A stretch of DNA of 52,717 nt. Source: Candidatus Aenigmatarchaeota archaeon. GTDB taxonomy: Archaea > Aenigmatarchaeota > Aenigmatarchaeia > JACPZZ01. Below the pieces are notes generated by a model. It was not told the DNA's origin. It was given only the letters and a program-made list of their open reading frames with translations, and ran no database searches. Positions 1-52,717 of this stretch are shown here, piece by piece (position 1 is the first letter of the stretch; the number at the start of each line of letters is the position of its first letter). The position numbers were made by a program, and so were the translations under genes. The stretch covers positions 1 to 52,717 of the forward strand of contig JACPZZ010000023.1 of the NCBI GenBank assembly GCA_016195275.1, written 5' to 3'.

Positions 1-134
1 CAGATTAGCAGGCTGAACTTTGAAAATCATCAGATTTTCAAGGCAAGAAAACCTGAAGGTTTTCTATGCGTCATCCAGCCAATCGTAGCGGCAGAAATGC
101 CAGTTACAAACCCACACTCTTTAGAGGTGGGTAG

Positions 135-566
135 ATGACGGTTGTGCTTGACGCAGTTATAATAACCAAGATATTTCTTTCAGCGGCAATAGGGATTCTT
201 GTCGGTCTGGAGAGAAGCTTAAGCAGGAACCCTGCCGGCACAAGGACGCACGCACTCGTGTGCATGGGCAGTTGTCTGTTCACGATCATAAGCTTGGATT
301 TAGGAAGCCCGACAGAGTTCGCGCGCGTGCTTCCCGGTATAGTAACAGGCATAGGGTTTATAGGCGGGGGCATAATTTACCAGTCCAGGCAGGGCGGGAA
401 ACGCGGTTTGACAACAGCCGCTGACATATGGAGCATGGCAGCCGTAGGAATTCTTGTGGGCATGGGCAGCTATGGCGTAGCATTAGTCGCGGCTCTTGTG
501 ATACTTTTTATTCTCAGGCCTTTGAAACTCTTGGAAAAAAAGCTTGGCATAAAAACCGCTTTGTAA
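135..566 (+). CDS. MgtC/SapB-family integral membrane protein
   Basis: 143-aa ORF with 4-5 hydrophobic helices. Stretches GLERSLSRNPAGTRTHALV, VTGIGFIGGGII and LTTAADIWSMAAVGILVG are typical of the MgtC N-terminal domain. Confidence 0.8.
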   Translation: MTVVLDAVIITKIFLSAAIGILVGLERSLSRNPAGTRTHALVCMGSCLFTIISLDLGSPTEFARVLPGIVTGIGFIGGGIIYQSRQGGKRGLTTAADIWSMAAVGILVGMGSYGVALVAALVILFILRPLKLLEKKLGIKTAL

Positions 567-917
567 TCATCTTTGCTCGGCCGATTTTGAGACAACCCAC
601 GTCACAGCAACCGCTATTATTGTGACAACCGTCGCAGCCACCATCATGTACGGCCATCCGCCATCTTTCGGTATGTAGGACGTTATCATCGCCTTTATCG
701 CGTCGTTCCAAAACAACGCTGCAGTCAGCGAGAACGCCGTTGTCATAAAGGCCAGCATCTGTTTTCTGGCTTCGCTCATAGGACCTTTGAAAAACTTGCT
801 GACAGGCATGTTTTTTATCTTATCGATCAAAAGCTGGTGCGGAATCGGATTGACAAGCCTTCTCTGTATTTTTCCTGTTAAACTGTCCTTGTATACATAG
901 TAAGATTTCTTCGCCAC
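567..917 (-). CDS. small membrane protein (DUF5654-like), function unknown
   Basis: 116-aa ORF with a GTG start. Two hydrophobic helices (FMTTAFSLTAALFWNDAI and MMVAATVVTIIAVAVTWVV). The start codon is uncertain. Confidence 0.5.
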   Translation of the reverse strand: MAKKSYYVYKDSLTGKIQRRLVNPIPHQLLIDKIKNMPVSKFFKGPMSEARKQMLAFMTTAFSLTAALFWNDAIKAMITSYIPKDGGWPYMMVAATVVTIIAVAVTWVVSKSAEQR

Positions 918-963
918 GGCGACACCGATAACAATAGTGTGGCCGGGTAAATTAATATTTGCG

Positions 964-3900
964 TCAGCGTGGAGTGTACTCGTTTTTCTTGCCCGAAACC
1001 TTTTCGATTAATTCCTTTATCTTACCGTACAGTTCCCGGATAAGGTCTTCTATCTTTTTCAGCCTCTGCTTAACCCTGCCAGCAGGCCCGGCCTGTTCAG
1101 GTATTGTGTAGCCCTTGGAAGGAGAATAACCGGGTTCCGGCAGGAACATGTAAACCAGCAGCCCGACAAGGATTGCGCCCGCAACCACGCCCGCAACAGT
1201 CAGCACGTTTCCTAGCCTGCTGGAACCCTGCCGGGTTTCAACTGTCCTTATCAGGGTCTCGGCCGCGTCAATCAGGGATTTCGCCTGGAGCGCCAACTCG
1301 TTTGCCTTTACGTAATCGCCCTTTGAAATGTAATTCTCGGCCTGCGAAAGCAGCGAGACAGCCGCGTTTATCTTTTCCTCGGCAAGTTTTAATTCCGTAT
1401 TGTTGGGCGAAGCAAACATGCTGTTGTTTAACCTGCCTGCCAGCGCCTGCAGCGAATTTGTATAATTCAGCAGCGTCGCGTTTATTTCCAGTTTCGTCGC
1501 CTCTGTCGGCAATACCACAATGTAGAAATATTCTATTGTCAATTCTTCGTCGGAAGAAACGGAATATCTTGCGGTGTAATTCTTTACAACAACATTTGAC
1601 GGAACGCTGAACTTGGCGCTGAAATCAAAAGCCTGCCCCGCTATTATCGTGGCGTTTGCGGGCGTCACACTCCACCAGGAATTGTCAAGGTCTTTTACCG
1701 CAAGCGACATCTTGCCGTCGAAAGAGCCGCTGTTGCGTACGGTCACTGTTGTTGTGTTCGAGTTTCCTTGCAGCATATAAATCGATTTGGTATAGGCCGG
1801 AATCGTCGCGTTGTAGCCTGTAACATCAAACGTTTTTGTGGTAGAAGCTCCGGTGTAAGTGTCCTTTGTAGCAAGCGCAGCCACCTTGAACGTTCCTATT
1901 ACGCCAGCCGCAGGCGTGTACGAATCGGAGCATTTGCCCGACGTCGTGGTGCAGGACGAATCCCAGACTTTGGCGCCTTTCGGGTCGGTTATGTTAAATT
2001 TCACCGTAACTCCGCCGATATTGGAACCGCCGCTCGTTGCTGTAAAGTTGATTGTGACAGGCGACGCTTTGAAATATGTTTGTTTGTCCGTTGTTATTGC
2101 CAGGGAAAGCGCGCTGGATCCCCCGCCGCCAATTACTCCGGTATTGCCTGACGATATTGCTACGCCTTTGTACGCGTATATCAATGTGTCGTTTAACACC
2201 CACACACCAGGCGGGCCTAGCCCCTTTATCGTTGCAGTGCACGTGGCGTTCGAGCCTATCGTCACTTTCCATGTGGCCGAGCTGTTTGTGTAACTGCGGA
2301 ATCCGGAAAGGTTTCCGATATTGTAATTCCCTGTATAGCCGCTGGCCACCCCTGTGCATGAGCCCGACAACGACAGTTCAAGCGTGACGTTAAACAGCGC
2401 CCCGCCGCCCACGTTGGTGACATTGACAAAAACGCTCCTGTCACCTGTGTTGAAGAATTCGTCGTTGTCGTGCGTGCCGTTGTAGACGTCTATAACAAGG
2501 GCGCTGCTGTTCACGTAGAGATAGTCGAGCCTTGCGGTTCCGCTGTTCCTTGTGCCTGATCCCTTGTCAACAACAGTCGCATAGACAGAGTAATTGCCGC
2601 CTGCTATGGTCGACGGTATAGATATATTAACCACATAGCTGTTTTCCGCTGGCACGGCCTGCATAACCCTGGTGATATTGACGTCTGTGAAATTGTGCGT
2701 GTAGTTGGACCCCTCGTAGGGGAATTCGTTTTGCAACCACACAGTGAAATTAGTCGCATTGAGCCCGCTTACAAAGCTGTTGTTCTGGTACGTCACGTTT
2801 ACAGTAACATTGACAAACACGGGATCGCTGCTCGCAAGGTGTGTGTAATTCACGGTCTTGTTTATCGGGTTTATCCACACACCCTTGTCTGTCTGGTTCG
2901 CTATATTATGTACTATAACGTTCAGTTTATCGGTAAGGTTCAGCGTGATGTTAATCAGGAATTCCGAATACGGGTGCGCGTTGCTTGCGTTCAGCTTTAT
3001 CCAGCCGTAATAGACCGATTCTCCGGCCGACGTTGTCGATGTTGTAACGTTTAATCTTATTCTAAGCAGTGTTGAATTCTTTGTCGTGACAGGGCTTTCA
3101 AACGAATAATTGAACCCGGCCGAATTGGTGGACGAATCGTTCAGCCAGCTTGAGTTCGTGTGATTTAGCGTGAGCGCAAAACTTCCGGTGTTGTTTACGG
3201 TAAGAAGGTAGTCCAGGAATTTGCTGGTTCCGACATTATCCGCAATGTATATAAGTATCTTTGAGAGGCTGTTGTTAACCGTAAGCGTGGGCGCCGTGAC
3301 ATTGATCCCGAACGGCACGATCATGTAATGGCCTGTGTCTGCGCGGAACGTAATAGTTCCGTTGTAAATTCCGTCCGTCGACAAAGACGGGACGCTTACG
3401 TTGAAGTCTATGGTAGCGTTGCTTTGTGTACTATTAAAAACATACTGCCTTGTGTTATTTCCGAACGAGCTGCTCAGCCAGCTGTTGCCAAGGTTTATTT
3501 TTATCGTGAGGTTATAGTAAACCAGCGCACCCCCTTTCACGGAAACATACCAGCTTTTATTGAACTCGTTTATGTTTACGACAGATCTTGAAAATATCCT
3601 GTTGAAACCAAGGCCAGTGACATTGAACATGTCTGTGCGTTTGCTCTGGTTCGATACGGAAACGTCGGACGAGTTGTACACGGTAAGGTTGAAGTCGGCG
3701 GATATGTTGTTCCATTCAAGCGTTGCATCGATAGAAACGTAATTGCTGGGTATAAGTATCGTGATGTTCGTGGAGTTTTGCATATTCACATAGCGTTCAA
3801 ACTTTGAAATGGTTTCCGTTTCCGTAACGGTTGTGAAGTTTATGCGGTTCGTGTTATTCAGCACGAATATTATGCTCGTGGGCAGTGCGGCGTCAGGCGA

Positions 3901-4728
3901 CGCGTTGACCGCATAGTGCAGGAATTGCAGCGACGAGTTTAACGAAGAGAACTCGACAATGCCGTTGTAAGGGATATACTGCGACACGTTTGTGATGTTG
4001 TAAAACACCTTTAGCTCGTAAATGCCGTTGTACGCCGGAAACCCGTAAAACAGCGTCCTGTTGTTGGAAGAGTTTGTGTTGTTAAACGCAACCAAATTGC
4101 CGCTTTCGAAAAGCAAAAGGTCCAGGCGGCTGTCGTTGACGTTCACATAAATGCCGCTCATGTTAGACGCGTTCATGTAGTAGAAATCGACCGCATTGAG
4201 GTTGCTTATGTTTCCGAAGAAATTATTGGACCTGGAAAACGTGAAATTTGTTGTCAAAGGTATGTCCAGCCTTATCGTAAGGTTGTTTATATTGACGGCC
4301 GGGTTTGTATTGTTGGATATTGTCATGTTCCCGGTATAACGCCCGGGCCTGAGGAGCGAAGCGTTGAACCTTACCGTGAAATTCACAAAAGAATTCCTGC
4401 TTACGTTTATGTGGTTGGCCGTAGGCGTGTTGTTGGAAATTATGATTTCCGCAAAATCGCCCGCCGATGTCCGTATCATGGAATTGTTCGTTGCGTTCAA
4501 CAGTATCCATGCCCCGCCAGATGTGGTTAGGTTCAGGTATCCCAGACTAACGTTGAACGCGTACGGGTCTACCCAGTCCAACTGGGTCCAGTTGGCGAAA
4601 TACGCCTCTGCGGTTACGTTAAACTCCTGCGCCGGGGAACTCCACACATAACCGCTGCCGTAAAAAACCATTGCCGCCAGCATTACAGACAGGGCTGCGT
4701 AAGGCAGAAGCCTTCTCATCAGGTTCAT
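964..4728 (-). CDS. giant secreted surface (S-layer-like) glycoprotein with C-terminal membrane anchor
   Basis: 1254-aa ORF. It has an N-terminal signal-like helix (LLPYAALSVMLAAMVFYG). I counted 21 N-x-S/T sequons in the first ~230 residues. A C-terminal coiled coil precedes the TM helix VLTVAGVVAGAILVGLLVYMF and a charged tail. Confidence 0.75.
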   Translation of the reverse strand: MNLMRRLLPYAALSVMLAAMVFYGSGYVWSSPAQEFNVTAEAYFANWTQLDWVDPYAFNVSLGYLNLTTSGGAWILLNATNNSMIRTSAGDFAEIIISNNTPTANHINVSRNSFVNFTVRFNASLLRPGRYTGNMTISNNTNPAVNINNLTIRLDIPLTTNFTFSRSNNFFGNISNLNAVDFYYMNASNMSGIYVNVNDSRLDLLLFESGNLVAFNNTNSSNNRTLFYGFPAYNGIYELKVFYNITNVSQYIPYNGIVEFSSLNSSLQFLHYAVNASPDAALPTSIIFVLNNTNRINFTTVTETETISKFERYVNMQNSTNITILIPSNYVSIDATLEWNNISADFNLTVYNSSDVSVSNQSKRTDMFNVTGLGFNRIFSRSVVNINEFNKSWYVSVKGGALVYYNLTIKINLGNSWLSSSFGNNTRQYVFNSTQSNATIDFNVSVPSLSTDGIYNGTITFRADTGHYMIVPFGINVTAPTLTVNNSLSKILIYIADNVGTSKFLDYLLTVNNTGSFALTLNHTNSSWLNDSSTNSAGFNYSFESPVTTKNSTLLRIRLNVTTSTTSAGESVYYGWIKLNASNAHPYSEFLINITLNLTDKLNVIVHNIANQTDKGVWINPINKTVNYTHLASSDPVFVNVTVNVTYQNNSFVSGLNATNFTVWLQNEFPYEGSNYTHNFTDVNITRVMQAVPAENSYVVNISIPSTIAGGNYSVYATVVDKGSGTRNSGTARLDYLYVNSSALVIDVYNGTHDNDEFFNTGDRSVFVNVTNVGGGALFNVTLELSLSGSCTGVASGYTGNYNIGNLSGFRSYTNSSATWKVTIGSNATCTATIKGLGPPGVWVLNDTLIYAYKGVAISSGNTGVIGGGGSSALSLAITTDKQTYFKASPVTINFTATSGGSNIGGVTVKFNITDPKGAKVWDSSCTTTSGKCSDSYTPAAGVIGTFKVAALATKDTYTGASTTKTFDVTGYNATIPAYTKSIYMLQGNSNTTTVTVRNSGSFDGKMSLAVKDLDNSWWSVTPANATIIAGQAFDFSAKFSVPSNVVVKNYTARYSVSSDEELTIEYFYIVVLPTEATKLEINATLLNYTNSLQALAGRLNNSMFASPNNTELKLAEEKINAAVSLLSQAENYISKGDYVKANELALQAKSLIDAAETLIRTVETRQGSSRLGNVLTVAGVVAGAILVGLLVYMFLPEPGYSPSKGYTIPEQAGPAGRVKQRLKKIEDLIRELYGKIKELIEKVSGKKNEYTPR

Positions 4729-4752
4729 TGATTTAGAATTTGCCCTTTTGCG

Positions 4753-4765
4753 ATATATAATATAT
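4753..4765 (-). promoter_or_regulatory. TATA-like element upstream of the surface-protein gene
   Basis: The run atatataatatat lies 25-37 nt upstream of the ATG at 4728. This spacing fits an archaeal TATA box with a short leader. Confidence 0.35.
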
Positions 4766-4790
4766 GCGCCTGCCTACAAAGACAGCCAAT

Positions 4791-4919
4791 CGGATCCGGC
4801 GGGATTTGAACCCGCGACCTTCAACTTTCTCCATCCCCTTTTGGTAAGCTTTTCCTAAAAGCTTGTTCTAAAAAGCTCGTTAGGAGGCTGCCGCTCTGTC
4901 CAGGCTGAGCTACGGACCC
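4791..4919 (-). tRNA. tRNA-Arg(CCU) with 54-nt intron at the canonical 37/38 position
   Basis: Hand fold: acceptor GGGTCCG/CGGATCC, D arm GCTC-AGCCTGGACA-GAGC, anticodon arm GCAGC-CTCCTA[intron]A-GTTGA (27:43 is a G.A mismatch), T arm GCGGG-TTCAAAT-CCCGC. The intron maps to about 4827-4880. No encoded CCA. Confidence 0.8.
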
Positions 4920-4976
4920 GTTTAATTGGATTAGCATCCAAAGATATGAGTCAATTAAAGCAGCGTAATTAAAATA

Positions 4977-5501
4977 TTAACAGGAAAACTCCTTCGTGGC
5001 GGTTATCTGGTTGAGCTGGCTGACGCAATAAGTCTTGTTTTCCTGTATGTAATAATACTTCAACGAATCATCCTCCAAAACATACCTTCTGAGGCAGCAT
5101 ATGGTTACGGCAAGGTTATTGGAAAGCCCGCGAAGTTCCGCGACCTCTTTTTGAAGGATTGCAACACTGTTAATGTACGTAGTTATGTTGCTTTCCCTGA
5201 CAGCCGTTTCGCCGGCCAGCCTGGAGTTTTCTGTTTTTTTGACCTCAAGGTCTGTGCGGCAGGAATTGAACAACTCTGCGGTGCGGTTCAATGTTACTGT
5301 GCATTCCGCGGTGTTTTTCTCAAGGTTTTCTATCACGGCTTTGGTATACGTGGAATTTGCCGCGGCTTCCTGCACCTTTATCAGCGATGTCGTAAAGCCT
5401 GTCACACCCCTGCCTACAAGCACGACAAGGCCCACAAGGAAAACGATTATCAATATATGGGACACGGGCACGAACTGTTTTTTGCCCAGACGTTCAAGCA
5501 T
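4977..5501 (-). CDS. membrane-anchored coiled-coil protein, function unknown
   Basis: 174-aa ORF with an ATG start. One N-terminal TM helix (ILIIVFLVGLVVLVG), then a heptad-like extracellular region with several sequons and cysteines. Confidence 0.5.
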   Translation of the reverse strand: MLERLGKKQFVPVSHILIIVFLVGLVVLVGRGVTGFTTSLIKVQEAAANSTYTKAVIENLEKNTAECTVTLNRTAELFNSCRTDLEVKKTENSRLAGETAVRESNITTYINSVAILQKEVAELRGLSNNLAVTICCLRRYVLEDDSLKYYYIQENKTYCVSQLNQITATKEFSC

Positions 5502-5600
5502 AATATTATCTGGTCGGAAAGTTTAAAATAGTAGCCCGGAAGTCCCTTTCGCAAGACGGGTGGTGACAGCGAACCGTACAGGAACGCCATAATTCGTTGA

Positions 5601-7400
5601 TCAGGCATAGCATTTTATTTTTCTGCGGTTTACAACAGCCCTCACAAGGGAAGAGCCCACATCGGAATCTTTTGAAACCTTGATCGCATCCTTGGCCCCG
5701 ACCGTAGCCGAGAACAAAAACTCGTCTTCAACGTAAACAGACACCACCCTGCCTGATATTCTGGCATCAAAGCCGATATTTACGTAAGCGCCGGATTCGG
5801 AGATGGTGTGCGACACCAATTTACCCAGGCTCTTAGCAAGAGGTTCTACATCTATGGATATGCCGAGTTTTCTTTCCAGCTCGTTCACAGTCTTGCCTTC
5901 CTTGCCTATTACGCGCGCGATCAGTTCGTTATCAACGCGCACAACCGCTTTGTTGTCGCTTATTATTTCAACATCCGCCTGCGGATCGAATTTTCTTATT
6001 TCCTGCAATATGCGCTCGCCTGCAAGCTTTCTAACAGGATGTTCTGTTTTTGCATCGGCCACAGGAACAACCACATTCTCCTCGCCGTACGTGTATATTT
6101 CGTATTCGCATTTGCCGGTTTCAAAATCGCGCACTTCTATCAGCGGCCTCGCAAGGTCGGCTTCGGTCATGCCCGACGGAACACGAACAATGAGGCCAAG
6201 TTCATAAACCTTCTGTACGGAGCCGCCCTTGAGGAAGATTATAGTGTCCAACACGCTCGTTATCATGCCCATTTCTATCCTGCCGATAAACCTTTGTATG
6301 GAATCTATTGCAGCCGAGGCATGGACAACGCCTACCATGCCGACGCCGGCCATGCGCATGTCAGCGAAAACCTCAAAATCTTTTGTCTTGCGCACTTCGT
6401 CGTAAACAGTGTAATCCGGCCTGACCAGAAGCAATATGTCAGCGGTTTTTTCTATGCTGCCGTCCAGCGGGCCGTACTGTGTTATCTCCGGCGGAACTTG
6501 CAAGTCCCTCGGATTTTCTATAGTCTTGACTATTTTATCCAGGGAAAGGTAAAATTCCGCCACGGATGCGGCGAATGTCGACTTGCCGGAGCCCGGAGGC
6601 CCGCAGATTATAATTCCCTCGGCCCGCTGTTTCAGGCGGTCCATTAGTTTGTCGGAAAGCTTGTAATCGGCTAGAACCAGTTTTGTTATCGGGCGCACTG
6701 CGGTTAACTCAAGCCCGTCGCTGAACGGCTTCCTGGCAATCGCAATGCGGTATTTGTCAAATTGTATAACAGTGGCGCCATGCGACCCCATTTCAATAAA
6801 CGCGTTTTTTTCGTGCCTGACCCTGTCCATTATTTCTTTTATCAGTGTTTCTATCTCCTCTTCTTTCATAGCCGTGTCGCGTATGCGGGCAAGTTTGACC
6901 TCGCCCGGCTTGCCTTTCTTGGCCATCGGTAAAACATCAACTTTCAGGTGGACTGAAGACGTGTTTTCATCGAAAAAATCCTCGAGTTTTATGGGCAACG
7001 TAGAACGCGTCTGCTGTATGTAAAGCACAGAAACCCCCTCCGCCTCTGCGACCAGGGCCTGCACATAGTCCGCTGTGATCAGTGTCGCTGCGTTCTCGCG
7101 TGCGATATCGCGTATTAGCGCGTCTAACCGCCCCTTTTTAGCCAGCATTATCTCTTCCATTGTAGGCCTTCGCCCAGTGAAAATAAGTTTTACCTTCTTA
7201 CCCAGCTCACCTAAAGCGCGGACTTTTTTTAACTCTTCCAGGCCCTGGAATCCGATGTCCCTTCCGCGCGAGGCCTGGGCCTGCAGCTCATCGATAACAG
7301 TCACAGGCACTATAATTTCGCCTTCGACTTTATCGCTTTCAACAAGCCCGGTTAACTTTCCATTGATCAGAACAGAGGTATCTGGCACCCATTTCTTCAT
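5601..7400 (-). CDS. PIN-domain / PilT-like ATPase / KH-domain protein (COG1855-type)
   Basis: 599 aa. N-terminal PIN signature VPDTSVLI, Walker A GPPGSGKST, and a C-terminal KH GxxG motif (VIGKEGKTVNELERKLG). Confidence 0.8.
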   Translation of the reverse strand: MKKWVPDTSVLINGKLTGLVESDKVEGEIIVPVTVIDELQAQASRGRDIGFQGLEELKKVRALGELGKKVKLIFTGRRPTMEEIMLAKKGRLDALIRDIARENAATLITADYVQALVAEAEGVSVLYIQQTRSTLPIKLEDFFDENTSSVHLKVDVLPMAKKGKPGEVKLARIRDTAMKEEEIETLIKEIMDRVRHEKNAFIEMGSHGATVIQFDKYRIAIARKPFSDGLELTAVRPITKLVLADYKLSDKLMDRLKQRAEGIIICGPPGSGKSTFAASVAEFYLSLDKIVKTIENPRDLQVPPEITQYGPLDGSIEKTADILLLVRPDYTVYDEVRKTKDFEVFADMRMAGVGMVGVVHASAAIDSIQRFIGRIEMGMITSVLDTIIFLKGGSVQKVYELGLIVRVPSGMTEADLARPLIEVRDFETGKCEYEIYTYGEENVVVPVADAKTEHPVRKLAGERILQEIRKFDPQADVEIISDNKAVVRVDNELIARVIGKEGKTVNELERKLGISIDVEPLAKSLGKLVSHTISESGAYVNIGFDARISGRVVSVYVEDEFLFSATVGAKDAIKVSKDSDVGSSLVRAVVNRRKIKCYA

Positions 7401-7563
7401 AATTATCAGTAAGTCATGTCTTTCGCGATATTTATATTTTGTAAACGAACTAATCTCGGTTCGGATGAGTTCTATTATCTGTTAAACGCGGCTTCTTTAC
7501 TTGCTCATGCAGGCAATTTTTAAACTTTGGCAGTCTATCTTTCGTTAGCTTGTGGTGCTGGAA

Positions 7564-10500
7564 ATGAAAAGTGGACCTTACAAACCGCTGGAGCTGGAAA
7601 AGCAGGCAGCAGAGTTCTGGGATGACTCCGGAATATTCAAAAAATACATGGTTAATCGCAAAGGCGGTAAGAAATATTATTTCCTGGACGGCCCGCCGTA
7701 TGCAACAGGCTCTATCCATCTCGGGACGGCCATGAACAAAATATTGAAGGATTTTTTCATACGGTTTTTCAGCATGTCCGGTTATGACGTATCGATGCAG
7801 CCGGGCTACGACACGCACGGCCTGCCGATAGAGAATAAGATAGAAAAACAGCTTAACTTTCGCTCGAAAGCGGACATAGAAAAATTCGGCATAGAAAATT
7901 TCAACGTGGAATGCAGGAGGTTTGCCACAAAATTCATAGAAACAATGAACGGCCAGTTCAAAAACCTCGGCGTCTGGATGGACTGGGATAATCCGTACTT
8001 AACGCTGGACAAAAGCTACATAGAAGGCGCTTGGTACACTTTCAAAAAGGGCTTCGAGAACGGTTTGTTATACAAGGGAAATTACCCGGTCCATGTATGT
8101 TCGCATTGCGTTGACCCGGATTCTACAATACTTGTTGAAAATGGCACCAGAAAGATCAAAGAGCTGGAAAAATGCTGGCAGCACAACAATGTAGTATCGT
8201 TTGACACTGATTCAAAAAAATTGTGCATCACCAAGCCTTTAGGTTATATGAGGCACAAAGAAGATGCGTTCGTCCTGAGAACCGAGTTGGGAAAGAAGAT
8301 AATAGCGTCCAATGACCATCCATTCTGGACAAAAAACGGCTGGCTTCCTATGTCGTCGCTTAAAACCGGGACAGAAGTCGCAACTTATAACAGTGTAGAA
8401 AGCAGGCTGCCGCTCATTGAAGAGAAAGGGAAATCGCTGGTCAATCGGGGCAGAATTAGAGACGTTATCGAAGGCCTTGAAACTTCAGGAAAGGGTGCAA
8501 ATTTCAATGATTTGAAAAGCAGTTCAAGGATAGAAATCAAAGAGTATGTGCGCGAACTAAGGAAAAAAGGGTTTTCATACCGCCAGATTATAAAATGCGC
8601 AACCAATAAATTCAGAACCAAAGTTTCTAAATCGTGGGTTTCAAAGATTATAAAAACCGAAACGTCTACAAGGTATGATTTGATAATCAAAGACCTGGAG
8701 CAGCGAAGTCTTTTACCGCTTTATAGCAAAAACGCAAAAGCTTTTGTCCTTGCCAGGCTGGCCGGCCACATGTTCGGGGACGGATCGATAATAGCTAAGC
8801 GCAGCCCAAAAAGGAAATTTCCTATTTTTACCCTCGTATTTACAGGAAAAGAGGAGGATATGAAAGAAATACAAAAAGATTTAGATGCGTTGGGATACAA
8901 TTATACACCGATAACCACGGTAAGAACCAGATCCAGAATAAACGGAAGATTAGTTGACGGGTTTACTACATCGATGAGATGCTATGCGCATTCCTTGGCC
9001 GTTTTGCTGGTTTGTTTGGGAGCTCCCACAGGAAGAAAGTCCGAGTGCATCGCCAGTATACCAAGGTGGGTATATGATAACAAAAAACTGGCCAGAGAGT
9101 TTTTAGCCTCGTACTTTGGGAGCGAGTTGGATATTGTGAAACCTAGAAGATACGAAAAGGGCTTCGAAGTCCTCCGGCTGCATATGCACAAGGATATAAA
9201 ACTTAAATCAAATGGGATCAAATTTGCAAAAGCCATATGCGAGCTTGTAGGAAGCTTCGGAATAAGCACAGGCAAACTTGTTGTCAAAGATATGACAGTT
9301 AATGATAAGAGCAAATCCAAGATCACGATAAGCATAGATTGCAACGATGATAATATTATTAGATTTTTAAAATCGTTAGGATACGAATACTGCAAAGAAC
9401 GCAAAACCAGAGCATCTCATGCCTTGGGCTATCTGTACTACAAAAAGAGAAAAGAAAGAGAGATGGAAAAAATTAAGAACCGTATTATAGAGTTGAGGAA
9501 ACGCAATTTCAAGCCTGATAAAATCGCGGCTAGATTGAAAGTGCCGGAATTTTACGTAAGGCATGTTCTTTACGGAAAATCAAAACACACGCGGCCATCT
9601 AAATACATACCAGTATTCGGCAGGTGGCTAAGCGATGCATCAAAAAATTTAAAAGACGGTATGGTATGGGATATTGTAGAGAAAATAAAATACTTGGGAA
9701 AACGCGAGGTCTGTGATATAGCGGTTGAAACCCATCACAACTTCATAGTCAACGGTTTTCTGGCTCACAACTGTGAAACAGCGGTCTCGTTCAACGAAAT
9801 AGAGCACAAGGAAGTGCAGGATAGTTCCATATACGTAAAGTTCAGGATAAAAAACAGCAACGACAGCCTTTTAATTTGGACAACAACGCCATGGACGCTT
9901 CCTTCGAACACGGGAATAATGACCAACCCGGATTACGAATACGTTCGGGTGAAAACCAGCAAAGACATTCTGATAATGGCAAAGGATCTTGCTGAAAAAG
10001 TCATGCTTGCCGGCAAGGCGGAATATTTCGAAATCATAGGCACGCTCAAAGGCAGCCAGTTAATCGGAACAGAATACGAAAATCCGTTAAAAGACCTTCC
10101 GCTGCAAAAGAACATCGTGGGTAAAGTCGTCCCGTCAGAACAATATGTCACGCTTGAAGAAGGCACAGGGCTGGTACACGTGGCGCCTGGGCACGGCAGG
10201 GAAGATTATCTCGTGGGCATTAAGCACAACCTTCCTGTCCTGTCGCCGTTAACAATGGGTGGCACGTTCAAGGCCGAAGCCGGCTGGCTTGAAGGCAAGT
10301 TTGTGAAAGACGCGGAAAAGGAGATAATTGAGAAACTCAGGGAAAAAAACGCATTGTTTGCAGCCGAAATTATAACACATGAATACCCGAAATGCTGGCG
10401 CTGCGACTCAAGCCTTTTGTTCATAGCGGTCCCGCAATGGTTTTTCAGGGTAAGCGCGATCCGCGAAAAGTTGGTAGAGGAGAACGAAAAAGTCAGCTGG

Positions 10501-12126
10501 TCTCCTTCTTTTGCGTCGGACAATTTCGAAAGCTGGCTTAACAACCTGTCGGATTGGCCCATATCCCGCCAGCGTTACTGGGGAATACCGCTTCCCATAT
10601 GGGAATGCGAAAAATGCGAAAGCGTAAAAGTGTTCGGTTCTTCAAAAGAACTTGGCATTGCCATCGAAGATCTGCATCGTCCGTACATAGACGAGGTGGT
10701 TTTCAAATGCAGCTGCGGCGGCGTTATGAAGCGCATACCCGATGTCCTTGACGTGTGGTTTGATTCCGGCGTGGCCTCGTGGGCTTCCATAGGCTTCCCG
10801 CAGGACGCAAAAACCTTTGAAAGCAAATGGCCCGCAGACCTTAACATCGAAGGGCCGGACCAATTTCGCGGCTGGTGGAACTCCCAGATGATAACGAGCG
10901 TTATAACATTCGGGAAAACGCCGTTTAAAAACGTTCTGCTGCACGGTAAAGTCTTGGATTTGAAAGGTGCGAAGATGTCCAAGTCGCGGGGCAACATAAT
11001 AACACCGGAAGAAGTAATAGAAAAATACGGCCGCGACTCGTTGCGGTTGTATTTGCTCGGATTACCGGCAGGCGAAGACTTCGCATTTGACATGGACTCT
11101 GTTAGAGAATCGATGAACATACTCAACACATTATGGAACAGCTTTTCTTTCCTCGAATCATACTGCAAAAAAGTGGAAAAGCCGGGCGAATTGAATTTCG
11201 AGGATGATTGGATAATATCGAGAATAAACCGGGTTGCGGCCGCGTGTAAAAAGGCCGGCAAAGACTACAACACGTCAGAGTATGCGCGCGTGCTGCGCGA
11301 ATTTATTTTAAAAGATTTAAGTCGCTGGTACATCCGGTTAATACGCGAAAGAACATGGCCTTCGTACGAAGGCGCGGATAAAAACGCCGCGTTCTACACG
11401 ATGTATTACGTCTTTGACAAGCTAGTGCTGATACTGGCTCCCATATGTCCGTTCATATCTGAAATAATCTATCAGTCCGTTTCGGGTGAAAAGGAATCCG
11501 TGCATCTGGAGGATTGGCCAGAAGCGGAAATTGAATTCATAGGCAGCCAAGTAAAAAAAGATGATGAATTGGTACGTTTGAGCGGCATAGAATTCCAGAT
11601 GGAATTCGCCCGCTCGGCTGTCGAGGCAATAAACTCGATGAGGCAGGAGAATAACGTAAGATTGCGCTGGCCGCTGAGGAAGGCCGTTATACAGGAAACC
11701 GATACGGTCGGGAAGAACAGAATATCCGAAGGTGCGGTGGATGTAATTAAGAACGCCGGCAACGTGAAAGAATTGTTATTTTCGCCGTACCCGCAGAAAG
11801 ACATGCCCTCAAAATCCGTGCAGGACACGGAAATATACCTCGACGTCCGGATGGATAACGAACTATTGGAGGAAAGCATGATAATGGAACTGGTTCGCAA
11901 GGTCCAAACAATGAGAAAAGACAGGAAGCTGGACGTGAGTGAAAATATTTTGTTGTTCGTGCGCTCTGACGCAAAGACGGAACGCTCCTTAAGAAAGTGG
12001 GAAGGAACCGTAAAGAAATCCGTGGGCGCATCAAAGATGGAATACGCGGAACACGGCAACCCCGAAACATTGGAGTTCGAAGGCGTGAAGATATACGTCG
12101 GATTTGATTTAGGGGGAGCAGGATGA
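7564..12126 (+). CDS. ileS: isoleucyl-tRNA synthetase interrupted by an in-frame intein
   Basis: HIGH motif (GSIHLGT), KMSKS (GAKMSKSRGN) and class Ia editing/CP1 and anticodon-binding regions are present. The ORF opens at GTG 7552; the first ATG is at 7564. A 555-aa insert splits the CSHC zinc knuckle. Confidence 0.9.
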   Translation: MKSGPYKPLELEKQAAEFWDDSGIFKKYMVNRKGGKKYYFLDGPPYATGSIHLGTAMNKILKDFFIRFFSMSGYDVSMQPGYDTHGLPIENKIEKQLNFRSKADIEKFGIENFNVECRRFATKFIETMNGQFKNLGVWMDWDNPYLTLDKSYIEGAWYTFKKGFENGLLYKGNYPVHVCSHCVDPDSTILVENGTRKIKELEKCWQHNNVVSFDTDSKKLCITKPLGYMRHKEDAFVLRTELGKKIIASNDHPFWTKNGWLPMSSLKTGTEVATYNSVESRLPLIEEKGKSLVNRGRIRDVIEGLETSGKGANFNDLKSSSRIEIKEYVRELRKKGFSYRQIIKCATNKFRTKVSKSWVSKIIKTETSTRYDLIIKDLEQRSLLPLYSKNAKAFVLARLAGHMFGDGSIIAKRSPKRKFPIFTLVFTGKEEDMKEIQKDLDALGYNYTPITTVRTRSRINGRLVDGFTTSMRCYAHSLAVLLVCLGAPTGRKSECIASIPRWVYDNKKLAREFLASYFGSELDIVKPRRYEKGFEVLRLHMHKDIKLKSNGIKFAKAICELVGSFGISTGKLVVKDMTVNDKSKSKITISIDCNDDNIIRFLKSLGYEYCKERKTRASHALGYLYYKKRKEREMEKIKNRIIELRKRNFKPDKIAARLKVPEFYVRHVLYGKSKHTRPSKYIPVFGRWLSDASKNLKDGMVWDIVEKIKYLGKREVCDIAVETHHNFIVNGFLAHNCETAVSFNEIEHKEVQDSSIYVKFRIKNSNDSLLIWTTTPWTLPSNTGIMTNPDYEYVRVKTSKDILIMAKDLAEKVMLAGKAEYFEIIGTLKGSQLIGTEYENPLKDLPLQKNIVGKVVPSEQYVTLEEGTGLVHVAPGHGREDYLVGIKHNLPVLSPLTMGGTFKAEAGWLEGKFVKDAEKEIIEKLREKNALFAAEIITHEYPKCWRCDSSLLFIAVPQWFFRVSAIREKLVEENEKVSWSPSFASDNFESWLNNLSDWPISRQRYWGIPLPIWECEKCESVKVFGSSKELGIAIEDLHRPYIDEVVFKCSCGGVMKRIPDVLDVWFDSGVASWASIGFPQDAKTFESKWPADLNIEGPDQFRGWWNSQMITSVITFGKTPFKNVLLHGKVLDLKGAKMSKSRGNIITPEEVIEKYGRDSLRLYLLGLPAGEDFAFDMDSVRESMNILNTLWNSFSFLESYCKKVEKPGELNFEDDWIISRINRVAAACKKAGKDYNTSEYARVLREFILKDLSRWYIRLIRERTWPSYEGADKNAAFYTMYYVFDKLVLILAPICPFISEIIYQSVSGEKESVHLEDWPEAEIEFIGSQVKKDDELVRLSGIEFQMEFARSAVEAINSMRQENNVRLRWPLRKAVIQETDTVGKNRISEGAVDVIKNAGNVKELLFSPYPQKDMPSKSVQDTEIYLDVRMDNELLEESMIMELVRKVQTMRKDRKLDVSENILLFVRSDAKTERSLRKWEGTVKKSVGASKMEYAEHGNPETLEFEGVKIYVGFDLGGAG
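8107..9771 (+). mobile_element. intein (555 aa) with LAGLIDADG homing-endonuclease core and two HTH-like modules
   Basis: Begins CVDPDSTILVENG and ends FLAHN, followed by the +1 Cys (CETAV). LAGLIDADG motifs are LARLAGHMFGDGSI and LASYFGSELDI. HTH-like segments are GFSYRQIIKCATNKF..VSKSWVSKII and PDKIAARLKVPEFYVRHVL. Length is 1665 nt, in frame. Confidence 0.85.
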
Positions 12127-12387
12127 AAATTGTAATTTCCTCTAAACGTATTTTAAGCGGCAAGTTATGAAATAATAAAGAATGCGGACACCATACTGGT
12201 CGTGAATTTTGATAAGAAGGGCATCAAGAACTACATAGGCGGCAATACTTTCCTTGAGATGGGATTCGCCCATGTTCTAAACAAGAAAATATTCATATGG
12301 AACGGTGTACCGTCCATGCCTTATACAGATGAGATCATAGCCACCCAGCCTTTTGTAATGAAAGAATATATGAATGGATTTTCCTAA
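12123..12387 (+). pseudogene. possible frameshifted remnant of a nucleoside 2-deoxyribosyltransferase-like gene
   Basis: An ATG overlapping the ileS stop gives MKIVISSKRILSGKL-stop. A +1 frame open from 12157 gives AASYEIIKNADTILVVNFDKKGIKNYIGGNTFLEMGFAHVLNKKIFIW, which resembles the C-terminal core of that family. The total length is shorter than typical members. Confidence 0.35.
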
Positions 12388-12404
12388 TGAATTAGGTAGC
12401 AATC

Positions 12405-13526
12405 ATGAAAACACTTGATTCTTTGTACGCGGAAGCGGCGGACTGGTTAAAGCAGATCAGAAAAAGCGGGTTAGTCGTTGTCGTCTACCATCGCGATTCC
12501 GACGGCATCTGCTCCGCCGTAATGATGTCAAAGATCCTGAAATATGTTGGTTGCAGCTCTGTGAAAACAATTCCTTGCGATCCCGCAACACCGGCGGTCA
12601 CCCCGCCGCTGATGAAATCGCTTTCGGAATTGCAGCCAGATTATCTCATATTCGTGGACATGGCCGTCGACCAGGATCCGAACCCGCTTATCCTGTTAAA
12701 GCAGAAATACGACACGAAAGTTATCGTGATCGATCATCACCCAGTGTCAATGGACTTAAACATGATCGAAATCAAGCACGTCAACACGCGTTCCGCCGAC
12801 GCAACAGCGTACCTTCCGGCCTCGTACATGATGTACAGGATAGCCGGGAAAATAAGCACCGAACTTGCGAAAGATTATTCCTGGATTTCACTGATTGGAA
12901 CAATAGGAGACCACGGAATCGACGGTTGTCAGGACCTGGTAAAAGAATTTTCTGCAGCCTACGGCAAAATCGCAACAACGCAGAAAGATTTTGCCAAAAC
13001 CAAATACGGCAAGGCGTCCGAATACATAATGTCGGCAAAGGCGGCGGACGACGACGGTATAGAAAAAGCAAGAATGATTCTGGAACGCGTTATAAGCGTG
13101 GACGCGTTTCTGGCATCAGAAATGCTGAAGGAATGGCACGCCGAAATACAGGCTGTGATAAACTACATGGTTAACAATTTCGAAAAGGACGCAGAACTTA
13201 ACCCGAACGCAAACATCGCAATTTACACAATCAAAACCCAGATAAGAATAGAATCGGTGGTAGCTTCTATTATTTCAGACAAATTTCCCCGCATGACCGT
13301 TGTAGTTTGCCGCGAATCCGGCGACCGCATCGGCTGCAGCCTGAGAAACCAGAAGTCCGTTGATGTCGGTTCGCTAGCCAAAACTGCAATAGCAGGACTT
13401 AAAGACGCTAGAGGCGGCGGGCATCCGCAGGCTGCCGCAGCGTCAATAAAGAAAACGGATTGGATAACTTTCAAAAACGCCCTGATAAACAACAACACAA
13501 GATATCCAGCCCCGACAAAAAAGTGA
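12405..13526 (+). CDS. DHH/DHHA1-family phosphoesterase (RecJ/NrnA-like)
   Basis: 373 aa. Motifs HRDSDGICSA, VIVIDHHP (DHH) and GGGHPQAAAA (DHHA1). Confidence 0.85.
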   Translation: MKTLDSLYAEAADWLKQIRKSGLVVVVYHRDSDGICSAVMMSKILKYVGCSSVKTIPCDPATPAVTPPLMKSLSELQPDYLIFVDMAVDQDPNPLILLKQKYDTKVIVIDHHPVSMDLNMIEIKHVNTRSADATAYLPASYMMYRIAGKISTELAKDYSWISLIGTIGDHGIDGCQDLVKEFSAAYGKIATTQKDFAKTKYGKASEYIMSAKAADDDGIEKARMILERVISVDAFLASEMLKEWHAEIQAVINYMVNNFEKDAELNPNANIAIYTIKTQIRIESVVASIISDKFPRMTVVVCRESGDRIGCSLRNQKSVDVGSLAKTAIAGLKDARGGGHPQAAAASIKKTDWITFKNALINNNTRYPAPTKK

Positions 13527-13553
13527 TAAAAATAATAGTTTGAAGGTGACTAG

Positions 13554-14480
13554 TTGAAAATCTGCATCACAGGCGGTTCTGGTTTTATCGGATCGAATCT
13601 TGCGAGAAAGCTGGTGAGGGAAGGGCACGAGATAAAAATCATAGACGACATGAGTTCAGGGAGCCCGCATAATATCGAGGACATCAAAAGTTCAATCGAA
13701 TTTGAAAAAATGTCTATACTGGAAAATGAAAAAATAAACAGACATTTTAAAAACATCGACATTATCGTTCACTTGGCGGCCAAAACAAGCATAATCGAAT
13801 CCCAGAAAAATCCGGGAGTTTTTATCAAAACGAATGTGGAAGGCACTAAAAACGTTTTGGACGCATGCAAAACGGCGGGTGTAAAGATGCTGATATTCTC
13901 CTCGTCCGCAGCGGTTTATTCCGAGGGTGATGGAAAAATCAATGAAAAATGCCCTACGGAGCCAAGCACAGTTTACGGGGATTCTAAACTTAGGGCTGAG
14001 GGATTGATAAGAAAAATCTGCCCAGAGTATGAAATTGATTTTTGCATACTTAGGCTTTTCAATGTTTATGGACCTAGGCAAGTTCTCGAGGGAAAATACG
14101 CTTCCGTAGTGCCAAAATTTTTGGCATCGGCCATGAGAAACAAACCGATAACTGTTAACGGCGGCAGACAATCAAGGGATTTCATATTTGTGGATGACGT
14201 ATCAGATGCATTTTTCAAGGTCATAAAACTGAAAAATTGTAAAGGGTCTACCATTAACATAGGCACGGGCAGGGCTACAAAAATCGCAGACTTGGCAAAA
14301 ATAGTTAAAGAAACGGTGTACTCAAAATCTGAAATACACTTTATGAATGACGGAAACACAGGCCTGAACCATAGCTGTGCCGACCCGTCCTTGTCTTGCA
14401 AATTATTGGGGACTAAAAATTTCGCAGGCCTGCGAATGGGCCTTAGAAAAACAGCGGATTGGATAGAGGGAGCCATGTGA
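13554..14480 (+). CDS. NAD-dependent sugar epimerase/dehydratase (extended SDR)
   Basis: 308 aa with a TTG start. Rossmann motif ITGGSGFIGSNL and SDR catalytic YxxxK (YGDSKLRAE). Confidence 0.85.
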   Translation: MKICITGGSGFIGSNLARKLVREGHEIKIIDDMSSGSPHNIEDIKSSIEFEKMSILENEKINRHFKNIDIIVHLAAKTSIIESQKNPGVFIKTNVEGTKNVLDACKTAGVKMLIFSSSAAVYSEGDGKINEKCPTEPSTVYGDSKLRAEGLIRKICPEYEIDFCILRLFNVYGPRQVLEGKYASVVPKFLASAMRNKPITVNGGRQSRDFIFVDDVSDAFFKVIKLKNCKGSTINIGTGRATKIADLAKIVKETVYSKSEIHFMNDGNTGLNHSCADPSLSCKLLGTKNFAGLRMGLRKTADWIEGAM

Positions 14481-15184
14481 AAGGAATTTCTATCATAATA
14501 CCAGCCCACAACGAGGCCGCGATGATAAGAAAAACCGTAACGGATTTTTTGCGCGGCTTCCCGAAATCAGAGATAATAGTTGTCGACGACGGCTCTGTCG
14601 ACGGAACCGGCGAAACGGTTGAATTAATAGCCAGCAACAGGGTTAAACTGATACGCTTGGCCAAGAGGTCGGGAAAGGGTGCGGCTGTGATGCGCGGAGT
14701 AGCTGCCGCGAAAAAGGACCTGGTGGCCTTTGTGGATGCGGACAGCGCCTTTGGCCCGGGCTCTTTGAAAAGACTTTTGTCTAATTTGGACGGCTACGAT
14801 TGCGTGATCGCGTCCAAATGGAAAGGTAAAAAATTCGGCGAGGTGGAAGGCAGCGCGGCAAAAAAACTTTTTGGAAGATTTTGGAACCTGATGTCAAAGG
14901 TTTTGTTAGGTCTGGATTTCGACGACACGCAGGCCGGGCTTAAATTGTTCCGGTTAAAGGCGCTCCGCGGCATAGGCACAAAACTTCTTGGAAAAGGCTT
15001 TGAGTTTGATGCAGAAATTCTTTACAGGCTTAAAACAGAAGACTTCAGGATCAAAGAGGTTTTCATAAAACCGAAAAACTACCGGAGATCTACGTTCAGT
15101 TGTCTAAACATTCCGTCCATGCTTCTTAAGATTGTCATTGTGGCCGTAGTTTTGAAACTTTTTTCTAAATCCGGCAAACGATAG
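14477..15184 (+). CDS. family 2 glycosyltransferase (dolichyl-phosphate sugar synthase-like)
   Basis: ISIIIPAHNE...VVDDGSVDGT...DADS motifs. The ORF opens at TTG 14459, but GTG 14477 overlaps the upstream stop (ATGTGA). It has a C-terminal hydrophobic helix. Confidence 0.8.
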   Translation: MKGISIIIPAHNEAAMIRKTVTDFLRGFPKSEIIVVDDGSVDGTGETVELIASNRVKLIRLAKRSGKGAAVMRGVAAAKKDLVAFVDADSAFGPGSLKRLLSNLDGYDCVIASKWKGKKFGEVEGSAAKKLFGRFWNLMSKVLLGLDFDDTQAGLKLFRLKALRGIGTKLLGKGFEFDAEILYRLKTEDFRIKEVFIKPKNYRRSTFSCLNIPSMLLKIVIVAVVLKLFSKSGKR

Positions 15185-17191
15185 ATAGGACGCAACAAAA
15201 ACCAGGCCTATAAGGGTAAGGGTGTTGCCCAAGCCATTCGCAACAGAGCCGTACGTCAATTTAACTTCGTCAGAGTCCGGGAATACCAGCATAAATCCGG
15301 GCGAAGCCAGGTAAATCTTCTCCGCGCCTTCCACAGACCAGTCGGGGAAATACGGTATTTTTATCAGCAACGGCGTGTTAATGCAATTTGTCGTTATCGA
15401 CAGGCTTTCGTTGCTTAATTTTTCATCTACCGAACAGCTGGCGTTCAAAGGTATTTTTTTTGCTGCGTAAATGCCGCCGTCTTTTATTGTCTGGGAGAAC
15501 CTTTCGTCCGCCCGGTTTACGAAAACCAGAGGCATGCCCGCCATATCCGTGTCCTTGAACCATTGCAAGGAAGCGTTTTTCCAGTCTTTTGTTATCATTG
15601 CAACAGGCTCGTATTCCGGAACCACGGCATATTTTCCGTCGGAAAGCAGTTCGTAAACGTTTATTTCGCCGAAAGAATCCAGTTTCCTGTATTGTGTTAT
15701 ATTGTCCAGCGAATTTTTCAGCTTGTCCGAAGTCGCGATAACATACCTTATATTAAACATCTGAAGGTGCTTCGTTCCGTTGGTCGCATCAAAATAAGAG
15801 CATCTTAATCCAGCTATCGGGCATGTCGGCGATTCTGATAATTCAGACTGCAGATAAAAAGCCGGCGGTGCAACCAGGCCAGATTCTATCGTCAGGCCTT
15901 CGATAACAGGCTTTCCTGTGAACATGGGCATCGACTCGAAAGCGCGCGGCGTGCCGAATTTGGAATGTGACGGCGAATATTCGTGGAACATCCTGCCATA
16001 CGGCAAATTTCTCAAAAACGAGTTCAATTCATCAAACTGTTTCCAGGAGCCTTTCGACTCGAACCCGCTGTAATTCCAGTCTATCCATCCGTCTATGTAA
16101 GAAATATTGTTGTTGACCCATAGCATGATGAGCAGGCCTGCTATAAGCTGTGCAGCGCCTTCCGGTTTCACATTTTTTATGAGTTCGCCCAGCCCGAAAG
16201 AGGCCAGAAGAACACCGGAAAATTGCATGAAAGGCAGGAATCTCACGTCCACAAGGCCGATGACCTGCGAAAGCAGGTACAAAATGGCCGATAGCAGTGT
16301 GAGGGAAAGCAAAAAAAGGATCCTTCTGTCCTTCGTTCTGGAGCCTGTTCTGACAGCGACCAGGGAAAATAATATTACAGGCAGGTATATTGTGGGAAAT
16401 ATTGTGGGAATGTTTTCTATGTTCCACCTGTAGCCGAATTCGGTCCTGTAGCCCAGGTCAAACAGCAGGGGAAAAGCCCAAAACCCGAGCAGGAAAGCTG
16501 ACACAGCATAAGTTTTTACCATGGTTATGGCGCTGCCGCGCGAGTTTTTGCCCAGCAAAATCAGAAAAGACCCCAAAACCGAAAATATGGCAGTGTATAT
16601 GTGAGTTAATGTTACGGCAGCAAACAACAGGGAGTTTTTCAGGCAGTATTTTTTTTCTTTGGCGGATTTGTAAAGGTAGCACAGGAAAGGGAACGTTAAC
16701 GCAAAACTAAGGCTGTAAGAAAGCTCTCCGGACAGCGTGCTTGGTATGTTGCCTCCCCAAACCGAATTGGATTCTATAAAAAGGAAAATCAGCGAAAGGA
16801 ACGCGGCCATCGTGTTCGTTTTATTATCGAAGCCGAGGGCCCTCATGGAAAAATACGCCGCAACAGGAAGCAGGAACGTACCGAGTACTGTTATTATTTT
16901 TACGGCTACACTGGGGTGCACAAAATACGACATAAGCGCACCAAGCGCGTATGGAAGGGGGAAATAGAACTGGAATGCGGGAAATCCCAGATACCAGTCA
17001 GGGCTCCAGCCGGTTAATTTAATGCTTGGCAGCAGGCTGGTTCTCATGTAATGGAAAAGGTAATTATGCGAACCCGTATCGCCTCCGCTGACAGTAGTCT
17101 GGGAAAAAATCAGGTCGGCCTTGAAATGGCTCGATAGAAAAGCAAAGATTAATGCCACGGAAACCAGTGCGGAAACTGAATCCTTGTCCAT
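15104..17191 (-). CDS. large polytopic membrane protein, glycosyltransferase-C-like (COG5617/PTPS-related membrane family)
   Basis: About 695 aa from the ATG at 17191. More than 10 TM helices, N-terminal GGDTGSHNYLFHYM, and a large soluble C-terminal domain. I found no WWDYG motif, so it is not called AglB. Confidence 0.65.
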   Translation of the reverse strand: MDKDSVSALVSVALIFAFLSSHFKADLIFSQTTVSGGDTGSHNYLFHYMRTSLLPSIKLTGWSPDWYLGFPAFQFYFPLPYALGALMSYFVHPSVAVKIITVLGTFLLPVAAYFSMRALGFDNKTNTMAAFLSLIFLFIESNSVWGGNIPSTLSGELSYSLSFALTFPFLCYLYKSAKEKKYCLKNSLLFAAVTLTHIYTAIFSVLGSFLILLGKNSRGSAITMVKTYAVSAFLLGFWAFPLLFDLGYRTEFGYRWNIENIPTIFPTIYLPVILFSLVAVRTGSRTKDRRILFLLSLTLLSAILYLLSQVIGLVDVRFLPFMQFSGVLLASFGLGELIKNVKPEGAAQLIAGLLIMLWVNNNISYIDGWIDWNYSGFESKGSWKQFDELNSFLRNLPYGRMFHEYSPSHSKFGTPRAFESMPMFTGKPVIEGLTIESGLVAPPAFYLQSELSESPTCPIAGLRCSYFDATNGTKHLQMFNIRYVIATSDKLKNSLDNITQYRKLDSFGEINVYELLSDGKYAVVPEYEPVAMITKDWKNASLQWFKDTDMAGMPLVFVNRADERFSQTIKDGGIYAAKKIPLNASCSVDEKLSNESLSITTNCINTPLLIKIPYFPDWSVEGAEKIYLASPGFMLVFPDSDEVKLTYGSVANGLGNTLTLIGLVFVASYLSFAGFRKKFQNYGHNDNLKKHGRNV

Positions 17192-17195
17192 AGGC

Positions 17196-17987
17196 TTACC
17201 TTTTTCTTGTCTGGAAATTTCGCGCGGCAACAGCCGCAATTAAAACCAGCACAGCAGCTGCTATGGTAATGTTGGAAAACAGGCCCGCATCATTGGTTAT
17301 ATTGACAAGCCCGCGCGAAAACGACGAGTAATGTTTGCCGGAGTCTTCGTACTCAACAGTGGCAAAAATAGTGTATGTGCTGCCCTGCAAAGCTGACAAT
17401 GATGAAATCTCTGCGTCAACAGTTTTCTGTTCTCCGGGCCTTAGTGAAACGTTTTTATTGTAGCCTCCTGCAAACAGTTCCTTGGGAACAAAAAAATCAA
17501 TCTTCGCATTTCTTCCTCCAGAATCTCTGTTTATTATTTTCAGTTTAATTCCAGCCTTGCCGCCTTTGGGTACTTTTACATCCTCCAAAAAACTGCTGAT
17601 CTCGGATGAAGTTCGTTCCTTATACACAAGGTAAGAGGTAGAAACAGCCGAAAACGGGTAATTGTTTGCGTCGGTATATTCGGTGATGATCGCCACAGGA
17701 TACCTGCCCGGCAGCAGTTCTTTCGTAAGGTTCACAGTAAAAAACGTGTCAACCTGCTGGTTAGGTTCAAGCTTCGCGGTGAAAAGCGTGGGGAATTCAG
17801 CGTTTGCGGATTTTACCGAGGTCTGCACGGAAAACGCAGGCTCGTCGCCCGTGTTGGACAGGACAAACTTCGCATCCGCCGTTTTGTCGTTCAGGAATAT
17901 CTCTGGCAGCTGTGCGTTTATCGTTATGTAACTTGCGACCGCAAACGGTATAACGAGAAGCGCTGCAAAAAAAGAGATTTCCCGCAT
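17196..17987 (-). CDS. secreted, C-terminally anchored beta-rich protein (CARDB/COG1361-like)
   Basis: I trimmed the 289-aa ORF to the ATG at 17987 (MREISFFAALLVIPFAVASY looks like a signal). The upstream part overlaps fibrillarin. C-terminal TM helix IAAAVLVLIAAVAA. Confidence 0.6.
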   Translation of the reverse strand: MREISFFAALLVIPFAVASYITINAQLPEIFLNDKTADAKFVLSNTGDEPAFSVQTSVKSANAEFPTLFTAKLEPNQQVDTFFTVNLTKELLPGRYPVAIITEYTDANNYPFSAVSTSYLVYKERTSSEISSFLEDVKVPKGGKAGIKLKIINRDSGGRNAKIDFFVPKELFAGGYNKNVSLRPGEQKTVDAEISSLSALQGSTYTIFATVEYEDSGKHYSSFSRGLVNITNDAGLFSNITIAAAVLVLIAAVAARNFQTRKR

Positions 17988-17991
17988 TTTA

Positions 17992-18648
17992 TCACCTTGA
18001 TTTGCATATAATAAATGCGTGATCGGCCTCAAACGGGTCAAGCGTAACGTAATCCAGTATTTCAAGCTTGCCCTTAATAGCGTCGACCGATTCCTGGAAA
18101 ATTTTTTTCGGATCCTTTGTAACGTCTATGCTCCTTGATTTTATAGCTATCATTGCAAAGCCGCCTTTCCTTAGGAACGCGTCAGCATTTCGCAGCAGTA
18201 TTGCAACCTGTTCCGGATCAGCAACATCCTCATAGACTATATCAACCTTCTCGACCCATGAATAATCCTCCGGCTTGCGCGCATCAGCCAGTATGGAAAC
18301 TATGTTGCCTCGCTGTTCGCATGCACGCACAAGGTCGCTTACGGCACGCGAAGAAAATTCCACACCATAGATTATGCCGTCGCGCCCTATGATATCTGAG
18401 AAATAAGAGGCCGTCTGCCCCTGGGCAATTCCCAGATACAAAATTTTTGAACCTTTTTTAATCGGGAAGTTCTTTACACCCCTAAATATGGCAGCCGCGG
18501 GTTTTGATTTTTCCGGGTTCCATACCCTGTATTCGGAACCATCGACTGGTATTATCTTTTCAGAATACGACCTGCCCGTTACAAGGTTCTTCGTGCAGAG
18601 TTGGCCGCCAATCAAAAAAACCCCGTCAAAAATTTCCTTTAATTCCAT
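17992..18648 (-). CDS. flpA: fibrillarin, C/D-box sRNP 2-prime-O-methyltransferase
   Basis: 218 aa. YRVWNP, ILYLGIAQGQTASYFSDI (SAM site), DVADPEQ and an archaeal-size protein. It lies directly downstream of nop5. Confidence 0.9.
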   Translation of the reverse strand: MELKEIFDGVFLIGGQLCTKNLVTGRSYSEKIIPVDGSEYRVWNPEKSKPAAAIFRGVKNFPIKKGSKILYLGIAQGQTASYFSDIIGRDGIIYGVEFSSRAVSDLVRACEQRGNIVSILADARKPEDYSWVEKVDIVYEDVADPEQVAILLRNADAFLRKGGFAMIAIKSRSIDVTKDPKKIFQESVDAIKGKLEILDYVTLDPFEADHAFIICKSR

Positions 18649-18656
18649 GTTACCAG

Positions 18657-19739
18657 CTACTTTTCCCTGAAATGTTCAAGCGCATTTTTGACAAGCTTGT
18701 CGAGCTCTTCTTTCATTTGATCGCTCATGTCCCGGCCCGAATAAAAATCAATCCTTGCGGCAAGCGTCGCTTTAGATGCCACGATGCGCGCTATTTTTCC
18801 CCGTGTGGGTATCGGCGCGGATATCACAGCCGGATGGTAAAATATTATGCCGTGTTTCGGCGCCTTTCCCTGTTTTTTCAGAAACCTGAACAATGCCTTT
18901 TCCGCGCCCAGTAATTGTATTGTCGAAGACGGTAATTTTGAAAGTTTGTCAAGCCCCCCTGCCAGCGAAACCAGTCTGAACGCAAGCAATGGTCCTGCTA
19001 CAGCGGATGTGTTGGGCATTATCTGCCTGCCCAGAATTTCAAGATAACTTTCGAGACCCCTTCTTTCGGCGTACATGCCTTTCAGCATCTTTCCCGTCTG
19101 TTTCACAGTTTCAAGGTCTTTTTCGTCAAATTCCATGCCAGCAGTTTCAATGTCAAATTTCCTTCCATCGCGCTCAAAGCTTCCGCGCAGGGTCTTTTCA
19201 GCCACGAAATCTGCGAATTTTTCATTATCCTTTATCAGGCCGTTTATCTCCGGAAAATAAAGGCCGTACCATTCTCTTAGATGTTCCGAAAGCGTGTTTA
19301 TGTTTTTGTTTAACTCATCAATCATCCCGACAACACGCATTCCTACTTTGTCCTTGTTGACGTTCCTGAGTTCGGACTTGGAGCTCTCTGTTCCTACGGC
19401 CGAAAGGATCTTGTTCAATTCTGATTGGGAGCCTGTCCATTTTTCCCTGATAGCGATTTCCCGGAAAACCGATTTGGCATTATTTTCCCCGGTATTTTCA
19501 GGGTCTTTTTTAAGGTAAAATTCGCCGGTCTTTGGGCAGGCGCTGTAAAATTCCTTGAAGCCCCCTTTAGCAAGCCTTCTGAGCAATACAACTTCTTCGT
19601 CCAAAAACGAATTTTTTACAGCGTTTAATTTAGCTGATATCTGCTTGGCGTCCTTTTTGAACAGCTCTTTGTCCGCAAGTTTTCCGTTCTCGTCGAACGC
19701 GAAAATGCCCACAACTGTATAGCCCAGATACGCTTTCAT
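18657..19739 (-). CDS. nop5: Nop56/58 (Nop5) C/D-box sRNP core protein
   Basis: 360 aa. Nop-domain signature LLGAEKALFRFLKKQGKAPKHGIIFYHP, a coiled-coil middle region, and the conserved archaeal nop5-flpA operon order. Confidence 0.9.
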   Translation of the reverse strand: MKAYLGYTVVGIFAFDENGKLADKELFKKDAKQISAKLNAVKNSFLDEEVVLLRRLAKGGFKEFYSACPKTGEFYLKKDPENTGENNAKSVFREIAIREKWTGSQSELNKILSAVGTESSKSELRNVNKDKVGMRVVGMIDELNKNINTLSEHLREWYGLYFPEINGLIKDNEKFADFVAEKTLRGSFERDGRKFDIETAGMEFDEKDLETVKQTGKMLKGMYAERRGLESYLEILGRQIMPNTSAVAGPLLAFRLVSLAGGLDKLSKLPSSTIQLLGAEKALFRFLKKQGKAPKHGIIFYHPAVISAPIPTRGKIARIVASKATLAARIDFYSGRDMSDQMKEELDKLVKNALEHFREK

Positions 19740-19779
19740 TTTTTTACACCTTTCATTTGACTTATCTAAGTATTTTGAA

Positions 19780-19934
19780 TGCGGGGGGCCGGATTTGAAC
19801 CGACGAACCCACTAAGGGATCAGATCTTGAGTCTGACGCCTTTGATCATTGGTTGTTCAGACAGACGCATACCATGTATGCGTCAGTTTGCTCCACCTCA
19901 TCACTCAAGTTTGACCGGACTTGGCTACCCCCGC
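19780..19934 (-). tRNA. tRNA-Leu(CAA), class II, with a 69-nt intron in the D-loop
   Basis: Hand fold: GCGGGGG-TA-GCC-AAGTCCGGTCAAA[intron]GGC-G-TCAGA-CTCAAGA-TCTGA, variable arm TCCCTTAGTGGGTTC, T arm GTCGG-TTCAAAT-CCGGC, then CCCCCGC-A. The intron is about 19841-19909. The boundary is ambiguous by up to 5 nt because TCAAA is repeated at both junctions. Confidence 0.75.
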
Positions 19935-20008
19935 AGCCTAAACTGATAGTGTTGACATGCGTTTTGGTTTGCCGATCAATCCCTGTTTTCTTCAGAAATA
20001 TTAATAGG

Positions 20009-20479
20009 TTAAGAAGAAATAGCCTTGACTTCGCTTTTTAACTTCTCCAGCTGCGCTTTTAACTCGTTTAAGGAAACCTTCATTTCCGCCCGTTTAGCCT
20101 CGAGTTCCAGGTCTATGTTCAATCCCTGCGGCCGTCCCATCTCGGCATCCAGCGTTTCTATGATCTTATTGGTCTTGTCCAGGGTCGCACCAAGGGCCCT
20201 GTTTGTTTCCATGAACATCTCCTGGGCGCTGTTTAGGACAGAACCAAGCTGTTTCAGGGTCTCTATGTCGTTTTTCAAAGCCCCGAAATAAGAAAGCATT
20301 TCCTTGTAACGGTCAACTTTGATGAATAAAGGCGCCTCGCGCACCGGCGTAGGTTCTGCGGGCTTTTGCACAGGTCCGGCCGCAGGAAATTCGTGGGTCA
20401 TAAGAGCCTGCTCATTCTCCATGGCAGGGCTCAATTCCCCGGAAAGTTTCTTTTTTACAAACCAGACCATATCATTCAT
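20009..20479 (-). CDS. coiled-coil protein, function unknown
   Basis: 156-aa ORF with an ATG start. A Pro-rich linker (PVQKPAEPTPV) is followed by long heptad-like helices. I recognise no enzymatic motif. Confidence 0.5.
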   Translation of the reverse strand: MNDMVWFVKKKLSGELSPAMENEQALMTHEFPAAGPVQKPAEPTPVREAPLFIKVDRYKEMLSYFGALKNDIETLKQLGSVLNSAQEMFMETNRALGATLDKTNKIIETLDAEMGRPQGLNIDLELEAKRAEMKVSLNELKAQLEKLKSEVKAISS

Positions 20480-20581
20480 TCTCTTTTGATTGACCTTTTC
20501 CTAAAAGGTCATATAATAACATTCAGATCCGGCTAATATAAATTTGCTTGCAGGACTAATCTGAGAAAAGACGGTTAAAAT

Positions 20582-20672
20582 GCGGCCATGGTCTAGCGGT
20601 AAGACACGAAAGCTTTAGCGGCTGTGTAAGCTTCCCAAGCTCGTTACCCGGGTCCGAATCCCGGTGGCCGCA
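20582..20672 (+). tRNA. tRNA-Gly(CCC) with a 20-nt intron inside the anticodon stem (position 29/30)
   Basis: GCGGCCA-TG-GTCT-AGCGGTA-AGAC-A-CGA[aagctttagcggctgtgtaa]GC-TTCCCAA-GCTCG-TTAC-CCGGG-TCCGAAT-CCCGG-TGGCCGC-A. Removing 20610-20629 restores a perfect CGAGC/GCTCG stem. The T-loop reads UCCGAAU (C at position 55), which is unusual. Confidence 0.7.
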
Positions 20673-21613
20673 TGATCATCAACCCAGGAATTTACAACCT
20701 CTTTTATGCCTTTCCTGTAACCTACAGTGGGACTGTAACCCAAAACCTGTTTTGCCTTTGAGATATCGTAATACCTGTCGCTTGATATGACCTTGATGTA
20801 GCGTTCAAGGACCTGGGGATCTTTCCCCTGTAATTTTTTGATGATATAATTTATTTTCGCGCCCCACACCGCAATTCTTTTGCTGACGTGTTCGTTTGGA
20901 GGAGCAACGCCAAGAAATCCAGAAACCAGCGCAAACGCCTCTTTCTGCGTTATCACTTCAGGCCCGCCTATGTTGAATGCGTCGTTAAACGGTTTTTTTA
21001 CAGCAGCCAGATAGAAAGCCTGCGCGCAATCCTTTGCATGAACAAAATGCAGCCTGTTGTTGCCGTCTCCGATAATCTTCATCCTGCCTGATCTGATCAG
21101 GCTCGTTATGCTCTTGAAGCCGGTCTCAAACCCCGCGCCGTAAATCACTGTGGGGCGCAGGAAAGTGTAGCCTATTCCGGATTTTTTAATTTCGTCTTCG
21201 GATTTGATCTTGCTTAAGCCGTAAGCGTCCTTGGCATTGCGGCCCAAATCTTCTGACACAGGAAGTTTCGGATTAAACCCGTAAACAGCCACAGAACTCG
21301 CATAAACGAATTTTACCGCGTCAGCTTCGACGGCAGCATCAAGGACGTTTTTCGTCCCTTCGTAATTTATCCTCATCATGTATTTCGGTGATTTTCTGAA
21401 ATCCAGCGTCGCTGCCAGATGGACCACCGTTTCGACGCCTTTCAGGGCTTTCGGCAAAGAACCCTTGTCTAGGATATCTGCCTGTACGACTTCGGAATTG
21501 CGCAATCTTTGCATGCCGGTGCGGGACATTAACCTGGTCTTAAGGCCTTTTGATGAAAACAGCCGCGAAACGTAAGAGCCGAGATTGCCATCCGCGCCGG
21601 TTATCAGTATCAT
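20615..21613 (-). CDS. NAD-dependent epimerase/dehydratase family protein (SDR)
   Basis: 332 aa. ITGADGNLGSYV Rossmann motif and YGLSKIKSE (YxxxK). The last ~19 codons run antisense through tRNA-Gly. Confidence 0.8.
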   Translation of the reverse strand: MILITGADGNLGSYVSRLFSSKGLKTRLMSRTGMQRLRNSEVVQADILDKGSLPKALKGVETVVHLAATLDFRKSPKYMMRINYEGTKNVLDAAVEADAVKFVYASSVAVYGFNPKLPVSEDLGRNAKDAYGLSKIKSEDEIKKSGIGYTFLRPTVIYGAGFETGFKSITSLIRSGRMKIIGDGNNRLHFVHAKDCAQAFYLAAVKKPFNDAFNIGGPEVITQKEAFALVSGFLGVAPPNEHVSKRIAVWGAKINYIIKKLQGKDPQVLERYIKVISSDRYYDISKAKQVLGYSPTVGYRKGIKEVVNSWVDDHAATGIRTRVTSLGSLHSR

Positions 21614-21644
21614 GATTTAATACTCGGCAACGCATCTTATATTT

Positions 21645-22217
21645 ATGAACGAAATTGAGCGGCTTGCAAAATTGATTTTCGAAGCCGGCCAGTTAAAGCG
21701 GTTGCCGAGAAGCGGCTGGTCTTTTGCAGGCATAAAAAACCCGGAAAGCGTCGCCGACCATTCCTGGCGCGCGTCCGTGATCGGGCTTTTCCTTGCAAAA
21801 ATGGAAAATGTCGACGAAAACAAGGTTGTGAAGATGTGCTTGCTTCATGATTTCGCTGAAACGAGAACAGGCGATATAAATCGTGTTAACGACCGTTATG
21901 TCGAAAACAAGGGTGAAAGAAAGGCGTTCTCTGATATTTTTTCGGGGCTTTTTGATAATGGGTTCATTGATATGTTTTTGGAGCGCGAAGATAAAAAAAC
22001 CAAGGAGGCAATTGTGGCAACAGACGCCGATTTATTGGAAATGTTTGTCCAGGCAAAAGAGTATAAAGAGTCTTCAGCGTTCCCTTCTATCTACGATTGG
22101 ATGAAAAACGCCAAGGTGAAATTGAAAACAAAAAGCGCCAAGGAATTAGCGGACAAATTGGAACAGATGGATCCAACTTCGTGGTGGGACGGCCTGAAAA
22201 AAATCCCCAAAAATTAA
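21645..22217 (+). CDS. HD-domain phosphohydrolase (YfbR-like 5-prime-deoxynucleotidase family)
   Basis: 190 aa. RLPRSGW, SVADHSWR and LLHDFAETRTGD motifs. Confidence 0.8.
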   Translation: MNEIERLAKLIFEAGQLKRLPRSGWSFAGIKNPESVADHSWRASVIGLFLAKMENVDENKVVKMCLLHDFAETRTGDINRVNDRYVENKGERKAFSDIFSGLFDNGFIDMFLEREDKKTKEAIVATDADLLEMFVQAKEYKESSAFPSIYDWMKNAKVKLKTKSAKELADKLEQMDPTSWWDGLKKIPKN

Positions 22218-23221
22218 AGTTCTCTAACGCCGTTCTTGGTAACCAAAAAATCGTTTTCAAACCTAACCCCGCCGCGGTTTACGTCATAAAACCCGGGTTC
22301 AATAGTAAACACCATGCCAGGCTCGAAAGCCTTTTTGAAATTGCTCAGGGAATTTTCATGCACGTCGCGGCCGAGGAAATGGCCTATTGAATGGATGAAC
22401 CCTTTGCCAAGAATGGACTGCGCCGATTTCTGCATCTCGAATCCTGTGCCGCCATTTTCCGCTATTGCAACGCATTTATCATAGGTTTTCATTACCTTGC
22501 TTTCCGCCTGCGCAAACCAAGCGCTCCTTTTTTTGAACACGCAGCGCGTAATATCCGCGCAATAACCCCTGTAACGCGCGCCGAAATCCGCAAGAACCAT
22601 ATCCTTGATTTTTTTAAAACCTGTCGAATAATGCGGCAGCGCAGAATTTTTATCGGCAGCGCAGATTGTGGGAAACGCAATGCCGCAGCCATTCATGCGC
22701 ATAAAAGCCTCTATCCTAGAAGCGAGGTCACTTTCCCTGGTAATCGCAGAAACGGAATCGTCCAGCGCTTTTTTGCTCACGCCAACAGCGGTTTTTATCC
22801 TTTTTACCTCGTTGTTGTCTTTGATCATCCGGCATTCTTCAAAACAGGAAGAAACGTCAATTAGTTTTAATCCGTTGGACCTCAGCCTGTTCCCGGAAGC
22901 GTACGAAAGCCTGTCGGCAACAACGCCTATTTTTCCGGATCTGGCGTATCTTTTTATTATTCCGATTTTCTCGGAACGTTTCGTTATCACCGTGGGTTTT
23001 TTGATCCCCTGTTTTCTTGCACCCTCGTAGTCCAGTTCAGACACGATTATTTCGGCCCTGTTTTTTTGTAGCATCGCAAAGCAGCCTTCGAAGGGGCCTT
23101 CCAGGTCTGTGACGTAATAAAAATTCTCGTCCGGCGTATTCGGCAGAAAAACAGCGTCTATGTCAAGGCCTTTGGAATCAATTATTTTCCACAGCCTTTT
23201 AAGACGTTCCAAAAAAATCAC
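22214..23221 (-). CDS. M24-family Xaa-Pro peptidase
   Basis: 335 aa. Creatinase-like N-domain plus pita-bread C-domain, with metal-ligand contexts DFGARYRGYCADITR, HSIGH and FTIEPGFY. The GTG start overlaps the upstream stop (GTGA). Confidence 0.85.
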   Translation of the reverse strand: MIFLERLKRLWKIIDSKGLDIDAVFLPNTPDENFYYVTDLEGPFEGCFAMLQKNRAEIIVSELDYEGARKQGIKKPTVITKRSEKIGIIKRYARSGKIGVVADRLSYASGNRLRSNGLKLIDVSSCFEECRMIKDNNEVKRIKTAVGVSKKALDDSVSAITRESDLASRIEAFMRMNGCGIAFPTICAADKNSALPHYSTGFKKIKDMVLADFGARYRGYCADITRCVFKKRSAWFAQAESKVMKTYDKCVAIAENGGTGFEMQKSAQSILGKGFIHSIGHFLGRDVHENSLSNFKKAFEPGMVFTIEPGFYDVNRGGVRFENDFLVTKNGVREL

Positions 23222-23523
23222 TCGAAAATCGTTCCAAAACCCTGCGCCACAGCGTCCTCTTCGTCGGATATTTGCTTTAGAATTTTATCCTTTTCCGCGC
23301 CTTCAACAGGCTTGCCTTTCTCCCCAATCAGCCCTTTGGCATTCAGCAAAGCCTCTTCAGAACCTGATATTTTGACGCATACGGCATCCTCTTTTGAGCC
23401 AAAATTGCCGGCATTGCGGAACGTCAGGGATTGGCGCGAAACTATGTCATCCTTCAACAAGGCCTGCTCGACCTCTGGAAAAGTCTGCCTCGGAATAAAA
23501 TAAACCGCATCCATATCAATCAT
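23218..23523 (-). CDS. small acidic protein of unknown function with ribosomal-stalk-like C-terminal tail
   Basis: 101-aa ORF with an ATG start, translationally coupled to the M24 peptidase. It ends ...SDEEDAVAQGFGTIFE. Confidence 0.5.
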   Translation of the reverse strand: MIDMDAVYFIPRQTFPEVEQALLKDDIVSRQSLTFRNAGNFGSKEDAVCVKISGSEEALLNAKGLIGEKGKPVEGAEKDKILKQISDEEDAVAQGFGTIFE

Positions 23524-23632
23524 TGAATAATAATTTGAGCAATGTTTAAATAATCATTAAATGAGTCTTTGATGTGTTCTGTGAAGTGTGAAGTTGGTTA
23601 TTTTTTGACCGGAGAGAACAGAATAGAGGGCC

Positions 23633-23812
23633 CTAGAGAGAAGGATACGGAGGAAAATGCGGTGTGTCTGAACGGCGGTATTCGCTCGCTCTCTTTTTGC
23701 GTGCTCTTTCCTCCAACTCTTTTTTTATCTCCGGTTCATGTGGTTTAAGTTCTTTGAACTTACGATCCAGCTCTTCCCGAGTTTCTGATATCCGGTCTTT
23801 CACATCGTTCAA
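23633..23812 (-). CDS. possible unlisted 59-aa Lys/Glu/Arg-rich ORF (TTG start)
   Basis: My translation: (M)NDVKDRISETREELDRKFKELKPHEPEIKKELEERARKKRASEYRRSDTPHFPPYPSL. It falls just below the ORF-track length cut-off. There is no ATG and no recognised motif. Confidence 0.2.
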   Translation of the reverse strand: MNDVKDRISETREELDRKFKELKPHEPEIKKELEERARKKRASEYRRSDTPHFPPYPSL

Positions 23813-23887
23813 ACTAGCAATCGAAATTCCGCCTCTATGAGTGTGAAAACAACAATGGATTTAAAGTTTCCACCCTTCAGTTAGTTT

Positions 23888-24292
23888 ATGGATCTGATGA
23901 CCTATCTAAACGATCACAGTAACCCCATGGGCGGGGACAACGCACACCGCAGGTTTTTGAACTACATCTCCTCGAGGCTGGACCATATAGGCATACCGCC
24001 CGATTCCTGTGTTTTTTGGGAGGTGGCAATGTCTTACAATGGTTTTAATATCGGAAGGGTGGATTTGGCCGCGTTGGACATGGAAACCCTGTATTTGGTA
24101 GAGGCAAAGGTCGCCCGGAAAGGTCCAATAAGGAAAGGGGGAGAACTTGGCAACACGAGAAACAGGATAAACAGACAGTTACGAAAGGCACACGATTTTT
24201 TCGAGAAACTGTTCGGCATTGATGCCACGTGCATAGGGGTTTACCGAAGATCCGGTGCACAGCGTTTTGACTCCTATGAGCTTTACAGGTAA
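23888..24292 (+). CDS. predicted PD-(D/E)xK-fold nuclease (Hjc/endonuclease-like), orphan
   Basis: 134 aa. GRVDLAALDMETLYLVEAKV matches the D...(D/E)-x-K core arrangement seen in Hjc (VDLVA...L.IEVK). The rest of the protein is not recognisable. Confidence 0.45.
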   Translation: MDLMTYLNDHSNPMGGDNAHRRFLNYISSRLDHIGIPPDSCVFWEVAMSYNGFNIGRVDLAALDMETLYLVEAKVARKGPIRKGGELGNTRNRINRQLRKAHDFFEKLFGIDATCIGVYRRSGAQRFDSYELYR

Positions 24293-24321
24293 TGATTTTT
24301 CATAAGCCTCAGACGATATAA

Positions 24322-25395
24322 TCAGTGGTGATCAAAAAATCTAAGCTGGCCAGGCAAATCAACGAACGCCAGCCCAAGCTCATCCGCCTTTTCCCTTACC
24401 ATGTTAAACCTTTCTCCGCCGTGCGGGGCCAGTACCGCTGTTATTCCCAATTCGTGCGCAAGTTCTATGCTGTCTGTGAATGGGAAAAACCCGTCGCTCA
24501 CAAGCACGGAACCCGGTATGCTGTAATCTGCGACCCGCGTGAGACCTTCCTTTTCTGCGAGTTCTGCCAACTTTTGATTTTTGTATGCGGCAATGTCTAT
24601 GCACATTATCCTGTCCTGCTGGCCTGTTCCCAACCCCGTTGTATAACCGTCCTTTACCATTCGTATGGAATTCGAACGCATTCTTATTCTATAGCCGGTG
24701 AGCAGGTCCTGCATCTCTCTTTCAGTGGGCTGTCTTTTCGAAACCACGTACAGGGCAAGGTCGTTCTCGCTTCTGATGGGCGTTAAAAGGGGATCGCTTC
24801 TGATTATCGAACCGTCAGGAAGCATTCTTACATCCAAGCCTTTATCGCCGGAAAATCTGGGTATAGCTTTGAACGCGCGTTCGTCGTACTCGAATATCCT
24901 TATGCTGCCTTTGAACCTGCCAACAACACCTTCATCGTAACCCGGCGCCACAAGAACTTCTGTGAACAAATCTCTTACAGCTTCTGCCGTGTCGACATCG
25001 ATAGGCCTGTTGAAAAAAGTTGTGCTTCCGAATGCTGCGCGAAAATCCGCGTCTCTGGCTTTGCGATAAGTCACGCCAAGAGGCTCTGGTTGATATTGCG
25101 TTGCAAAGCCGCTTGGGTTTTCGTGCTTCATTATTACAACCGACGGATCATCGAAAAAACCTTCTGTCAGGGCTGCATAATATATGTCTTCCATGTTTGT
25201 CTGGGATGGACCCTGCTTTCCGGTTCTGTGCTCGCGCAAACTTCCAAGGAAAGAACTTGGATTGTAAAGTGCGGCTGTTTGGGTGGGATTAGTGCCGTAC
25301 CTGAGGTCCTGAACTTTTTTGTAAAATCTGCCGTCCACAAACAAGGAATCTGGGTGATCTCCCACAACCTTTGTTTTCAACGGGTCTGTTGTCAT
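24322..25395 (-). CDS. purH: AICAR formyltransferase domain protein (PurH C-terminal domain only)
   Basis: 357 aa. RYGTNPTQ, KHENPSGFA, GLGTGQQDRI, SDGFFPFTDS and a terminal RFFDHH match AICARFT signatures. No MGS/IMP-cyclohydrolase domain is present. Confidence 0.85.
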   Translation of the reverse strand: MTTDPLKTKVVGDHPDSLFVDGRFYKKVQDLRYGTNPTQTAALYNPSSFLGSLREHRTGKQGPSQTNMEDIYYAALTEGFFDDPSVVIMKHENPSGFATQYQPEPLGVTYRKARDADFRAAFGSTTFFNRPIDVDTAEAVRDLFTEVLVAPGYDEGVVGRFKGSIRIFEYDERAFKAIPRFSGDKGLDVRMLPDGSIIRSDPLLTPIRSENDLALYVVSKRQPTEREMQDLLTGYRIRMRSNSIRMVKDGYTTGLGTGQQDRIMCIDIAAYKNQKLAELAEKEGLTRVADYSIPGSVLVSDGFFPFTDSIELAHELGITAVLAPHGGERFNMVREKADELGLAFVDLPGQLRFFDHH

Positions 25396-25443
25396 ACAAT
25401 CATCTTAACTAATAAAGCATCCCAAACTTAAAAATCCACGTTA

Positions 25444-25488
25444 AGCCTCTGGTGGGATTCGAACCCGCAACCTTCTACTAGGTAAATA
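25444..25488 (-). other. orphan tRNA 3-prime-half-like element (anticodon-arm-like stem, T arm, acceptor 3-prime strand)
   Basis: Minus-strand RNA reads TCTAT-TTACCTA-GTAGA-AGGTT-GCGGG-TTCGAAT-CCCAC-CAGAGGC-T. The T stem has one C.A mismatch. No matching 5-prime acceptor strand (G[CU][CU]U[CU]UG) is found up to 26005. Confidence 0.4.
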
Positions 25489-25518
25489 GACACGCGCCAT
25501 ACAAAACAGGCGCGTGTC
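25489..25518 (-). repeat. perfect 10-bp GC-rich hairpin abutting the orphan tRNA half
   Basis: GACACGCGCC-TGTTTTGTAT-GGCGCGTGTC. The segment CCTGTTTTGTA is identical to 11 nt of the anticodon arm of the adjacent tRNA-Thr. Confidence 0.7.
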
Positions 25519-25528
25519 AGTTATCAAT

Positions 25529-25602
25529 AGCCTCGGACGAGATTTGAACTCGTAGCCGCCTGTTTACAAAACAGGAGCTCTGCCGGATTGAGCTACCGAG
25601 GC
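25529..25602 (-). tRNA. tRNA-Thr(UGU), intron-less
   Basis: GCCTCGG-TA-GCTC-AATCCGGCA-GAGC-T-CCTGT-TTTGTAA-ACAGG-CGGCT-ACGAG-TTCAAAT-CTCGT-CCGAGGC-T. All four stems are perfect. Confidence 0.9.
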
Positions 25603-25624
25603 GTACCTTAACGGTATCTTGTTA

Positions 25625-25903
25625 TCAAATCTTATAATAATAAAAGGGTATCAGGTTCGTATAATTAACTTTTGGTGCGGCGCAGTTCATTCCTAGCCTG
25701 TTTAATTCGTCATATAATATTTTTAAAAAATTCCCGTCTTTTAGGTGTATCCTGTTATGGTCGACGTAACCGTCTGTATCAGCAAGCCCTGCGATAAAAT
25801 GCATCTTTAGCTTTCTGTCATTTAACCAAGACACCACCGCAATATCACAGATACTATTCGTTAGTGATATTATCATCGGATATGTATTTAATCCGTATGG
25901 CAT
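25625..25903 (-). pseudogene. truncated free-standing LAGLIDADG homing-endonuclease ORF
   Basis: 92 aa with a clear motif HFIAGLADTDGYV. Only ~45 residues follow it, too few for a complete LAGLIDADG domain. It lies directly upstream of tRNA-Thr and the orphan tRNA half. Confidence 0.55.
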
Positions 25904-26005
25904 ACAGGTGTCCGATACGACACATCAAAACAGTATGATATTGTGGTTTCAGGCTCAATTCATACGAAGACTTATTAATATCTCTCTTAAGCCTATTTTA
26001 TTCTT

Positions 26006-26515
26006 ATGCCAAAAAGGAAGCGCAAGAACAATTTGCTGACCGTTACATTGACATTGGTTCTTATCCTGATCGCGGTCGCTCTTGCCAGAAACTACGCTTC
26101 GGGTAGAGTGCTGTCAGGATTCACCGAAAACACTGTCGAATTGGATAACATAGACCTCAAATACGATCCAAACCCAACACTGTACTTTTCAAAAGACTGC
26201 AGCGGCATAAAGATGGGCGTTACTAATGACCAGGCCTTCTCCATACGCGAAGCGCTGACAAGAAACATGTTCACCAGACCTTTGACGCACGACCTCATGA
26301 TCGATGTTCTTAACTCGTTCAGGGTAAAATTGGTTTACGCAAAGATAGACGACATAAAAGACGGCATATACACGGCAAAGCTTCTTTTCTACGACGGGGC
26401 TACGCTGCACGAGGCCGACGCAAGGCCCAGCGATATGGCTTCGTTAACCCTCAGGTTCGGCAACAGCTTTTCCATAAGCAATCGCCTTTTGTCAAACATG
26501 ACCAATATCTGCTAA
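26006..26515 (+). CDS. bifunctional nuclease (BFN/DUF151) domain protein with N-terminal membrane anchor
   Basis: 169 aa. Basic N-terminus plus TM helix (LLTVTLTLVLILIAVALA), then RPLTHDLMIDVL...ADARPSDMASLTLRF, characteristic of the BFN domain. Confidence 0.7.
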   Translation: MPKRKRKNNLLTVTLTLVLILIAVALARNYASGRVLSGFTENTVELDNIDLKYDPNPTLYFSKDCSGIKMGVTNDQAFSIREALTRNMFTRPLTHDLMIDVLNSFRVKLVYAKIDDIKDGIYTAKLLFYDGATLHEADARPSDMASLTLRFGNSFSISNRLLSNMTNIC

Positions 26516-27040
26516 AAGTTTTTTAATCTTTTTTTCAAGATCCTCTAGAGAGTCGTCATTCACTATCTTGTAATCCGCTATCTCAATAACCCTGTCCACG
26601 CCGAGACCGATCTGTTTTTGCTCGCGCCACTTGAACTCTCCCAAATTCTTCGGATCCCTGGATTCGCCCCTTTTCGAAAGCCTTTCAAAACGCATTTTTT
26701 CTGGCGCATCGATGCAAACGATAGTAACATCGCCCACCTTTTTTAAAATATCTATTTCCTCGATATTGCGCACGCCGTCAACGCACACAACATTTGAGTT
26801 TATTGTTTTCACTTTTTCCGCAATGCGTTTCGCAACCACATCCTTGCCGAACTGTTTGCGCAAGTCGACGGCAACGTTGTCAAGATTTTTTATGTTCGGC
26901 TCAAGCCCGCGTTTTTTCACCTCGTCGCGCACGACAAAACTCATAACAACAGTGGGTATATTTTCAGATTCCAGTATCTTGTTCACTTCGCCTTTGCCGG
27001 CACCGGGCATGCCCACGAGACAGATGATTTTCATCCCCAT
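26492..27040 (-). CDS. P-loop nucleotide kinase (UPF0200/dephospho-CoA-kinase-like fold)
   Basis: 182 aa. Walker A GMPGAGKGE and NMP-kinase-like layout. It overlaps the upstream Nudix stop. Confidence 0.7.
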   Translation of the reverse strand: MGMKIICLVGMPGAGKGEVNKILESENIPTVVMSFVVRDEVKKRGLEPNIKNLDNVAVDLRKQFGKDVVAKRIAEKVKTINSNVVCVDGVRNIEEIDILKKVGDVTIVCIDAPEKMRFERLSKRGESRDPKNLGEFKWREQKQIGLGVDRVIEIADYKIVNDDSLEDLEKKIKKLLADIGHV

Positions 27041-27450
27041 CCATCCTCGCTGAAAAAAATACCGTTGCTGGAGTTTTCAATCGCCCATTTCACGTAATCA
27101 ATGGTGTTGGGCGGCAAATCGTTTATAGGAAACCATCTTATGTCGTCGCATTTTCCCGGCTCCATGTTTTTGATCTCGCCGCTGTACCTCGACGTTTCAA
27201 GGAAAACACAAAACCTCTCGTAATTGGGGCTCTCGAATTTCCTGTGCATTATATTTGTGACTTTCAAATCTCGCGGCTCTAACCCTATTCCGGCCTCCTC
27301 CTTCGCTTCTCTGGCAATTGCCGCTAATACAGATTCCTCGCCGTCTATGTGGCCGGAGACCAGTCCGTAGTTTCCGCCCCTTTTCAATATAAGGTATACA
27401 GCACACACGAGTTTGAAATGTTCTTTTCCCACCCAGACACCAACATACAA
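27031..27450 (-). CDS. Nudix hydrolase (paralog 1, carries an internal deletion relative to paralog 2)
   Basis: 139 aa with a TTG start. Nudix box GHIDGEESVLAAIAREAKEEAGI. The C-terminal third is near-identical to the 28015-28473 product. About 13 residues are missing before the Nudix box. Confidence 0.75.
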   Translation of the reverse strand: MYVGVWVGKEHFKLVCAVYLILKRGGNYGLVSGHIDGEESVLAAIAREAKEEAGIGLEPRDLKVTNIMHRKFESPNYERFCVFLETSRYSGEIKNMEPGKCDDIRWFPINDLPPNTIDYVKWAIENSSNGIFFSEDGWG

Positions 27451-27552
27451 TAATGCTAAGTGCCGATTAAATAACTGTTTATCGTCCTTCCATCCCCTTG
27501 AATTGCGTAAATTTATACGGTTTTTATAAATATAGAACCCGTCTCGTCTATT

Positions 27553-28008
27553 ATGAAGACCGATTTAACGGTTGCTGGTTTTCTGTTCCACAAAAACAAA
27601 GTGCTGCTTATCCATCACAGAAAACTAAACCTGTGGCTGCCTCCGGGAGGGCACATCGGCAAAAATGAAACTCCGGACGAAGCCTTGGAGAGGGAGTTAA
27701 AAGAAGAATTGGGCCTGGAAATTGAAATATTGAACAGGAAAACAGTCCCTATGGGCGGCAACATTAAAAAGCAGCTGGCCGTTCCGTTTTATGTTAATGT
27801 GCACAGCGTTGGCGGGCACGATCATTGTTGTTTTTTCTATGTATGCAAATCTAAGAATCCGGAAAAATTGAAAATAAATGAGAACGAACTTAAAAATTTC
27901 GCATGGTTTTCCATCGGAGGGTTAAATGCTGAGAGTATCCCAGAGGATGTAAGAAGCATAGCCATTGAAGCCTTCAAGGCGTTTAACGCCGAAAGGGCAA
28001 GCAAATAA
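27553..28008 (+). CDS. Nudix hydrolase (distinct subfamily)
   Basis: 151 aa. Nudix box GGHIGKNETPDEALERELKEELGL. Confidence 0.85.
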   Translation: MKTDLTVAGFLFHKNKVLLIHHRKLNLWLPPGGHIGKNETPDEALERELKEELGLEIEILNRKTVPMGGNIKKQLAVPFYVNVHSVGGHDHCCFFYVCKSKNPEKLKINENELKNFAWFSIGGLNAESIPEDVRSIAIEAFKAFNAERASK

Positions 28009-28014
28009 TTTTTC

Positions 28015-28473
28015 TCATCCCCATCCGTCCTCGCTGAAAAAAATACCGCCGTCAGAATTTTTTATCGCCATTTTCACGTAGTCGACAGTGTTCACAGGCA
28101 GATCGTTTATAGGAAACCATCTTACATCATCGCATTTGTTTGGCTCCATGTTTTTGATCTCGCCGCTGTACTTTGAAGCTTCAAGAAAAACGCAAAACCT
28201 TTCGTAATCCGGGCTCTCGCATCTCCTGTGCATTATGTGGATAACTTTTAGGTCTTCGTGTTTGATGTCGATGCCAGTCTCCTCTTTTGTCTCCCTTGCC
28301 ATAGCATCAAATACCGATTCACCGCCATCAACATGCCCTGCAATCAGGCTGTAATTTCCATCGGCAAAGCCTGTATTAAACCTGCGAAGCATCAAAACCT
28401 TGCCGTCTTTCTTCAAGACTAGGTATACTGCGCATAAAAGTTTGAAATGATTTTTGTACATCACGCATCCCAC
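28015..28473 (-). CDS. Nudix hydrolase (paralog 2)
   Basis: 152 aa. Nudix box GHVDGGESVFDAMARETKEETGI. It ends FFSEDGWG, like paralog 1. Confidence 0.85.
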   Translation of the reverse strand: MGCVMYKNHFKLLCAVYLVLKKDGKVLMLRRFNTGFADGNYSLIAGHVDGGESVFDAMARETKEETGIDIKHEDLKVIHIMHRRCESPDYERFCVFLEASKYSGEIKNMEPNKCDDVRWFPINDLPVNTVDYVKMAIKNSDGGIFFSEDGWG

Positions 28474-29090
28474 TCCTCGAAAAATTCTTTTAAAAAGGAT
28501 TCCATGAACTCGTGCCTTTTAACAGCCATCTCCGCTGCCGTTTTCGTATTCATCCTGTCCTTTAGCAGTAAGAGCTTTTCATAAAAATGGTTTATCGACG
28601 TGGATTTTTTTATTTTTTCCTGCGATGGATTTGGGTCAGGTTTCACAGAAGGGTCATAGAACGTGATTTTATTATGCGCCCCATACTCCGCGCTTCTGAT
28701 TATCCCTAATGCGCCAATGGCGTCAAGCCTGTCGGCGTCCTGCACCACCCTCCCTTCAATCGTGACCATTTTATCGTCATGATTCGCACCTTTGAATGAT
28801 ATTTTTTCAATTATTTCCGTTATCCTGTTTCTGATGTCTTCTGTTGCCCCGCATTCTTTCAGCCATTTCGCAACAACCCCGCTTTTGTAATTATCCGTTT
28901 TCCAATCCTCTATATCGTGCAGCAACGCGGCAAGTTCGATGACAAATAAATCTCCGCCCTCTATTGCGGCTATTCTCAAGGCGTTCCTTCTTACCCGGTC
29001 TATGTGGGACCAGTCGTGGCCGGAAGTGTCGCCTAAACAATGTTCTTTGACGCGTTTTTCAATATCCGCCAAGATTTGTTTTCTGTCCAT
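28461..29090 (-). CDS. HD-domain metal-dependent phosphohydrolase
   Basis: About 209 aa from the ATG at 29090 (the ORF opens at TTG 29093). HDWSHIDRV and LLHDIEDWK motifs. Confidence 0.8.
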   Translation of the reverse strand: MDRKQILADIEKRVKEHCLGDTSGHDWSHIDRVRRNALRIAAIEGGDLFVIELAALLHDIEDWKTDNYKSGVVAKWLKECGATEDIRNRITEIIEKISFKGANHDDKMVTIEGRVVQDADRLDAIGALGIIRSAEYGAHNKITFYDPSVKPDPNPSQEKIKKSTSINHFYEKLLLLKDRMNTKTAAEMAVKRHEFMESFLKEFFEEWDA

Positions 29091-29096
29091 CAAACA

Positions 29097-29255
29097 TCAC
29101 TTATTTCTTTGGTAAACGTTCTTAAGCCACCATCGCTTAAACACAGGCGTAGTCAATGTGGATATTATCGTGACATACGTCGCAATTGCTATGATAATAC
29201 GCCGTGTCCAGCTCGTTTCCCAAGCCTTGTTTTTTCTGGTCATTTGGCCAACCAT
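29097..29255 (-). CDS. possible unlisted 52-aa single-pass membrane protein
   Basis: My translation: MVGQMTRKNKAWETSWTRRIIIAIATYVTIISTLTTPVFKRWWLKNVYQRNK. ATG start, one TM helix flanked by basic residues. It fills the gap between tRNA-Met and the HD gene on the same strand. Confidence 0.3.
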   Translation of the reverse strand: MVGQMTRKNKAWETSWTRRIIIAIATYVTIISTLTTPVFKRWWLKNVYQRNK

Positions 29256-29368
29256 TGCCTGGACCGAGAATTGAACTCGGGACCTTTCGATACCACTTCA
29301 CAGCCGCTAAGGCTCGTCACTCATAATGAACTTATGAGTCGAACGCTCTACCGCTGAGCCACCCAGGC
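29256..29368 (-). tRNA. tRNA with CAU anticodon (elongator Met or Ile2) with 41-nt canonical intron
   Basis: GCCTGGG-TG-GCTC-AGCGGTA-GAGC-G-TTCGA-CTCATA[intron]A-TCGAA-AGGTC-CCGAG-TTCAATT-CTCGG-TCCAGGC-A. The intron segment TTATGAG pairs with the anticodon loop CTCATAA. The anticodon stem lacks the three G-C pairs of initiators. Confidence 0.85.
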
Positions 29369-29395
29369 ACGCTTAATTAACTTTCATGACCCCAT

Positions 29396-30064
29396 TTAAA
29401 TTCGTTTCTTTAACATGACGCACACGTTCTTTGAAAAGATTTTGAACGGCAGTTTGTAAGAATCCTCGGCAAAAAGTTTAACCACCTTGAAACCTGCCAT
29501 TTTAGCCAGCCTTTTCATTTCATTGTAGGTGAACAGGTGATAGTATCTGTAATGAACGGTTCCTTTATGGTTCCAAGCGACATACCGGTCTTTTTTACCC
29601 AGTATAAAGCGTGGCTGCGTTTTATTCCATGTGGTGACCAATGCAGTTCCGTTTGGTTTCAAAACGCGGAAAACCTCCTTGAACGCCCTTAATCGCTTTT
29701 CATAAGAATCAAGGTGGTGGAAAACAGCCACCGACAAAGCATAATCAAACGTGCCATCTTTGAAGGGAAGAGCCATACAATTTGCCTTTATCAAAGGGAA
29801 TTTTACCCTGTTTTTATCCATAAACTTTCTTGCCCGGAACAGCATTTGTTTGCTTGTATCTACTGCGACACATTCAAAGCCGTGTTTCGCAAAAACAACA
29901 GAATACGCGCCAATACCACAGCCGACATCCAACAGCTTGCCTTTAGGCCATGACTTGGCATAATTTTCAGGGTTGAAGATGACAAATGGGTTTTGTCGTA
30001 AATGGTACCAGCCTTCCGCTATCGAATCATAAACCTTTTCAACATCCTCATCCGTGAATCGCAT
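29396..30064 (-). CDS. class I SAM-dependent methyltransferase
   Basis: 222 aa. Motif I LLDVGCGIGAYS and the post-I acidic residue context. Confidence 0.8.
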   Translation of the reverse strand: MRFTDEDVEKVYDSIAEGWYHLRQNPFVIFNPENYAKSWPKGKLLDVGCGIGAYSVVFAKHGFECVAVDTSKQMLFRARKFMDKNRVKFPLIKANCMALPFKDGTFDYALSVAVFHHLDSYEKRLRAFKEVFRVLKPNGTALVTTWNKTQPRFILGKKDRYVAWNHKGTVHYRYYHLFTYNEMKRLAKMAGFKVVKLFAEDSYKLPFKIFSKNVCVMLKKRI

Positions 30065-30098
30065 AAGTTTATCTTACTTTGGGAGTGTATTTAATCCC

Positions 30099-31517
30099 AT
30101 GAGCGTCTCGGCAGAAACTACGAACGTCAAGAAAAAAGTCCGCACAATATCCGGTGTCAGTATCGTAGCTGTAATGACAAAACCGCTTCCTTGCCCGGGC
30201 AAATGCATTTATTGTCCGGGCGGCATAGACAAAGAAATTCCAACGCCGAAAAGCTATCTGCCAAAATCGCCTGTGGTAATGCGCGCAGCACGCGACGCTT
30301 ACGACCCTTACCTGCAAACTGCGTCCCGCCTGAAGGCGCTGAAATCGATGGGCCACATAACCGATAAAGTTGAGATTATTGTGATGGGCGGCACGTTCAT
30401 GGCTACGCCAGTCGCATATCGACACGACTTCATCAAAGGGTGTTATGACGGATTGAACGGCTTTGTTTCAAACACGCTTGCAGACGCAAAAAACTACAAC
30501 GAAACCGCAGAGAACCGCTGCGTTGCCATGTGCATCGAAACAAGACCGGACTGGGCTTATGAGTATCAAATCAACCAAATGCTTGATTTCGGTGCGACAC
30601 GCGTTGAACTTGGCGTCCAGATACCGGACGACGAAAATTACGTATTAACAAAGCGCGGTCACACGGTAAAAGATGTCATCGAATCGACCCGTTTGTTAAA
30701 AGATTCCGGTTTCAAGGTCTATTACCATTATATGTGCAACCTGCCCGGATCTGAGTTGAAAAAAGACCTGGAGATGTTCAAAGTTTTGTTCGAAAACCCA
30801 GACTTTCGTCCGGATGGCGTCAAAATTTACCCGTGCCTTGTGCTGGAAAACACAGAATTGCAGCAATGGTTCGACAAAGGCGAGCATTACGCCTACACGA
30901 ACGACGAATTAATCGAGCTGCTGGTGAAAATAAAAAAGTTAGTTCCACGTTACGCAAGAATATCACGTGTGATGCGCGACATACCTGCGGAGTATGTTGT
31001 CGGAGGCACGAAATATTCCCATTTGAGGGACGCCGTGAAGGCGCAAATGTCACAGAAAGGTATGAAGTGCGCATGCACAAGGTGCCGTGAAGTTGGTTAT
31101 AGTTTGCTAAGCGGAAAACATGTTGACGAAAACGCTATAAGGCTCAACAGAATGGATTACGAAGCGTCAGACGGGCATGAAATTTTCTTGAGTTTCGAAG
31201 ACATGAAAAATGATATTTTGTTGGGTTTGTTGCGCCTGCGCTTCCCTTCAAGGCCTTTCCGTCCGGAGATAACACCAACTACGTCGCTTGTAAGGGAAAT
31301 CCACGTATTCGGAAAAGAAACAGCAATAGGCTCGGCGTTTTCCGCAGAGCAGTTCCAGCATCGGGGATTTGGCAAAAAACTTCTAGAAGAAGCGGAAAGA
31401 ATTTCGAAAGAAAACAACACGGAAAAAATCGCGGTCATTTCGGGAGTCGGCGCGCGGAGGTATTACAGAAAGCTTGGCTATACTCTGGAAGGCGCGTATA
31501 TGGTGAAAATACTATGA
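30099..31517 (+). CDS. elp3: Elp3-type radical-SAM/GNAT tRNA modification enzyme
   Basis: Radical-SAM cluster CPGKCIYCPGG and a C-terminal GNAT motif QHRGFGKKLLEEAE. The ORF opens at GTG 30054, which overlaps the divergent gene, so I prefer the ATG at 30099. Confidence 0.85.
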   Translation: MSVSAETTNVKKKVRTISGVSIVAVMTKPLPCPGKCIYCPGGIDKEIPTPKSYLPKSPVVMRAARDAYDPYLQTASRLKALKSMGHITDKVEIIVMGGTFMATPVAYRHDFIKGCYDGLNGFVSNTLADAKNYNETAENRCVAMCIETRPDWAYEYQINQMLDFGATRVELGVQIPDDENYVLTKRGHTVKDVIESTRLLKDSGFKVYYHYMCNLPGSELKKDLEMFKVLFENPDFRPDGVKIYPCLVLENTELQQWFDKGEHYAYTNDELIELLVKIKKLVPRYARISRVMRDIPAEYVVGGTKYSHLRDAVKAQMSQKGMKCACTRCREVGYSLLSGKHVDENAIRLNRMDYEASDGHEIFLSFEDMKNDILLGLLRLRFPSRPFRPEITPTTSLVREIHVFGKETAIGSAFSAEQFQHRGFGKKLLEEAERISKENNTEKIAVISGVGARRYYRKLGYTLEGAYMVKIL

Positions 31518-32272
31518 CAGAGGAAAAAGTGTATTTCAAAACTCCGAAAGGAAACACACTTTGCGGCGTATTGTCGCGTCCGAACAAGAAGCACGATTCC
31601 GTCGTAGTGATCTGCCACGGGTTCAGATCCAGCAAAGACGGAAAATCCTCTCCACAGCTGCAGAAGATATTGAATGGCAGAAACATTGCAACGTTCAGGT
31701 TTGATTTTTTCGGTCATGGCGAAAGCGACGGGAAATTTGAAGATATAACAATATCCGAAGCCGTCGAAGACGTCTTAAGTGCGATACGTTTTGTAAAAGG
31801 CACGGGTTATTCGAAAATAGGGCTCATTGGAACGAGTTTCGGAGGCATAAGCAGCATTGTGGCAGCGTCCAGATCAAAAGACTTGCGTGTTCTTGTACTG
31901 AGGGCACCCGTTTCCAATTATCAGGAGAAAGAGACGCTGAAACGGGGCAATTCGGGCATTGAAAGATGGAAGGAAACGGGATACGTCGAATACGACGATA
32001 ACGGAAGAAAATTTAAACTGAAGTATGCATTCTTCGAGGATTTCGAAAACAATAACGGTTACGAGGCCGGTAAAAACATAAAAATCCCAACTCTGATCAT
32101 TCACGGGGATAAGGACGATGTTGTTCCTATAGAACAGAGCATCAGACTTTCCAAAATTATCAGTAATTGCAAGTTGGAAATAATCAGAGGCGCGGATCAC
32201 AATTTTACCGATGAAAATGATTTTATCAGAACTCTTGAGTCGACGGCCAATTTTATCACAACCAAACTATAG
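31514..32272 (+). CDS. alpha/beta-fold hydrolase
   Basis: 252 aa. Nucleophile elbow GTSFGG, a late Asp (HGDKDDVV) and His (GADHNF). It overlaps the elp3 stop by 4 nt. Confidence 0.75.
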   Translation: MTEEKVYFKTPKGNTLCGVLSRPNKKHDSVVVICHGFRSSKDGKSSPQLQKILNGRNIATFRFDFFGHGESDGKFEDITISEAVEDVLSAIRFVKGTGYSKIGLIGTSFGGISSIVAASRSKDLRVLVLRAPVSNYQEKETLKRGNSGIERWKETGYVEYDDNGRKFKLKYAFFEDFENNNGYEAGKNIKIPTLIIHGDKDDVVPIEQSIRLSKIISNCKLEIIRGADHNFTDENDFIRTLESTANFITTKL

Positions 32273-33130
32273 CGCAGTTTTTATCGCTTTCGGTATGTAA
32301 TCAATTAATTTCGAAGCAGTCAAACCTTCTCCCCAGTCTTTAGCACACATATCCCCGGCCAAGCCATTTAAAAAAGTTGCGACACAAGCCGCACCAAAAA
32401 CATCGGTACCTCTTGAAATCAAAGCACCGCATATTCCCGCAAGCGTGTCGCCTGTTCCTCCGACTGTCATATAAGGATTTCCGGTTTTGTTTATTGAAAT
32501 TTTACCCTTTGCACCAATTACGTCGGTATCACCCTTCAAAACTATTACAACATCAAGCGAAGAAGAAAATTCCGTGACAAGCTGAATTCTTTTTTGCAGA
32601 TCCAGATCAACGTCCTTGCCGGAAAATACGGACATCTCATAAGCGTGCGGTGTCAAGACTGCGTCTCTACCGTCCAGAATTTTATGGTTTTTAGGCGTTA
32701 GCGCTTTTATCGCATCCGCGTCTATTACCATAGGCTTTTCAATTTTAGAAATTATTTCCAAAACAGCAGCCATCGTTTCTTTTTCCATACCAAGCCCATT
32801 GCCTATCACAATAGCGTCGGCGCGTTCGGATAATTTCAAAACAGGTTTGGTATGCGATTTGTTCAGATAATCACCTTTAAGCGGAAAAGCCATTATGTCC
32901 GGCGAGAAAGAGGCCATAACATCCGCGGCCCGCCTCGGCGCAGCATTCCAGACAAGGTCGCATCCGGACGCATACGCGGCGAGGGAAACAAGAGCGGCGG
33001 AGCCTGTGTATTTGTCCGAACCTCCGATAACAAGAAGCTTTCCGTAATCGCCTTTTTTCGAAAATTTGTCGCGTGGCAAATAGATTTCCTTGACAAGTCT
33101 GTTAGAAGTTTCCATGAAAGGTGTTTTCAT
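32267..33130 (-). CDS. nnrD: ADP-dependent NAD(P)H-hydrate dehydratase (YjeF C-terminal/carbohydrate-kinase fold)
   Basis: 287 aa. GGSDKYTGSAALVSLAA and GTGDTLAGI motifs. Confidence 0.8.
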   Translation of the reverse strand: MKTPFMETSNRLVKEIYLPRDKFSKKGDYGKLLVIGGSDKYTGSAALVSLAAYASGCDLVWNAAPRRAADVMASFSPDIMAFPLKGDYLNKSHTKPVLKLSERADAIVIGNGLGMEKETMAAVLEIISKIEKPMVIDADAIKALTPKNHKILDGRDAVLTPHAYEMSVFSGKDVDLDLQKRIQLVTEFSSSLDVVIVLKGDTDVIGAKGKISINKTGNPYMTVGGTGDTLAGICGALISRGTDVFGAACVATFLNGLAGDMCAKDWGEGLTASKLIDYIPKAIKTAL

Positions 33131-33142
33131 AATTATACCATC

Positions 33143-34006
33143 TCAAATGGCCATGATAATAATTCCCGATATGACAGACAAGACACCGATATATTGCAAT
33201 TTAGTCAGCCTTTCTTTCAGTATCGCAAAAGACAAGACGACTGTAATAAGCACAGAAGCAGACGCTATCGGAGAAACTACAGAAAGATATTCGCCGCTTA
33301 TGCCAAGATTGTAAGCCAGCCCGCCCAGAAAATTTAAAACACCAGACGCCGCCGCGATCAATATATATTTGAGTCCGACTTTTGCTTTGTCGCGCATTTT
33401 AGGGAAAAACAATATGGCAATCATAAGCGTCTGCCAAATGGAAAACAGGAAAGTTGCAGAAAGCCAGCCGACTTCGTCGATTGCGACCTTGCCGAATGCA
33501 AGAGACGAGCCGAAAAACACCATAGACAGCAGCGCTTCAGAGGAACCTTTCATTGCGTGCTTCTTGATCGACGATCTGGCTTCGGAAACCTTCACCACAG
33601 CCATGAATATGCCGGACACTATGAGCAACGCAGCCGCGGCCTGGTTTAAAGTGGGGATTTGGTGAAAAACCAAAAATCCGATAACAACCGTTACCAGCGA
33701 CCAACTCGAGACAACAGGCGCAACCAGCGCAACTTTTCCTATCCTGAGCCCTTTGTATAACGCAAGAAAACCGAGTATCATTAGAAAGGCTGGCGGAAAC
33801 GAGATCAACAAAGACTGTCCGGAAAAATGTATTGTGCCGGGGAAAGCCAGCATATACGCAAGCATCATAAAAAATATAGCAACCTGCCCTATTACGAGCG
33901 TCCTTATGCTTCCGATTTTCCTAACCGGGTGTACAACGATAAAATCAGCAATCCCCCAGCTGAACATTGAAAATAGCGCCAGCAAAAAGCTTTCTGTGAC
34001 AGCCAT
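33143..34006 (-). CDS. EamA/DMT-family transporter
   Basis: 287 aa, about 10 TM helices arranged as two EamA-like halves. Confidence 0.8.
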   Translation of the reverse strand: MAVTESFLLALFSMFSWGIADFIVVHPVRKIGSIRTLVIGQVAIFFMMLAYMLAFPGTIHFSGQSLLISFPPAFLMILGFLALYKGLRIGKVALVAPVVSSWSLVTVVIGFLVFHQIPTLNQAAAALLIVSGIFMAVVKVSEARSSIKKHAMKGSSEALLSMVFFGSSLAFGKVAIDEVGWLSATFLFSIWQTLMIAILFFPKMRDKAKVGLKYILIAAASGVLNFLGGLAYNLGISGEYLSVVSPIASASVLITVVLSFAILKERLTKLQYIGVLSVISGIIIMAI

Positions 34007-34047
34007 GCAATTTAATTAAAACCGGAGACGGAAATACGCGACTTTGG

Positions 34048-34965
34048 TTACTGTTTTATGGACCCGCTTCCTACGATCCGCACGCCCTGCGATTCCGGCC
34101 TCAATACCACCGCAATTTCGCCCTTCTCGAAAACAATAGGCCTCATAAACTGCAATTTCATCGGGTTTATTGAAACAATTTTCGCGGTCTTCATCTGCAT
34201 GCCGACATTAACCACGAACGTTTGGTTTTCTTTAACATCCTCTTTGAAATATTTGTTCTGCTTGTAGTCCAGTGTAACGTCCTGTGAAACTTTTTCGTCA
34301 GAGCCGCATAAAACATCCCCGCGCTGGACATCGCCGGCGTTTATCCCCTTTACAGCCAAGCCGGCGCGCGCCGGTGCTGCAGCCTCTGTAACGGTATCGT
34401 CGTGCATCTGTATGGATTTTATCATAACTTCGGTTCCGGCAGGAAAAAGTTTCATTGTATCGTAAGTTTTTATTTTTCCGCGGGCGACCTTGCCCAATAA
34501 AACGACACCGACGCCCTTAACCTCGAAGGAATGGTCGATAACAACTTTCGCGCTGCCTTCTTCAGAAACCGCAGGCAATGCGTCCATTTCGGTTTTTAAA
34601 TTCTGAATTTCGACAATTTTGTATTTTTCAGCAACCGTGCCCCCGGTCATTGATAACAGCTGTTCGCGGTCGATGTCGTACGAATGACATAACAGCCCTT
34701 TGTCCTTTCCAAGAGCATCCAATGCAATTATCTGCTCGCCGGTGAATTTGTCAAGTTTTGTGATGTAAAGGATTGCGTATTCGCCCATCTGGATCGCATG
34801 GAACAGCGATTGTATTTTATCCGGGAACCCTGTTGGCAGAGTCCAAGTTTTGACAATTCCGGGGTCTTTGCGGTCGTAGATTGTTATATCGGACGACGTA
34901 CCTTTCTTGCCCCAATCTTTGACGATTGATTCTTCACCGAGAAATGTGTAGTTGATGGAAATCAT
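34048..34965 (-). CDS. EF-Tu/EF-1A-like protein with degenerate G domain
   Basis: I trimmed to the ATG at 34965 because the longer ORF runs through tRNA-Lys. Domain II signature KGVGVVLLGKVARGKIK...IKSIQMHDD. The G4-like TKLD is kept, but no GxxxxGK[ST] P-loop or DxxG is present. Confidence 0.7.
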   Translation of the reverse strand: MISINYTFLGEESIVKDWGKKGTSSDITIYDRKDPGIVKTWTLPTGFPDKIQSLFHAIQMGEYAILYITKLDKFTGEQIIALDALGKDKGLLCHSYDIDREQLLSMTGGTVAEKYKIVEIQNLKTEMDALPAVSEEGSAKVVIDHSFEVKGVGVVLLGKVARGKIKTYDTMKLFPAGTEVMIKSIQMHDDTVTEAAAPARAGLAVKGINAGDVQRGDVLCGSDEKVSQDVTLDYKQNKYFKEDVKENQTFVVNVGMQMKTAKIVSINPMKLQFMRPIVFEKGEIAVVLRPESQGVRIVGSGSIKQ

Positions 34966-34982
34966 TTTTAAACATCTTTTAT

Positions 34983-35082
34983 TGGGCCCAGCGAGATTTG
35001 AACTCGCGACCTGTCGATATCCCAATGAACTAAAAAAGCTCAAATAAGAGTCGAACGCTCTACCAGGCTGAGCTATGGGCCC
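34983..35082 (-). tRNA. tRNA-Lys(CUU) with 26-nt canonical intron
   Basis: GGGCCCA-TA-GCTC-AGCCTGGTA-GAGC-G-TTCGA-CTCTTA[intron]A-TCGAC-AGGTC-GCGAG-TTCAAAT-CTCGC-TGGGCCC-A. The 27:43 pair is a U.C mismatch. The intron is about 35019-35044. Confidence 0.8.
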
Positions 35083-35171
35083 GTCCAACTGGAAGCATAC
35101 GCTGTTAGTATGCATGTGCTTCAGTCTGCTACTACAGAATTATACAATCACTGTGGTTATTAAAATAAGAA

Positions 35172-35357
35172 TCAGAGCTTTCTCTTTCTTTGCACAGTCT
35201 TGCGTCTCCAGCCGTAATCGCGCATTTTTGGAGAACGCCCGAAGCCGCACGCCGAGCATCTGCTTTTCTGCAAGTGGTATGTGTACCTGCCACAGCGTCG
35301 GCAGCGCATGTGCGTTTTTTTGTTATGCTTCCCGAAAGAGGATGTTCCTTTTGTCAT
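35172..35357 (-). CDS. rpl37e: ribosomal protein L37e
   Basis: 61 aa, MTKGTSSFGKHNKKTHMRCRRCGR...CSACG. Zinc-ribbon L37e signature. Confidence 0.9.
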   Translation of the reverse strand: MTKGTSSFGKHNKKTHMRCRRCGRYTYHLQKSRCSACGFGRSPKMRDYGWRRKTVQRKRKL

Positions 35358-35385
35358 CTGATAACACCGGTAAAAAATCTACTTG

Positions 35386-35622
35386 TTACTTGGAAGGAGA
35401 TATGAGTATGATGTTGTCGCCGCGCACAAGAACATCGCCGAGTTTCCTGTTGGTATCCGAAGAATTTTCATCGGCATCCTCAAGCCATATGTTAAGGTGC
35501 TGGTCGAAAGATTTCAAAACCCCGTTTATTTCTTCGCCGCCTTTGAGCTTGATTATCACCCGCTTCCCTTTGGCCTGGTCAAGTTCGTTAAAGGGTCTGC
35601 TGGACGCGTCGTTTTCACTCAT
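35386..35622 (-). CDS. archaeal Sm-like (LSm) protein
   Basis: 78 aa. Sm1/Sm2 motifs (VIIKLKGGEEINGVLKSFDQHLNIWL ... VLVRGDNIILI). Conserved archaeal Sm-L37e gene pair. Confidence 0.9.
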   Translation of the reverse strand: MSENDASSRPFNELDQAKGKRVIIKLKGGEEINGVLKSFDQHLNIWLEDADENSSDTNRKLGDVLVRGDNIILISPSK

Positions 35623-35721
35623 TCAATTTCCCCATGTAATAATAAAGTAGTGATGCTTATAAATCTGATTATTGCCCGAACTAATTAATATGCACGACTC
35701 AAATTATGGTGGAGATCAGAA

Positions 35722-36111
35722 ATGACGAAATGGAATTTAAGAGCTAACCTTAAGGCCACGGGGGGCAGGCTAAACAGCCTGAGAAAGAAGAGAAGGAGCG
35801 ACAGAAGGCGTGAACCCACGTTAACTAAGCTCGGCGAGCCTCTGAAAAGGCTGAAGCGTTTTACCGGCGGAAAAATGAATTACGTAACTATGTCGGCCAA
35901 CGCGGCAAACGTCACAGATCCTTCCACGGGAAAGACCAGGAAGGTTAAAATCCTGACTGTAGTGGACAATCCTGCGAATCCTCACTTTATAAGAAGGAAT
36001 ATTATAAACAAAGGCGCGACGATAGATACGGAAGCTGGAAAAGCCCGCGTTACGTCAAGGCCGACAAGGGACGGCGTAGTAAACGCAATCCTGGTTGAAC
36101 CCAAAAAATAA
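35722..36111 (+). CDS. rps8e: ribosomal protein S8e
   Basis: 129 aa. Basic N-terminus KATGGRLNSLRKKRRSDRRREPT and the C-terminal ARVTSRP...GVVNAILV pattern of S8e. Confidence 0.9.
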   Translation: MTKWNLRANLKATGGRLNSLRKKRRSDRRREPTLTKLGEPLKRLKRFTGGKMNYVTMSANAANVTDPSTGKTRKVKILTVVDNPANPHFIRRNIINKGATIDTEAGKARVTSRPTRDGVVNAILVEPKK

Positions 36112-36113
36112 CC

Positions 36114-39100
36114 TTAGTCTAATTTTATATTTTTCAGAAATTTTGAAATAAGTATTTTGAAATTCTTCCTGTTTCCCAGCGCAGCAGCAACCAGGACAGT
36201 CGCCGCGGCCGCAAGCAATAGCAGGATTGTTGCACCCCTGTCCCTGGCTTCTTGTGCCGCAGGTTCGGGGGTTTTATTTTTTTCAGTGTCGTTTACAATT
36301 ACAAACGTAGTGTTCGGCGGAATCGAAACATTGAACATTGTTGTGGTCGTGGTCGTAGTTGTCGTGGTTGTGATTGCGGTCGTTGTCGTCGTTGTCGCAG
36401 AACTACCGCCACCAGTCGGGCCGCCGGTTGGCGGACGGGCAGACACACACGCCACGCACGGCCCGCCGCAATCCGTTCCGCCTTCGCCCTGGTTTTGTAT
36501 ATTATCGCTGCAAGTCGGCATAACAAAAACCCCATAGACGCTGAAGTGTGTTGAGTTGGCCCAGACATATTTGTCTGTCGTGTTGACGCCCCCCACGTTT
36601 GCGCCGCTGAATAAAACCCAGCTTCCGTTAGGGTGGTTGTAATAGATTCTCAGGTTGTTTTCATCGTAACCAGCAGGAATTTCAGAGGCCGTGTAAGGCA
36701 TCCTCATTTCAACCCAGGTCAGGGTCTGGTTCAGCCACCCACCCACCGATATCTCTGTGAACCTGCTTAAAGACACCGCAGCATTATTTTCGTTTGAAGG
36801 ATTATTTGCATAATAAGCTACAATCAAAGAGTCTGTAATTCCGGAGTCTGACGAGGAACTTATGTTAAGTGTGATATTGGCCTCTGCCGAAAGGTTAAAC
36901 AACATCACACTCCTCACAGGAACCGAGGGGTTTGAAAAAAGCGCCGTTGTAACCGAAGACGACACAGTGAAATTTCCCAGCGAGTAATTAACTGCGTTTC
37001 CAAAAAAATCGGCGAAGGACACATTGATATAAAACAGGCCGTTGTTCAGTGCAGAGGTGTTAAGGCTGGTGAAAAAAGTTGTCCTGTTAAGAAACTGAAC
37101 ATTACCCTCAACGTTGATAATGTAGTTCAACACCTTTCTAAGCACGCTTGCGTTCGTGGTGTTGAAGATATTTACAGTCGCCGTATTCGCGCTGTAATCG
37201 TCCGAGATAGCAAGCACACTTATGTTCCTGTTTATGCCGGCCGATCTTGGCAGCGCCCAGCCGTCTGCTAGCACAGGCGGTGACGTGTCCACGACCCTGA
37301 AAACAATATGTTCAAGCGTCGCGTTGGCCGTGTAATTCTCGTTGGCTGAGGAGTTCGCGGAAAAGTTGTAGATTCCTACCGGCTGGGCTGTTCCGGTAAA
37401 CGTATTTGTGCCTATGCTGGAATTCCTCAGCAACAATTGTTCTAAAGTGGTATTTGAATAAAGCCTGGTTTCTATTTTCACATCAACAGACGACGAATTT
37501 ATGTGGAACGGCCCGGGTATCTCAACAGTTGTTGCGTTTGCGCTTATAGAAGTATAAGCCGACGTGTTTTTTTGTATCACATAGTACCACGCGTTTGTTT
37601 TATTCCAGTTGTTGGAAGTATCGTTGGCGTACCAAATTACAGGATAGCCTGTTGCGTTGGCGGCCAAGTCCGTGATATTGACCGACCAGTTGCCGGATGC
37701 GGGCGTGCCTGCAAACATTGAAGCTGTGTAATTGGTGGCGTTGAACTGCATTACCGCATGGGATATGCCGGCGTTATCCTGAAGCGTGGCGTTAAACCTG
37801 TAAACCCTGTTCGGGAAATATTGAATCCCGCTGTCCGGCGATGTCGCATCGGAAACAATCAGAGGCGTTACTATATCGGCCACGGTGGCGAATAACATCT
37901 GCAAGGATGCGGAGTAGTTGTCATCGCCCCTGAAATACGCTGTGATGTTGAATATACCGGGTTGATTAAGCAGGGTCTCATTATTAACCCTGTTAGTTGC
38001 GTTCTGGTCGGTCCAGCCGCTCATGTTCGAGGTAAGCGTTAAATTTTTCCCGGAAATATTTACTGTGGCTGTGAAATTGGCAAACGTCGAATAATTGTAT
38101 ACAAAATTAGCTGCGCTTCCATTCAGCAGAAGCGTTATGCTGGTTGGCCGTTTTGTAACAGTTAATATCCTGGTTATGTTTGCAAAAGAATAATTTTCGC
38201 TTTCTGTAAATGCCAGCGTATAATTGTAAATTCCGCCAGATAAAATCACGGATTCATTGGGCTGGTTTATTCCTGCAATTCCAACAACAGAGCCGTTCCT
38301 GTATAACGTCAGGTTTCCTTCCGTAAAGTTCTTCCATCCGGTGATGTTTAGTGTGTAGTCGTAAGGTGAGAAGACGTCGTTATTTGTGTTATTTAACGTG
38401 AGGTTCATGAAATTCTTGGAGTAGTTCTTAGAGATTATGTATGCAATCGACGAAGTCGAGCCCCATTCGTTCTGCGATGAGTTGGCAAACCACCTGTAAA
38501 CGTGAATTCCTGCAGGCAGGTCTGTTATGTTTATCCAAAACAGGCCAGCGCTGTTGTTGTAAACTTGGTATGCGGAATTTTTTGTGTAATTGGTATTGTT
38601 CAACTGGAAGATTGCGTGAGAAATTTCATCCGGCGAAATTGTGCCAGTCACGTTTATTTCAAAGCTGTAATTCTCCCTGGGCGCATACGGGGTACCGGAG
38701 TTCTTGCCTGTCTTATCATTGCTGAATACAACCGGCGTTCCGGAATACGCTACAAAATACTCCTGCGATCCTGCGACAGAAGTTCCGTTTACATATATAT
38801 GCCACGGCCCGCTTACCGGATTGGAAACAAAAACCTGCTCTACAGTATCATTGACATCGGAGGGGTTGGTGAAGTTGTTTGTAGCGTTTCCCACAATAAG
38901 ATCCAAATTATCTTTGGTGGTGCTGTTTTCCATCCACGACAATGTGACCCTGAACTGGGAAGAAGACACGAAAACGCTTTTCTTTTTCAGACCGCTTTGC
39001 TGAACAGACTCGTTCCACGATTTTTTCATAGAATAGACGGCTTCATAAGCGTCCAGCCTGCCTGCGCCGTAATTGTTGTTCCTTTGCGTGAAACCGTCAA

Positions 39101-40295
39101 TGGTCATGTTGGACGTGTTGACGGAATTTATCAGTATCGATTTTATCAGACCCGGGCTTGGAAGATAGCCGAAGCTTTCGTTATGCCTTTGCATAAGCAT
39201 CGCCGCTATGCCGGACACAAAAGGCGCGGCCATCGACGTGCCCGAGGCTGTAGCATAATTGCCGCCAAGATAAGAAGGGTACGTGGATGTTATACTCGCG
39301 CCTGTCGCGGACAAATCGGGTTTCGTTCTGTTATCGTTTGTCGGCCCGCGTGAACTGCCGGAAACTATTTTATCGGTTTTATCCGTATTGCCGACAGCGA
39401 TGGACGTTTTCGCGCATGCGGGCGCCGCCATCGTCCTTGCTGAAGGTCCGGAATTGCCCGCAGCAACAATGACAACGACTCCCCTGCTCGTTGCATTGTC
39501 AACAGCAGCCGAAGAGCCGACGTCGTAGCAATCTGCAAACTGGTTGAATGTTACGCCAAGGCTCATCGAAATGATGTGCGCGCCGTTATCCACAGCCCAT
39601 TGTATGCCGGAAACTATGTCGCTGTCAGACCCGTCGCCGTTGCTGTCCAAAACTTTTACCGCCATGATACTGGCATTAGGCGCAGTGCCGCGGCCGAAAG
39701 AACCGCCCTCGCCTGCGGCTATGCCTGCGACGTGCGTGCCGTGGCCATGATCGTCTGTTGCATTACTGCTTGTGGCCGTATTGTTCGGCGGGCATTTGTT
39801 CTGAGTGAAACATTTTTCAATTATTATCCTGTTAGGTGTCTGGAATTCGCTGTGGTTGAATACGCCGGTATCTATTATCGCGATCTTTATGTTTGTCCCG
39901 TTAGAACCGAACGTGTTCATCGCCAAATCGGCACGCAACAAGGGTATCGCATTGGATCTGAAAGCCTTTACAGGGTGGTCTATGGTAATTTTTTTGACAA
40001 AATCAGCGGATGCGAGTTCCTTTAATTTGGATTTTTTAACTTCCATGGCCACTGCAGGTATGATGTCGAACTCCTTTTTGATTTTGCCCGCGTTCGCAGC
40101 TTTGTACCTGTCGTATTTTTCCCTGTCCACCCACACGATGACTTTTATCGTTTCGTCCCCGGTTTCGTTTATTTTAACCGCAAGGTTCTTGTCAAGTTTT
40201 TCCACGCCTCTGGCATCGTAGGATTTGCCTGCTACTATGTTTGTAACTAGAATCAGGCACAAAATCAGGCCCACGAACAAAGCGGCGTTTTTCAT
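36114..40295 (-). CDS. giant surface-anchored subtilisin-like (S8) serine protease with sequon-rich C-terminal extension
   Basis: 1393 aa. Signal-like N-terminus and catalytic triad contexts DTGV, HGTHVAGIAAG, SGTSMAAPFVSG. About 850 residues are N-x-S/T-rich. Then a Cys motif CSDNIQNQGEGGTDCGGPCVAC, a poly-Thr linker (TTTTTTAITTTTTTTTTTT) and a C-terminal TM helix. Confidence 0.85.
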   Translation of the reverse strand: MKNAALFVGLILCLILVTNIVAGKSYDARGVEKLDKNLAVKINETGDETIKVIVWVDREKYDRYKAANAGKIKKEFDIIPAVAMEVKKSKLKELASADFVKKITIDHPVKAFRSNAIPLLRADLAMNTFGSNGTNIKIAIIDTGVFNHSEFQTPNRIIIEKCFTQNKCPPNNTATSSNATDDHGHGTHVAGIAAGEGGSFGRGTAPNASIMAVKVLDSNGDGSDSDIVSGIQWAVDNGAHIISMSLGVTFNQFADCYDVGSSAAVDNATSRGVVVIVAAGNSGPSARTMAAPACAKTSIAVGNTDKTDKIVSGSSRGPTNDNRTKPDLSATGASITSTYPSYLGGNYATASGTSMAAPFVSGIAAMLMQRHNESFGYLPSPGLIKSILINSVNTSNMTIDGFTQRNNNYGAGRLDAYEAVYSMKKSWNESVQQSGLKKKSVFVSSSQFRVTLSWMENSTTKDNLDLIVGNATNNFTNPSDVNDTVEQVFVSNPVSGPWHIYVNGTSVAGSQEYFVAYSGTPVVFSNDKTGKNSGTPYAPRENYSFEINVTGTISPDEISHAIFQLNNTNYTKNSAYQVYNNSAGLFWINITDLPAGIHVYRWFANSSQNEWGSTSSIAYIISKNYSKNFMNLTLNNTNNDVFSPYDYTLNITGWKNFTEGNLTLYRNGSVVGIAGINQPNESVILSGGIYNYTLAFTESENYSFANITRILTVTKRPTSITLLLNGSAANFVYNYSTFANFTATVNISGKNLTLTSNMSGWTDQNATNRVNNETLLNQPGIFNITAYFRGDDNYSASLQMLFATVADIVTPLIVSDATSPDSGIQYFPNRVYRFNATLQDNAGISHAVMQFNATNYTASMFAGTPASGNWSVNITDLAANATGYPVIWYANDTSNNWNKTNAWYYVIQKNTSAYTSISANATTVEIPGPFHINSSSVDVKIETRLYSNTTLEQLLLRNSSIGTNTFTGTAQPVGIYNFSANSSANENYTANATLEHIVFRVVDTSPPVLADGWALPRSAGINRNISVLAISDDYSANTATVNIFNTTNASVLRKVLNYIINVEGNVQFLNRTTFFTSLNTSALNNGLFYINVSFADFFGNAVNYSLGNFTVSSSVTTALFSNPSVPVRSVMLFNLSAEANITLNISSSSDSGITDSLIVAYYANNPSNENNAAVSLSRFTEISVGGWLNQTLTWVEMRMPYTASEIPAGYDENNLRIYYNHPNGSWVLFSGANVGGVNTTDKYVWANSTHFSVYGVFVMPTCSDNIQNQGEGGTDCGGPCVACVSARPPTGGPTGGGSSATTTTTTAITTTTTTTTTTTMFNVSIPPNTTFVIVNDTEKNKTPEPAAQEARDRGATILLLLAAAATVLVAAALGNRKNFKILISKFLKNIKLD

Positions 40296-40341
40296 CGATA
40301 ATTAATTATTAAGGGTGCGATAAATCTTTTGTAGGATTGGA

Positions 40342-40932
40342 ATGGAACACTACTTCACAAAATCGCCCGGCCCGGTTGGGACCATAAAGATAATAACCGC
40401 GCTAATCAACGGCGCTAACTACAGGTTCGCAACAGCCGGCGGCGTCTTCTCCAAGGACCGTGTAGACAGGGGCACGCTTCTTCTGATAGAATCCGTGCGC
40501 GTTTCCAAAAACGACAAAATTCTGGATCTGGGATGCGGTTACGGAGTTATCGGCATCGCGTTTTCAAAGTATGTAAGGTGGGTTTTCATGACAGACATAA
40601 ACGAGCGCGCCGTGGAACTGGCAAAGCTTAGCGTGGAGCTGAACAAATTAACAAACGTAAAAGTCTTTGATGGCGATCTTTACGAAAGCGTGAAAGGCGT
40701 GAGATTCGATAAAATAATGTGCAACCCGCCCATAAGAGCGGGAAAGGCTGTTGTAAATAAGATTATAGAGGGCGCTTTGGAGCGTTTGGAGGCCGGCGGC
40801 TCTTTATACCTTGTGGCCCGTACAAAGCAAGGCGCGAAATCAATAGCCAAAAAAATGAAACAGGTTTTCGGCAACCAGGAATATGCGAGCAAAAGCGGCG
40901 GTTATAGGGTAATGTTTTCAAGAAAGGGATAA
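40342..40932 (+). CDS. small-domain class I SAM methyltransferase (RsmC/MJ0882-like)
   Basis: 196 aa. ILDLGCGYGVIG (motif I) and CNPPIRAGK (NPPxxxG motif IV). Confidence 0.8.
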   Translation: MEHYFTKSPGPVGTIKIITALINGANYRFATAGGVFSKDRVDRGTLLLIESVRVSKNDKILDLGCGYGVIGIAFSKYVRWVFMTDINERAVELAKLSVELNKLTNVKVFDGDLYESVKGVRFDKIMCNPPIRAGKAVVNKIIEGALERLEAGGSLYLVARTKQGAKSIAKKMKQVFGNQEYASKSGGYRVMFSRKG

Positions 40933-40933
40933 G

Positions 40934-41698
40934 ATGATCGACGCCCATTGCCATCTCACGTTCAGGAATTTTGAAAACAACAGAGACCAGATAATAAAGG
41001 AATGTATGGATTCTATGGACGCGGTTGTCGACAGCGCACCTTCTATAGAAGATTCCGGAAAGTCCATAAGGCTGGCTGAAAAATATCCCAACTTTATCTT
41101 TTCGTGCGTTGGTCTTCACCCGTCGGAGATACCTAAATTGACTGCCAAGCAGATAGACAGCCAGATAGAATTCATAAAATCCAATTCTGGTAAAATCATT
41201 GCCATAGGGGAGGTCGGTATAGACAAGTTCCACGTAAAAAGCGAAGCTGACAGAAGAAAATGCGCCGACGTTTTTGTGCAGTTTATAGAACTTGCGAAAG
41301 AATTGAAAAAACCCCTGGTTATTCACTCGCGCGGCGATAATGGAGAGGCGATAAAGATTCTGGAGAACAGCGACGCAAGAAAAGCGATCATGCATTGCTT
41401 CGGTGCAGAGGATTTTTTGCAGAACGTAATGGATAACAGATGGTTCGCGTCAATACCCACCCTGATCGTAAGGTCAAAAAAGCACATGCGAATCGCAAAA
41501 CAAACGCCGTTGGAGCTTTTGTTGACGGAAACAGACTCGCCTTTCCTTAGCCCGATTAAGGGCGAAACGAACGTTCCAAAAAACGTCCGCGCTGTTGTTG
41601 AGGCCATTGCTGCGGAAAAAGGCATATCATTTGGCGAAGTTGACAAAGCCACGACAAACAACGCGATAAACGCATTTAACCTGCCTCTGGTAGATTAA
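40934..41698 (+). CDS. tatD: TatD-family metal-dependent hydrolase/DNase
   Basis: 254 aa. N-terminal IDAHCHL, internal EVGID, HSR, and a C-terminal ETDSPFL motif. Confidence 0.85.
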   Translation: MIDAHCHLTFRNFENNRDQIIKECMDSMDAVVDSAPSIEDSGKSIRLAEKYPNFIFSCVGLHPSEIPKLTAKQIDSQIEFIKSNSGKIIAIGEVGIDKFHVKSEADRRKCADVFVQFIELAKELKKPLVIHSRGDNGEAIKILENSDARKAIMHCFGAEDFLQNVMDNRWFASIPTLIVRSKKHMRIAKQTPLELLLTETDSPFLSPIKGETNVPKNVRAVVEAIAAEKGISFGEVDKATTNNAINAFNLPLVD

Positions 41699-41864
41699 AC
41701 TGGAAACAGCGTTGCAGATAATGTATCGACAAATGACGTATATTGGGTACAGGATGAGGACTTTAGGTACAGTCTGATGTTTTGTATTTTTCTATCGGAA
41801 CTTCATTATCACTAAATATTAAAACTATGCAACGGCTATTAAATTCAGAAGTTTTGGTGACTAC

Positions 41865-42620
41865 ATGAACAAATTAAAGTTTCCGTGGGATTTTGAAAAT
41901 AAAATCATTTGTGGAGATACAATAGAAGTAATGAAACAGATACCCAACGGTTCGGTTCAATTGATAGTAACCTCACCCCCATACAATCTTAAAAATTCTA
42001 CGGGCAACGGTATGAAGGACGGACGTGGCGGAAAATGGGCAAACGCTGCTTTACAAAAGGGGTATTCTAATCATGACGATTGTATGTCACACGAAGAATA
42101 TGTAAAATGGCAAAAAGCGTGTCTAACAGAGATGATGAGAATAATTCCAGAAGACGGAGCAATTTTTTATAATCATAAGTGGCGAGTACAAGATGGTTTG
42201 TTGCAAGATCGACAGGATATCGTTAATGGCTTTCCAGTTAGACAAATCATTATTTGGAAAAGAAAGGGAGGTATTAACTTCAACAAAGGCTATTTTCTTC
42301 CAACTTATGAAGTGATATATCTTATTGCGAAACCCAAGTTCAAGCTTGTTTCAAAAGCAAATGCGTACGGAGATGTATGGGAATTTACGCAAGAAATGAA
42401 TAATGACCATCCCGCGGCATTTCCCGTACAATTGATAGATAGAATAATATCTTCAACGAATACCAAGATTATATTGGACCCGTTTATGGGGTCTGGTACA
42501 ACAGCAATTTCTTCGATTAAATTTAATCGGAATTATATTGGAATCGATATTTCTCCCGAATATTGTGAAATGGCACGAAATAGAATAAAGCAACATCAGG
42601 CCCAAGCTATATTACGGTAA
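41865..42620 (+). CDS. beta-class DNA methyltransferase (SPPY type, probably N4-cytosine)
   Basis: 251 aa. Motif IV VTSPPYNL near the N-terminus and motif I DPFMGSGTTA near the C-terminus. AT-rich coding sequence. Confidence 0.85.
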   Translation: MNKLKFPWDFENKIICGDTIEVMKQIPNGSVQLIVTSPPYNLKNSTGNGMKDGRGGKWANAALQKGYSNHDDCMSHEEYVKWQKACLTEMMRIIPEDGAIFYNHKWRVQDGLLQDRQDIVNGFPVRQIIIWKRKGGINFNKGYFLPTYEVIYLIAKPKFKLVSKANAYGDVWEFTQEMNNDHPAAFPVQLIDRIISSTNTKIILDPFMGSGTTAISSIKFNRNYIGIDISPEYCEMARNRIKQHQAQAILR

Positions 42621-42624
42621 TACT

Positions 42625-43422
42625 ATGAAAACTAAAACACGTATCTATACGAAACAAACATTGATAGGTAGGTTAAAAGAAATTGCTAAAATGGGATTCG
42701 TACCAAACAATCGATTTGGTAATTCTGGTGGAATTGGAAATACACTCGAAGATCTTTTAGAAATTAAAGAAAACAATCTTCCTATGCCGAATGCAGCGGA
42801 ATGGGAGTTAAAAACACAACACATTAATTCATCTTCTCTTACAACGCTCTTTCACATAGAACCTTCCCCTCGTGCAATTGGTTTCGTGCCACAAATATTT
42901 TTGCCAAAATATGGATGGCTACACCAAGAAGCCGATAAGAAATACCAAAAGGGAGAAATGAGTTTTCGACAAACAATAAATGGTAATTCTAGAAGTGATC
43001 GAGGCTTCAAGGTGGTTATAGATCGTAAAGAACAAAAGGTGCTTATTTCGTTTGATGCGAACAGCGTTTCTCCGAGGCATAAAGAATGGTTAGAGTCGGT
43101 AAAACAGCGGGTAGGTCTTGGAGAACTTAATCCCCAGCCGTATTGGGGTTTTGAGGACTTAAAACATAAAGCTGGAACAAAATTGCTTAATGCGTTCTAT
43201 GTTCAAGCCGAGGTAAAAAAAGACACCAATAGGGAATATTACAAATATAGCAAGATTATGATGTTACAAAAGTTTAGTTTCGAAGGATTTTTGCGAGCAC
43301 TTGAAGCTGGTAAAATTCTTGTAGATTTTGATGCACGTACAGGGCACAACCATGGCACAAAATTCAGGTTGAAGCAAGATTGTTTACCAATGCTTTACGA
43401 AAAAGTCACTATAATTCTTTAA
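42625..43422 (+). CDS. MvaI/BcnI-family type IIP restriction endonuclease
   Basis: 265 aa. From memory of the BcnI sequence: GGIGNTLEDLLEIKENNLPMPNAAEWELK resembles GVVGQILERQFGVQENNITLGDLGEFELK, TTLFH resembles LTLFH, and C-terminal NHGTKFRL resembles DRGPHLRI. It starts 4 nt after the methylase. Confidence 0.7.
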   Translation: MKTKTRIYTKQTLIGRLKEIAKMGFVPNNRFGNSGGIGNTLEDLLEIKENNLPMPNAAEWELKTQHINSSSLTTLFHIEPSPRAIGFVPQIFLPKYGWLHQEADKKYQKGEMSFRQTINGNSRSDRGFKVVIDRKEQKVLISFDANSVSPRHKEWLESVKQRVGLGELNPQPYWGFEDLKHKAGTKLLNAFYVQAEVKKDTNREYYKYSKIMMLQKFSFEGFLRALEAGKILVDFDARTGHNHGTKFRLKQDCLPMLYEKVTIIL

Positions 43423-43445
43423 TTTAATTGTTGGGAAGTATCATT

Positions 43446-43730
43446 ATGAAAGAGACTATAGTTACTTGTCCTTTTTGTAGCAAGGAGATAACAGTTAATT
43501 ATAGCCCGTCGATACGCTATTCTAAGACAGAGATTACTGCTACTCTAGGCCGCAGAACCAAATGGTTTCATACTAAAGAAAGATATGAAACTATTGAAGA
43601 CTGTCCAAATTGTCACAAATCTAAAAAAGAGATCCAAAAGGCATTGAACGGAGAAATGTTAATGAAGCCAAAATCCAAAGAGGATCTCAAAAGACAACTT
43701 GAAGAATTGGGCCTTTCCGGTAAACTGTGA
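43446..43730 (+). CDS. zinc-ribbon protein, function unknown
   Basis: About 94 aa from the ATG at 43446 (the ORF opens at TTG 43428). CPFC...(43 aa)...CPNC pairs, then a charged helical tail. Confidence 0.5.
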   Translation: MKETIVTCPFCSKEITVNYSPSIRYSKTEITATLGRRTKWFHTKERYETIEDCPNCHKSKKEIQKALNGEMLMKPKSKEDLKRQLEELGLSGKL

Positions 43731-43751
43731 GGTTTCGACTTTTTGATTAGT

Positions 43752-43868
43752 ATGATAGAGTACGTAGATGTGTGGTTGAAATCTCGTCCTCAAAGGACTT
43801 TCCCTATGCCAAAAGGGTACGAGCAGCGAACAATGGAATTCGTAGATAAGGCAACCATTGGTGGTTGA
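43752..43868 (+). CDS. 38-aa ORF, possibly the 5-prime part of a frameshifted gene continued by 43858-44127
   Basis: ATG-started MIEYVDVWLKSRPQRTFPMPKGYEQRTMEFVDKATIGG. It overlaps the next ORF by 11 nt in a different frame. Confidence 0.25.
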   Translation: MIEYVDVWLKSRPQRTFPMPKGYEQRTMEFVDKATIGG

Positions 43869-44127
43869 GCAGTCGTCGGTGAATTATCCAAATACCGTGG
43901 CTAAGAAACCCGGGGATATTGGCTCTACTTTGATGCTTGCAAATAATCGGGAGAATACAGCCGTCCTCCGGGACAGGCTAGCCGTCAAAATGGCCGTGTA
44001 TTTCAATTCGGACGAGATAAGAAAACAACAGGCAACTGGAAAAGAAAAGCTAAGTATGACAGACCGGCTTTATGTGGTAGATCGTGAGTTGATAGAATTA
44101 GACTGGGAACTTGAAAGATGGATGTAG
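43858..44127 (+). CDS. hypothetical protein (TTG start; may be the 3-prime part of a split gene)
   Basis: 89-aa ORF that opens only 4 codons after an in-frame stop. No recognisable motif. Confidence 0.35.
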   Translation: MVVEQSSVNYPNTVAKKPGDIGSTLMLANNRENTAVLRDRLAVKMAVYFNSDEIRKQQATGKEKLSMTDRLYVVDRELIELDWELERWM

Positions 44128-44137
44128 AGCTTATTAA

Positions 44138-44635
44138 TTGCACAACCGATATTGGGTATTAGGCGATGTTTTGACATTCAATATTCGTGATCTGTTTCGC
44201 AGCAGCAAAAGAAACGTAGCCATTTTTATCGACGGCCCGAACATGATTCGCAAGGAGTTTAACATAGACCTGAAAGAAGTCCGCGAGCGCGCGCAAAAAT
44301 ACGGCAGGATAGTTTTCGGAAAAGTATTCCTTAACCAGTTCGCGTCTGAAAAGCTAATCGAGGCCGTGGTCAGCCAGGGCTTTGAGCCTTTGGTGACACT
44401 TGCCGTTGAAAAAGACCAGGATATAGACGTGCATATGGCAGCCGAAGCCATGGAAGCTGCTTACAGCAGCAACATAGACGTTATCGTTATCGTATCAAGG
44501 GACACGGATTTCCTGCCGGTAGTGCAAAAGGCAAAGAAAAAAGGCAAGATAACGATTGTAATGGGTTCCGAGCCAGGCTTTTCAATGGCTTTGAGAAATG
44601 CGGCAGACCATGTTGAGGATTTGACAAAGAAATAA
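44138..44635 (+). CDS. NYN-domain (LabA/DUF88-like) predicted ribonuclease
   Basis: 165 aa with a non-ATG start of uncertain position. VAIFIDGPN (first Asp) and VIVSRDTDFLPVVQKAKKKGKITIV (DxD plus Gly-Lys) match NYN signatures. Confidence 0.75.
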   Translation: MHNRYWVLGDVLTFNIRDLFRSSKRNVAIFIDGPNMIRKEFNIDLKEVRERAQKYGRIVFGKVFLNQFASEKLIEAVVSQGFEPLVTLAVEKDQDIDVHMAAEAMEAAYSSNIDVIVIVSRDTDFLPVVQKAKKKGKITIVMGSEPGFSMALRNAADHVEDLTKK

Positions 44636-44670
44636 ATATTTTTGTTGGACAACAGCCCGCAGTATGTGCT

Positions 44671-44678
44671 TATATAAA
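44671..44678 (+). promoter_or_regulatory. TATA-like box preceding the duplicated 20-nt leader
   Basis: tatataaa lies immediately 5-prime of ccttgtattctggcgttgtg (44681-44700). Confidence 0.3.
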
Positions 44679-44695
44679 TTCCTTGTATTCTGGCG

Positions 44696-44746
44696 TTGTG
44701 ACTAAAGTGCGATTTGTGATTAAAGTAGGGCGGATGTGATTAAAGT
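44696..44746 (+). repeat. three direct iteron-like 13-mers (TTGTGAYTAAAGT)
   Basis: ttgtgactaaagt at 44696-44708, ttgtgattaaagt at 44714-44726, atgtgattaaagt at 44734-44746. Spacing is 18 and 20 nt. Confidence 0.6.
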
Positions 44747-44826
44747 CTGTGAATTGGTCAATTTTCGATCAGGCAACCCAAAACAACACGTAACCGTTAA
44801 ATAGGGGTACCTTTCGATAGTTCTAT

Positions 44827-45297
44827 ATGGTTAAGATCGAAAACATATATTTGGACACATCATTATTGATCGGTGTTGCCCTTTCTCTTATGGATAGTAA
44901 AAACGACGATACACGCATCGTAAAATTTCTTGGCAAGCACAAAAGTGAAATAACGGCTTATACATCTTTTCTTTCCTTGGCAGAGTTGGCCAAAACGATT
45001 AAAACTGACAGGAGATTTCGAAAATTCTGGAGTAATGATAAATCCATCGTTGCCTTTATCGATACCGTTATCAAGACTACGAACTTAATCATTATAGAAA
45101 ACGAAAAGGCTATAATTCGAAAAGAAATAATAGATTTTGTCCTTCTTCACCAAGAAGTTTCTGACTGCCTTCATGTAGGTCTGGCAAAACTTAATAATCT
45201 GTGGTTCATTACTCACGATGATAAGATAGGAAAAATAAAGCCATTATACGAGAACATAATGACAGACACCAAACTAATGAAACAATTCGACGATTAA
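44827..45297 (+). CDS. PIN-domain nuclease (VapC-like)
   Basis: 156 aa with an ATG start. Acidic quartet candidates: YLDTSLL (D10), SLAELAK (Glu), VSDCLHVGLA (Asp), ITHDDK (Asp). Confidence 0.6.
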   Translation: MVKIENIYLDTSLLIGVALSLMDSKNDDTRIVKFLGKHKSEITAYTSFLSLAELAKTIKTDRRFRKFWSNDKSIVAFIDTVIKTTNLIIIENEKAIIRKEIIDFVLLHQEVSDCLHVGLAKLNNLWFITHDDKIGKIKPLYENIMTDTKLMKQFDD

Positions 45298-45452
45298 TCT
45301 TTGCTAAGATTTTTCATTATCTCTTTTACTTTGGCCTTTCCTTCCTCATAGGTAAATGTCTTGGTGGGCTCTAGAACAGTAATAAAATGGCCGTTAAGCT
45401 TGACAGTTTTCCTTTTCATGTCCTTAATGATAACGTTAACGTTTTTTCTCAT
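45294..45452 (-). CDS. small hypothetical protein (52 aa from ATG; ORF opens at GTG 45512)
   Basis: MRKNVNVIIKDMKRKTVKLNGHFITVLEPTKTFTYEEGKAKVKEIMKNLSKD. It is convergent with the PIN gene and overlaps it by 4 nt. Confidence 0.35.
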   Translation of the reverse strand: MRKNVNVIIKDMKRKTVKLNGHFITVLEPTKTFTYEEGKAKVKEIMKNLSKD

Positions 45453-45513
45453 GTTATAATGTTTCAAAGGAATAGCATATAAGTTTAAATACTTAAGTAA
45501 TCTATTAATCACT
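45453..45513. promoter_or_regulatory. AT-rich divergent promoter region
   Basis: A 60-nt AT-rich spacer (tataatgtttcaaaggaatagcatataagtttaaatactt...) lies between the divergent small ORFs at 45452(-) and 45514(+). Confidence 0.3.
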
Positions 45514-45789
45514 ATGTTAACTAATGAATTGAGAAATAAATTAAGAGAAGAACTAAAGAATAACCCAAAAAAGGCTATAGAGATTTTGAAAAAAGAACCT
45601 CAAGTTATAGAAATGCTTCTTAATGCAACCGAACAGGTAGAAAGGGAGAGAAACGAAAAAATAAAATATGTAAACATGACGGCAGAAATGGACATACAAC
45701 TTCGTGATAGAGCGTATCAACTGAAAACCACGCAAGGTGCACTGATCGGTGCGGGTCTTTTATTTCTACTGTTGTTACTCGAAGATTAA
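45514..45789 (+). CDS. small tail-anchored membrane protein, function unknown
   Basis: 91 aa with an ATG start. A charged helical N-part is followed by a C-terminal TM helix ALIGAGLLFLLLLL ending ED. Confidence 0.4.
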   Translation: MLTNELRNKLREELKNNPKKAIEILKKEPQVIEMLLNATEQVERERNEKIKYVNMTAEMDIQLRDRAYQLKTTQGALIGAGLLFLLLLLED

Positions 45790-45840
45790 AGTCGCCTTGT
45801 TGTGATTTTAGTCGTCGTTTTTGGGCACTTAAATCACAAG
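45784..45840. repeat. second cluster of the iteron-like motif (two direct, one inverted copy)
   Basis: gattaaagt at 45784-45792, ttgtgattttagt at 45800-45812, inverted acttaaatcacaa at 45828-45840. It overlaps the perfect palindrome acaaggccttgt (45835-45846). Confidence 0.55.
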
Positions 45841-45858
45841 GCCTTGTATTCTAGTGTT

Positions 45859-46455
45859 ATGGGTTACAAAACCAGAACATTTCCTGATATAACCGAAGCT
45901 AGAAAAATTTTGGAACTGGACTTACGTAGATATTTCAGAGCAATACGGGCCATGCGCTCTTACAACCAGTTCATAGAAGCAGCCAGCCCCGAAGTTGATG
46001 TTGTCGGGCAGGAAGCGGGAAAGGTTATATCAGAAACCGGCGCCATTGGAAAGTTAAGCCTTACCAGTTCATATCTCGGTTTCATGGATATTACCGACGG
46101 CAAAATGTATGACACGCACTCAATGAGGAATGCGATGGCAAGCGGGTATTTAATGGAAAGATTTATCAGCGGTTTTCATTTCTGGCTTCGTGATGAGCGT
46201 GTGGCGTTTGAATGCCTGTATGTGGATGCGCCAGCCCATGTAAAAATGATCGGGTCAATGGGGACAGAAACGATAGACGGAATTGTCCGCCTCGGCGCAG
46301 AAACCAGAAGCGAATCCGGCATGGTCTTTCTCAATGCCCCGGAAAAACCGGAATTTTATTTCGCATTTGTTGCAGAAGATGACACTGGTATGCATGCGAA
46401 TTTACTTGTCCGATGCATTTCGCAAGATCCTTTTTACCTGTCCCCGCGTCCCTAG
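45859..46455 (+). CDS. orphan 198-aa protein, function unknown
   Basis: I trimmed to the ATG at 45859 because the upstream part of the ORF is the repeat region. No motif recognised. The 3-prime end overlaps the aRF1 stop by 4 nt (convergent). Confidence 0.5.
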   Translation: MGYKTRTFPDITEARKILELDLRRYFRAIRAMRSYNQFIEAASPEVDVVGQEAGKVISETGAIGKLSLTSSYLGFMDITDGKMYDTHSMRNAMASGYLMERFISGFHFWLRDERVAFECLYVDAPAHVKMIGSMGTETIDGIVRLGAETRSESGMVFLNAPEKPEFYFAFVAEDDTGMHANLLVRCISQDPFYLSPRP

Positions 46456-48998
46456 TATTTCACCCTGTATCTTAATATCCCGCCGATTCCGCCAAGCTCT
46501 TTTAGCTGTGCGCCTTCTCTTGTGCTCGAAGAAACGATGTGGTATTCCGTTTTGAAGTCCTCTGCGGTTGTTATAGCAACGTCGATTAAGTCTTCGGTAT
46601 TAACAGTGCGCATTTCCATCCTGCAATTGGAGCAAAGCTGTTTCTCGTTGGGTTTGTAATCGCGCGTTTCTTGGTTGCCGCAGCTTCCGCACTTTAAACC
46701 CGAACGAATCCAGTCAAAATCCTCGGACACTATCAGCTTCTGCAGCATACCGTTTTGCAGCGCCTCTTTGACTTTTCCCCAGCCGTAGATAGCCAAGCCG
46801 GAATCTTTCTGCAGCTCTGTGAAAAAACCCTTCAGGAGCTCTATCTCCTTTGTGACAGCGGCATTTGAGAGTATCTTTTGCGCCCTGTTGACAAGCTCGT
46901 GCAAACCGGCCTCGTTTGTATAAGAAATGTCAACAACTCCGGCCACTTTTTTCTGGAGTTCGTAATGCAGATAGCCGTCTTTAACAAAATCGTCTTTAAC
47001 AGGTCCCGGCCCGCCGATGATTATGCCGATAAGCTCTTTCTTTCCAAGGAACGCCTGCGTAGCTATATCGGAAACCTCTTTCAGGAAATCATTCAGCAAA
47101 CCTTCGCGTATCCGCGCATATCTTTGCTGGCTGTTGTGCAGAATCAGCCCGTTTGCTATGAAATTGTTAAGTTTTGGCACAGATATATCATAGAATATGC
47201 CAGGCGATTCCACCGCCTTTTTACCTTTTATTTTCAGCGCGATCAGGTTGCCCAAAACTTCGTGTCGTAGATAACCGATTTTTTTGTGCCGTATTAAATC
47301 TTTTATTCGGTTTGTCTTGCCCTTGGAGGAAAATCCTATCATCTGCTCGAATTTCACTATGTACACTGGCCCTGTAATTCTGACACAATATTTATTTACC
47401 TTGGAAAAGCTGCCTTTCGGAGACCTTACGGAAAACGATGACACTATACCGAACCGCAAAAGCAGCTGCTGGAGTGTCCTTATCACAGCTTCGCTGGACA
47501 TGGTTATCCCCACCACACCAGCGTTCGTGTCTATATAACCCTCTGCATCGAACAGCCCTTTGATAAAAGCCGCAACTTCCGGGTTTTGCGACATTTGGAT
47601 CTGTTCAGGTATACTTCTTGAATGCGCATTCAGCGCCACGGACGGGAACACAGTGTTTATAAAACCGGACAGGTACTTGCTGTGTATTTTAATCTCGTAA
47701 TACCCTTTTGAAACCCTCTTCCTTATTCTGGTGTTTGCGCCAAACAGCCTTCTGGACAGGGAACTGTAAAACTCCGCCAACTGAATATCGCCTTCGTACA
47801 GTCTGGGCCCGAACTCGTCAATACCGCCGCCGCCCATGAAGTACCCCAAAAACTGGCAAAATTCCTCGTTAATCAATTTTGGTATTTTAACGAGATCCGA
47901 AGATTCTATATGATGCCTGTAAAAATACCCCCTGTCGATACCAAGCAGGCTTAGTAATTTATTCAGATTTTCTTTTTTCAGCATTCTTTGGTTAAGCTCT
48001 AGTTTTGATATTATTGTTTGAGAAAGGCCGAGTTTTTTAGCCACATATTTTTGTGACATCCCGTTTGAAATGCGTTTCCGCACCAGCAGCTTAATCCCAG
48101 TCGCCTTGATCCTTAGCGATTTTGGCGTCTCATAATCGATGGACATGCGTCTACCTTCAAGGTCCATTTTTAGTGGAGAAAGCAGCAGATCCCCTTCTTT
48201 TATTTCTGATAAAGGCCTGGACATTATCGTGTTCCTATCGAAAACAAAGAAATTGTGTTCTGGGGTTGCGACAATCTTCATAGACGGGGCTTGTGTAACT
48301 ATTTCATAAGCGGTCTTCGCTTCCCTTCTCCTGATCGTATCAAAGCTGGTGCTTTCTGTTTTGTCTTCGATAAAATTGAAAGCTGACACACGGCCGCCTT
48401 TAAGGTCCTTAATGCTGACTAGCCTGCCGTCAGGAACCTGCACCATGGTGTTTTCATGAACGCACCACCCCCCGGCCGCCGTTTTGGATGGCACCAAAGA
48501 ATCGACGTGTTTGAACACAACTATTTTTTTGCCGGCCAGATAACCTATCGTAGCCTCGGACTTGTCCACGGCCAACAAACCGTAAACTTCCTTGTCCTTT
48601 ACCATTTCTTCAAGGGGCTCAAGCACGAATTGCTGGTCGCACCAGTAAAGCTTGTTTTGCATTTTCTCCGGCGGCTCAATAGCCCACAAATCGAGTTTCT
48701 GTGCGCCTTCGGTTTCAGAAACATTTCCTGAAAAAATCGCGAGCCCGTTCTCCGGAGTTTCGCGGTAGATCCTGAGGTGCTGTATTATTTTATCCAGCGC
48801 AGCCAGCACGTTGTTGCGCGTGGCTTTTGACTTGATGTTTTGTGTCGTAGAGCCTTCGGATTTTAGCTGGTTTATGATATCTATCAAACTGTAGCCTGCA
48901 GGAACATAGACCGTAACCAGTTCCGTGTGCCGCCCGCGTATCTTCTTTAGCCGGCGTATGAGCTTTTTTAATTCTATTATCCTGATATCATTGGGCAT
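46452..48998 (-). CDS. prf1: peptide chain release factor aRF1 interrupted by an in-frame intein
   Basis: NIKS motif (TQNIKSKATR) and YxCxxxF (YWCDQQF). Extein junction TAAGGW/SQQRYARIRE aligns with the GGQSxxRFxRLR region. The ATG is at 48998 (the ORF opens at TTG 49007). Confidence 0.9.
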   Translation of the reverse strand: MPNDIRIIELKKLIRRLKKIRGRHTELVTVYVPAGYSLIDIINQLKSEGSTTQNIKSKATRNNVLAALDKIIQHLRIYRETPENGLAIFSGNVSETEGAQKLDLWAIEPPEKMQNKLYWCDQQFVLEPLEEMVKDKEVYGLLAVDKSEATIGYLAGKKIVVFKHVDSLVPSKTAAGGWCVHENTMVQVPDGRLVSIKDLKGGRVSAFNFIEDKTESTSFDTIRRREAKTAYEIVTQAPSMKIVATPEHNFFVFDRNTIMSRPLSEIKEGDLLLSPLKMDLEGRRMSIDYETPKSLRIKATGIKLLVRKRISNGMSQKYVAKKLGLSQTIISKLELNQRMLKKENLNKLLSLLGIDRGYFYRHHIESSDLVKIPKLINEEFCQFLGYFMGGGGIDEFGPRLYEGDIQLAEFYSSLSRRLFGANTRIRKRVSKGYYEIKIHSKYLSGFINTVFPSVALNAHSRSIPEQIQMSQNPEVAAFIKGLFDAEGYIDTNAGVVGITMSSEAVIRTLQQLLLRFGIVSSFSVRSPKGSFSKVNKYCVRITGPVYIVKFEQMIGFSSKGKTNRIKDLIRHKKIGYLRHEVLGNLIALKIKGKKAVESPGIFYDISVPKLNNFIANGLILHNSQQRYARIREGLLNDFLKEVSDIATQAFLGKKELIGIIIGGPGPVKDDFVKDGYLHYELQKKVAGVVDISYTNEAGLHELVNRAQKILSNAAVTKEIELLKGFFTELQKDSGLAIYGWGKVKEALQNGMLQKLIVSEDFDWIRSGLKCGSCGNQETRDYKPNEKQLCSNCRMEMRTVNTEDLIDVAITTAEDFKTEYHIVSSSTREGAQLKELGGIGGILRYRVKY
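47133..48464 (-). mobile_element. intein (444 aa) with LAGLIDADG core and an XRE-type HTH
   Basis: Starts CVHENTMVQVPDG and ends GLILHN, followed by the +1 Ser. LAGLIDADG motifs are FLGYFMGGGGIDE and AAFIKGLFDAEGYID. HTH segment is MSQKYVAKKLGLSQTIISKLELNQR. Length is 1332 nt, in frame. Confidence 0.85.
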
Positions 48999-49015
48999 AG
49001 CAATCAATTGGTTTG

Positions 49016-51439
49016 TTATAAAATAAGAAGCAATTTCGCGCCCATTTCATGCACATCAACGACATTTTTGCCTTCCAGTATTGTGCCGAGCCTTATGTCC
49101 CTGACGTTCATCGCGCCGCTGATGTCCTTCAGAACCTTTGAAACACTGCCTAAATCCTCGTCTTTGCATTGGATTATCAGTTGTTTTATTTCCGAGTTAA
49201 GCGGCAACGAATTTGAAGTCTTGAATTTTCTAATCGCAGAAACAACCAGCTTCGCAGCCCCCCCGGCCTTTTCGATGTTATCGTCTATCGAGCTTTCGTC
49301 GGCTTCCGGCCATTCCGTTTTGTGAATGCTCGCAGAATCGCTGAAGTTTTTGAAGTAGGACTGATAAACTTCCTCTGTGATATGTGGCATGAACGGGGCG
49401 AGCATTTTAGTGCAATCGAAAACCAGTTTGTACAGCGTTGTTTCAGCCGACTTTTTTTCTATGTTGTTGTAAAACCTGTACTTCACAAATTCCAGGTAAT
49501 TATCCGCAATTTCGTGCCAGATGAAGTCGTGTAAAGTCTCAAACGCATACGCAAACTGGTAAGATTCCAGGCTTTCGGTTATGTCCTTTATCTTTTTGTT
49601 TAGCCTTGAAATGATCCATTTGTCCATAACAGATGTTATCTCAGAAGGTTTTTCGAAATCCGCAGCGTTTGAGGCGAAGAAACGAAATATATTCCAGAAC
49701 TTGGTGGAAAATTTGTACGCAAATTCCATATTCTGCCAGTTGAACGCGGCGTCGCCGGAATACAAACCGAGCATAACCAGTCCTGCACGAAGCGTGTCTG
49801 CGCCGTGCTTGAGCAGTATCTCGTCCGGCAAAACGACATTGCCAAGGGATTTGTGCATTTCCCTGCCGTCCGGGCCAAGTATTAAACCGTTGACAAGTAT
49901 GTTTTTCCACGGCCTCTTGCCCGTTTCCAAATAACACCTTAGTATGGTATAATACGCCCACGTCCTTATTATGTCATGGCCCTGTTGCCTCAGGTCAGCA
50001 GGATACAATTTTTGGTGAAGCGCCATGTTGTTTTTCCAGTAGCCTGAAATGACCAGCGGCGTTATTGAGGAATCTATCCAGCCGTCGCAAACATCCGTTT
50101 CTCCGACAACATCGCCGCCGCATTCGCATTTCTCCGATTTATACCTTTCAGACGACGTATCAACAGGAAAATTTTCCGCAGGATATATTTTGCCGCAACT
50201 TTTACAGTGCCAAAAAGGGATAGGCGTTCCGTAAACGCGCTGCCTGGAAAATACCCAGTCCCAGTCCATCGAATTTACCCAGTTGTCGAGCCTTGTTTTC
50301 ATGTGATCCGGGAACCAGTTGATGCCGCCTGAAATTTTCAATATGTCATTGGAGCTGTCCTTGACCTTGATTGTCCATTGCTTCATGGGGATGAATTCTA
50401 TGGGGTTTACGCACGCTGACCGCTCGGTGTGGCACAAAACGTTGTGGGAGAATTTCTCTTCCTTTTCAACCAGGCCAAGCATGCCGAGTTCTTCGACTAT
50501 CTTGATCCTTGCGTCAGCAAGTTTCATGCCGGCGAAATTTTTCGCGTTTTCGTTCAACTTGCCATACACATCGATCAGGTTTATCGCAGGCAAATTGTAG
50601 CGCTTCTGCCATTTTATGTCCATCTCGTCGCCGTAGGTGCACAGGTAAACCACGCCTGTGCCAAATTCCATGTCAACGTCCGGGTTCGCTATGACTTTTA
50701 CTTCCTGGCCGAATATCGGGATTTTTACAGTCTTCCCGGCCATATCCGAATGTTCTTTGTCTTCGGGATTAACGAACACCGCAACGCACGCAGCCATCAT
50801 CTCAGGCCTTGTGGTCGCGATGGTTATTTTCTTACCGTCTTCAACATTGAGTTTGATGTAATACAGAACGCCGTCCTTTTCGACATAACCGACTTCGGCC
50901 TTTGCAAGTGTCGTTGCGCATTTGGTGCACCACATCACAGGGTGTTCCGCGCGCTCTACAAGGCCTTTCTCAAAAAGTTTCACAAGAGTTTTCTGTATAA
51001 ATCCCACGTATTCTGGCGAGTCCGTGGTATATTCGTAATTCCAGTCCGCGGAATAGCCTACAGACGACATGTATTTCTTCATGCCGGCTATGCAGACGCC
51101 TGTCCACTCCTTGCACGCGGCCAGGAATTTTTCCCTTTCATTTTTCCTTATCTTGTAGTCTTTTTCCACCTTTAATTCCGTAGGCAATCCGTGGCAGTCC
51201 CAGCCCTGCGGCAGAAGCACGCCAAAGCCTTGCATGCGTTTGAAGCGGGCGATTATGTCGTTCCATGTCCACCACAGGACATGCCCCATGTGCGGAACCC
51301 CTGACGTGAAAGGCGGCGGCGTATCTATCACAAAAGTCTTTTCCGCGTTCTCATCGAAATTGTAGACCCCGTTCTCTTTCCAGTAATCCTGCCATTTCTT
51401 TTCCGCTGTTTTCGGGTCGTATCTTTTTTGCATCTCCAT
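49016..51439 (-). CDS. valS: valyl-tRNA synthetase
   Basis: PPPFTSGVPHMGHVL (HIGH), EMHKSLGN (KMSKS variant), and class Ia editing and anticodon-binding domains. The ATG is at 51439 (the ORF opens at GTG 51463). Confidence 0.9.
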   Translation of the reverse strand: MEMQKRYDPKTAEKKWQDYWKENGVYNFDENAEKTFVIDTPPPFTSGVPHMGHVLWWTWNDIIARFKRMQGFGVLLPQGWDCHGLPTELKVEKDYKIRKNEREKFLAACKEWTGVCIAGMKKYMSSVGYSADWNYEYTTDSPEYVGFIQKTLVKLFEKGLVERAEHPVMWCTKCATTLAKAEVGYVEKDGVLYYIKLNVEDGKKITIATTRPEMMAACVAVFVNPEDKEHSDMAGKTVKIPIFGQEVKVIANPDVDMEFGTGVVYLCTYGDEMDIKWQKRYNLPAINLIDVYGKLNENAKNFAGMKLADARIKIVEELGMLGLVEKEEKFSHNVLCHTERSACVNPIEFIPMKQWTIKVKDSSNDILKISGGINWFPDHMKTRLDNWVNSMDWDWVFSRQRVYGTPIPFWHCKSCGKIYPAENFPVDTSSERYKSEKCECGGDVVGETDVCDGWIDSSITPLVISGYWKNNMALHQKLYPADLRQQGHDIIRTWAYYTILRCYLETGKRPWKNILVNGLILGPDGREMHKSLGNVVLPDEILLKHGADTLRAGLVMLGLYSGDAAFNWQNMEFAYKFSTKFWNIFRFFASNAADFEKPSEITSVMDKWIISRLNKKIKDITESLESYQFAYAFETLHDFIWHEIADNYLEFVKYRFYNNIEKKSAETTLYKLVFDCTKMLAPFMPHITEEVYQSYFKNFSDSASIHKTEWPEADESSIDDNIEKAGGAAKLVVSAIRKFKTSNSLPLNSEIKQLIIQCKDEDLGSVSKVLKDISGAMNVRDIRLGTILEGKNVVDVHEMGAKLLLIL

Positions 51440-51459
51440 TTTATCCTTCCCGTGAAAAT

Positions 51460-52260
51460 TCACTTACGTATGTATTTGCTTAGCGGAGTGTAGTTTTTAT
51501 CCAGGTCCAGTTTCATTCCATCCGCGGCCGCGATCACATCAACGCCGGTTTCTTTTGCGGCCTTCAGCGCCTGTTTGTCCGGATCCCGCTCAATAACCTT
51601 CATCCCGAAATGCTGAAGCACGCACAATTTAGGTTCGGTCTCCTTTATCAGGGTTATCGCATTTTCAAGGTTCATGTGCATAGGCCATTTATCATTGTCC
51701 GGTCGCAGCATGTTTATTATCAGCAAATCCGCTTTTTGGTGGTATTTATTTAATTCGGGAAAATATTCACCGTCCGAAGTGTAGGATATGGTCTTAGAGC
51801 CTTCTATCCTGAACCCTATGCACGTAGGATCCGTGTGCCTGGTGGGCGTGGCTTTCACGGTTATGTTTTTCAGGTTTGTAGAATCGCCAGCCTTCATGAC
51901 AACCACATTTTCAAGCGTTTTCAGGTACATTTTAAGGACGGCCGGGCTGTCGTTTTCGTAGCCTCTTACCGCAGACACGCTGCCTACCAGTATTCCCTTC
52001 GGGTTTTTCGTGCCCTCGGTCATGGCATCGATTACGGCATTGCAGTCATTGGAATGGTCAAGGTGCACATGCGAAAGCATTATCACATCAGTATTCCTTA
52101 TGTTTACTCCGTATTCTTTTGCCCTTACCAAAGCGCCTGGCCCCGGGTCTACATGGATGTTGACGCCGTCCATATCTACCCTGAACCCTCCGGTTGCTCG
52201 CGACTGCGTGGCCATCGCGTATCTCCCGCCTCCGCTGCCTAGGAAAACAAGTTTTGCCAT
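51460..52260 (-). CDS. metallo-beta-lactamase-fold hydrolase
   Basis: LSHVHLDHSND (HxHxDH) and downstream His/Asp ligand contexts. The ATG is at 52260 (the ORF opens at GTG 52269). Confidence 0.8.
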   Translation of the reverse strand: MAKLVFLGSGGGRYAMATQSRATGGFRVDMDGVNIHVDPGPGALVRAKEYGVNIRNTDVIMLSHVHLDHSNDCNAVIDAMTEGTKNPKGILVGSVSAVRGYENDSPAVLKMYLKTLENVVVMKAGDSTNLKNITVKATPTRHTDPTCIGFRIEGSKTISYTSDGEYFPELNKYHQKADLLIINMLRPDNDKWPMHMNLENAITLIKETEPKLCVLQHFGMKVIERDPDKQALKAAKETGVDVIAAADGMKLDLDKNYTPLSKYIRK

Positions 52261-52450
52261 AAAGATCACTAAACTACGAAAAGTTCCTATGAGATCTTAT
52301 TCATTAGACAATTATATAACACCAAACCCTTTTATAAAAAGTGTTTGGATTCCCAAAACGATCAGGTTTTGTAAATACAAAACAGTGTCTATAGGAAAGG
52401 TAGGCCGGTAGGAGACCGAAACATACCTCTTGTATGTTTCAGTTTGGGCA

Positions 52451-52582
52451 GGGCCAGTAGATCAATGGCAGATCGCGACGTTCGCATCAAACCCCTTTCT
52501 TTAAAAAGAAAGGTCTTTGAATGCCCCAAAGAAAATTTAGCGAAACACGTCGAGGCTTCGGGTTCGAGTCCCGACTGGTCCA
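52451..52582 (+). tRNA. tRNA-Ala(CGC) with 60-nt canonical intron
   Basis: GGGCCAG-TA-GATC-AATGGCA-GATC-G-CGACG-TTCGCA[intron]A-CGTCG-AGGCT-TCGGG-TTCGAGT-CCCGA-CTGGTCC-A. The G3.U70 alanine identity pair is present. The intron is 52487-52546 and contains the hairpin cctttctt-taaaa-agaaagg. Confidence 0.85.
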
Positions 52583-52592
52583 AATAAGCCTT

Positions 52593-52712
52593 CATAGGAA
52601 ATCATAGATTTCCTATGCACGAAAATCTATGATTTTCGTTGTCTTTCGAAAGAAAGCCTTAACAGCGAAAATCAACGGATTTTCGCGTGTAGGAAACTAA
52701 AAGTTTCCTACA
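52593..52712. repeat. array of five related perfect inverted repeats/hairpins
   Basis: cataggaaatc-ata-gatttcctatg (11 bp), acgaaaatc-tat-gattttcgt (9 bp), palindrome tctttcgaaaga, gcgaaaatc-aacg-gattttcgc (9 bp), tgtaggaaac-taaaa-gtttcctaca (10 bp). The stems share a GAAA(A/T)C core. The overall order is A-B-centre-B-A. Confidence 0.7.
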
Positions 52713-52717
52713 GGGAA

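Follow-up and report, generated by a model that had tools for sequence, protein, structure and literature searches.

Predicted tRNA introns of an Aenigmatarchaeota genome probably combine target-specific ends with copied inner hairpins

The window analyzed here, 52,717 nt of a Candidatus Aenigmatarchaeota contig, contains seven tRNA genes (Arg CCT, Leu CAA, Gly CCC, Thr TGT, CAU, Lys CTT and Ala CGC), six of which carry an intron, as an initial annotation had stated; tRNA-Thr(TGT) is the sole intronless gene. Intron boundaries were predicted from DNA, the sequencing runs for this organism being DNA only, and removal of each predicted intron restored a cloverleaf that ARAGORN accepted as the expected tRNA. 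The genes are listed below.

4791 to 4919, minus strand: tRNA-Arg(CCT), 54-nt intron at 37/38 (4827–4880); Rfam tRNA 46.3 bits, ARAGORN -i, spliced fold Arg(cct)
19780 to 19934, minus strand: tRNA-Leu(CAA), ~68-nt D-loop intron (19843–19910, boundary ±1); located by eye and by acceptor/T-arm scan, spliced fold Leu(caa)
20582 to 20672, plus strand: tRNA-Gly(CCC), 20-nt intron at 29/30 (20610–20629); Rfam 45 bits, spliced fold Gly(ccc)
25529 to 25602, minus strand: tRNA-Thr(TGT), intronless; Rfam 67.5 bits, ARAGORN
29256 to 29368, minus strand: tRNA(CAU), 41-nt intron, 29292–29332 if at 37/38; Rfam 56.8 bits, spliced form folds
34983 to 35082, minus strand: tRNA-Lys(CTT), 26-nt intron at 37/38 (35019–35044); Rfam 58.3 bits, spliced fold Lys(ctt)
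52451 to 52582, plus strand: tRNA-Ala(CGC), 60-nt canonical intron (52487–52546); ARAGORN -i, spliced form folds

The tRNA-Leu(CAA) gene was not detected by Rfam or default ARAGORN, and tRNA-Ala(CGC) lies beyond the span covered by the initial annotation. The window introns are 20–68 nt long and have no coding capacity. The closest relatives among those found were Candidatus Aenigmatarchaeota groundwater MAGs; compared loci of relatives carry L-numbers (L121, L122 and so on) and the window is W.

A BHB register fits the Gly, Ala and Arg introns, the CAU intron if placed at 38/39, and in part the Lys intron. The Gly intron forms a full BHB, with H1 aag/cuu, H2 acac/GUGU (4/4), bulges GAA and AAG, and H3 AGCU/GGCU, and in the same intron of L122 one H3 pair has changed from C-G to U-A, a compensatory replacement. 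H2 also pairs at 4/4 in the Arg intron (CUCC/GGAG, bulges UAA and AAA) and in the Ala intron (UUCG/CGAA, beside a 5-bp H1). Three intron positions had been proposed, of which 29/30 for Gly and the D-loop for Leu held; the CAU intron fits not the 37/38 but only the 38/39 register, one base 3′ in the RNA, where H2 ucau/GUGG pairs at 4/4 and H3 UUCAU/(G)UGAA has 5 bp. This register is likewise required in L122 and L124 and makes position 38 an A in all genes compared (W, L122, L124 and L125). The Lys intron is a hairpin, UGAGCU-UUUUU-AGUUCA, which carries 1 substitution in its ortholog L181 and is compensated in L179 (UGAAC-UUUU-GUUCA).

Comparison across genomes, as the initial annotation had proposed, revealed that orthologous tRNA genes vary in intron number, position and content. 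A Leu 37/38 intron absent from the window is present in six relatives (L121–L125 and L178), with one to four introns per gene; the Gly intron lies at 29/30 in the window and L122, at 37/38 in L121, L124, L178 and L180, and is missing elsewhere; the Arg ortholog L127 has identical exons around an unrelated intron; and Thr orthologs have either no intron or two. The tRNA genes of this lineage are unusually intron-rich, with rapid gain, loss and rebuilding of introns between relatives.

Sequence words shared among the introns had been read as signs of a related, mobile or duplicated intron family. All quoted words are at the coordinates claimed, in the RNA sense. When the 15 pairs among the six introns were compared against dinucleotide shuffles, only the Gly–CAU pair was individually significant, while 14 of 15 were not, and low p-values were nevertheless more numerous than expected. 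The Gly–CAU pair shares the 12-mer TTAGCGGCTGTG (20615–20626, plus strand; 29299–29310, minus strand), which has no further exact copy in the window and lies in a 13-nt hairpin with a 4-bp stem, loop UUAGC and consensus AGCY-UUAGC-GGCU, followed by GUG:

20611 to 20626, plus strand: hairpin AGCU-UUAGC-GGCU + GUG of the Gly intron, including the 12-mer; 16/17 identity with the CAU intron
29299 to 29314, minus strand: apical hairpin AGCC-UUAGC-GGCU + GUG of the CAU intron; stem kept in orthologs

With flanks, the match is 16/17 (p ≤ 5e-4), and by our own estimate the chance of any 12-mer common to the six introns is ~1e-3. Among CAU orthologs the stem is preserved while the loop is UUAAC in L122, L125 and L178 and GUUU in L124, and the Gly and CAU versions of L122 agree at 8/12 positions. 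Given these 8/12 positions and the UUAAC loop in three CAU orthologs, the exactness of the window's 12-mer is partly luck or gene conversion. The trailing GUG serves as H2′ in the Gly intron and as spacer plus H3′ in the CAU intron, which argues against convergence on a single structure. The short Gly intron has one hairpin in common with the CAU intron, probably through copying at the DNA level.

The majority of the remaining shared words reflect RNA pairing with similar exons, or chance. Nominal p-values were 0.008–0.04 for Arg–Lys, ~0.02 for CAU–Lys and ~0.03 for Leu–CAU, none of which survives correction for 15 tests. The Arg word GAGCTTTTTAG (4868–4878, minus strand) and its Lys counterpart GAGCTTTTTTAG (35030–35041, minus strand) are present, but the GAGCTTTTT(T)AG match was not supported as homology: it is a T-run word, which in Arg represents a degraded 5′ hairpin arm whose hairpin is still intact in L126, the ortholog. 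The word AGTTCATT occurs in Lys (35024–35031, minus strand) and CAU (29325–29332, minus strand) as described, and once outside introns at 25684; its structural roles in the two introns differ and its p-value is only nominal, and homology was again not supported. Leu GAGTGATGAG (19897–19906, minus strand) does resemble CAU GAGTGACGAG (29313–29322, minus strand), but this GAGTGAYGAG motif, part of which is complementary to the anticodon loop, is kept in orthologs of both introns, and the likeness is better attributed to selection than to recent copying. The TGAGT of this module is complementary to ACUCA, positions 31–35 of both tRNAs, and TTAGCGAA of the Ala intron pairs with UUCGC, so the statement that anticodon complementarity leaves the modules unexplained was partly wrong.

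The last module, AAGCTTT(T)AG...AAGCTT in Arg and Gly, divided into two cases. In Gly, the second AAGCTT consists of 2 intron bases and 4 exon bases, and AAGCTT is a common word here (25 sites against 12.9 expected, a ~2-fold excess). In Arg, AAGCTTTTAG...AAGCTT belongs to a dispersed palindromic family, being a complete copy of a 28-nt element with an asymmetric tail, consensus GAAGCTTTT-NGG-AAAAGCTTC-ACCAAAA. Double changes in the three outer pairs of its 9-bp stem filled 15 cells against 4.1 in shuffles, and 0 of 500 shuffles scored as high. The window holds two copies, both in the training set of R1, a model of the element:

4839 to 4864, minus strand: copy in the Arg intron core, AAGCTTTT-AGG-AAAAGCTT-ACCAAAA; R1 35.9 bits, E 2e-5 as a training-set member
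4865 to 4879, minus strand: CGAGCTTTTTAGAAC, degraded 5′ arm belonging to a further hairpin of this type, including GAGCTTTTTAG; identified by comparison with L126
20484 to 20510, minus strand: intergenic copy, GACCTTTT-AGG-AAAAGGTC-AATCAAAA; R1 41.6 bits, E 1e-6 as a training-set member

Among window introns, Arg alone carries the element, and it matches the Leu 37/38 intron of L124 at 29/33 positions. At the site equivalent to the decayed arm, the L126 Arg ortholog has an intact hairpin, CGACCTTTTTT-CT-AAAAAGGTCG, followed by ATCAAAA. The intergenic copy is on the strand opposite tRNA-Gly, 71 nt upstream of that gene and just 5′ of ORF 20009–20479; its stem variant recurs within the Gly(CCC) 37/38 intron of L180.

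In relatives, members of the element family occur in Leu, Gly and Arg introns. R1 matches outside the training set were found in the L180 Gly 37/38 intron (E 2e-4), the L178 Leu 37/38 intron (E 1e-3), the L126 Arg intron (E 6e-3) and directly 3′ of tRNA-Leu in L125 (E 1e-3), and 7/7 strong matches in ~250 kb of Aenigmatarchaeota DNA are in, or at most ~70 nt from, a tRNA gene. An exact-pattern genome scan returned 13 matches against ~0.4 expected by chance (our estimate), with several per Micrarchaeota MAG, and a metagenome search yielded 33 element loci. In Micrarchaeota, copies of either orientation occupy introns of the D-loop, the anticodon loop and the T-loop:

L130, Asn: D-loop intron, antisense to the tRNA
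L137, Asn: 37/38 intron, antisense
L133, Glu: 37/38 and T-loop introns
L140, Met: D-loop and T-loop introns
L141, L151 and L172: T-loop or T-arm introns
L170: tRNA-flanking copy
L132 and L136: copies 5′ of protein genes

Further copies lie in one tailed-virus contig and in acetic-acid bacteria, and in giant-virus-like contigs the element is repeated in tandem every 28 nt, without spacers.

A second hairpin family was traced from the Leu D-loop intron, whose ends, ACTTGAGTGATGAGG...CCAATGAyyA, are retained in the orthologs of L121–L125 and L178 around a middle of varying length.

19862 to 19886, minus strand: hairpin CTGACGCATAC-ATG-GTATGCGTCTG of the second family, matching the L124 Leu T-loop intron (SW 33, p ≤ 3e-4)
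19897 to 19907, minus strand: TGAGTGATGAG motif, with TGAGT complementary to anticodon-loop ACUCA and a box-C-like GUGAUGA

The hairpin recurs in 5′ leaders of tRNA-Ala (window, 52416–52442), Thr (L123), Leu (L125) and Lys (L178 and L180), and in the Thr trailer at 25487–25520. TGAGTGATGAG is 11/11 identical in the L124 CAU intron and is kept in all Leu orthologs except L125.

Taken together, these observations probably describe BHB tRNA introns of a DPANN genome whose interiors are copied hairpins, whose ends are specific to the target, and which are rapidly rebuilt. Each intron would have two parts: ends that pair with the adjoining exon, so that a 4-bp helix is flanked by 3-nt bulges holding the two cut sites, the geometry cleaved by the tRNA splicing endonuclease, and a more or less interchangeable inner hairpin. 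Shared modules would then be of three kinds, namely inner hairpins copied at the DNA level (the 28-nt repeat of the Arg core and the 13-nt Gly/CAU hairpin), exon-pairing stretches that are alike since the exons are alike (TGAGT against ACUCA in CAU and Leu), and short T-rich or palindromic words alike by chance. Insertion or copying of palindromic repeats in DNA may thereby seed or remodel introns. The proposed intron family stands as a family of copied modules, though few of the five modules listed count as evidence for it, and the shared unit is the inner hairpin, found also outside introns, rather than the whole intron. Within the window, one significant pair and one element-bearing intron support this family; it is data from beyond the window, with the Arg-core element in the introns of other tRNAs, that make it the probable reading. 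Since no transposase, target-site duplication or clean-ended empty-versus-filled pair was found at the loci examined, movement of the element is only proposed.

It is possible, though we consider it unlikely, that the modules are instead functional RNA or DNA motifs held by selection, the hairpin with its A(C/U)CAAAA tail being a processing, protein-binding or regulatory signal near RNA ends (in one form, an acceptor-stem-like microhelix ending in ACCA) and GAGUGAYGAG a motif that binds or masks the anticodon loop. The covarying stem is as expected of such a signal, and the orthologous Leu copies of L124 and L178 have compensated stems, which indicates selection on the hairpin; a functional motif would look alike. 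In many cases the hairpin begins 0–3 nt past the tRNA 3′ end or 5′ splice site, and weak R1-like hairpins recur 0–30 nt from gene starts and tRNA ends, including just upstream of tRNA and protein genes, a placement suggestive of regulation or processing. GAGTGAyGAG is also kept in two introns across relatives whose Arg intron was replaced. However, copies that run antisense to their host tRNA (L130, L137 and L140 Val) still keep the tail, which an RNA role within the pre-tRNA does not explain; spacerless 28-nt arrays and viral and bacterial copies suit a repeat better than a lineage-specific signal; and two copies per 52.7 kb do not make a general promoter or terminator.

Transposition of whole introns between tRNA genes has precedent (summarized in PMC4090602 and PMC4033280). 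A possible RNA-level route, put forward by us, in which an excised circular intron is reverse-spliced into another pre-tRNA and then copied into DNA, would account for similar intron sequence in tRNAs of differing identity and position. We regard it as improbable here: the likeness is confined to the inner hairpin while the ends differ per target, antisense copies and copies outside tRNA genes are not producible by reverse splicing, and no reverse transcriptase was seen in the loci read. That the introns are unrelated, their likeness coming from chance, BHB-forced convergence, T-rich composition and over-represented AAGCTT, agrees with the 14 non-significant pairs, the ~2-fold AAGCTT excess, the exon complementarity of TGAGT and TTAGCGAA and the unrelated roles of AGTTCATT, but is improbable and already disfavored by the 16/17 Gly–CAU match, the 29/33 Arg–L124 identity, the excess of exact-pattern matches, the 33 metagenome loci and the non-training R1 matches in or beside tRNA genes.

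REP/BIME elements are mobilized by RAYT, and IS200/IS605 derivatives are hairpin-ended. The 28-nt element is similar in being a short palindrome with conserved asymmetric neighboring sequence, compensatory changes in the stem, and many dispersed copies in either orientation, clusters and tandem arrays. Unlike REP/BIME, it lies inside tRNA genes within predicted spliced introns, its consensus is common to archaea, bacteria and virus-like contigs, and none of the copies read had a Y1 or RAYT transposase nearby. Archaeal BHB introns with LAGLIDADG homing endonuclease genes are mobile in DNA; here, LAGLIDADG_3 ORFs adjoin tRNA-Lys (L181), tRNA-CAU (L180) and an element copy (L135), but the window introns are short and non-coding and the eight window ORFs scanned include no LAGLIDADG ORF. 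The window introns also resemble those of tRNA intron transposition in Thermoproteales (2010, Mol Biol Evol 27:2233, as described in PMC4090602 and PMC4033280), where gain and loss between related genomes are likewise rapid and where PMC4090602 calls the gain mechanism unknown and supposes it to proceed in DNA. The hosts here are DPANN (Aenigmatarchaeota and Micrarchaeota), and the shared unit is a 13–28-nt inner hairpin rather than the whole intron; this unit also occurs beyond tRNA genes, in either orientation, and in other domains of life. ARMAN-2/Micrarchaeum has highly disrupted tRNA genes and a broad-specificity epsilon2 splicing endonuclease (PMC3239211; DPANN survey PMC5829648), and these accounts, as consulted here, report no shared intron repeat. 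Like the window, it represents a DPANN genome rich in introns at non-canonical sites (D-loop, 29/30 and T-loop), which form strict or relaxed BHB motifs.

The tRNA-Trp intron of Euryarchaeota contains a box C/D guide RNA. The Leu intron of the window is similar in its GUGAUGA word and two CUGA words beside a stretch complementary to the anticodon loop, with nop5-fibrillarin genes just downstream, but the C/D and K-turn tests failed: the C′ box and K-turn geometry are absent, the guide stretch is placed wrongly relative to the box, on its other side, the D/D′ boxes are unconserved (CUGG in L121, none in L124), and L125 has lost box C (GUGCAGA).

Seven tRNA genes were located in the window. Rfam recovers five of them, and the inserts are large in all except tRNA-Thr:

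4791-4919, minus strand, tRNA-Arg, Rfam, large insert
19780-19934, minus strand, tRNA-Leu(CAA), beyond the Rfam set, D-loop insert
20582-20672, plus strand, tRNA-Gly, Rfam, large insert
25529-25602, minus strand, tRNA-Thr, Rfam, no large insert
29256-29368, minus strand, tRNA(CAU), Rfam, large insert
34983-35082, minus strand, tRNA-Lys, Rfam, large insert
52451-52582, plus strand, tRNA-Ala(CGC), beyond the Rfam set, 60-nt insert

ARAGORN recovered two of the seven with default settings, naming the Gly gene as Leu, and all seven when introns were allowed, three of them misnamed. Since standard finders miss or misname most of these genes, tRNA counts and completeness estimates are likely too low in DPANN MAGs. 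Removal of each predicted intron gave a sequence that ARAGORN read as the expected tRNA in all six cases (Arg cct, Leu caa, Gly ccc, Met cat, Lys ctt and Ala cgc) with a standard cloverleaf restored, as is characteristic of archaeal bulge-helix-bulge (BHB) tRNA introns, bearing out the initial annotation in its claim that six of the seven genes carry introns. The source is a DPANN archaeon and not a member of the Thermoproteales; the nearest genomes are Candidatus Aenigmatarchaeota MAGs (71-79% identity for Nop5 and 77-83% for an EF-Tu-like protein). Exact matches to the window sequence came only from Logan contigs of groundwater metagenomes, all DNA runs, and no intron-less population variants were seen in contigs from four groundwater runs.

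The register of each intron was checked against a strict BHB, in which a central 4-bp helix (H2) lies between two 3-nt bulges holding the cut sites, and against the relaxed hBH and HBh' forms, and the predicted introns fitted one or the other across the set. The Ala and Arg introns have the flanking helix H1 and four of four H2 pairs, the Lys intron has three of four H2 pairs, and the Leu D-loop intron is relaxed, with GGUC/GAUC between AAA bulges as judged by eye with the boundary known to ±1 nt. The predicted 20-nt Gly intron has all parts of a BHB intron in minimal form, A + AGCU-UUAGC-GGCU + GUGU + AA, in which AGCU-UUAGC-GGCU is H3 with its loop and GUGU pairs with exon ACAC; the same intron is present in the orthologous locus L122 of an Aenigmatarchaeota relative, where an H3 C-G pair is replaced by U-A, a compensatory change. 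The CAU intron forms a BHB only in the 38/39 register, with H2 ucau/GUGG (4/4) and H3 UUCA/UGAA (5 bp in the register check), and within H3 lie a 12-nt loop, UUAUGAGUGAyG, and an apical hairpin, AGCC-UUAGC-GGCU. With the intron at 38/39, the base at position 38 is A in the compared orthologs, and in L122 a G-to-A change turns a U.G pair into U-A. No splicing endonuclease was found among the eight window ORFs scanned.

The initial annotation had proposed that introns of unrelated tRNAs share sequence modules, and all of the words it quoted were confirmed in place and in RNA sense, including the 12-mer TTAGCGGCTGTG, which is identical in the Gly and CAU introns and has exactly two window copies, both intronic. 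When the six introns were aligned locally in pairs, with dinucleotide shuffles and random window segments as controls, Gly-CAU (16/17, p ≤ 5e-4) was the sole pair significant on its own, and the Arg-Lys, CAU-Lys and Leu-CAU pairs reached nominal p values of 0.01-0.04. The 12-mer spans a small hairpin from its loop through its 3' strand and continues into GUG, and because the role of GUG differs between the two introns, common descent is favored over convergence. A genome scan with a 17-nt degenerate pattern for this module returned background matches only. The reading of the modules as common background words was rejected for the 12-mer, for GAGTGAyGAG and for GAGCTTTTT(T)AG, but it holds for AAGCTT, a common word with 25 window sites against 12.9 expected; of the AAGCTT pair in the Gly intron, the second is mostly exon. 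AGTTCATT is bulge plus H3 in the CAU intron and the 3' strand of a hairpin, UGAGCU-UUUUU-AGUUCA, in the Lys intron, and this match is probably due to chance. Anticodon complementarity had been dismissed as an explanation for the modules; this does not apply to TGAGT in the Leu and CAU introns, which is complementary to ACUCA of both anticodon loops. A box C/D or K-turn reading of GAGUGAYGAG/RUGA was rejected, as the boxes vary among Leu orthologs, the stem I and bulge geometry does not fit, the complementary stretch in the Leu intron lies 5' of the C-like box and so cannot act as a guide, and the CAU intron has no CUGA, its RUGAAG being H3'/H2' of the BHB. The box C/D RNP proteins nop5 and fibrillarin are encoded directly downstream of this tRNA-Leu (17992-19739, minus strand), an adjacency that is probably a coincidence given that the box-C-like and box-D-like words of the Leu intron are not kept in relatives.

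An all-against-all comparison matched the window Arg intron core (4839-4864, minus strand) to the Leu 37/38 intron of L124, an orthologous locus in another relative, at 29 of 33 positions. Together with the Gly-CAU match, this supports the claim that introns of different tRNA identity are similar, although only in the inner hairpin. The pattern derived from the Arg/L124 match was found at 13 genome loci against ~0.4 expected by chance (our estimate), namely several contigs each of Micrarchaeota and Bilamarchaeaceae MAGs, two Thermococcus MAGs, one Novacetimonas contig and the L124 genome. The pattern-fetched loci represent 36 distinct sequence contexts, a few of them within single tandem arrays. 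The element is 28 nt long and has the consensus GAAGCTTTT-NGG-AAAAGCTTC-ACCAAAA, a hairpin with a tail. Its outer three stem pairs covary among CG, GC, AU and UA (15 double-change cells vs 4.1 shuffled); the element is a dispersed palindrome, present in many copies with the stem kept by compensatory change. No description of this sequence was found in the papers searched. The word GAGCTTTTTAG in the Arg intron is a degenerate 5' arm from a second hairpin of this type, which is intact in the orthologous locus L126.

A covariance model built on copies of the element (R1) detected a second window copy, intergenic at 20482-20513 on the minus strand, and, counting matches beyond the training set at E ≤ 6e-3, the following copies in Aenigmatarchaeota relatives:

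L180, Gly 37/38 intron, with the stem variant of the window's intergenic copy
L178, Leu 37/38 intron, with the stem compensated relative to L124
L126, Arg intron
L125, directly after tRNA-Leu

All seven strong R1 matches in ~250 kb of Aenigmatarchaeota DNA were inside a tRNA gene or at most ~70 nt away from one. In Micrarchaeota, tRNAs including Asn, Glu and Met carry the element in introns of the D-loop, position 37/38 and the T-loop, and some genes have two copies (for L141 and L172 the tRNA was reconstructed by eye, and ARAGORN did not accept it). Related introns thus occur at different sites, as had been claimed for the window, where the Gly and CAU introns lie at 29/30 and 38/39. In the Micrarchaeota loci L130, L137 and L140 Val, the element is antisense to the tRNA. 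Sense copies begin their hairpin 1-3 nt past the predicted 5' cut and antisense copies end 2-3 nt before the 3' cut, so that, viewed as DNA, the element has its hairpin against the exon and its tail directed away from it. On Thermococcus contigs, related hairpins directly follow tRNA 3' ends, and weakly related hairpins are repeatedly found immediately before gene starts. With only two copies in 52.7 kb, a general promoter or terminator was rejected.

Outside archaea, the same 25-mer was present in 33 metagenome loci, among them low-GC giant-virus-like contigs in which the 28-nt element is repeated in tandem every 28 nt, without spacers, immediately behind stop codons. A tailed-virus contig that encodes terminase and capsid has two tandem copies:

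L167, 19-186, tandem array, giant-virus-like contig
L173, 22-75, tandem array, giant-virus-like contig
L176, 2368-2530, tandem array, giant-virus-like contig
L142, 9112-9165, two tandem copies, tailed-virus contig

In acetic-acid bacteria, five copies were found in 5.8 kb. Copies also occur on plasmids, and one bacterial plasmid copy is 93 nt from an IS630 transposase gene. The many copies in acetic-acid bacteria (L155) belong to a longer repeat. No transposase was found beside the archaeal copies read, whose neighboring ORFs are housekeeping genes as judged by their first residues; a transposase domain was absent from ORF 20009-20479 and seven other window ORFs, and no consistent flanking duplication was seen by eye at the element copies.

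Conserved synteny makes the tRNA genes of the window and its relatives comparable as orthologs. Introns turn over quickly among them: their number, site or content varies between orthologs of Leu, Gly, Arg, Thr, Lys and CAU, consistent with the gain and movement that the initial annotation had suspected. For Leu(CAA), the D-loop intron ends are kept in all relatives, a 37/38 intron present in relatives is absent from the window, and there is one more intron in the D-loop of L123 and one in the T-loop of L124. For Gly(CCC), the 29/30 intron is restricted to the window and L122, a 37/38 intron is found in L121, L124, L178 and L180, and L123 and L125 have no intron. The Arg(CCT) exons are near-identical (one base differs among the orthologs read), yet L127 has an unrelated intron and L126 a rearranged one. 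Orthologs conserve both the CAU intron and its GAGTGAyGAG motif, indicating that selection, not recent copying, explains the module shared by Leu and CAU. The CAU hairpin loop is UUAAC in three of four orthologs (L122, L125 and L178), and in L122 the Gly and CAU versions of the hairpin agree at only 8 of 12 positions, so that the exact 12-mer identity in the window is in part owed to luck or gene conversion. A non-canonical insert of another kind, TGTTTGTACGGTGAA, lies near the anticodon stem of tRNA-Lys in L178 (9544-9633) and L180 (9301-9389), where ARAGORN misreads it as a Thr anticodon loop.

The most probable reading of these comparisons is that the introns are modular, with target-specific ends that form the BHB and an inner hairpin that is interchangeable, some inner hairpins being copies of short dispersed palindromes. 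The main rival explanation sees the hairpin as a functional signal maintained by selection, which would also account for the compensated orthologous copies and for the recurrent placing beside RNA ends. A DNA-level process is favored over RNA reverse splicing by three features: some copies are antisense, some lie outside tRNA genes, and the tail is conserved whichever way the element is oriented. A further reading, which we consider rather unlikely, is that the hairpin and ACCAAAA unit is a cross-domain mobile mini-element, possibly virus-carried, that inserts in or next to tRNA genes and, in archaea with a broad-specificity splicing endonuclease, survives by being removable through splicing; if so, it would directly generate new tRNA introns and, eventually, split tRNA genes. 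LAGLIDADG_3 ORFs adjoin tRNA-Lys, tRNA-CAU and an element copy in other genomes; none was found among the eight window ORFs scanned. The free-standing ORFs are:

L181, 9002-9760, minus strand, beside tRNA-Lys
L180, 14065-14862, minus strand, beside tRNA-CAU
L135 (Micrarchaeota contig), 1650-2285, minus strand, and 2621-3184, plus strand, beside 23S rRNA and an element copy

Only as a lead, the 21-bp pseudo-palindrome, the kind of site that LAGLIDADG enzymes cut, might be their target, with breaks at copies driving the shuffling of intron interiors. L180 also encodes an intein-bearing eRF1.

Similar introns in unrelated tRNAs and at many positions are described in Thermoproteales, where they have been interpreted as intron transposition (PMC4090602, PMC4033280), and intron-rich tRNA genes are already known in ARMAN-2 and other DPANN (PMC3239211, PMC5829648). 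As in Thermoproteales, the similar introns found here lie in tRNAs of different identity, at different positions, and are present in some orthologs and absent from others; here, however, the similarity is limited to the inner hairpin. No report of shared tRNA intron modules in Aenigmarchaeota was found in the papers searched. New here are the pattern in Aenigmatarchaeota and Micrarchaeota, the finding that only inner hairpins are similar, and the tie to a repeat that has copies away from tRNA genes as well. For the gain of introns by archaeal tRNA genes, the Thermoproteales case gave neither donor nor mechanism. In DPANN, one shared module was traced to a dispersed palindromic repeat, and since this repeat is also found beyond tRNA genes, in either orientation, and on a virus contig, it is a concrete, testable candidate donor.

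Several further features were observed in and around the tRNA genes. An NAD-dependent epimerase ORF (20615-21613, minus strand) runs antisense through the 3' two-thirds of tRNA-Gly and stops inside the Gly intron, where the 12-mer reads CAC AGC CGC TAA in reverse complement; the TAA is kept in L122, and the loop of the intron is further constrained by this stop. Another family of hairpins, CUGA-ARCAUA...UAUGYU-UCURG, is represented in the D-loop intron of Leu, in the T-loop intron of Leu in L124 and in the extra L123 D-loop intron. In several genomes it also precedes the tRNA-Ala, Thr, Leu and Lys genes, 8-20 nt before their 5' ends, so that one module is used in both introns and leaders. Members were located in L123, L124, L125, L178, L180 and L181 and in the window as follows:

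19862-19886, minus strand
25487-25520, minus strand, a 10-bp hairpin ~9 nt past the intact tRNA-Thr(TGT)
52416-52442, plus strand

Beyond the Thr trailer hairpin lies a 3' tRNA fragment, AGGTTGCGGGTTCGAATCCCACCAGAGGCT (25444-25473, minus strand), whose T-arm matches the Thr(TGT) of relatives and not the window's own Thr. The remnant shares a T-stem C-A mismatch at 50-64 (GCGGG/CCCAC) with four relatives:

L121, 6067-6140, Thr(TGT)
L122, 5844-5952, Thr(TGT)
L123, 3211-3284, Thr(TGT)
L125, 5375-5448, Thr(TGT)

The ancestral Thr gene appears to have given way to another copy, leaving the remnant at 25444-25473. Immediately after tRNA-Ala, three strong hairpins (52593-52714, plus strand; -58.6 kcal/mol, z = -11) reach almost to the window end; the outer two are similar palindromes, TAGGAAAyC-NNN-GrTTTCCTA, and the trailer gives a sub-threshold match to the Rfam family 'mir-7'.

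Follow-up and report, generated by a model that had tools for sequence, protein, structure and literature searches.

Archaeal tRNAs are known to contain the 2'-O-methylated wobble nucleotides Cm34 and Um34 (PMC7668247). In Pyrococcus, four C/D sRNAs are directed at position 34 of exactly four tRNAs, namely Leu(CAA), Leu(UAA), Met and Trp, and only the guide for tRNA-Trp is intronic (review, PMC7994747). This pre-tRNA-Trp intron (Haloferax volcanii; Pyrococcus sR50; PMC4090602, PMC7994747) occupies the canonical site 37/38 and forms a full C/D RNA, in which two box pairs accompany two guides, one for C34 and one for U39. A review of 2014 called it a "unique example" of an intron encoding the modification device for its own tRNA, and action of the excised Haloferax intron in trans has been reported (PMC4090602). 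The elongator tRNA-Met of Nanoarchaeum equitans, a DPANN archaeon, carries at the canonical position a 66-nt intron with one box D and an imperfect box C, which yields a stable RNA and was proposed to be a methylation guide, no target register being named in that paper (Randau 2012, PMC3491384). Half-size C/D RNAs have been crystallized together with L7Ae, Nop5, fibrillarin and target RNA (PMC6239191). Finally, Thermoproteales and ARMAN are known for non-canonical and multiple introns with the BHB splice motif and for intron "transposition", with no guide function assigned to these introns (PMC4090602, PMC3239211).

Here, we analyzed the genome of an uncultivated Aenigmatarchaeota (DPANN) archaeon, judged from its close relatives to come from groundwater (assembly of 1.07 Mb, 83% complete, labelled G000), starting from the contig of 52,717 nucleotides that we refer to as the window. 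Its tRNA-Leu(CAA) gene is interrupted by a D-loop intron, which probably represents a minimal, single-guide module of the C'/D' type targeting C34 of its own tRNA, with methylation as the predicted outcome. By analogy, this module is a pared-down and oddly placed form of the device described for tRNA-Trp and suggested for one tRNA-Met. With the pre-tRNA-Trp intron it shares a C/D-type guide directed at the anticodon loop of its own tRNA, the wobble register and a competition between guide fold and splice fold; it differs from that intron in having one kink-turn and one guide and in lying in the D-loop instead of at 37/38. The N. equitans intron likewise comes from a DPANN archaeon and from a tRNA other than Trp, although the closer counterpart to it is the tRNA-Met gene of the present genome (29256-29368), since the Leu(CAA) intron lies in the D-loop. 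The trans-acting Pyrococcus sRNAs (Clouet d'Orval 2001, as summarised in PMC7994747) have the same predicted target, C34 of tRNA-Leu(CAA), and serve the same set of tRNAs; according to this summary they are free-standing genes with two box pairs that act in trans, whereas here the guide is found inside the gene of its target. The combination of one kink-turn with one guide resembles the synthetic half-mers of the Pyrococcus and Sulfolobus RNP crystals, which are laboratory constructs bound by L7Ae, Nop5 and fibrillarin together with target RNA. The site away from 37/38, the relaxed BHB motif and the sharing of modules among tRNAs are, in turn, features in common with the introns of Thermoproteales and ARMAN.

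The tRNA-Leu(CAA) gene, its intron and its neighbourhood

The initial annotation had recognized a tRNA-Leu(CAA) whose cloverleaf closes only if 69 nt are taken out of the D-loop, a non-canonical intron site. Both statements were confirmed, as ARAGORN folds the resulting 86-mer into a clean class II tRNA-Leu with the anticodon CAA; acceptor stem and D-stem have 7 and 3 bp, respectively, the variable arm is long and the T-arm normal. The gene and the elements involved in its splicing are arranged as follows:

19780..19934, minus strand: tRNA-Leu(CAA) gene, 155 nt including the intron, CCA not encoded
19911..19934, minus strand: 5' exon with acceptor strand, 5' strand of the D-stem and D-loop up to GGUCAA
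19842..19910, minus strand: D-loop intron of 69 nt as placed by BHB geometry, at about position 21/22, the cut sliding within the A-run
19780..19841, minus strand: 3' exon with 3' strand of the D-stem, anticodon arm, long variable arm, T-arm and acceptor strand
19913..19916, minus strand: exon strand of the BHB central helix (GGUC), followed by the AAA bulge with the 5' splice site
19844..19847, minus strand: intron strand of the BHB central helix (GAUC), followed by the AAA bulge with the 3' splice site
18657..19739, minus strand: nop5 (PF01798, E=4.8e-52), separated from the upstream tRNA gene by 40 nt
17992..18648, minus strand: fibrillarin gene flpA (PF01269, E=3.5e-80)

Unspliced, the gene received no ARAGORN call and no Rfam tRNA match at the gathering score; a permissive threshold returned only an 18-bit partial match to the Rfam tRNA model. 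The anticodon arm CUCAAGA occurs in tRNA context a single time in the assembly, at this locus. Therefore, the gene must be a working one from which the intron is excised. Standard tRNA finders overlook the split gene, and consequently such genomes appear to have no tRNA-Leu(CAA). Genome-wide, only 20 tRNA matches reached the Rfam gathering score, and many true tRNAs of this assembly (Leu(CAA), Leu(UAA), Trp and Lys) are missed or found in part because their introns are non-canonical or multiple. ARAGORN also mislabels several of the intron-bearing tRNA genes, for example as SeC, Pyl or Phe.

The junctions are formed by the repeat GGUCAAA/GAUCAAA, which is the BHB motif itself. Here, the exon bases G19-C22 (GGUC) pair with the intron bases G88-C91 (GAUC), and each strand continues into a 3-nt AAA bulge, so that the archaeal arrangement is present, in which a 4-bp helix lies between two opposed 3-nt bulges that contain the splice sites. 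The exon-side helix is limited to 2 bp (C17C18/G95G96), and no intron-side helix abuts the bulges, which makes this a relaxed motif and not a strict hBHBh' motif. The exact splice position is ambiguous within the TCAAA repeat. A cut after the second bulge base joins GGUCAA to AGGCG and thereby gives the sequence of an intron-less tRNA-Leu(CAA) from another family (L006 of genome G037). Thus, the intron length of 69 nt given initially stands, and its exact place is shifted by the BHB geometry to one base 5' of the earlier cut. An equivalent of the central helix with 3-4 bp was found in all orthologues of the gene (GACU, GACA; GGUU in G006), and the genome encodes one splicing endonuclease (EndA).

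The tRNA gene had been described as lying directly upstream of nop5-flpA with a gap of 41 nt. The gap measures 40 nt, and the adjacency is kept in relatives: the order of a 156-aa ORF, tRNA-Leu(CAA), nop5 and flpA is retained in all six relatives from the same genus. No T-run follows the tRNA gene, and co-transcription with nop5 is therefore possible. In L006, the intron-less tRNA-Leu(CAA) (1484-1569) is found about 1.2 kb from a fibrillarin gene (2740-3063), which is located on the opposite strand and directed towards the tRNA; judging from this arrangement, the tRNA-Leu/flpA neighbourhood may predate the guide intron. Altogether, genes for L7Ae (C25:759-1034), Nop5, fibrillarin and the splicing endonuclease EndA (C15:65959-66231) are all present in the genome. 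The window also contains a tRNA of 91 nt (20582-20672, plus strand), which bears an internal insertion, lies antisense to the 3' end of an epimerase gene (20615-21613, minus strand), and was called Leu(tag) by ARAGORN.

Predicted guide and kink-turn of the D-loop intron

Near its 5' end, the intron carries an element antisense to the anticodon loop, followed by the two strands of a predicted kink-turn:

19903..19909, minus strand: guide CUUGAGU, seven Watson-Crick pairs with tRNA nt 31-37, invariant in eight orthologues
19898..19901, minus strand: D'-like box AUGA (xxGA), non-bulged kink-turn strand, its GA abutting the stem
19893..19897, minus strand: 5' strand of the canonical kink-turn stem, GGUGG
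19864..19884, minus strand: perfect 9-bp hairpin GACGCAUAC-AUG-GUAUGCGUC, one of the copies of a hairpin repeat that recurs across the genome, inserted in the loop that caps the kink-turn stem
19851..19855, minus strand: 3' strand of the canonical kink-turn stem, CAACC
19843..19850, minus strand: C'-like box AAUGAUCA, bulged kink-turn strand with the 3-nt bulge AAU followed by GA
19826..19832, minus strand: target, tRNA nt 31-37 (ACUCAAG); predicted methylated base C34 at 19829, by the N+5 count from the D'-like box

The complementarity of CUUGAG to nt 32-37 of the own anticodon loop had been noticed before; it is real and reaches 7 bp if the pair of U with A31 is counted. In C/D guides, methylation falls on the base opposite guide nucleotide 5, counted upstream from box D or D'. 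Counted from AUGA, the register runs over G (1), U (2, paired with A31), G (3, with C32), A (4, with U33) and G (5, with C34). Hence, the intron carries a guide complementary to the anticodon loop of its host tRNA with N+5 at C34, and its duplex of 7 bp compares with about 10-12 nt in complete C/D sRNAs. The D-loop intron is located about 80 nt upstream of its target and holds a single guide and a single kink-turn.

The strand order of D'-like box, hairpin and C'-like box corresponds to that of the internal C'/D' motif known from C/D RNAs of archaea, with D' upstream, C' downstream and the pattern xxGA ... NRUGA in all cases. Bulge and GA of the Leu(CAA) module together read RUGA, with which the box C consensus begins. 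All eight Leu(CAA) orthologues as well as four other tRNAs show the kink-turn signature at the sequence level, consisting of a Watson-Crick stem, a 3-nt bulge followed by GA, and an opposite GA abutting the stem; the -1b:-1n pair is C-G in the Leu(CAA), Met and Trp modules. In G000 the boxes deviate from the consensus (AUGA versus CUGA, AAUGAUCA versus RUGAUGA), and the 4b.4n position is C.A.

The initial annotation had proposed to fold the pre-tRNA. Its minimum-free-energy structure includes the 7-bp guide:anticodon helix; the fold with guide helix and stem has -58.5 kcal/mol, and the BHB fold, at -51.5 kcal/mol, is less stable by 7 kcal/mol. The excised intron folds in silico with the guide single-stranded. 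The kink-turn is rivalled by the BHB helix and, in G000, by a shifted UGAU/AUCA Watson-Crick helix. The GA of the BHB intron strand is the same GA as that of the kink-turn, G88A89 being two of the four bases of the BHB helix. Since this dinucleotide is common to both structures, guide fold and splice fold are mutually exclusive.

Comparison of eight orthologues, from seven genomes of one Aenigmatarchaeota genus (G000-G006) and one metagenome contig (L133), revealed which parts of the intron are maintained. The order of parts is the same in 8/8, namely CUUGAGUG, a 4-nt box ending in GA, a stem, a variable interior, the complement of the stem, a bulge and GA. The guide CUUGAG(U) and the 2-nt spacer between it and the box show identical spacing throughout. 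Intron length ranges from 38 to about 142 nt and the interior of the module from 3 to 70 nt; minimal introns of 38-40 nt are those of G001, G004, G006 and L133. Variants of the D'-like box are AUGA, AGGA and CAGA, with invariant GA and AU, AG or CA in the first two positions. The bulge is AAU or UAU and precedes GA in all eight, with 4-5 nt from GA to the 3' splice site. Six versions of the stem were observed (GGU/ACC, GGUU/AACC, GGCGU/ACGCC, GGCGA/UCGCC, GUUUGC/GCAAAC and GUUUGCU/AGCAAAC), with concerted changes in the two strands at stem positions 2-4; as far as the sequences tell, this variation could derive from swapping of hairpins instead of compensation of point mutations. Guide and target never vary, and covariation can therefore not be used to test their pairing. 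The G002 orthologue (L008 1365-1630, plus strand) has an extra insertion of 42 nt, GGAACC-AGAAGCAUAUC-UGC-UGAUAUGCUUCAG-UCGGUUCGA, which separates the 5' splice site from the guide and resembles either a hairpin-repeat element or a nested intron.

These data argue for a box layout different from the one proposed initially, which assigned GUGAUGA as box C, followed by 11 nt, a CUGA, a perfect 7-bp hairpin and a second CUGA. All of these motifs are present, with the two CUGA at 19883-19886 and 19857-19860, and the hairpin, fully extended, has the 9-bp stem listed above. This arrangement could be read as a full C/D sRNA, with GUGAUGA as box C, an 11-nt D' guide, the first CUGA as D', the second as D and the hairpin in place of C', and the intron aligns weakly to Rfam sR5 (13.4 bits, E=3.5, gathering score 40). 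We consider this extremely improbable, as it is contradicted by the comparative data: none of the four minimal introns contains the CUGA boxes, the 11-nt spacer or the hairpin. In other genomes the boxes are mutated, the first CUGA to CUGG in G002 and G005 and the second to CUGC in G003, while GUGAUGA reads UGAGGA in G001 and UGCAGA in G004, its final GA alone being invariant. Furthermore, the first 3-5 nt of the supposed 11-nt guide form part of the covarying stem, and neither the 11-nt nor the 12-nt spacer has a genomic target beyond chance (20 sites versus 17 expected with <=1 mismatch). A terminal pair of box C (RUGAUGA) and box D (CUGA) with a terminal stem, conserved among the orthologues, was not found.

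In the minimal single-guide module, the last 4 nt of GUGAUGA are the D'-like box, whose GA belongs to the non-bulged strand. We rejected GUGAUGA as the bulged strand, since its first GA is lost in G004, the flanking stem UUGA/UCAA is unconserved and the bulge would have 2 nt. Sequence comparison marks the hairpin and both CUGA motifs as a hairpin repeat that was inserted later into the loop capping the kink-turn stem, outside the conserved device; copies of the hairpin were found in other tRNA introns of G000 (C27:8734, C16:17829, C25:11066 and C2:17629). The initial annotation had found no convincing C' box or terminal stem. This holds for the terminal stem, none being conserved, and fails for the C' box, for which AAUGAUCA at the 3' end of the intron is the candidate. 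The broader proposal of an intron-borne C/D-type guide against the own anticodon loop is thus supported in its antisense and position-34 design and not in its box layout.

The same design in other tRNAs and its distribution

Introns of the same design, with the register on position 34, were identified in tRNA-Met(CAU), tRNA-Trp(CCA), tRNA-Leu(UAA) and tRNA-Lys(UUU) of G000 and in their orthologues:

Window 29256-29368, minus strand: tRNA-Met(CAU) with a 41-nt anticodon-loop intron, UUAUGAG-UG-ACGA-GCC-UUAGC-GGC-UGU-GA; guide UUAUGAG at 29320-29326, spacer UG, kink-turn from ACGA to GA at 29298-29317, N+5 at C34
G000 C22:14062-14248 (= L041:23-209), plus strand: tRNA-Trp(CCA), UGGAG-CG-AAGA-GGC-GAAA-GCC-GAU-GA
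G000 C27:8513-8775 (= L042:44-306), plus strand: tRNA-Leu(UAA), CUUAAG-UG-CUGA-UAGG...UCUG-CUC-GAUGA
G000 C1, about 6093-6378, plus strand: tRNA-Lys(UUU), UAAAAG-AG-CUGA-GACCGUUC...GGGCGGUU-UAU-GA

The tRNA-Met module is kept by the orthologues in G003 and G004. A longer stem returned for it by the automatic stem picker was spurious, as it extends into the exon, and the GCC/GGC stem inside the intron was used instead. The tRNA-Trp gene has two introns, and the guide module (the part from AAGA onwards being the kink-turn) lies in the one of the anticodon loop; the second, of about 32 nt, is located at the junction of acceptor stem and position 8 and has a GTTG repeat at each end. In tRNA-Lys, the anticodon-loop intron of about 210 nt contains hairpin repeats, and its guide module is registered on U34. 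The tRNA-Leu(UAA) gene seems to contain three insertions, one carrying a canonical CUGA/GAUGA guide module in the anticodon loop, one in the variable arm and one in the T-loop, the last being a copy of the GACGCAUAC hairpin repeat. Orthologous modules keep the design with other stems; for example, tRNA-Leu(UAA) of G004 has a canonical K-loop, CUGA-UUAAAAA-GAUGA, with 7 nt between the boxes. Together with tRNA-Leu(CAA), the Met, Trp and Leu(UAA) genes represent the same four tRNAs as the Pyrococcus set of position-34 C/D guides, and Lys(UUU) is additional.

Further tRNA genes came up as candidates. A tRNA in G000 C9 (about 12150-12400, minus strand; L043) has a 34-nt insertion between T-stem and T-loop with the kink-turn-like sequence CCGA-AGUG...CACU-GCC-GA; as a guide module this T-loop intron (C9, about 12311) was rejected, because its "guide" is merely the T-stem strand. 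The only SpoU-type methyltransferase ORF of this 83%-complete genome (C9:11809-12135) adjoins this tRNA. A tRNA-Arg(GCG) at C8:17977 was also discarded as a combination of kink-turn and antisense, its match being just the anticodon stem.

The D-loop form was then searched for with a strict pattern, by which diverged forms could be missed. Among the 371 genomes of the class, the pattern gave 4 matches outside the genus, all of them chance matches outside tRNAs and apparently protein-coding. Among 185,579 species genomes, true matches were restricted to 5 MAGs of Aenigmatarchaeota, which are the same as G001 and G003-G006; the others lie mostly in bacterial records and were read as chance, and one match in Methanothrix that we inspected is not a tRNA. 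A scan of metagenomes yielded one further orthologue, L133. The D-loop form was thus found only in one genus, as judged with this strict pattern in the genomes and metagenomes searched.

The intron might also be an ordinary non-canonical BHB intron, with GA motifs and anticodon-loop complementarity that are incidental or relics of intron origin. The genome is indeed rich in multi-intron tRNAs and in hairpin repeats nested within introns, and loose genome-wide scans for kink-turn and cis-antisense motifs returned 436 and 201 matches, almost all of them chance when tRNA context was left unrestricted. Nevertheless, we regard such an origin as improbable. Eight orthologues share an invariant guide and an exact kink-turn geometry while the remaining intron is replaced, the design recurs in four other tRNAs, and the full descriptor of guide and kink-turn arose in only 20 of 300,000 shuffles of the Leu(CAA) intron. 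In addition, the BHB of a D-loop intron does not need complementarity to the anticodon loop, which is therefore not explained by splicing.

Possible mode of action and biological meaning

For the preferred reading of the intron as a guide module for C34, we propose the following course of events. L7Ae would bind the predicted kink-turn and recruit Nop5-fibrillarin. The guide would pair with nt 31-37, either in the same precursor or, after excision, in another tRNA-Leu(CAA) molecule, and fibrillarin would then 2'-O-methylate the wobble base C34, which lies opposite guide nucleotide 5 as counted upstream from the box. The RNP could work on the precursor, from which it would have to depart before splicing, or it could assemble on the excised intron and work in trans. 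As guide fold and splice fold exclude each other, the splicing endonuclease would be able to cut only once the RNA has refolded. Natural archaeal C/D RNAs carry two kink-turns, and half-size C/D RNAs work poorly in some reconstituted systems. To the best of our knowledge, no natural half-size guide has been shown to be active.

Kink-turn and antisense element could also be real and serve a role other than methylation. They might form an L7Ae-dependent folding or quality-control checkpoint, in which the BHB is masked, the anticodon loop is held and splicing is timed, or they might stabilize the precursor. This would fit the bases shared by the kink-turn GA and the BHB central helix, as well as the short guide and the single kink-turn, which is atypical for an active C/D RNP. 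However, the distance from guide to box is the same in five tRNAs and places position 34 at N+5, a register that masking does not need, and the set of tRNAs matches the known C/D-guided Nm34 set. Such a role therefore appears unlikely to us.

A more far-reaching version of the methylation reading is that, in this lineage, the whole set of guides for wobble 2'-O-methylation was relocated, as natural half-size modules with a single kink-turn, to introns of the tRNAs they target, one of them to a D-loop intron far from its target, and that the shared GA acts as a switch permitting splicing only when the guide RNP has done its work and departed. We put this forward as a tentative idea, which may well prove wrong. 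If true, half-mer C/D RNPs would be active in nature, and conserved tRNA introns would be kept for the modification guides they carry.

Altogether, the D-loop position, the overlap of kink-turn and BHB and the set of five tRNAs in one genome are the new points of this analysis. A single genome has the predicted device in at least five tRNAs, with one copy at a non-canonical D-loop site and with a single kink-turn. If these modules are active, they would provide a selective reason for the persistence of tRNA introns in very small genomes, a half-size C/D RNP would suffice in nature, and one shared dinucleotide could order modification and splicing.

Follow-up and report, generated by a model that had tools for sequence, protein, structure and literature searches.

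A likely mosaic of conserved genes and two unrelated foreign pieces between tatD and aRF1 in an Aenigmatarchaeota archaeon

Between tatD and aRF1 on contig JACPZZ010000023.1 of Candidatus Aenigmatarchaeota archaeon (52,717 nucleotides, referred to here as the window) lies a 4.7-kb block containing a type II restriction-modification (R-M) pair, a zinc-ribbon protein, a split open reading frame (ORF), genes for NYN- and PIN-domain proteins, a membrane mini-protein and a 198-aa orphan. Is this block a single acquired defence island, as was proposed in the initial annotation, or does it have another origin? All ORFs listed in that annotation were found where it had placed them, and its hand counts of G+C, 20/60 for positions 42661–42720 and 28/60 for positions 41341–41400 within tatD, are exact. 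The block itself is probably a mosaic, in which a conserved three-gene backbone carries two unrelated foreign pieces, one in each of its two short spacers.

Conserved gene order and base composition

The order tatD, NYN, aRF1 is kept in approximately 45 loci of Aenigmatarchaeota (DPANN), with spacers usually below 130 bp. In tblastn comparisons of the window's proteins with 58 loci fetched through NYN, the three genes were adjacent, with typical spacers of <130 bp and <65 bp, respectively; tatD was located upstream of NYN and in the same direction in the related loci containing it, and was adjacent to it in most. The core genes anchoring this triad are tatD on the left (40934–41698, forward strand; TIGR00010 at 212.9 bits, cut-off 206) and aRF1 on the right (46452–49007, reverse strand). 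The NYN-domain protein between them (44138–44635, forward strand, with the true start probably at the TTG at 44171) scored 192 bits with TIGR00288, above the curated cut-off of 178.45, and matched PF01936 at 1.7e-29. Its orthologues, 46–84% identical, were recovered in all 58 loci and, since the order of the triad is conserved in approximately 45 of these, NYN counts among the core genes of the phylum. It resembles the TIGR00288/LabA-like archaeal NYN proteins in conserved sequence and position, and shows nothing unusual. The predicted RNase of the initial annotation thus does possess its NYN domain, but at this locus it is neither accessory nor part of a defence system. That annotation had itself named a gene order conserved among relatives as evidence against an island, and such an order is what the synteny comparison found. 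The backbone of the block is a phylum-wide arrangement of tatD, NYN (TIGR00288) and a convergent aRF1.

Both spacers are variable among the 58 loci: the one between tatD and NYN exceeds 250 bp in 12 of 49, and the one between NYN and aRF1 exceeds 180 bp in 19 of 48. The cargo found there in relatives (adhesin-like proteins, SAM synthetase, glycosylase, Fic/DOC) is mostly non-defence and unrelated to that of the window, which is unique. The closest relative, L001, is collinear with the window except for positions 41712–44194, 44629–46465 and an intein in aRF1.

The block had been described as a single AT-rich stretch; the GC profile revealed two troughs instead. Relative to 1-kb windows elsewhere (GC 0.461 ± 0.022), z-scores were −4.8 at 41751–42750 and −5.5 at 44751–45750, with a return to normal GC (z = −0.8) at 43751–44750 between them. 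Only these two stretches are foreign in GC (0.35–0.37 vs 0.46), which by gene is 0.37 for the methylase, the endonuclease and the zinc-ribbon protein and 0.34–0.35 for the three genes of the second trough (PIN, s52 and TM91, described below), while native-looking values are found for the split ORF (0.43–0.45), NYN (0.46) and the orphan (0.47). The tetranucleotide correlation divides the block in the same way, falling below all controls only in the two insertions, designated A and B below; for positions 41716–43730, i.e. with the split ORF excluded, GC is 0.364 and the correlation 0.40, below all 200 controls. Codon usage in insertion A is foreign as well.

Insertion A: the restriction-modification pair and its neighbours

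Insertion A (approx. 41716–44125, forward strand) spans about 2.4 kb, where relatives possess only 52–132 bp. In blastn searches and alignments against L001, L009, L010, L012 and L064, homology stops near 41715 and restarts near 44126, at the NYN promoter. No significant flanking repeat was found at these boundaries, only a 10-mer that was matched in 40 of 500 shuffles.

The first gene (41865–42620, forward strand) encodes a beta-class N4/N6 DNA methyltransferase (PF01555 at 9.8e-42, 143.8 bits; PADLOC MTase_II at 3e-121) with the motifs SPPY (residue 37) and FMGSGT (residue 207). It is followed on the same strand by a type II restriction endonuclease of the MvaI/BcnI family (42625–43422), which matches PF15515 (MvaI_BcnI) over its full length (model positions 1–227 of 227) at 4.1e-63 and 213.9 bits, and is called REase_II by PADLOC; among proteins of solved structure, it comes nearest to R.MvaI (1.3e-17) and R.BcnI (3.4e-6). 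Judged by these matches, the pair is an intact, real type II system, as the initial annotation had stated. R.MvaI cleaves CC^WGG and is paired with M.MvaI, which produces m4C, and R.BcnI cleaves CC^SGG. The SPPY-type methylase, probably forming m4C, would shield host sites, and the monomeric MvaI/BcnI-type endonuclease would cleave entering DNA that lacks the modification, with a site that is probably of the CCNGG type. The observed/expected ratio is 0.65 for CCWGG vs 1.05 for CCSGG, a weak depletion given that control words lie at 0.74–0.84. With known MvaI/BcnI systems the pair shares the full-length family match of its endonuclease, with R.MvaI as the nearest structure solved, the beta-class PF01555 methylase with SPPY and FxGxG motifs, and a conserved gene order with tight spacing. 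It differs from them in that the endonuclease has no readily alignable similarity to MvaI (phmmer E = 1.3e-17), and in that its lineage is spread, at 70–80% identity, over CPR bacteria, DPANN archaea and other phyla.

Relatives of the endonuclease with 70–80% amino acid identity occur in at least 582 loci from many phyla, and the R-M genes of the window are closest to those of CPR bacteria. The 80 other R-M loci fetched belong to CPR bacteria, DPANN archaea and other phyla. In 79 of them the methylase gene directly neighbours that of the endonuclease; in the remaining one (L106) the fetched sequence begins only 100 bp before the endonuclease. Nucleotide similarity among the loci is limited to positions 41864–43428. 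The pair is best read as a selfish and very common two-gene cassette, travelling alone in the 80 fetched loci. Such a module may also make its host dependent on it, and this addiction would account for the two genes having spread on their own.

The remaining genes of insertion A are ORFans. The 94-aa protein encoded at 43446–43730 (forward strand) carries a CxxC...CxxC pattern, in line with the zinc ribbon of the initial annotation, has only sub-threshold zinc-ribbon matches, forms a singleton cluster, and is absent from all 80 R-M loci and from viral contigs. The split ORF (43743–44127, forward strand) does lie in two frames, of 41 aa (43743–43868) and 89 aa (43858–44127), which overlap at 43858–43868; the frameshift was seen again in an independent Logan assembly (L148; 99.98% identity, gap-free). 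No homologue of it was found, including in the 58 NYN loci and the 80 R-M loci, and its GC of 0.43–0.45 is accompanied by a codon usage that is nevertheless not host-like. Neither ORFan ever accompanies the R-M pair in the 80 loci; both would be unrelated to it, and the frameshifted one is probably decaying. Since the GC of the split ORF is native-like, insertion A may have been put together from more than one piece, or may have arrived earlier than its appearance suggests.

Insertion B: a candidate toxin-antitoxin cassette

Insertion B (approx. 44701–45841, 1.14 kb) lies between two 20-nt direct repeats on the forward strand, the left copy (CCTTGTATTCTGGCGTTGTG) at 44681–44700 and the right copy, which contains the ATG of the orphan, at 45842–45861. 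The copies are identical at 17 of 20 positions, a match reached in 2 of 500 junction shuffles and in none of 100 shuffles of the whole window. Relative L010 possesses a single, uninterrupted copy of this 20-nt target, contiguous with both flanks. The operator-like motifs reported in the initial annotation are present at the left end as three direct copies of GTGAYTAAAGT starting at 44698, 44716 and 44736 (forward strand, span 44698–44746). At the right end (45784–45837) there are two degenerate direct copies (45784–45813) and one inverted copy (GTGATTTAAGT, 45827–45837, reverse strand), situated 4 nt before the right 20-nt repeat and placing TTAAAT approximately 22–32 nt upstream of the ATG of the orphan. 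The inverted 11-nt end motifs match at 9 of 11 positions. A target duplication and terminal repeats are thus both found in insertion B, while insertion A has no significant repeat.

The initial annotation had reported no integrase, att site or flanking tRNA. Indeed, none of the ORFs of the block has a recombinase or transposase domain, the flanking DNA that is collinear with L001 likewise yielded no recombinase, and no tRNA lies within 16 kb; what it had missed is the direct repeat flanking the second AT-rich stretch. Insertion B is a cassette bounded by a 20-nt target duplication, taken from the 5′ end of the orphan, and by 11-nt inverted end motifs, and was probably integrated by a recombinase supplied in trans. 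Like small att-flanked elements and cassettes, it combines foreign composition with a 20-nt duplication by which the gene downstream has its 5′ end restored. Unlike them, it measures only 1.14 kb, carries no integrase or transposase, is not located at a tRNA, and bears 11-nt inverted motifs at its ends together with subterminal repeats.

The cargo consists of three genes. The first (44827–45297, forward strand) encodes a 156-aa VapC-like protein whose PIN domain, proposed in the initial annotation, is confirmed by PF01850 (27.0 bits vs a gathering threshold of 23.6; model positions 1–117 of 120). The protein is highly divergent: when 5.8 billion protein clusters were searched with a word index, one homologue emerged (P0003, 41% identity), in which the acidic residues D10, E53, D113 and D131 are invariant; its structure model (pLDDT 52.6) is too poor to confirm the fold. 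The second gene, s52 (45294–45452, reverse strand), encodes 52 aa and converges with the PIN gene, the stop codons overlapping by 4 bp. It is homologous to a 48-aa gene in locus L004 (37% identity, E = 1e-9), which is likewise arranged tail-to-tail with the PIN homologue there; profile searches detected no DNA-binding or other known domain in s52. The third gene, TM91 (45514–45789, forward strand), encodes a helical protein of 91 aa with the C-terminal hydrophobic anchor previously predicted for it (hydropathy up to 2.67, residues 75–89). No homologue of TM91 was found, and it is absent beside the PIN pair in L004.

We consider insertion B best read as a rare, toxin-antitoxin-like PIN cassette, in which the PIN ribonuclease and its conserved convergent partner s52 would act as toxin and neutraliser in a stabilising or abortive-type module; this reading is based on two instances, the window and L004. 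Resemblance to VapBC lies in the small PIN protein with four conserved acidic positions and an adjoining small partner gene, and in the patchy occurrence of the module on foreign-looking DNA. In canonical VapBC, however, the partner is upstream and co-directional in an operon, whereas s52 is convergent, with overlapping stops, and has no recognisable DNA-binding domain, and the window's PIN protein is very divergent. Upstream of it, no ORF exists in any frame of 44636–44826; in L004 an 80-aa ORF precedes the PIN homologue and could be the real antitoxin.

A bolder interpretation, which we regard as unlikely, is that PIN, s52 and TM91 form a new miniature mobile element carrying a convergent toxin-antitoxin or abortive-infection module, with the spacers of the triad as preferred integration sites. 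The 20-nt duplication with inverted end motifs, the conserved convergent PIN/s52 pair and the enlarged spacers of many relatives are consistent with it; however, the cassette is single-copy, its motif pair has no second example in 148 loci, no recombinase was found, and the spacers of relatives carry unrelated and mostly non-defence genes. If this unlikely interpretation held in full, insertion B would be the first miniature integrative cassette seen in DPANN archaea, with GTGAYTWAAGT inverted ends, a 20-nt target duplication and, as cargo, a non-canonical PIN toxin that the convergent 52-aa protein neutralises; across Aenigmatarchaeota, accessory genes would have settled repeatedly in both spacers of the triad.

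The 198-aa gene, the single-island proposal and the aRF1 intein

Between insertion B and aRF1 lies the 198-aa orphan (45859–46455, forward strand, GC 0.466), listed in the initial annotation among the island genes. Exhaustive HMMER searches found only four homologues (P0005–P0008, 26–33% identity), and its AF2 model (pLDDT 69) has no significant fold match. It occupies the same position between NYN and aRF1 in L006 and L012, and a decayed remnant of it persists in L010. The orphan is a lineage-native, fast-evolving gene that, in this clade, also stands between NYN and aRF1.

We therefore return to the proposal that the R-M pair, the zinc-ribbon, NYN and PIN proteins, the membrane mini-protein and the orphan make up one defence island that includes an undescribed multi-gene system. 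The region is variable and partly AT-rich, it does place a known defence system beside genes with nuclease domains, and NYN has a weak PADLOC match to the candidate HEC-09 (1.5e-5). However, weak hits of this kind are overridden by membership of TIGR00288, leaving the R-M pair as the only system found by PADLOC; the orphan is native, NYN is core, and the foreign DNA consists of two separately bounded pieces. As a set, the ORFs of the block co-occur in none of the 148 loci (homologues of the zinc-ribbon protein, split ORF, PIN, s52 and TM91 were found in none of the 80 R-M loci or 58 NYN loci), and the R-M pair stands unaccompanied in its 80. Nothing found here ties these genes together as one system, the notion of a new defence system built from several genes is not supported, and the single-island proposal, largely refuted by synteny, appears highly improbable. 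What stands of it is that the site is variable and that part of the block, including the R-M pair, was horizontally acquired, as two distinct insertions flanking the core gene NYN.

Least probable of all is an assembly or binning artefact that joined AT-rich fragments of another organism into the contig, as the abrupt composition shifts at gene boundaries and the proximity of the R-M genes to those of CPR bacteria might suggest, since both junctions of insertion B carry native sequence and the 5.8-kb L148 assembly runs without gaps, at the identity given above, from the methylase into aRF1, taking in both junctions of NYN, insertion B and the orphan, and reproduces the arrangement as a whole.

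With the mosaic as the preferred reading, the locus contains one further acquisition. The aRF1 gene is interrupted by an intein of 444 aa (47133–48464, reverse strand) with Intein_splicing, LAGLIDADG_3 and HTH_3 domains and C...HN|S junctions, and the aRF1 orthologues in L001 and other relatives are intein-free. This LAGLIDADG intein is the third mobile insertion of the locus.

Gene order and composition between tatD and aRF1

The interval 41699-46455 had been described in the initial annotation as a single AT-rich defence island and a candidate for an undescribed multi-gene system. Every ORF named there was found, the flanks are indeed tatD and the 3' end of aRF1, and the domain calls were upheld: PF01555 and PF15515 in the methylase and endonuclease of a restriction-modification (R-M) pair, PF01936 in an NYN protein and PF01850 in a PIN protein. 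Two GC counts made by hand were exact on recount. Instead of a uniformly AT-rich block, we observed two GC troughs, at 41751-42750 (z = -4.8) and 44751-45750 (z = -5.5), relative to 1-kb windows outside the block (GC 0.461 +/- 0.022; genome average 0.455), with normal GC between them (z = -0.8 at 43751-44750). The genes for the methylase, endonuclease and a Zn-ribbon protein have a GC of 0.37, and those for PIN, a 52-aa protein (s52) and a 91-aa tail-anchored protein (TM91) 0.34-0.35. Genome-like values were found for a split ORF (0.43-0.45), NYN (0.46) and a 198-aa gene, here termed the orphan (0.47). Tetranucleotide usage in 41716-43730 and in 44701-45841 correlated with that of the rest of the window at 0.40 and 0.34, respectively, lower than in any of 200 size-matched controls, and NYN (0.67) and the orphan (0.57) lay inside the control range. 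Codon usage was host-like in tatD and NYN (0.32), intermediate in PIN and s52, and near zero in the methylase, endonuclease, Zn-ribbon and split ORF. The Rfam search returned no match. L148, an independent Logan assembly of the block (99.98% identity, no gaps), rules out an assembly artefact and also contains the frameshift of the split ORF.

The window belongs to an Aenigmatarchaeota-like DPANN archaeon. Collinearity with the closest genome locus, L001, spans window positions 35063-52273 at 73-80% nucleotide identity and is broken three times (41712-44194, 44629-46465 and a gap within aRF1). In L001, 98 bp separate tatD from NYN, and 12 bp separate NYN from the convergent aRF1. The order tatD, NYN (TIGR00288) and minus-strand aRF1 recurs in about 45 of the 58 loci retrieved with NYN as probe (L009-L066), as mapped by tblastn with all window proteins, and NYN itself (44138-44635) scores above the curated TIGR00288 cut-off (192 vs 178.45 bits); NYN is therefore an ordinary core gene and not island cargo. 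Conservation of this triad (window 40934-49007) across Aenigmatarchaeota hints at a functional link of the two nucleases with translation termination. The assignment of TatD as QatD was rejected (88 bits vs a cut-off of 230). Nearby, a minus-strand gene (36114-40295) encodes a subtilisin-like surface protein of 1393 aa that is anchored C-terminally, has a Thr-rich stalk and is rich in N-glycosylation sequons; the closest relatives retain it at 50-75% identity.

The best-supported account of the block is a conserved backbone plus a selfish type II R-M cassette and a small integrated PIN cassette. The reading as a single island or single system, for which gene order conserved in relatives had been proposed as the test, fails on that test, as NYN is core and the orphan is lineage-native. 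A defence-island call made from sequence alone can thus dissolve into two core or lineage-native genes and two unrelated small insertions.

The R-M cassette and its passengers

Judging from alignment with five relatives, the first insertion extends over approx. 41716-44125: homology breaks off right downstream of tatD and is restored at the NYN promoter, directly 3' of the split ORF. It comprises the methylase (41865-42620), the endonuclease (42625-43422), the 94-aa Zn-ribbon (43446-43730) and the split ORF in two frames (43743-43868 and 43858-44127). PADLOC recognised MTase_II and REase_II only in the block, apart from weak NYN matches. Related loci detected with the endonuclease probe number at least 582; the top 80 of them (L067-L146) are 70-80% identical and belong to CPR/Patescibacteria, DPANN, Methanosarcinales, Gammaproteobacteria, Bacteroidales and others. 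The methylase lies directly upstream of the endonuclease in 79 of these 80; the fetched sequence of the remaining locus, L106, begins only 100 bp 5' of the endonuclease. Nucleotide similarity of the window to the 80 loci, whose phyla are very different, covers 41864-43428, that is, exactly both coding sequences from the methylase start codon to the endonuclease stop codon, and no conserved flanks of the pair were seen among them. The Zn-ribbon and split ORF are absent from all 80, so that co-occurrence gives no support to a single system. Neither of these two nor TM91 had relatives in viral or metagenome contigs, and no similarity to phage DNA was detected.

The R-M system adds a new member to a well-known family. 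Published work describes the exchange of genes between Patescibacteria and DPANN as well as patescibacterial genomic islands that carry R-M systems (PMC12455944). The pair illustrates the free movement of a minimal R-M cassette among ultra-small groundwater bacteria and archaea; here the cassette would be selfish and would carry two ORFan passengers, one of them probably decaying. The closest solved structures to the endonuclease are R.MvaI and R.BcnI, and the methylase possesses the motifs SPPY and FMGSGT, the former being typical of N4-cytosine amino-methyltransferases, e.g. M.MvaI. CCWGG is under-represented in the whole window (80 observed vs 123 expected, ratio 0.65; CCSGG 1.05), with ratios of 0.74 and 0.84 for the control words GGWCC and GGSCC, which points weakly to a CCWGG-like recognition site.

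No significant repeat flanks this insertion; the 10-nt ATATTGGGTA was reached in 40 of 500 shuffles. A 25-nt imperfect inverted repeat (41838-41862 / 43404-43428; 76% complementary) brackets the R-M pair exactly. Chance is its probable explanation, since the similarity to other loci does not extend to its left arm.

The PIN cassette and its ends

The second insertion (approx. 44701-45841) carries PIN (44827-45297; PF01850 at 27.0 bits vs a gathering score of 23.6), s52 on the minus strand (45294-45452) and TM91 (45514-45789), the latter with a hydrophobic C-terminus. It is enclosed by a 20-nt direct repeat (44681-44700 and 45842-45861, 17/20 identical). Repeats as good arose in 2 of 500 shuffles of the junctions and in none of 100 shuffles of the whole window. 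In L010, one of the NYN-probe loci, the 20-nt sequence occurs as a single copy that runs on into the post-NYN spacer on its left and into the orphan coding sequence on its right; the repeat is therefore a target duplication that includes the orphan start codon. The repeated motifs noted initially are real, and the three GTGAYTAAAGT sequences upstream of PIN are direct copies just inside the left repeat. At the right end, again just inside the repeat, one copy in inverted orientation (45827-45837) accompanies two degenerate direct ones. The inverted copy puts TTAAAT approx. 22-32 nt upstream of the orphan ATG, where it may now serve as the TATA box of the orphan. Integration may have been mediated by a recombinase acting in trans. 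Among viral contigs, four contained the double GTGATTAAAGT motif; the three that were examined proved to be 9-nt microsatellites.

A word-indexed search of 5.8 billion protein clusters identified one homologue of PIN (P0003, 41% identical), with which the acidic positions D10, E53, D113 and D131 are invariant; no further relatives were found in scans of metagenome, viral or genome contigs, nor by tblastn in plasmids and phages. On the contig of P0003 (L004), a 48-aa gene homologous to s52 (E = 1e-9) is arranged tail-to-tail with the PIN homologue. L004 derives from a high-GC organism and from run SRR12113385, close to run SRR12113409 of L148, so both may come from one community. Immediately 5' of the small gene, L004 also has a gene for a ResIII/Helicase_C_2 helicase. 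It lacks a counterpart of TM91. An 80-aa ORF precedes the PIN homologue in L004, and in the window no ORF lies upstream of PIN; TM91 as an RHH antitoxin was discarded, as it has no similarity to this 80-aa ORF. The AlphaFold model of PIN, from a two-sequence alignment, was too poor for a fold search (pLDDT 52.6).

The small integrated cassette carries a toxin-like PIN nuclease and a conserved small partner, s52, which may act as its neutraliser. On the basis of one locus and one distant relative, PIN and s52 could represent a toxin-antitoxin variant of non-canonical type, located on a mini-cassette that is itself unusual. Together with the two variable spacers, it could inform how genome-reduced DPANN gain accessory genes without obvious integrases.

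The orphan gene, the aRF1 intein and cargo of the spacers

Only four real relatives of the orphan (45859-46455) emerged when 1.8 billion representative proteins were searched exhaustively with HMMER: P0005-P0008, each of approx. 200 aa and 26-33% identical; the family is extremely rare, with about six members in that set. The match to P0004 (6510 aa, E = 2e-23) was spurious, because its score was built up by 14 near-identical repeats of approx. 5 bits each. P0006 sits between NYN and aRF1 in L006 (939-1514), and the same arrangement is seen in L012 (6481-7065). L010 (6459-6739) retains just N- and C-terminal remnants, approx. 70% identical to the window gene, and this copy is an internally deleted pseudogene. 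From the shared position and these remnants, the orphan is thus native and ancestral to this clade, and it has been lost or is decaying in some members. It evolves far faster than its neighbours: in L012 its identity is 30%, against 80% for both NYN and aRF1. The AF2 model of the orphan (pLDDT 69, pTM 0.69) had no fold match at E <= 0.001 in PDB or BFVD, and a weak profile match to the arginine-repressor (ArgR) N-terminal domain (E = 0.0019) was treated as a lead only. In L005, a member of the orphan family adjoins a free-standing LAGLIDADG gene.

Within aRF1, a 444-aa intein (47133-48464, minus strand) with Intein_splicing, LAGLIDADG_3 and HTH_3 domains is a third, independent mobile insertion nearby. 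It is absent from the aRF1 of L001, L010 and L064, and in L009 this site is occupied by a distinct intein (29% identity). Gaps of 1.3-1.5 kb between the aRF1 halves of L037 and L050 may also represent inteins.

More than 250 bp separate tatD from NYN in 12 of 49 loci, and NYN and aRF1 lie more than 180 bp apart in 19 of 48. The cargo of these two spacers elsewhere is mixed and includes pilin-like and other membrane proteins, a YadA-head adhesin-like protein, a tail-fibre-like protein with Peptidase_S74, Fic/DOC, HhH-GPD glycosylase, SAM synthetase, Ntn hydrolase and a VWA protein; both spacers are accessory-gene slots and not defence-specific. Surface proteins occupy them in other Aenigmatarchaeota (L030 1446-4123, L045 6490-9075 and the tatD-NYN spacers of L042, L049 and L052). 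Among them are the adhesin-like protein, the tail-fibre-like protein, whose Peptidase_S74 is a chaperone domain, and pilin-like TM proteins that several loci share; these could be host-attachment genes. A further case of toxin-like cargo at this site is L044 (6469-7942), where the NYN-aRF1 spacer holds Fic/DOC, a Yippee-like Zn protein and a glycosylase of the HhH-GPD type.

What the first reader, a model, noticed from the sequence alone, without database searches (positions are those of the whole stretch)
47133..48473. aRF1 intein sits exactly in the catalytic GGQ motif, and the extein reads GGW
The minus strand reads ACG GCG GCC GGG GGG TGG | TGC GTT CAT GAA, which is T A A G G W | C V H E. 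At the other junction it reads CTG CAC AAC | AGC CAG CAA AGA TAT, which is L H N | S Q Q R Y. Standard intein chemistry (Cys1, terminal HN, +1 Ser) gives a spliced product ...PSKTAAGGW-SQQRYARIREGLLNDF. This aligns residue for residue with the universal class-1 release-factor segment GGQ-S-x-x-R-F-x-R-L-R. The only difference is Trp in place of the invariant, normally methylated Gln. No other GGQ exists in the protein, while the NIKS and YxCxxxF motifs are intact. Possible explanations are a crippled allele, a sequencing or assembly error, a second aRF1 copy elsewhere, or a lineage in which peptide release tolerates a variant motif. An intein at this position in aRF1 is not one of the classical intein insertion sites I know of.
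Basis: partly seen in the sequence, partly recalled or inferred. Interest (0 to 1): 0.7.

Follow-up and report, generated by a model that had tools for sequence, protein, structure and literature searches.

The report
Release factor with intein and GGW
An archaeal stop-codon release factor gene is split by a self-splicing intein exactly at its catalytic loop. The "universal" catalytic glutamine there is replaced by tryptophan, and this is no error: a large group of Aenigmatarchaeota carry Trp, Met, Tyr or Phe at that position in what looks like their only release factor.

Summary
ORF 46452-49007 (minus strand) is aRF1 (TIGR03676, 438 bits), interrupted by a 444-aa class-1 intein at 47133-48464 with Cys1, TPEH, His-Asn and Ser+1. 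The N-extein ends in GGW.

The Trp is not an error or a crippled allele.
- All 120 nearest homologues (50-88% identity, all without an intein) read GGW (106), GGM (11), GGF (1) or GGY (2). None reads GGQ.
- Among 137 distinct aRF1 genes from species-representative genomes, 57 are GGW, GGM or GGY. None of these lies in a locus titled as one of the other archaeal lineages checked; most are titled Aenigmatarchaeota or simply archaeon.
- No genome gave a second aRF1.
- Variant and GGQ genes sit at the same place, directly downstream of valS.
- The exteins are under strong purifying selection (dN/dS 0.036).

The intein belongs to a widespread set of homologous inteins at GGx|S. At least 46 of the best 150 cluster representatives carry one. 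The window's copy has lost the catalytic Asp of its first LAGLIDADG motif.

My best reading is a functional, single-copy release factor that works without the Gln side chain. The backbone NH would do the chemistry and a bulky hydrophobic side chain would do the packing.

Three things remain untested: release activity, Mtq2 presence, and an exhaustive whole-genome search for a paralogue. I found no report of this in the searchable literature.

The parts
46452..48998 (-). aRF1 precursor gene: N-extein, intein and C-extein. The likely ATG start is at 48998, the listed ORF begins at a TTG at 49007, and the stop codon is at 46452-46454.
   Evidence: ORF list. TIGR03676 scores 438 bits against a cut-off of 234.7. 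Pfam eRF1_1/2/3 match.
48465..48998 (-). N-extein (178 aa from the ATG). It contains NIKS (48825-48845) and YxCxxxF (48627-48647) and ends in GGW (48465-48473).
   Evidence: It is 92% identical to the N-extein of P0272. The whole spliced extein is 88% identical to the intein-less orthologues P0001-P0004.
48465..48467 (-). Trp codon TGG at the position of the catalytic Gln of GGQ. It is also the intein -1 residue.
   Evidence: It aligns to the Gln of 4af1, 3agk and eRF1. TGG is found at this codon in 38 other genomes.
47133..48464 (-). Class-1 intein, 444 aa. Block A is CVHENTMVQV (48435-48464), block B is IVATPEHNFFV (48243-48275), block F is GIFYDISVPKLNNFIANG (47148-47201), and block G is LILHN (47133-47147).
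   Evidence: PF14890 scores 63.8 bits against a cut-off of 35.8. TIGR01443 scores 29.6 against 15.6. Intein-less alleles L001 and L002 show the exact empty site. Homologous inteins sit at the same site in at least 46 cluster representatives.
47922..48080 (-). XRE-type helix-turn-helix (HTH_3) module, inserted between the N-terminal splicing region and the endonuclease domain of the intein.
   Evidence: PF01381 scores 43.9 bits, E = 2.4e-11. 13 of the 17 full-size homologous inteins that I aligned have the same insert.
47334..47852 (-). LAGLIDADG homing-endonuclease domain. Motif 1 is FLGYFMGGGGID (47817-47852), with Gly where the homologues have the catalytic Asp. Motif 2 is FIKGLFDAEGYID (47529-47567) and is intact.
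   Evidence: PF14528 scores 75 bits. In the alignment of 17 full-size homologues, motif 1 reads [LI]G[YV]xxGD[GA] in every one except the window. The window and P0125 also lack a segment of about 70-100 aa before block F.
46452..47132 (-). C-extein (226 aa plus the stop codon). It starts at Ser+1 (SQQRYARIRE) and contains the rest of domain 2, domain 3 and a CxxC...CxxC zinc-ribbon insert (46623-46691).
49016..51463 (-). Valyl-tRNA synthetase gene directly upstream on the same strand. It is a conserved neighbour of aRF1 in GGQ, GGW, GGM and GGY genomes alike.
   Evidence: tblastn synteny check over 80 loci. The same gene order is seen in L162.

Best explanation
The locus encodes the organism's orthologous class-1 peptide release factor aRF1, apparently in a single copy. 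It is made as a precursor of about 848 aa. A class-1 intein (Cys1, TxxH, His-Asn, Ser+1) sits between the third residue of the catalytic GGx tripeptide and the next Ser.

Protein splicing (inferred from intact splicing residues, not assayed) should yield a 404-aa aRF1 whose catalytic loop reads GGW-SQQRY. The unspliced precursor cannot place this loop in the peptidyl-transferase centre, so splicing is needed for function.

The Trp is the native, selected state of this lineage. In a large clade of Aenigmatarchaeota the Gln of GGQ has been replaced by Trp, Met, Tyr or Phe in the same orthologous gene.

I infer that these factors still release peptides.
- The two Gly residues are kept, so the main-chain NH of the third residue can still reach the P-site A76. 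Published work identifies that NH as the essential catalytic group.
- A bulky hydrophobic side chain takes over the packing role that N5-methyl-Gln normally plays in the pocket.
- Neighbouring changes go with the switch: Gln at +2, Phe to Tyr at +5, and Trp to Phe at +16.

The intein is one of a widespread, mobile set of homologous inteins specific to this site. The copy in the window has probably lost homing-endonuclease activity.
For: Shown directly:
- Junctions and domain content.
- Exact empty site in close orthologues.
- GGW aligns without gaps to GGQ in solved aRF1/eRF1.
- The AlphaFold model matches aRF1/eRF1 folds: 4af1 at E = 2.6e-39, and ribosome-bound eRF1 at TM 0.70.

Lineage-wide variant:
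- 120 of the 120 nearest homologues lack GGQ: 106 W, 11 M, 1 F and 2 Y (the same GGYSQMRYQHVR sequence is read out in loci L030 and L063).
- Of 137 distinct aRF1 genes from species-representative genomes, 38 are GGW, 17 GGM, 2 GGY and 80 GGQ. All 38 loci titled as other archaeal lineages are GGQ.
- Codons are TGG in 38 genes and ATG in 17.

Orthology and single copy:
- valS lies directly upstream of GGW, GGM, GGY and GGQ genes alike.
- No assembly gave two aRF1 loci in two scans. Scan 2 re-found about 13 of 21 known GGQ-type Aenigmatarchaeota genes, yet found no GGQ gene in any of the 57 variant genomes.
- The complete 742-kb chromosome CP070804.1 yielded only a GGW gene (L107).
- There is no paralogue in the window.

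Selection and code:
- dN/dS = 0.036 against L001.
- NIKS and YxCxxxF are invariant.
- All three stop codons end Pfam-supported genes in the window: 12 TAA, 10 TGA and 5 TAG.

Chemistry from the literature:
- The main-chain amide of Gln is critical and Q-to-P abolishes release.
- The side chain has a packing and water-selection role, and Q-to-E keeps reasonable activity (PMC4691834; PMC5799190).

Local covariation: positions 183 (Y vs F), 178, 194 (F vs W) and 180 (Q vs A/S) are among the sites that best discriminate variant from GGQ genes.

The intein set.
Against: - No activity data exist for any GGW, GGM or GGY factor.
- In yeast and E. coli, changes to the GGQ Gln are reported as deleterious in vivo. 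PMC12440015 notes that Q182E could not be propagated.
Absence of a second, canonical aRF1 is therefore strongly suggested but not proven.
- The covariation is confounded by phylogeny.
- A few GGQ genes nest inside the variant clade in a rough NJ tree, so the history is not a single clean switch.
- The model has low confidence at the GGW loop (pLDDT below 50 at residues 170-183) and says nothing about its geometry.
- The presence or absence of Mtq2 could not be tested.
Confidence: 0.68

Rival explanations
1. The factor is functional, but the catalytic Gln has moved. In GG[WMYF]-S-Q, the Gln two residues downstream would take over the side-chain role. This resembles the GGxSQ motif of the Vms1-like release factor families aVLRF1 and acVLRF1.
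For: Burroughs and Aravind 2019 (PMC6514570) state that aVLRF-1 and acVLRF-1 carry a GGxSQ motif. In 371 distinct sequences, Gln at +2 occurs in 113 of 149 GGW, 32 of 33 GGM and 4 of 4 GGF genes, but in only 24 of 180 GGQ genes.
Against: - 36 of 149 GGW genes have Ala at +2 (GGWSAN or GGWSAS), so Gln at +2 is not obligatory.
- Many canonical archaeal factors also read GGQSQ, for example 3agk.
- The loop has the same length as in canonical aRF1 (no gaps), whereas VLRF1 is described as having a longer catalytic loop.
- The association may simply reflect shared ancestry.
Confidence: 0.15
2. GGW/GGM aRF1 recognises stop codons but does not hydrolyse. The hydrolysis would be done by another protein, either a canonical GGQ aRF1 paralogue or a VLRF1/ICT1-like hydrolase. 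Alternatively the GGW protein has a different job, such as rescue or hibernation, like Pelota or Balon.
For: aRF1-fold proteins without GGQ exist and have other roles: Pelota/Dom34 and Balon appear among the fold matches. The GGQ Gln is described as universally conserved and important in vivo (PMC5799190, PMC6144793).
Against: - NIKS and YxCxxxF, which Pelota and Balon lack, are invariant here.
- TIGR00111 pelota scores 66.5 against a cut-off of 177.65, whereas the aRF1 equivalog scores 438.
- The gene sits at the same valS-adjacent position as GGQ orthologues.
- No second aRF1 was found in the window or in 57 variant genomes.
- A dead factor that binds stop codons would compete with a live one.
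Confidence: 0.12
3. It is an artefact or a decaying gene: a sequencing or assembly error at the codon, a pseudogene, a different splice junction that restores Gln, or TGG decoded as Gln.
For: The only support is how unexpected it is to find a non-Gln residue at this position.
Against: - The same TGG codon is present in 38 independent genomes, and ATG or TAY in others.
- dN/dS is 0.036.
- Intein-less orthologues read GGWSQ contiguously, so no alternative junction is possible.
- The other four TGG codons in this gene are read as ordinary Trp, two of them at conserved Trp positions, W119 and W319 in spliced numbering.
- Recoding could not also explain the Met, Tyr and Phe variants.
Confidence: 0.01

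Closest known systems
Canonical archaeal aRF1 / eukaryotic eRF1 (TIGR03676; solved structures 4af1, 3agk, 1dt9, 3jag)
   Same: The three-domain architecture and the NIKS and YxCxxxF motifs are the same. So are the Gly-Gly pair, the loop length, the following S-x-x-R-[FY]-x-R helix, and a zinc-ribbon insert in domain 3 like that of 4af1. The fold also matches.
   Different: The third residue of the catalytic tripeptide is Trp (Met, Tyr or Phe in relatives) instead of the Gln described as universally conserved and N5-methylated. The gene is also interrupted by an intein at that very spot.
Laboratory GGQ Gln mutants of RF1/RF2/eRF1 (Shaw and Green 2007 and Seit-Nebi et al. 2000, as cited in PMC4691834 and PMC12440015)
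   Same: The Gln side chain is replaced while Gly-Gly and the backbone are kept. The published view is that the backbone NH is essential and the side chain mainly packs and selects water.
   Different: Those are engineered and usually harmful in vivo. Here the substitution is natural, fixed across a clade, under purifying selection, and accompanied by neighbouring changes at +2, +5 and +16.
Vms1-like release factors aVLRF1/acVLRF1 with a GGxSQ motif (Burroughs and Aravind 2019, PMC6514570)
   Same: The sequence pattern GG-x-S-Q is literally present (GGWSQ), and they belong to the same aeRF1 superfamily.
   Different: The window protein is a full aRF1 orthologue with a stop-codon-reading N domain. 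It does not have the longer catalytic loop described for VLRF1. The Pfam acVLRF1 hit (37 bits) lies under the stronger eRF1_2 hit.
Class-1 inteins with LAGLIDADG endonucleases in conserved motifs of archaeal information-processing proteins, such as the intein-containing IF2, VMA, RFC and RNR families that gave partial NCBIfam hits
   Same: Cys1, TxxH, His-Asn and a +1 nucleophile are present. There is a nested LAGLIDADG domain, the insertion is in the most conserved catalytic motif of an essential gene, and the intein is scattered among close relatives.
   Different: The host site (aRF1 GGx|S) is not in the classical intein lists I know, and I found no paper on it. The intein carries an XRE-type HTH module. 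This copy has lost the catalytic Asp of LAGLIDADG motif 1.

Membership tests
aRF1/eRF1 class-1 release factor | Three-domain eRF1_1, eRF1_2, eRF1_3 architecture and an equivalog-level profile score | tested here: met
   Pfam E-values are 4.6e-16, 5.5e-30 and 5e-22. TIGR03676 scores 438.2 bits against a cut-off of 234.7.
aRF1/eRF1 class-1 release factor | Stop-codon recognition motifs NIKS and YxCxxxF | tested here: met
   TQNIKSK and YWCDQQF are present, and both motifs are invariant in 14 aligned orthologues.
aRF1/eRF1 class-1 release factor | Catalytic Gly-Gly-Gln tripeptide | tested here: not met
   The tripeptide reads GGW. The Gly-Gly pair is kept and the Gln is replaced. I therefore file it as an aRF1 orthologue with a variant catalytic motif, not as a canonical member.
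aRF1/eRF1 class-1 release factor | aRF1/eRF1 fold | tested here: met
   The AlphaFold model has mean pLDDT 72. Foldseek gives 4af1 at E = 2.6e-39 with TM 0.65, and 3jag eRF1 at TM 0.70.
aRF1/eRF1 class-1 release factor | Positional orthology with canonical aRF1, and single copy per genome | tested here: met
   The valS-aRF1 gene pair is shared by GGQ, GGW, GGM and GGY loci. No assembly had two loci. The caveat is that the scans were capped at 600 rows.
aRF1/eRF1 class-1 release factor | Stop-codon-dependent peptidyl-tRNA hydrolysis on the ribosome | not testable with these tools
   This needs a reconstituted termination assay.
Class-1 intein (HINT) | Cys/Ser/Thr at position 1, block B TxxH, C-terminal His-Asn, and a Ser/Thr/Cys at +1 | tested here: met
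   Cys1, TPEH at intein residues 67-70, His443-Asn444 and Ser+1 are all present.
Class-1 intein (HINT) | Profile matches to the splicing domain | tested here: met
   PF14890 scores 63.8 against a cut-off of 35.8. TIGR01443 (C-terminal region) scores 29.6 against 15.6. TIGR01445 (N-terminal region) scores 22.8, just under its cut-off of 24.5.
Class-1 intein (HINT) | A precise in-frame insertion relative to intein-less alleles of the host gene | tested here: met
   L001 and L002 read ...GGG TGG|TCG CAG..., which is GGW|SQ, with nothing in between. Seven orthologues at 75-88% identity are 404-407 aa long.
Class-1 intein (HINT) | Protein splicing activity | not testable with these tools
   This needs expression followed by mass or gel analysis.
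LAGLIDADG homing endonuclease | Two LAGLIDADG motifs, each ending in a catalytic Asp or Glu | tested here: not met
   Motif 1 is LGYFMGGGG. It has Gly where all 17 aligned full-size homologues have [LI]G[YV]xxGD[GA]. Motif 2, LFDAEGY, is intact. The domain is recognisable (PF14528, 75 bits) but is probably inactive.
Pelota / Balon-type non-catalytic aRF1 paralogues | A profile match to pelota, and absence of the stop-codon motifs | tested here: not met
   TIGR00111 scores 66.5 against a cut-off of 177.65. NIKS and YxCxxxF are present.
VLRF1 families (GGxSQ) | The GGxSQ motif on a lengthened catalytic loop, without the aRF1 N domain | tested here: not met
   The string GGWSQ is present, but loop length equals canonical aRF1 (no gaps) and a full eRF1_1 domain is present.

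The most novel reading that the evidence does not exclude
A whole clade of archaea (much of Aenigmatarchaeota, with scattered cases elsewhere) ends every protein with a release factor that lacks the "universally invariant", methylated Gln of GGQ. These organisms use Trp, Met, Tyr or Phe instead. That would mean the Gln side chain and its N5-methylation are dispensable for life, and the only irreplaceable parts of the motif are Gly-Gly and a backbone NH. Mutation of the intein homing site at this codon may also have helped drive its diversification.
Probability: 0.6. Interest if true: 0.88.

Novelty: new variant of a known kind. Interest (0 to 1): 0.78.

Why it matters
GGQ is the textbook example of a motif shared by all class-1 release factors in all three domains of life. 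Its Gln methylation is also described as universal; PMC6144793 proposes it for archaea in general.

A natural clade in which the orthologous, apparently only, release factor carries Trp, Met, Tyr or Phe would be an in vivo test of a long-debated question: is the Gln side chain catalytic, or does it only pack the active site? It would give ready-made variants for biochemistry and cryo-EM. It also predicts which accessory genes, such as Mtq2, should be lost.

Separately, aRF1 proves to be a heavily used intein host. It has insertion sites in both of its key motifs, GGx|S and YxC. This matters for annotating archaeal metagenomes, where contigs and gene calls break at these inteins.

Tried and rejected
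- A homologue search with the whole intein timed out. I replaced it with a junction query and with the representative search.
- An exact look-up of the window precursor found nothing on record. The source genome is also not among the species representatives; the best match is 88%.
- Mtq2 test. The only MTS-type methyltransferase in the window (40342-40932) is an MJ0882/RsmC-like enzyme with NPPIRAG. It scores 191 bits to 1dus, and TIGR00537 scores 60.8 against a cut-off of 87, so it is not Mtq2. A motif sweep of all fetched loci for NPP[YFW] methyltransferases found none. I therefore had no in-phylum seed for a co-occurrence scan, and the test was not run.
- An alternative junction (intein W...S, giving GG|QQRY) is rejected. 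Intein-less alleles read GGWSQ, and the spacing to R-[FY] would be two residues short.
- TGG recoding is rejected.
- Shaw and Green 2007 and Seit-Nebi 2001 could not be opened. I cite their conclusions only as reported in PMC4691834, PMC5799190 and PMC12440015.
- Literature searches for an aRF1 intein, for GGW, and for release factors in DPANN or Aenigmarchaeota found nothing relevant.
- The AlphaFold model is too uncertain at the loop to say anything about GGW geometry.
- Two regex-parsed 'variants' (GGK in P0189 and GGL in P0204) are wrong N-junction picks in proteins with another insertion. I did not count them.
Full report
**Observation.**
On the minus strand, ORF 46452-49007 encodes 851 codons. 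It matches eRF1 domains 1, 2 and 3, an intein splicing domain, a LAGLIDADG_3 domain and an HTH_3 domain. It scores 438 bits on the aRF1 equivalog TIGR03676, whose cut-off is 234.7.

The N-terminal junction reads ...T A A G G W | C V H E N T..., with the W codon at 48465-48467 and Cys1 at 48462-48464. The C-terminal junction reads ...L I L H N | S Q Q R Y..., with Asn444 at 47133-47135 and Ser+1 at 47130-47132. The intein is 444 aa long (47133-48464) and the spliced product is 404 aa from the ATG at 48998.

NIKS and YxCxxxF are intact, and the translation contains no GGQ. phmmer alignments to solved structures put GGW-SQQRY on GGQ-SAQRF (4af1), GGQ-SQRRY (3agk) and GGQ-SALRF (human eRF1), with no gap in the loop.

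**The Trp is real and lineage-wide.**
I searched the spliced extein against 5.8 billion proteins. The best 120 hits are 50-88% identical and 376-453 aa long, so none carries an intein. Wherever a source names the organism, it is Aenigmarchaeota or Aenigmatarchaeota.
- An alignment with 13 of them shows G176, G177 and W178 invariant down to 53% identity.
- Over all 120, the tripeptide is GGW in 106, GGM in 11, GGF in 1 and GGY in 2. It is never GGQ (the same GGYSQMRYQHVR sequence is read out in loci L030 and L063).

Two scans of species-representative genomes brought in 160 loci holding 137 distinct aRF1 genes: 80 GGQ, 38 GGW, 17 GGM and 2 GGY.
- All 38 loci titled as other lineages (Thermococcus, Woesearchaeota, methanogens, Nanohaloarchaea and so on) are GGQ.
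- None of the variants lies in those loci. Most are in loci titled Aenigmatarchaeota or just 'archaeon'; two carry other labels (L069 Nanoarchaeota, L043 Gammaproteobacteria).
- The codon is TGG in all 38 Trp genes and ATG in all 17 Met genes.

The window's exteins differ from the closest intein-less orthologue (L001) at 23% of nucleotides, yet dN/dS is 0.036. Sequencing error, pseudogene and crippled allele are therefore excluded.

**Is it the organism's release factor, or a paralogue?**
The window holds no second eRF1-family gene.

The valS gene ends a few bases upstream of aRF1 on the same strand, both in the window and in many other loci:
- GGW loci L001, L002 and L011
- 17 GGM loci
- both GGY loci
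- 12 GGQ loci (L036, L040, L042, L044, L048, L056, L057, L061, L068, L071, L074, L078)

Variant and canonical genes therefore occupy the same genomic position. L162 shows the same Lactamase_B, valS, aRF1 order.

No assembly produced two different aRF1 loci. Wherever an assembly appeared in both scans, it was the same gene. The second scan used a GGQ-specific peptide pattern and re-found about 13 of the 21 GGQ-type Aenigmatarchaeota genes known from the first scan. It found no GGQ gene in any of the 57 variant genomes.

One variant genome is a complete 742-kb chromosome (CP070804.1, L107, GGW). Others are contigs of about 0.8 Mb (L022 and L052, GGM).

The caveat is that both scans stopped at 600 pattern matches and the genomes are MAGs. 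Single copy is strongly indicated but not proven.

A rough NJ tree puts all W, M and Y genes in one large clade inside Aenigmatarchaeota, with three GGQ genes nested among them. All three stop codons end Pfam-supported genes in the window, so an omnipotent factor is needed.

**Beyond this clade.**
A full HMMER pass over 1.84 billion cluster representatives also turned up variants in more distant aRF1 lineages:
- contiguous GGW in P0188, P0200 and P0237 (38-43% identity)
- GGF in P0143
- GGE in P0245 and P0270
- GGS in P0219

P0188 comes from the NCBI MAG GCA_003558235.1.

**How it may work.**
Papers I could read state four points (PMC4691834 and PMC5799190):
- The two Gly residues adopt glycine-only torsion angles.
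- The main-chain amide of the Gln is critically involved in catalysis, and Q-to-P abolishes release.
- The Gln side chain has a packing and water-selection role.
- Q-to-E keeps reasonable activity.

A factor that keeps Gly-Gly, the loop length and the backbone, and fills the pocket with Trp, Met, Tyr or Phe, is therefore chemically plausible. Met is close in shape to N5-methyl-Gln; that comparison is my own inference.

Within the Aenigmatarchaeota set, the positions that best separate variant from GGQ genes cluster around the loop and its helix:

| Position (spliced numbering) | Variant genes | GGQ genes |
|---|---|---|
| 183 | Tyr 86% | Phe 93% |
| 178 | Trp 67% (rest Met/Tyr) | Gln 100% |
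| 194 | Phe 86% | Trp 62% |
| 180 | Gln 91% | Ala 50% |

This fits local compensation, but it is confounded by shared ancestry.

The pattern GG-x-S-Q recalls the GGxSQ motif that Burroughs and Aravind report for VLRF1 families (PMC6514570). A 'shifted Gln' is therefore a live rival. However, 36 of 149 GGW genes have Ala at +2, and the loop is not lengthened.

PMC6144793 calls GGQ universally conserved and proposes that aRF1 Gln methylation is general in archaea. Trp, Met, Tyr and Phe cannot be N5-methylated in that way.

I could not test whether variant genomes lack Mtq2. The window's MTS-type methyltransferase is an MJ0882/RsmC-like enzyme, not Mtq2, and no seed was found in the fetched loci.

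**The intein.**
The splicing residues are complete: Cys1, T-P-E-H in block B, His-Asn and Ser+1. The close orthologues L001 and L002 show the exact empty site GGG TGG|TCG.

Inteins at precisely GGx|C...HN|S are common. My parse found 49 among the best 150 cluster representatives (one search lists them with their tripeptides; extracts the 49), and 46 of them match the window's intein by BLASTP.
- By host tripeptide in the parse: 34 GGQ, 6 GGW, 5 GGM, 2 GGF and 1 GGS, plus two mis-parsed entries I did not count.
- They range from mini-inteins of 130-150 aa to full-size inteins of 400-630 aa.
- The best match is P0125, at 43% identity over the full length.

Because inteins diverge fast, they split sequences into many 50% clusters. 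This count therefore overstates how common they are.

A related MAG (GCA_016177205.1, protein P0272) has the same intein at GGW|CIHEES with the same gene neighbours. Its N-extein is 92% identical to the window, but the intein part is only 57% identical. The other close relatives lack the intein. This patchy pattern is typical of a mobile intein.

The window's intein carries an XRE-type HTH module (47922-48080), which 13 of the 17 aligned full-size homologues share. In LAGLIDADG motif 1, every aligned homologue reads [LI]G[YV]xxGD[GA], whereas the window reads LGYFMGGGG. The catalytic Asp is gone, and a segment of about 70-100 aa before block F is missing. The homing endonuclease is probably dead while splicing is preserved; that is an inference.

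Intein GC content is 43.8%, against 48.0% for the exteins.

**Fold.**
An AlphaFold model of the spliced protein has mean pLDDT 72. It matches 4af1 at E = 2.6e-39 and ribosome-bound eRF1 at TM about 0.7. Pelota and Balon match far more weakly. The loop itself is of low confidence.

**Novelty.**
Full-text searches gave no paper on an aRF1 intein, on GGW in a release factor, or on release factors in Aenigmarchaeota beyond a taxon abbreviation. The library is incomplete, so prior description elsewhere is possible.

**Verdict.**
The intein is a new member of a known kind, at an under-described but widely used site. The GGW, GGM, GGY and GGF release factors are a new variant of a known kind, and they are the more surprising result. 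My confidence that this is a functional, single-copy release factor working without the Gln side chain is about 0.68.

Noticed in passing
window 8107-9771 (+), inside ORF 7552-12126: There is a second intein in the window. A 555-aa intein interrupts a class-I tRNA synthetase (tRNA-synt_1, Anticodon_1, DUF5915; probably IleRS) at ...YPVHVCSH|CVDPDS...GFLAHN|CETAVS. It is not detectably similar to the aRF1 intein by phmmer.
   Followed up: partly
proteins P0194, P0197, P0227, P0222, P0204: Other metagenomic aRF1s carry an intein at a second site, inside the stop-codon motif YxCxxxF. In P0194, P0197, P0227 and P0222 both junctions are visible (...LYR|C[IV]SPD... and ...VHN|CDDHF), so the invariant Cys is the +1 nucleophile. 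P0222 carries inteins at both the YxC and GGQ sites. P0204 appears to as well, although only the N-terminal side of its YxC insertion matched my search.
   Followed up: partly
proteins P0188 (L161, GCA_003558235.1), P0200, P0237, P0143, P0245, P0270, P0219: Non-Gln tripeptides also occur in aRF1 lineages only 30-43% identical to the window protein: GGW, GGF, GGE and GGS. P0270 (GGE) is named by NCBI as aRF-1 from [Eubacterium] cellulosolvens, which suggests archaeal contamination of a bacterial assembly.
   Followed up: partly
window 41865-42620 (+) and 42625-43422 (+): These adjacent genes look like a type II restriction-modification pair: an N6_N4 DNA methylase and an MvaI/BcnI-family restriction endonuclease.
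   Followed up: no
window 4791-4919 (-), 29256-29368 (-), 34983-35082 (-): Rfam finds five tRNA genes but ARAGORN finds only two. The three extra ones are 100-129 nt long, so they probably contain introns.
   Followed up: no
window 44636-46451: About 1.8 kb lies between the NYN-domain gene (44138-44635) and aRF1. In the closest relative, L001, those two genes are adjacent, so this stretch is missing there. It holds a PIN-domain ORF (44827-45297) and ORFs without Pfam hits (45514-45789, 45802-46455). It may be an inserted toxin-antitoxin-like cassette.
   Followed up: partly
window 40342-40932 (+): A 196-aa methyltransferase is the orthologue of MJ0882 (PDB 1dus, 191 bits) and has an NPPIRAG motif. 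It is RsmC-like and is not the release-factor methyltransferase Mtq2.
   Followed up: yes
window 964-4728 (-) and 36114-40295 (-): A 1254-aa ORF has no Pfam match at all. A 1393-aa protein has an N-terminal subtilase domain and a long tail with no match.
   Followed up: no
L043 (CAZPZA010000026.1): A contig titled 'uncultured Gammaproteobacteria bacterium' carries an Aenigmatarchaeota-type GGM aRF1. It is probably mis-binned.
   Followed up: no
inteins of P0133, P0246 and P0134: Some inteins at the same aRF1 site carry an HTH-like segment in a different place, between the endonuclease domain and block F. The window's HTH instead sits after the N-terminal splicing region.
   Followed up: no
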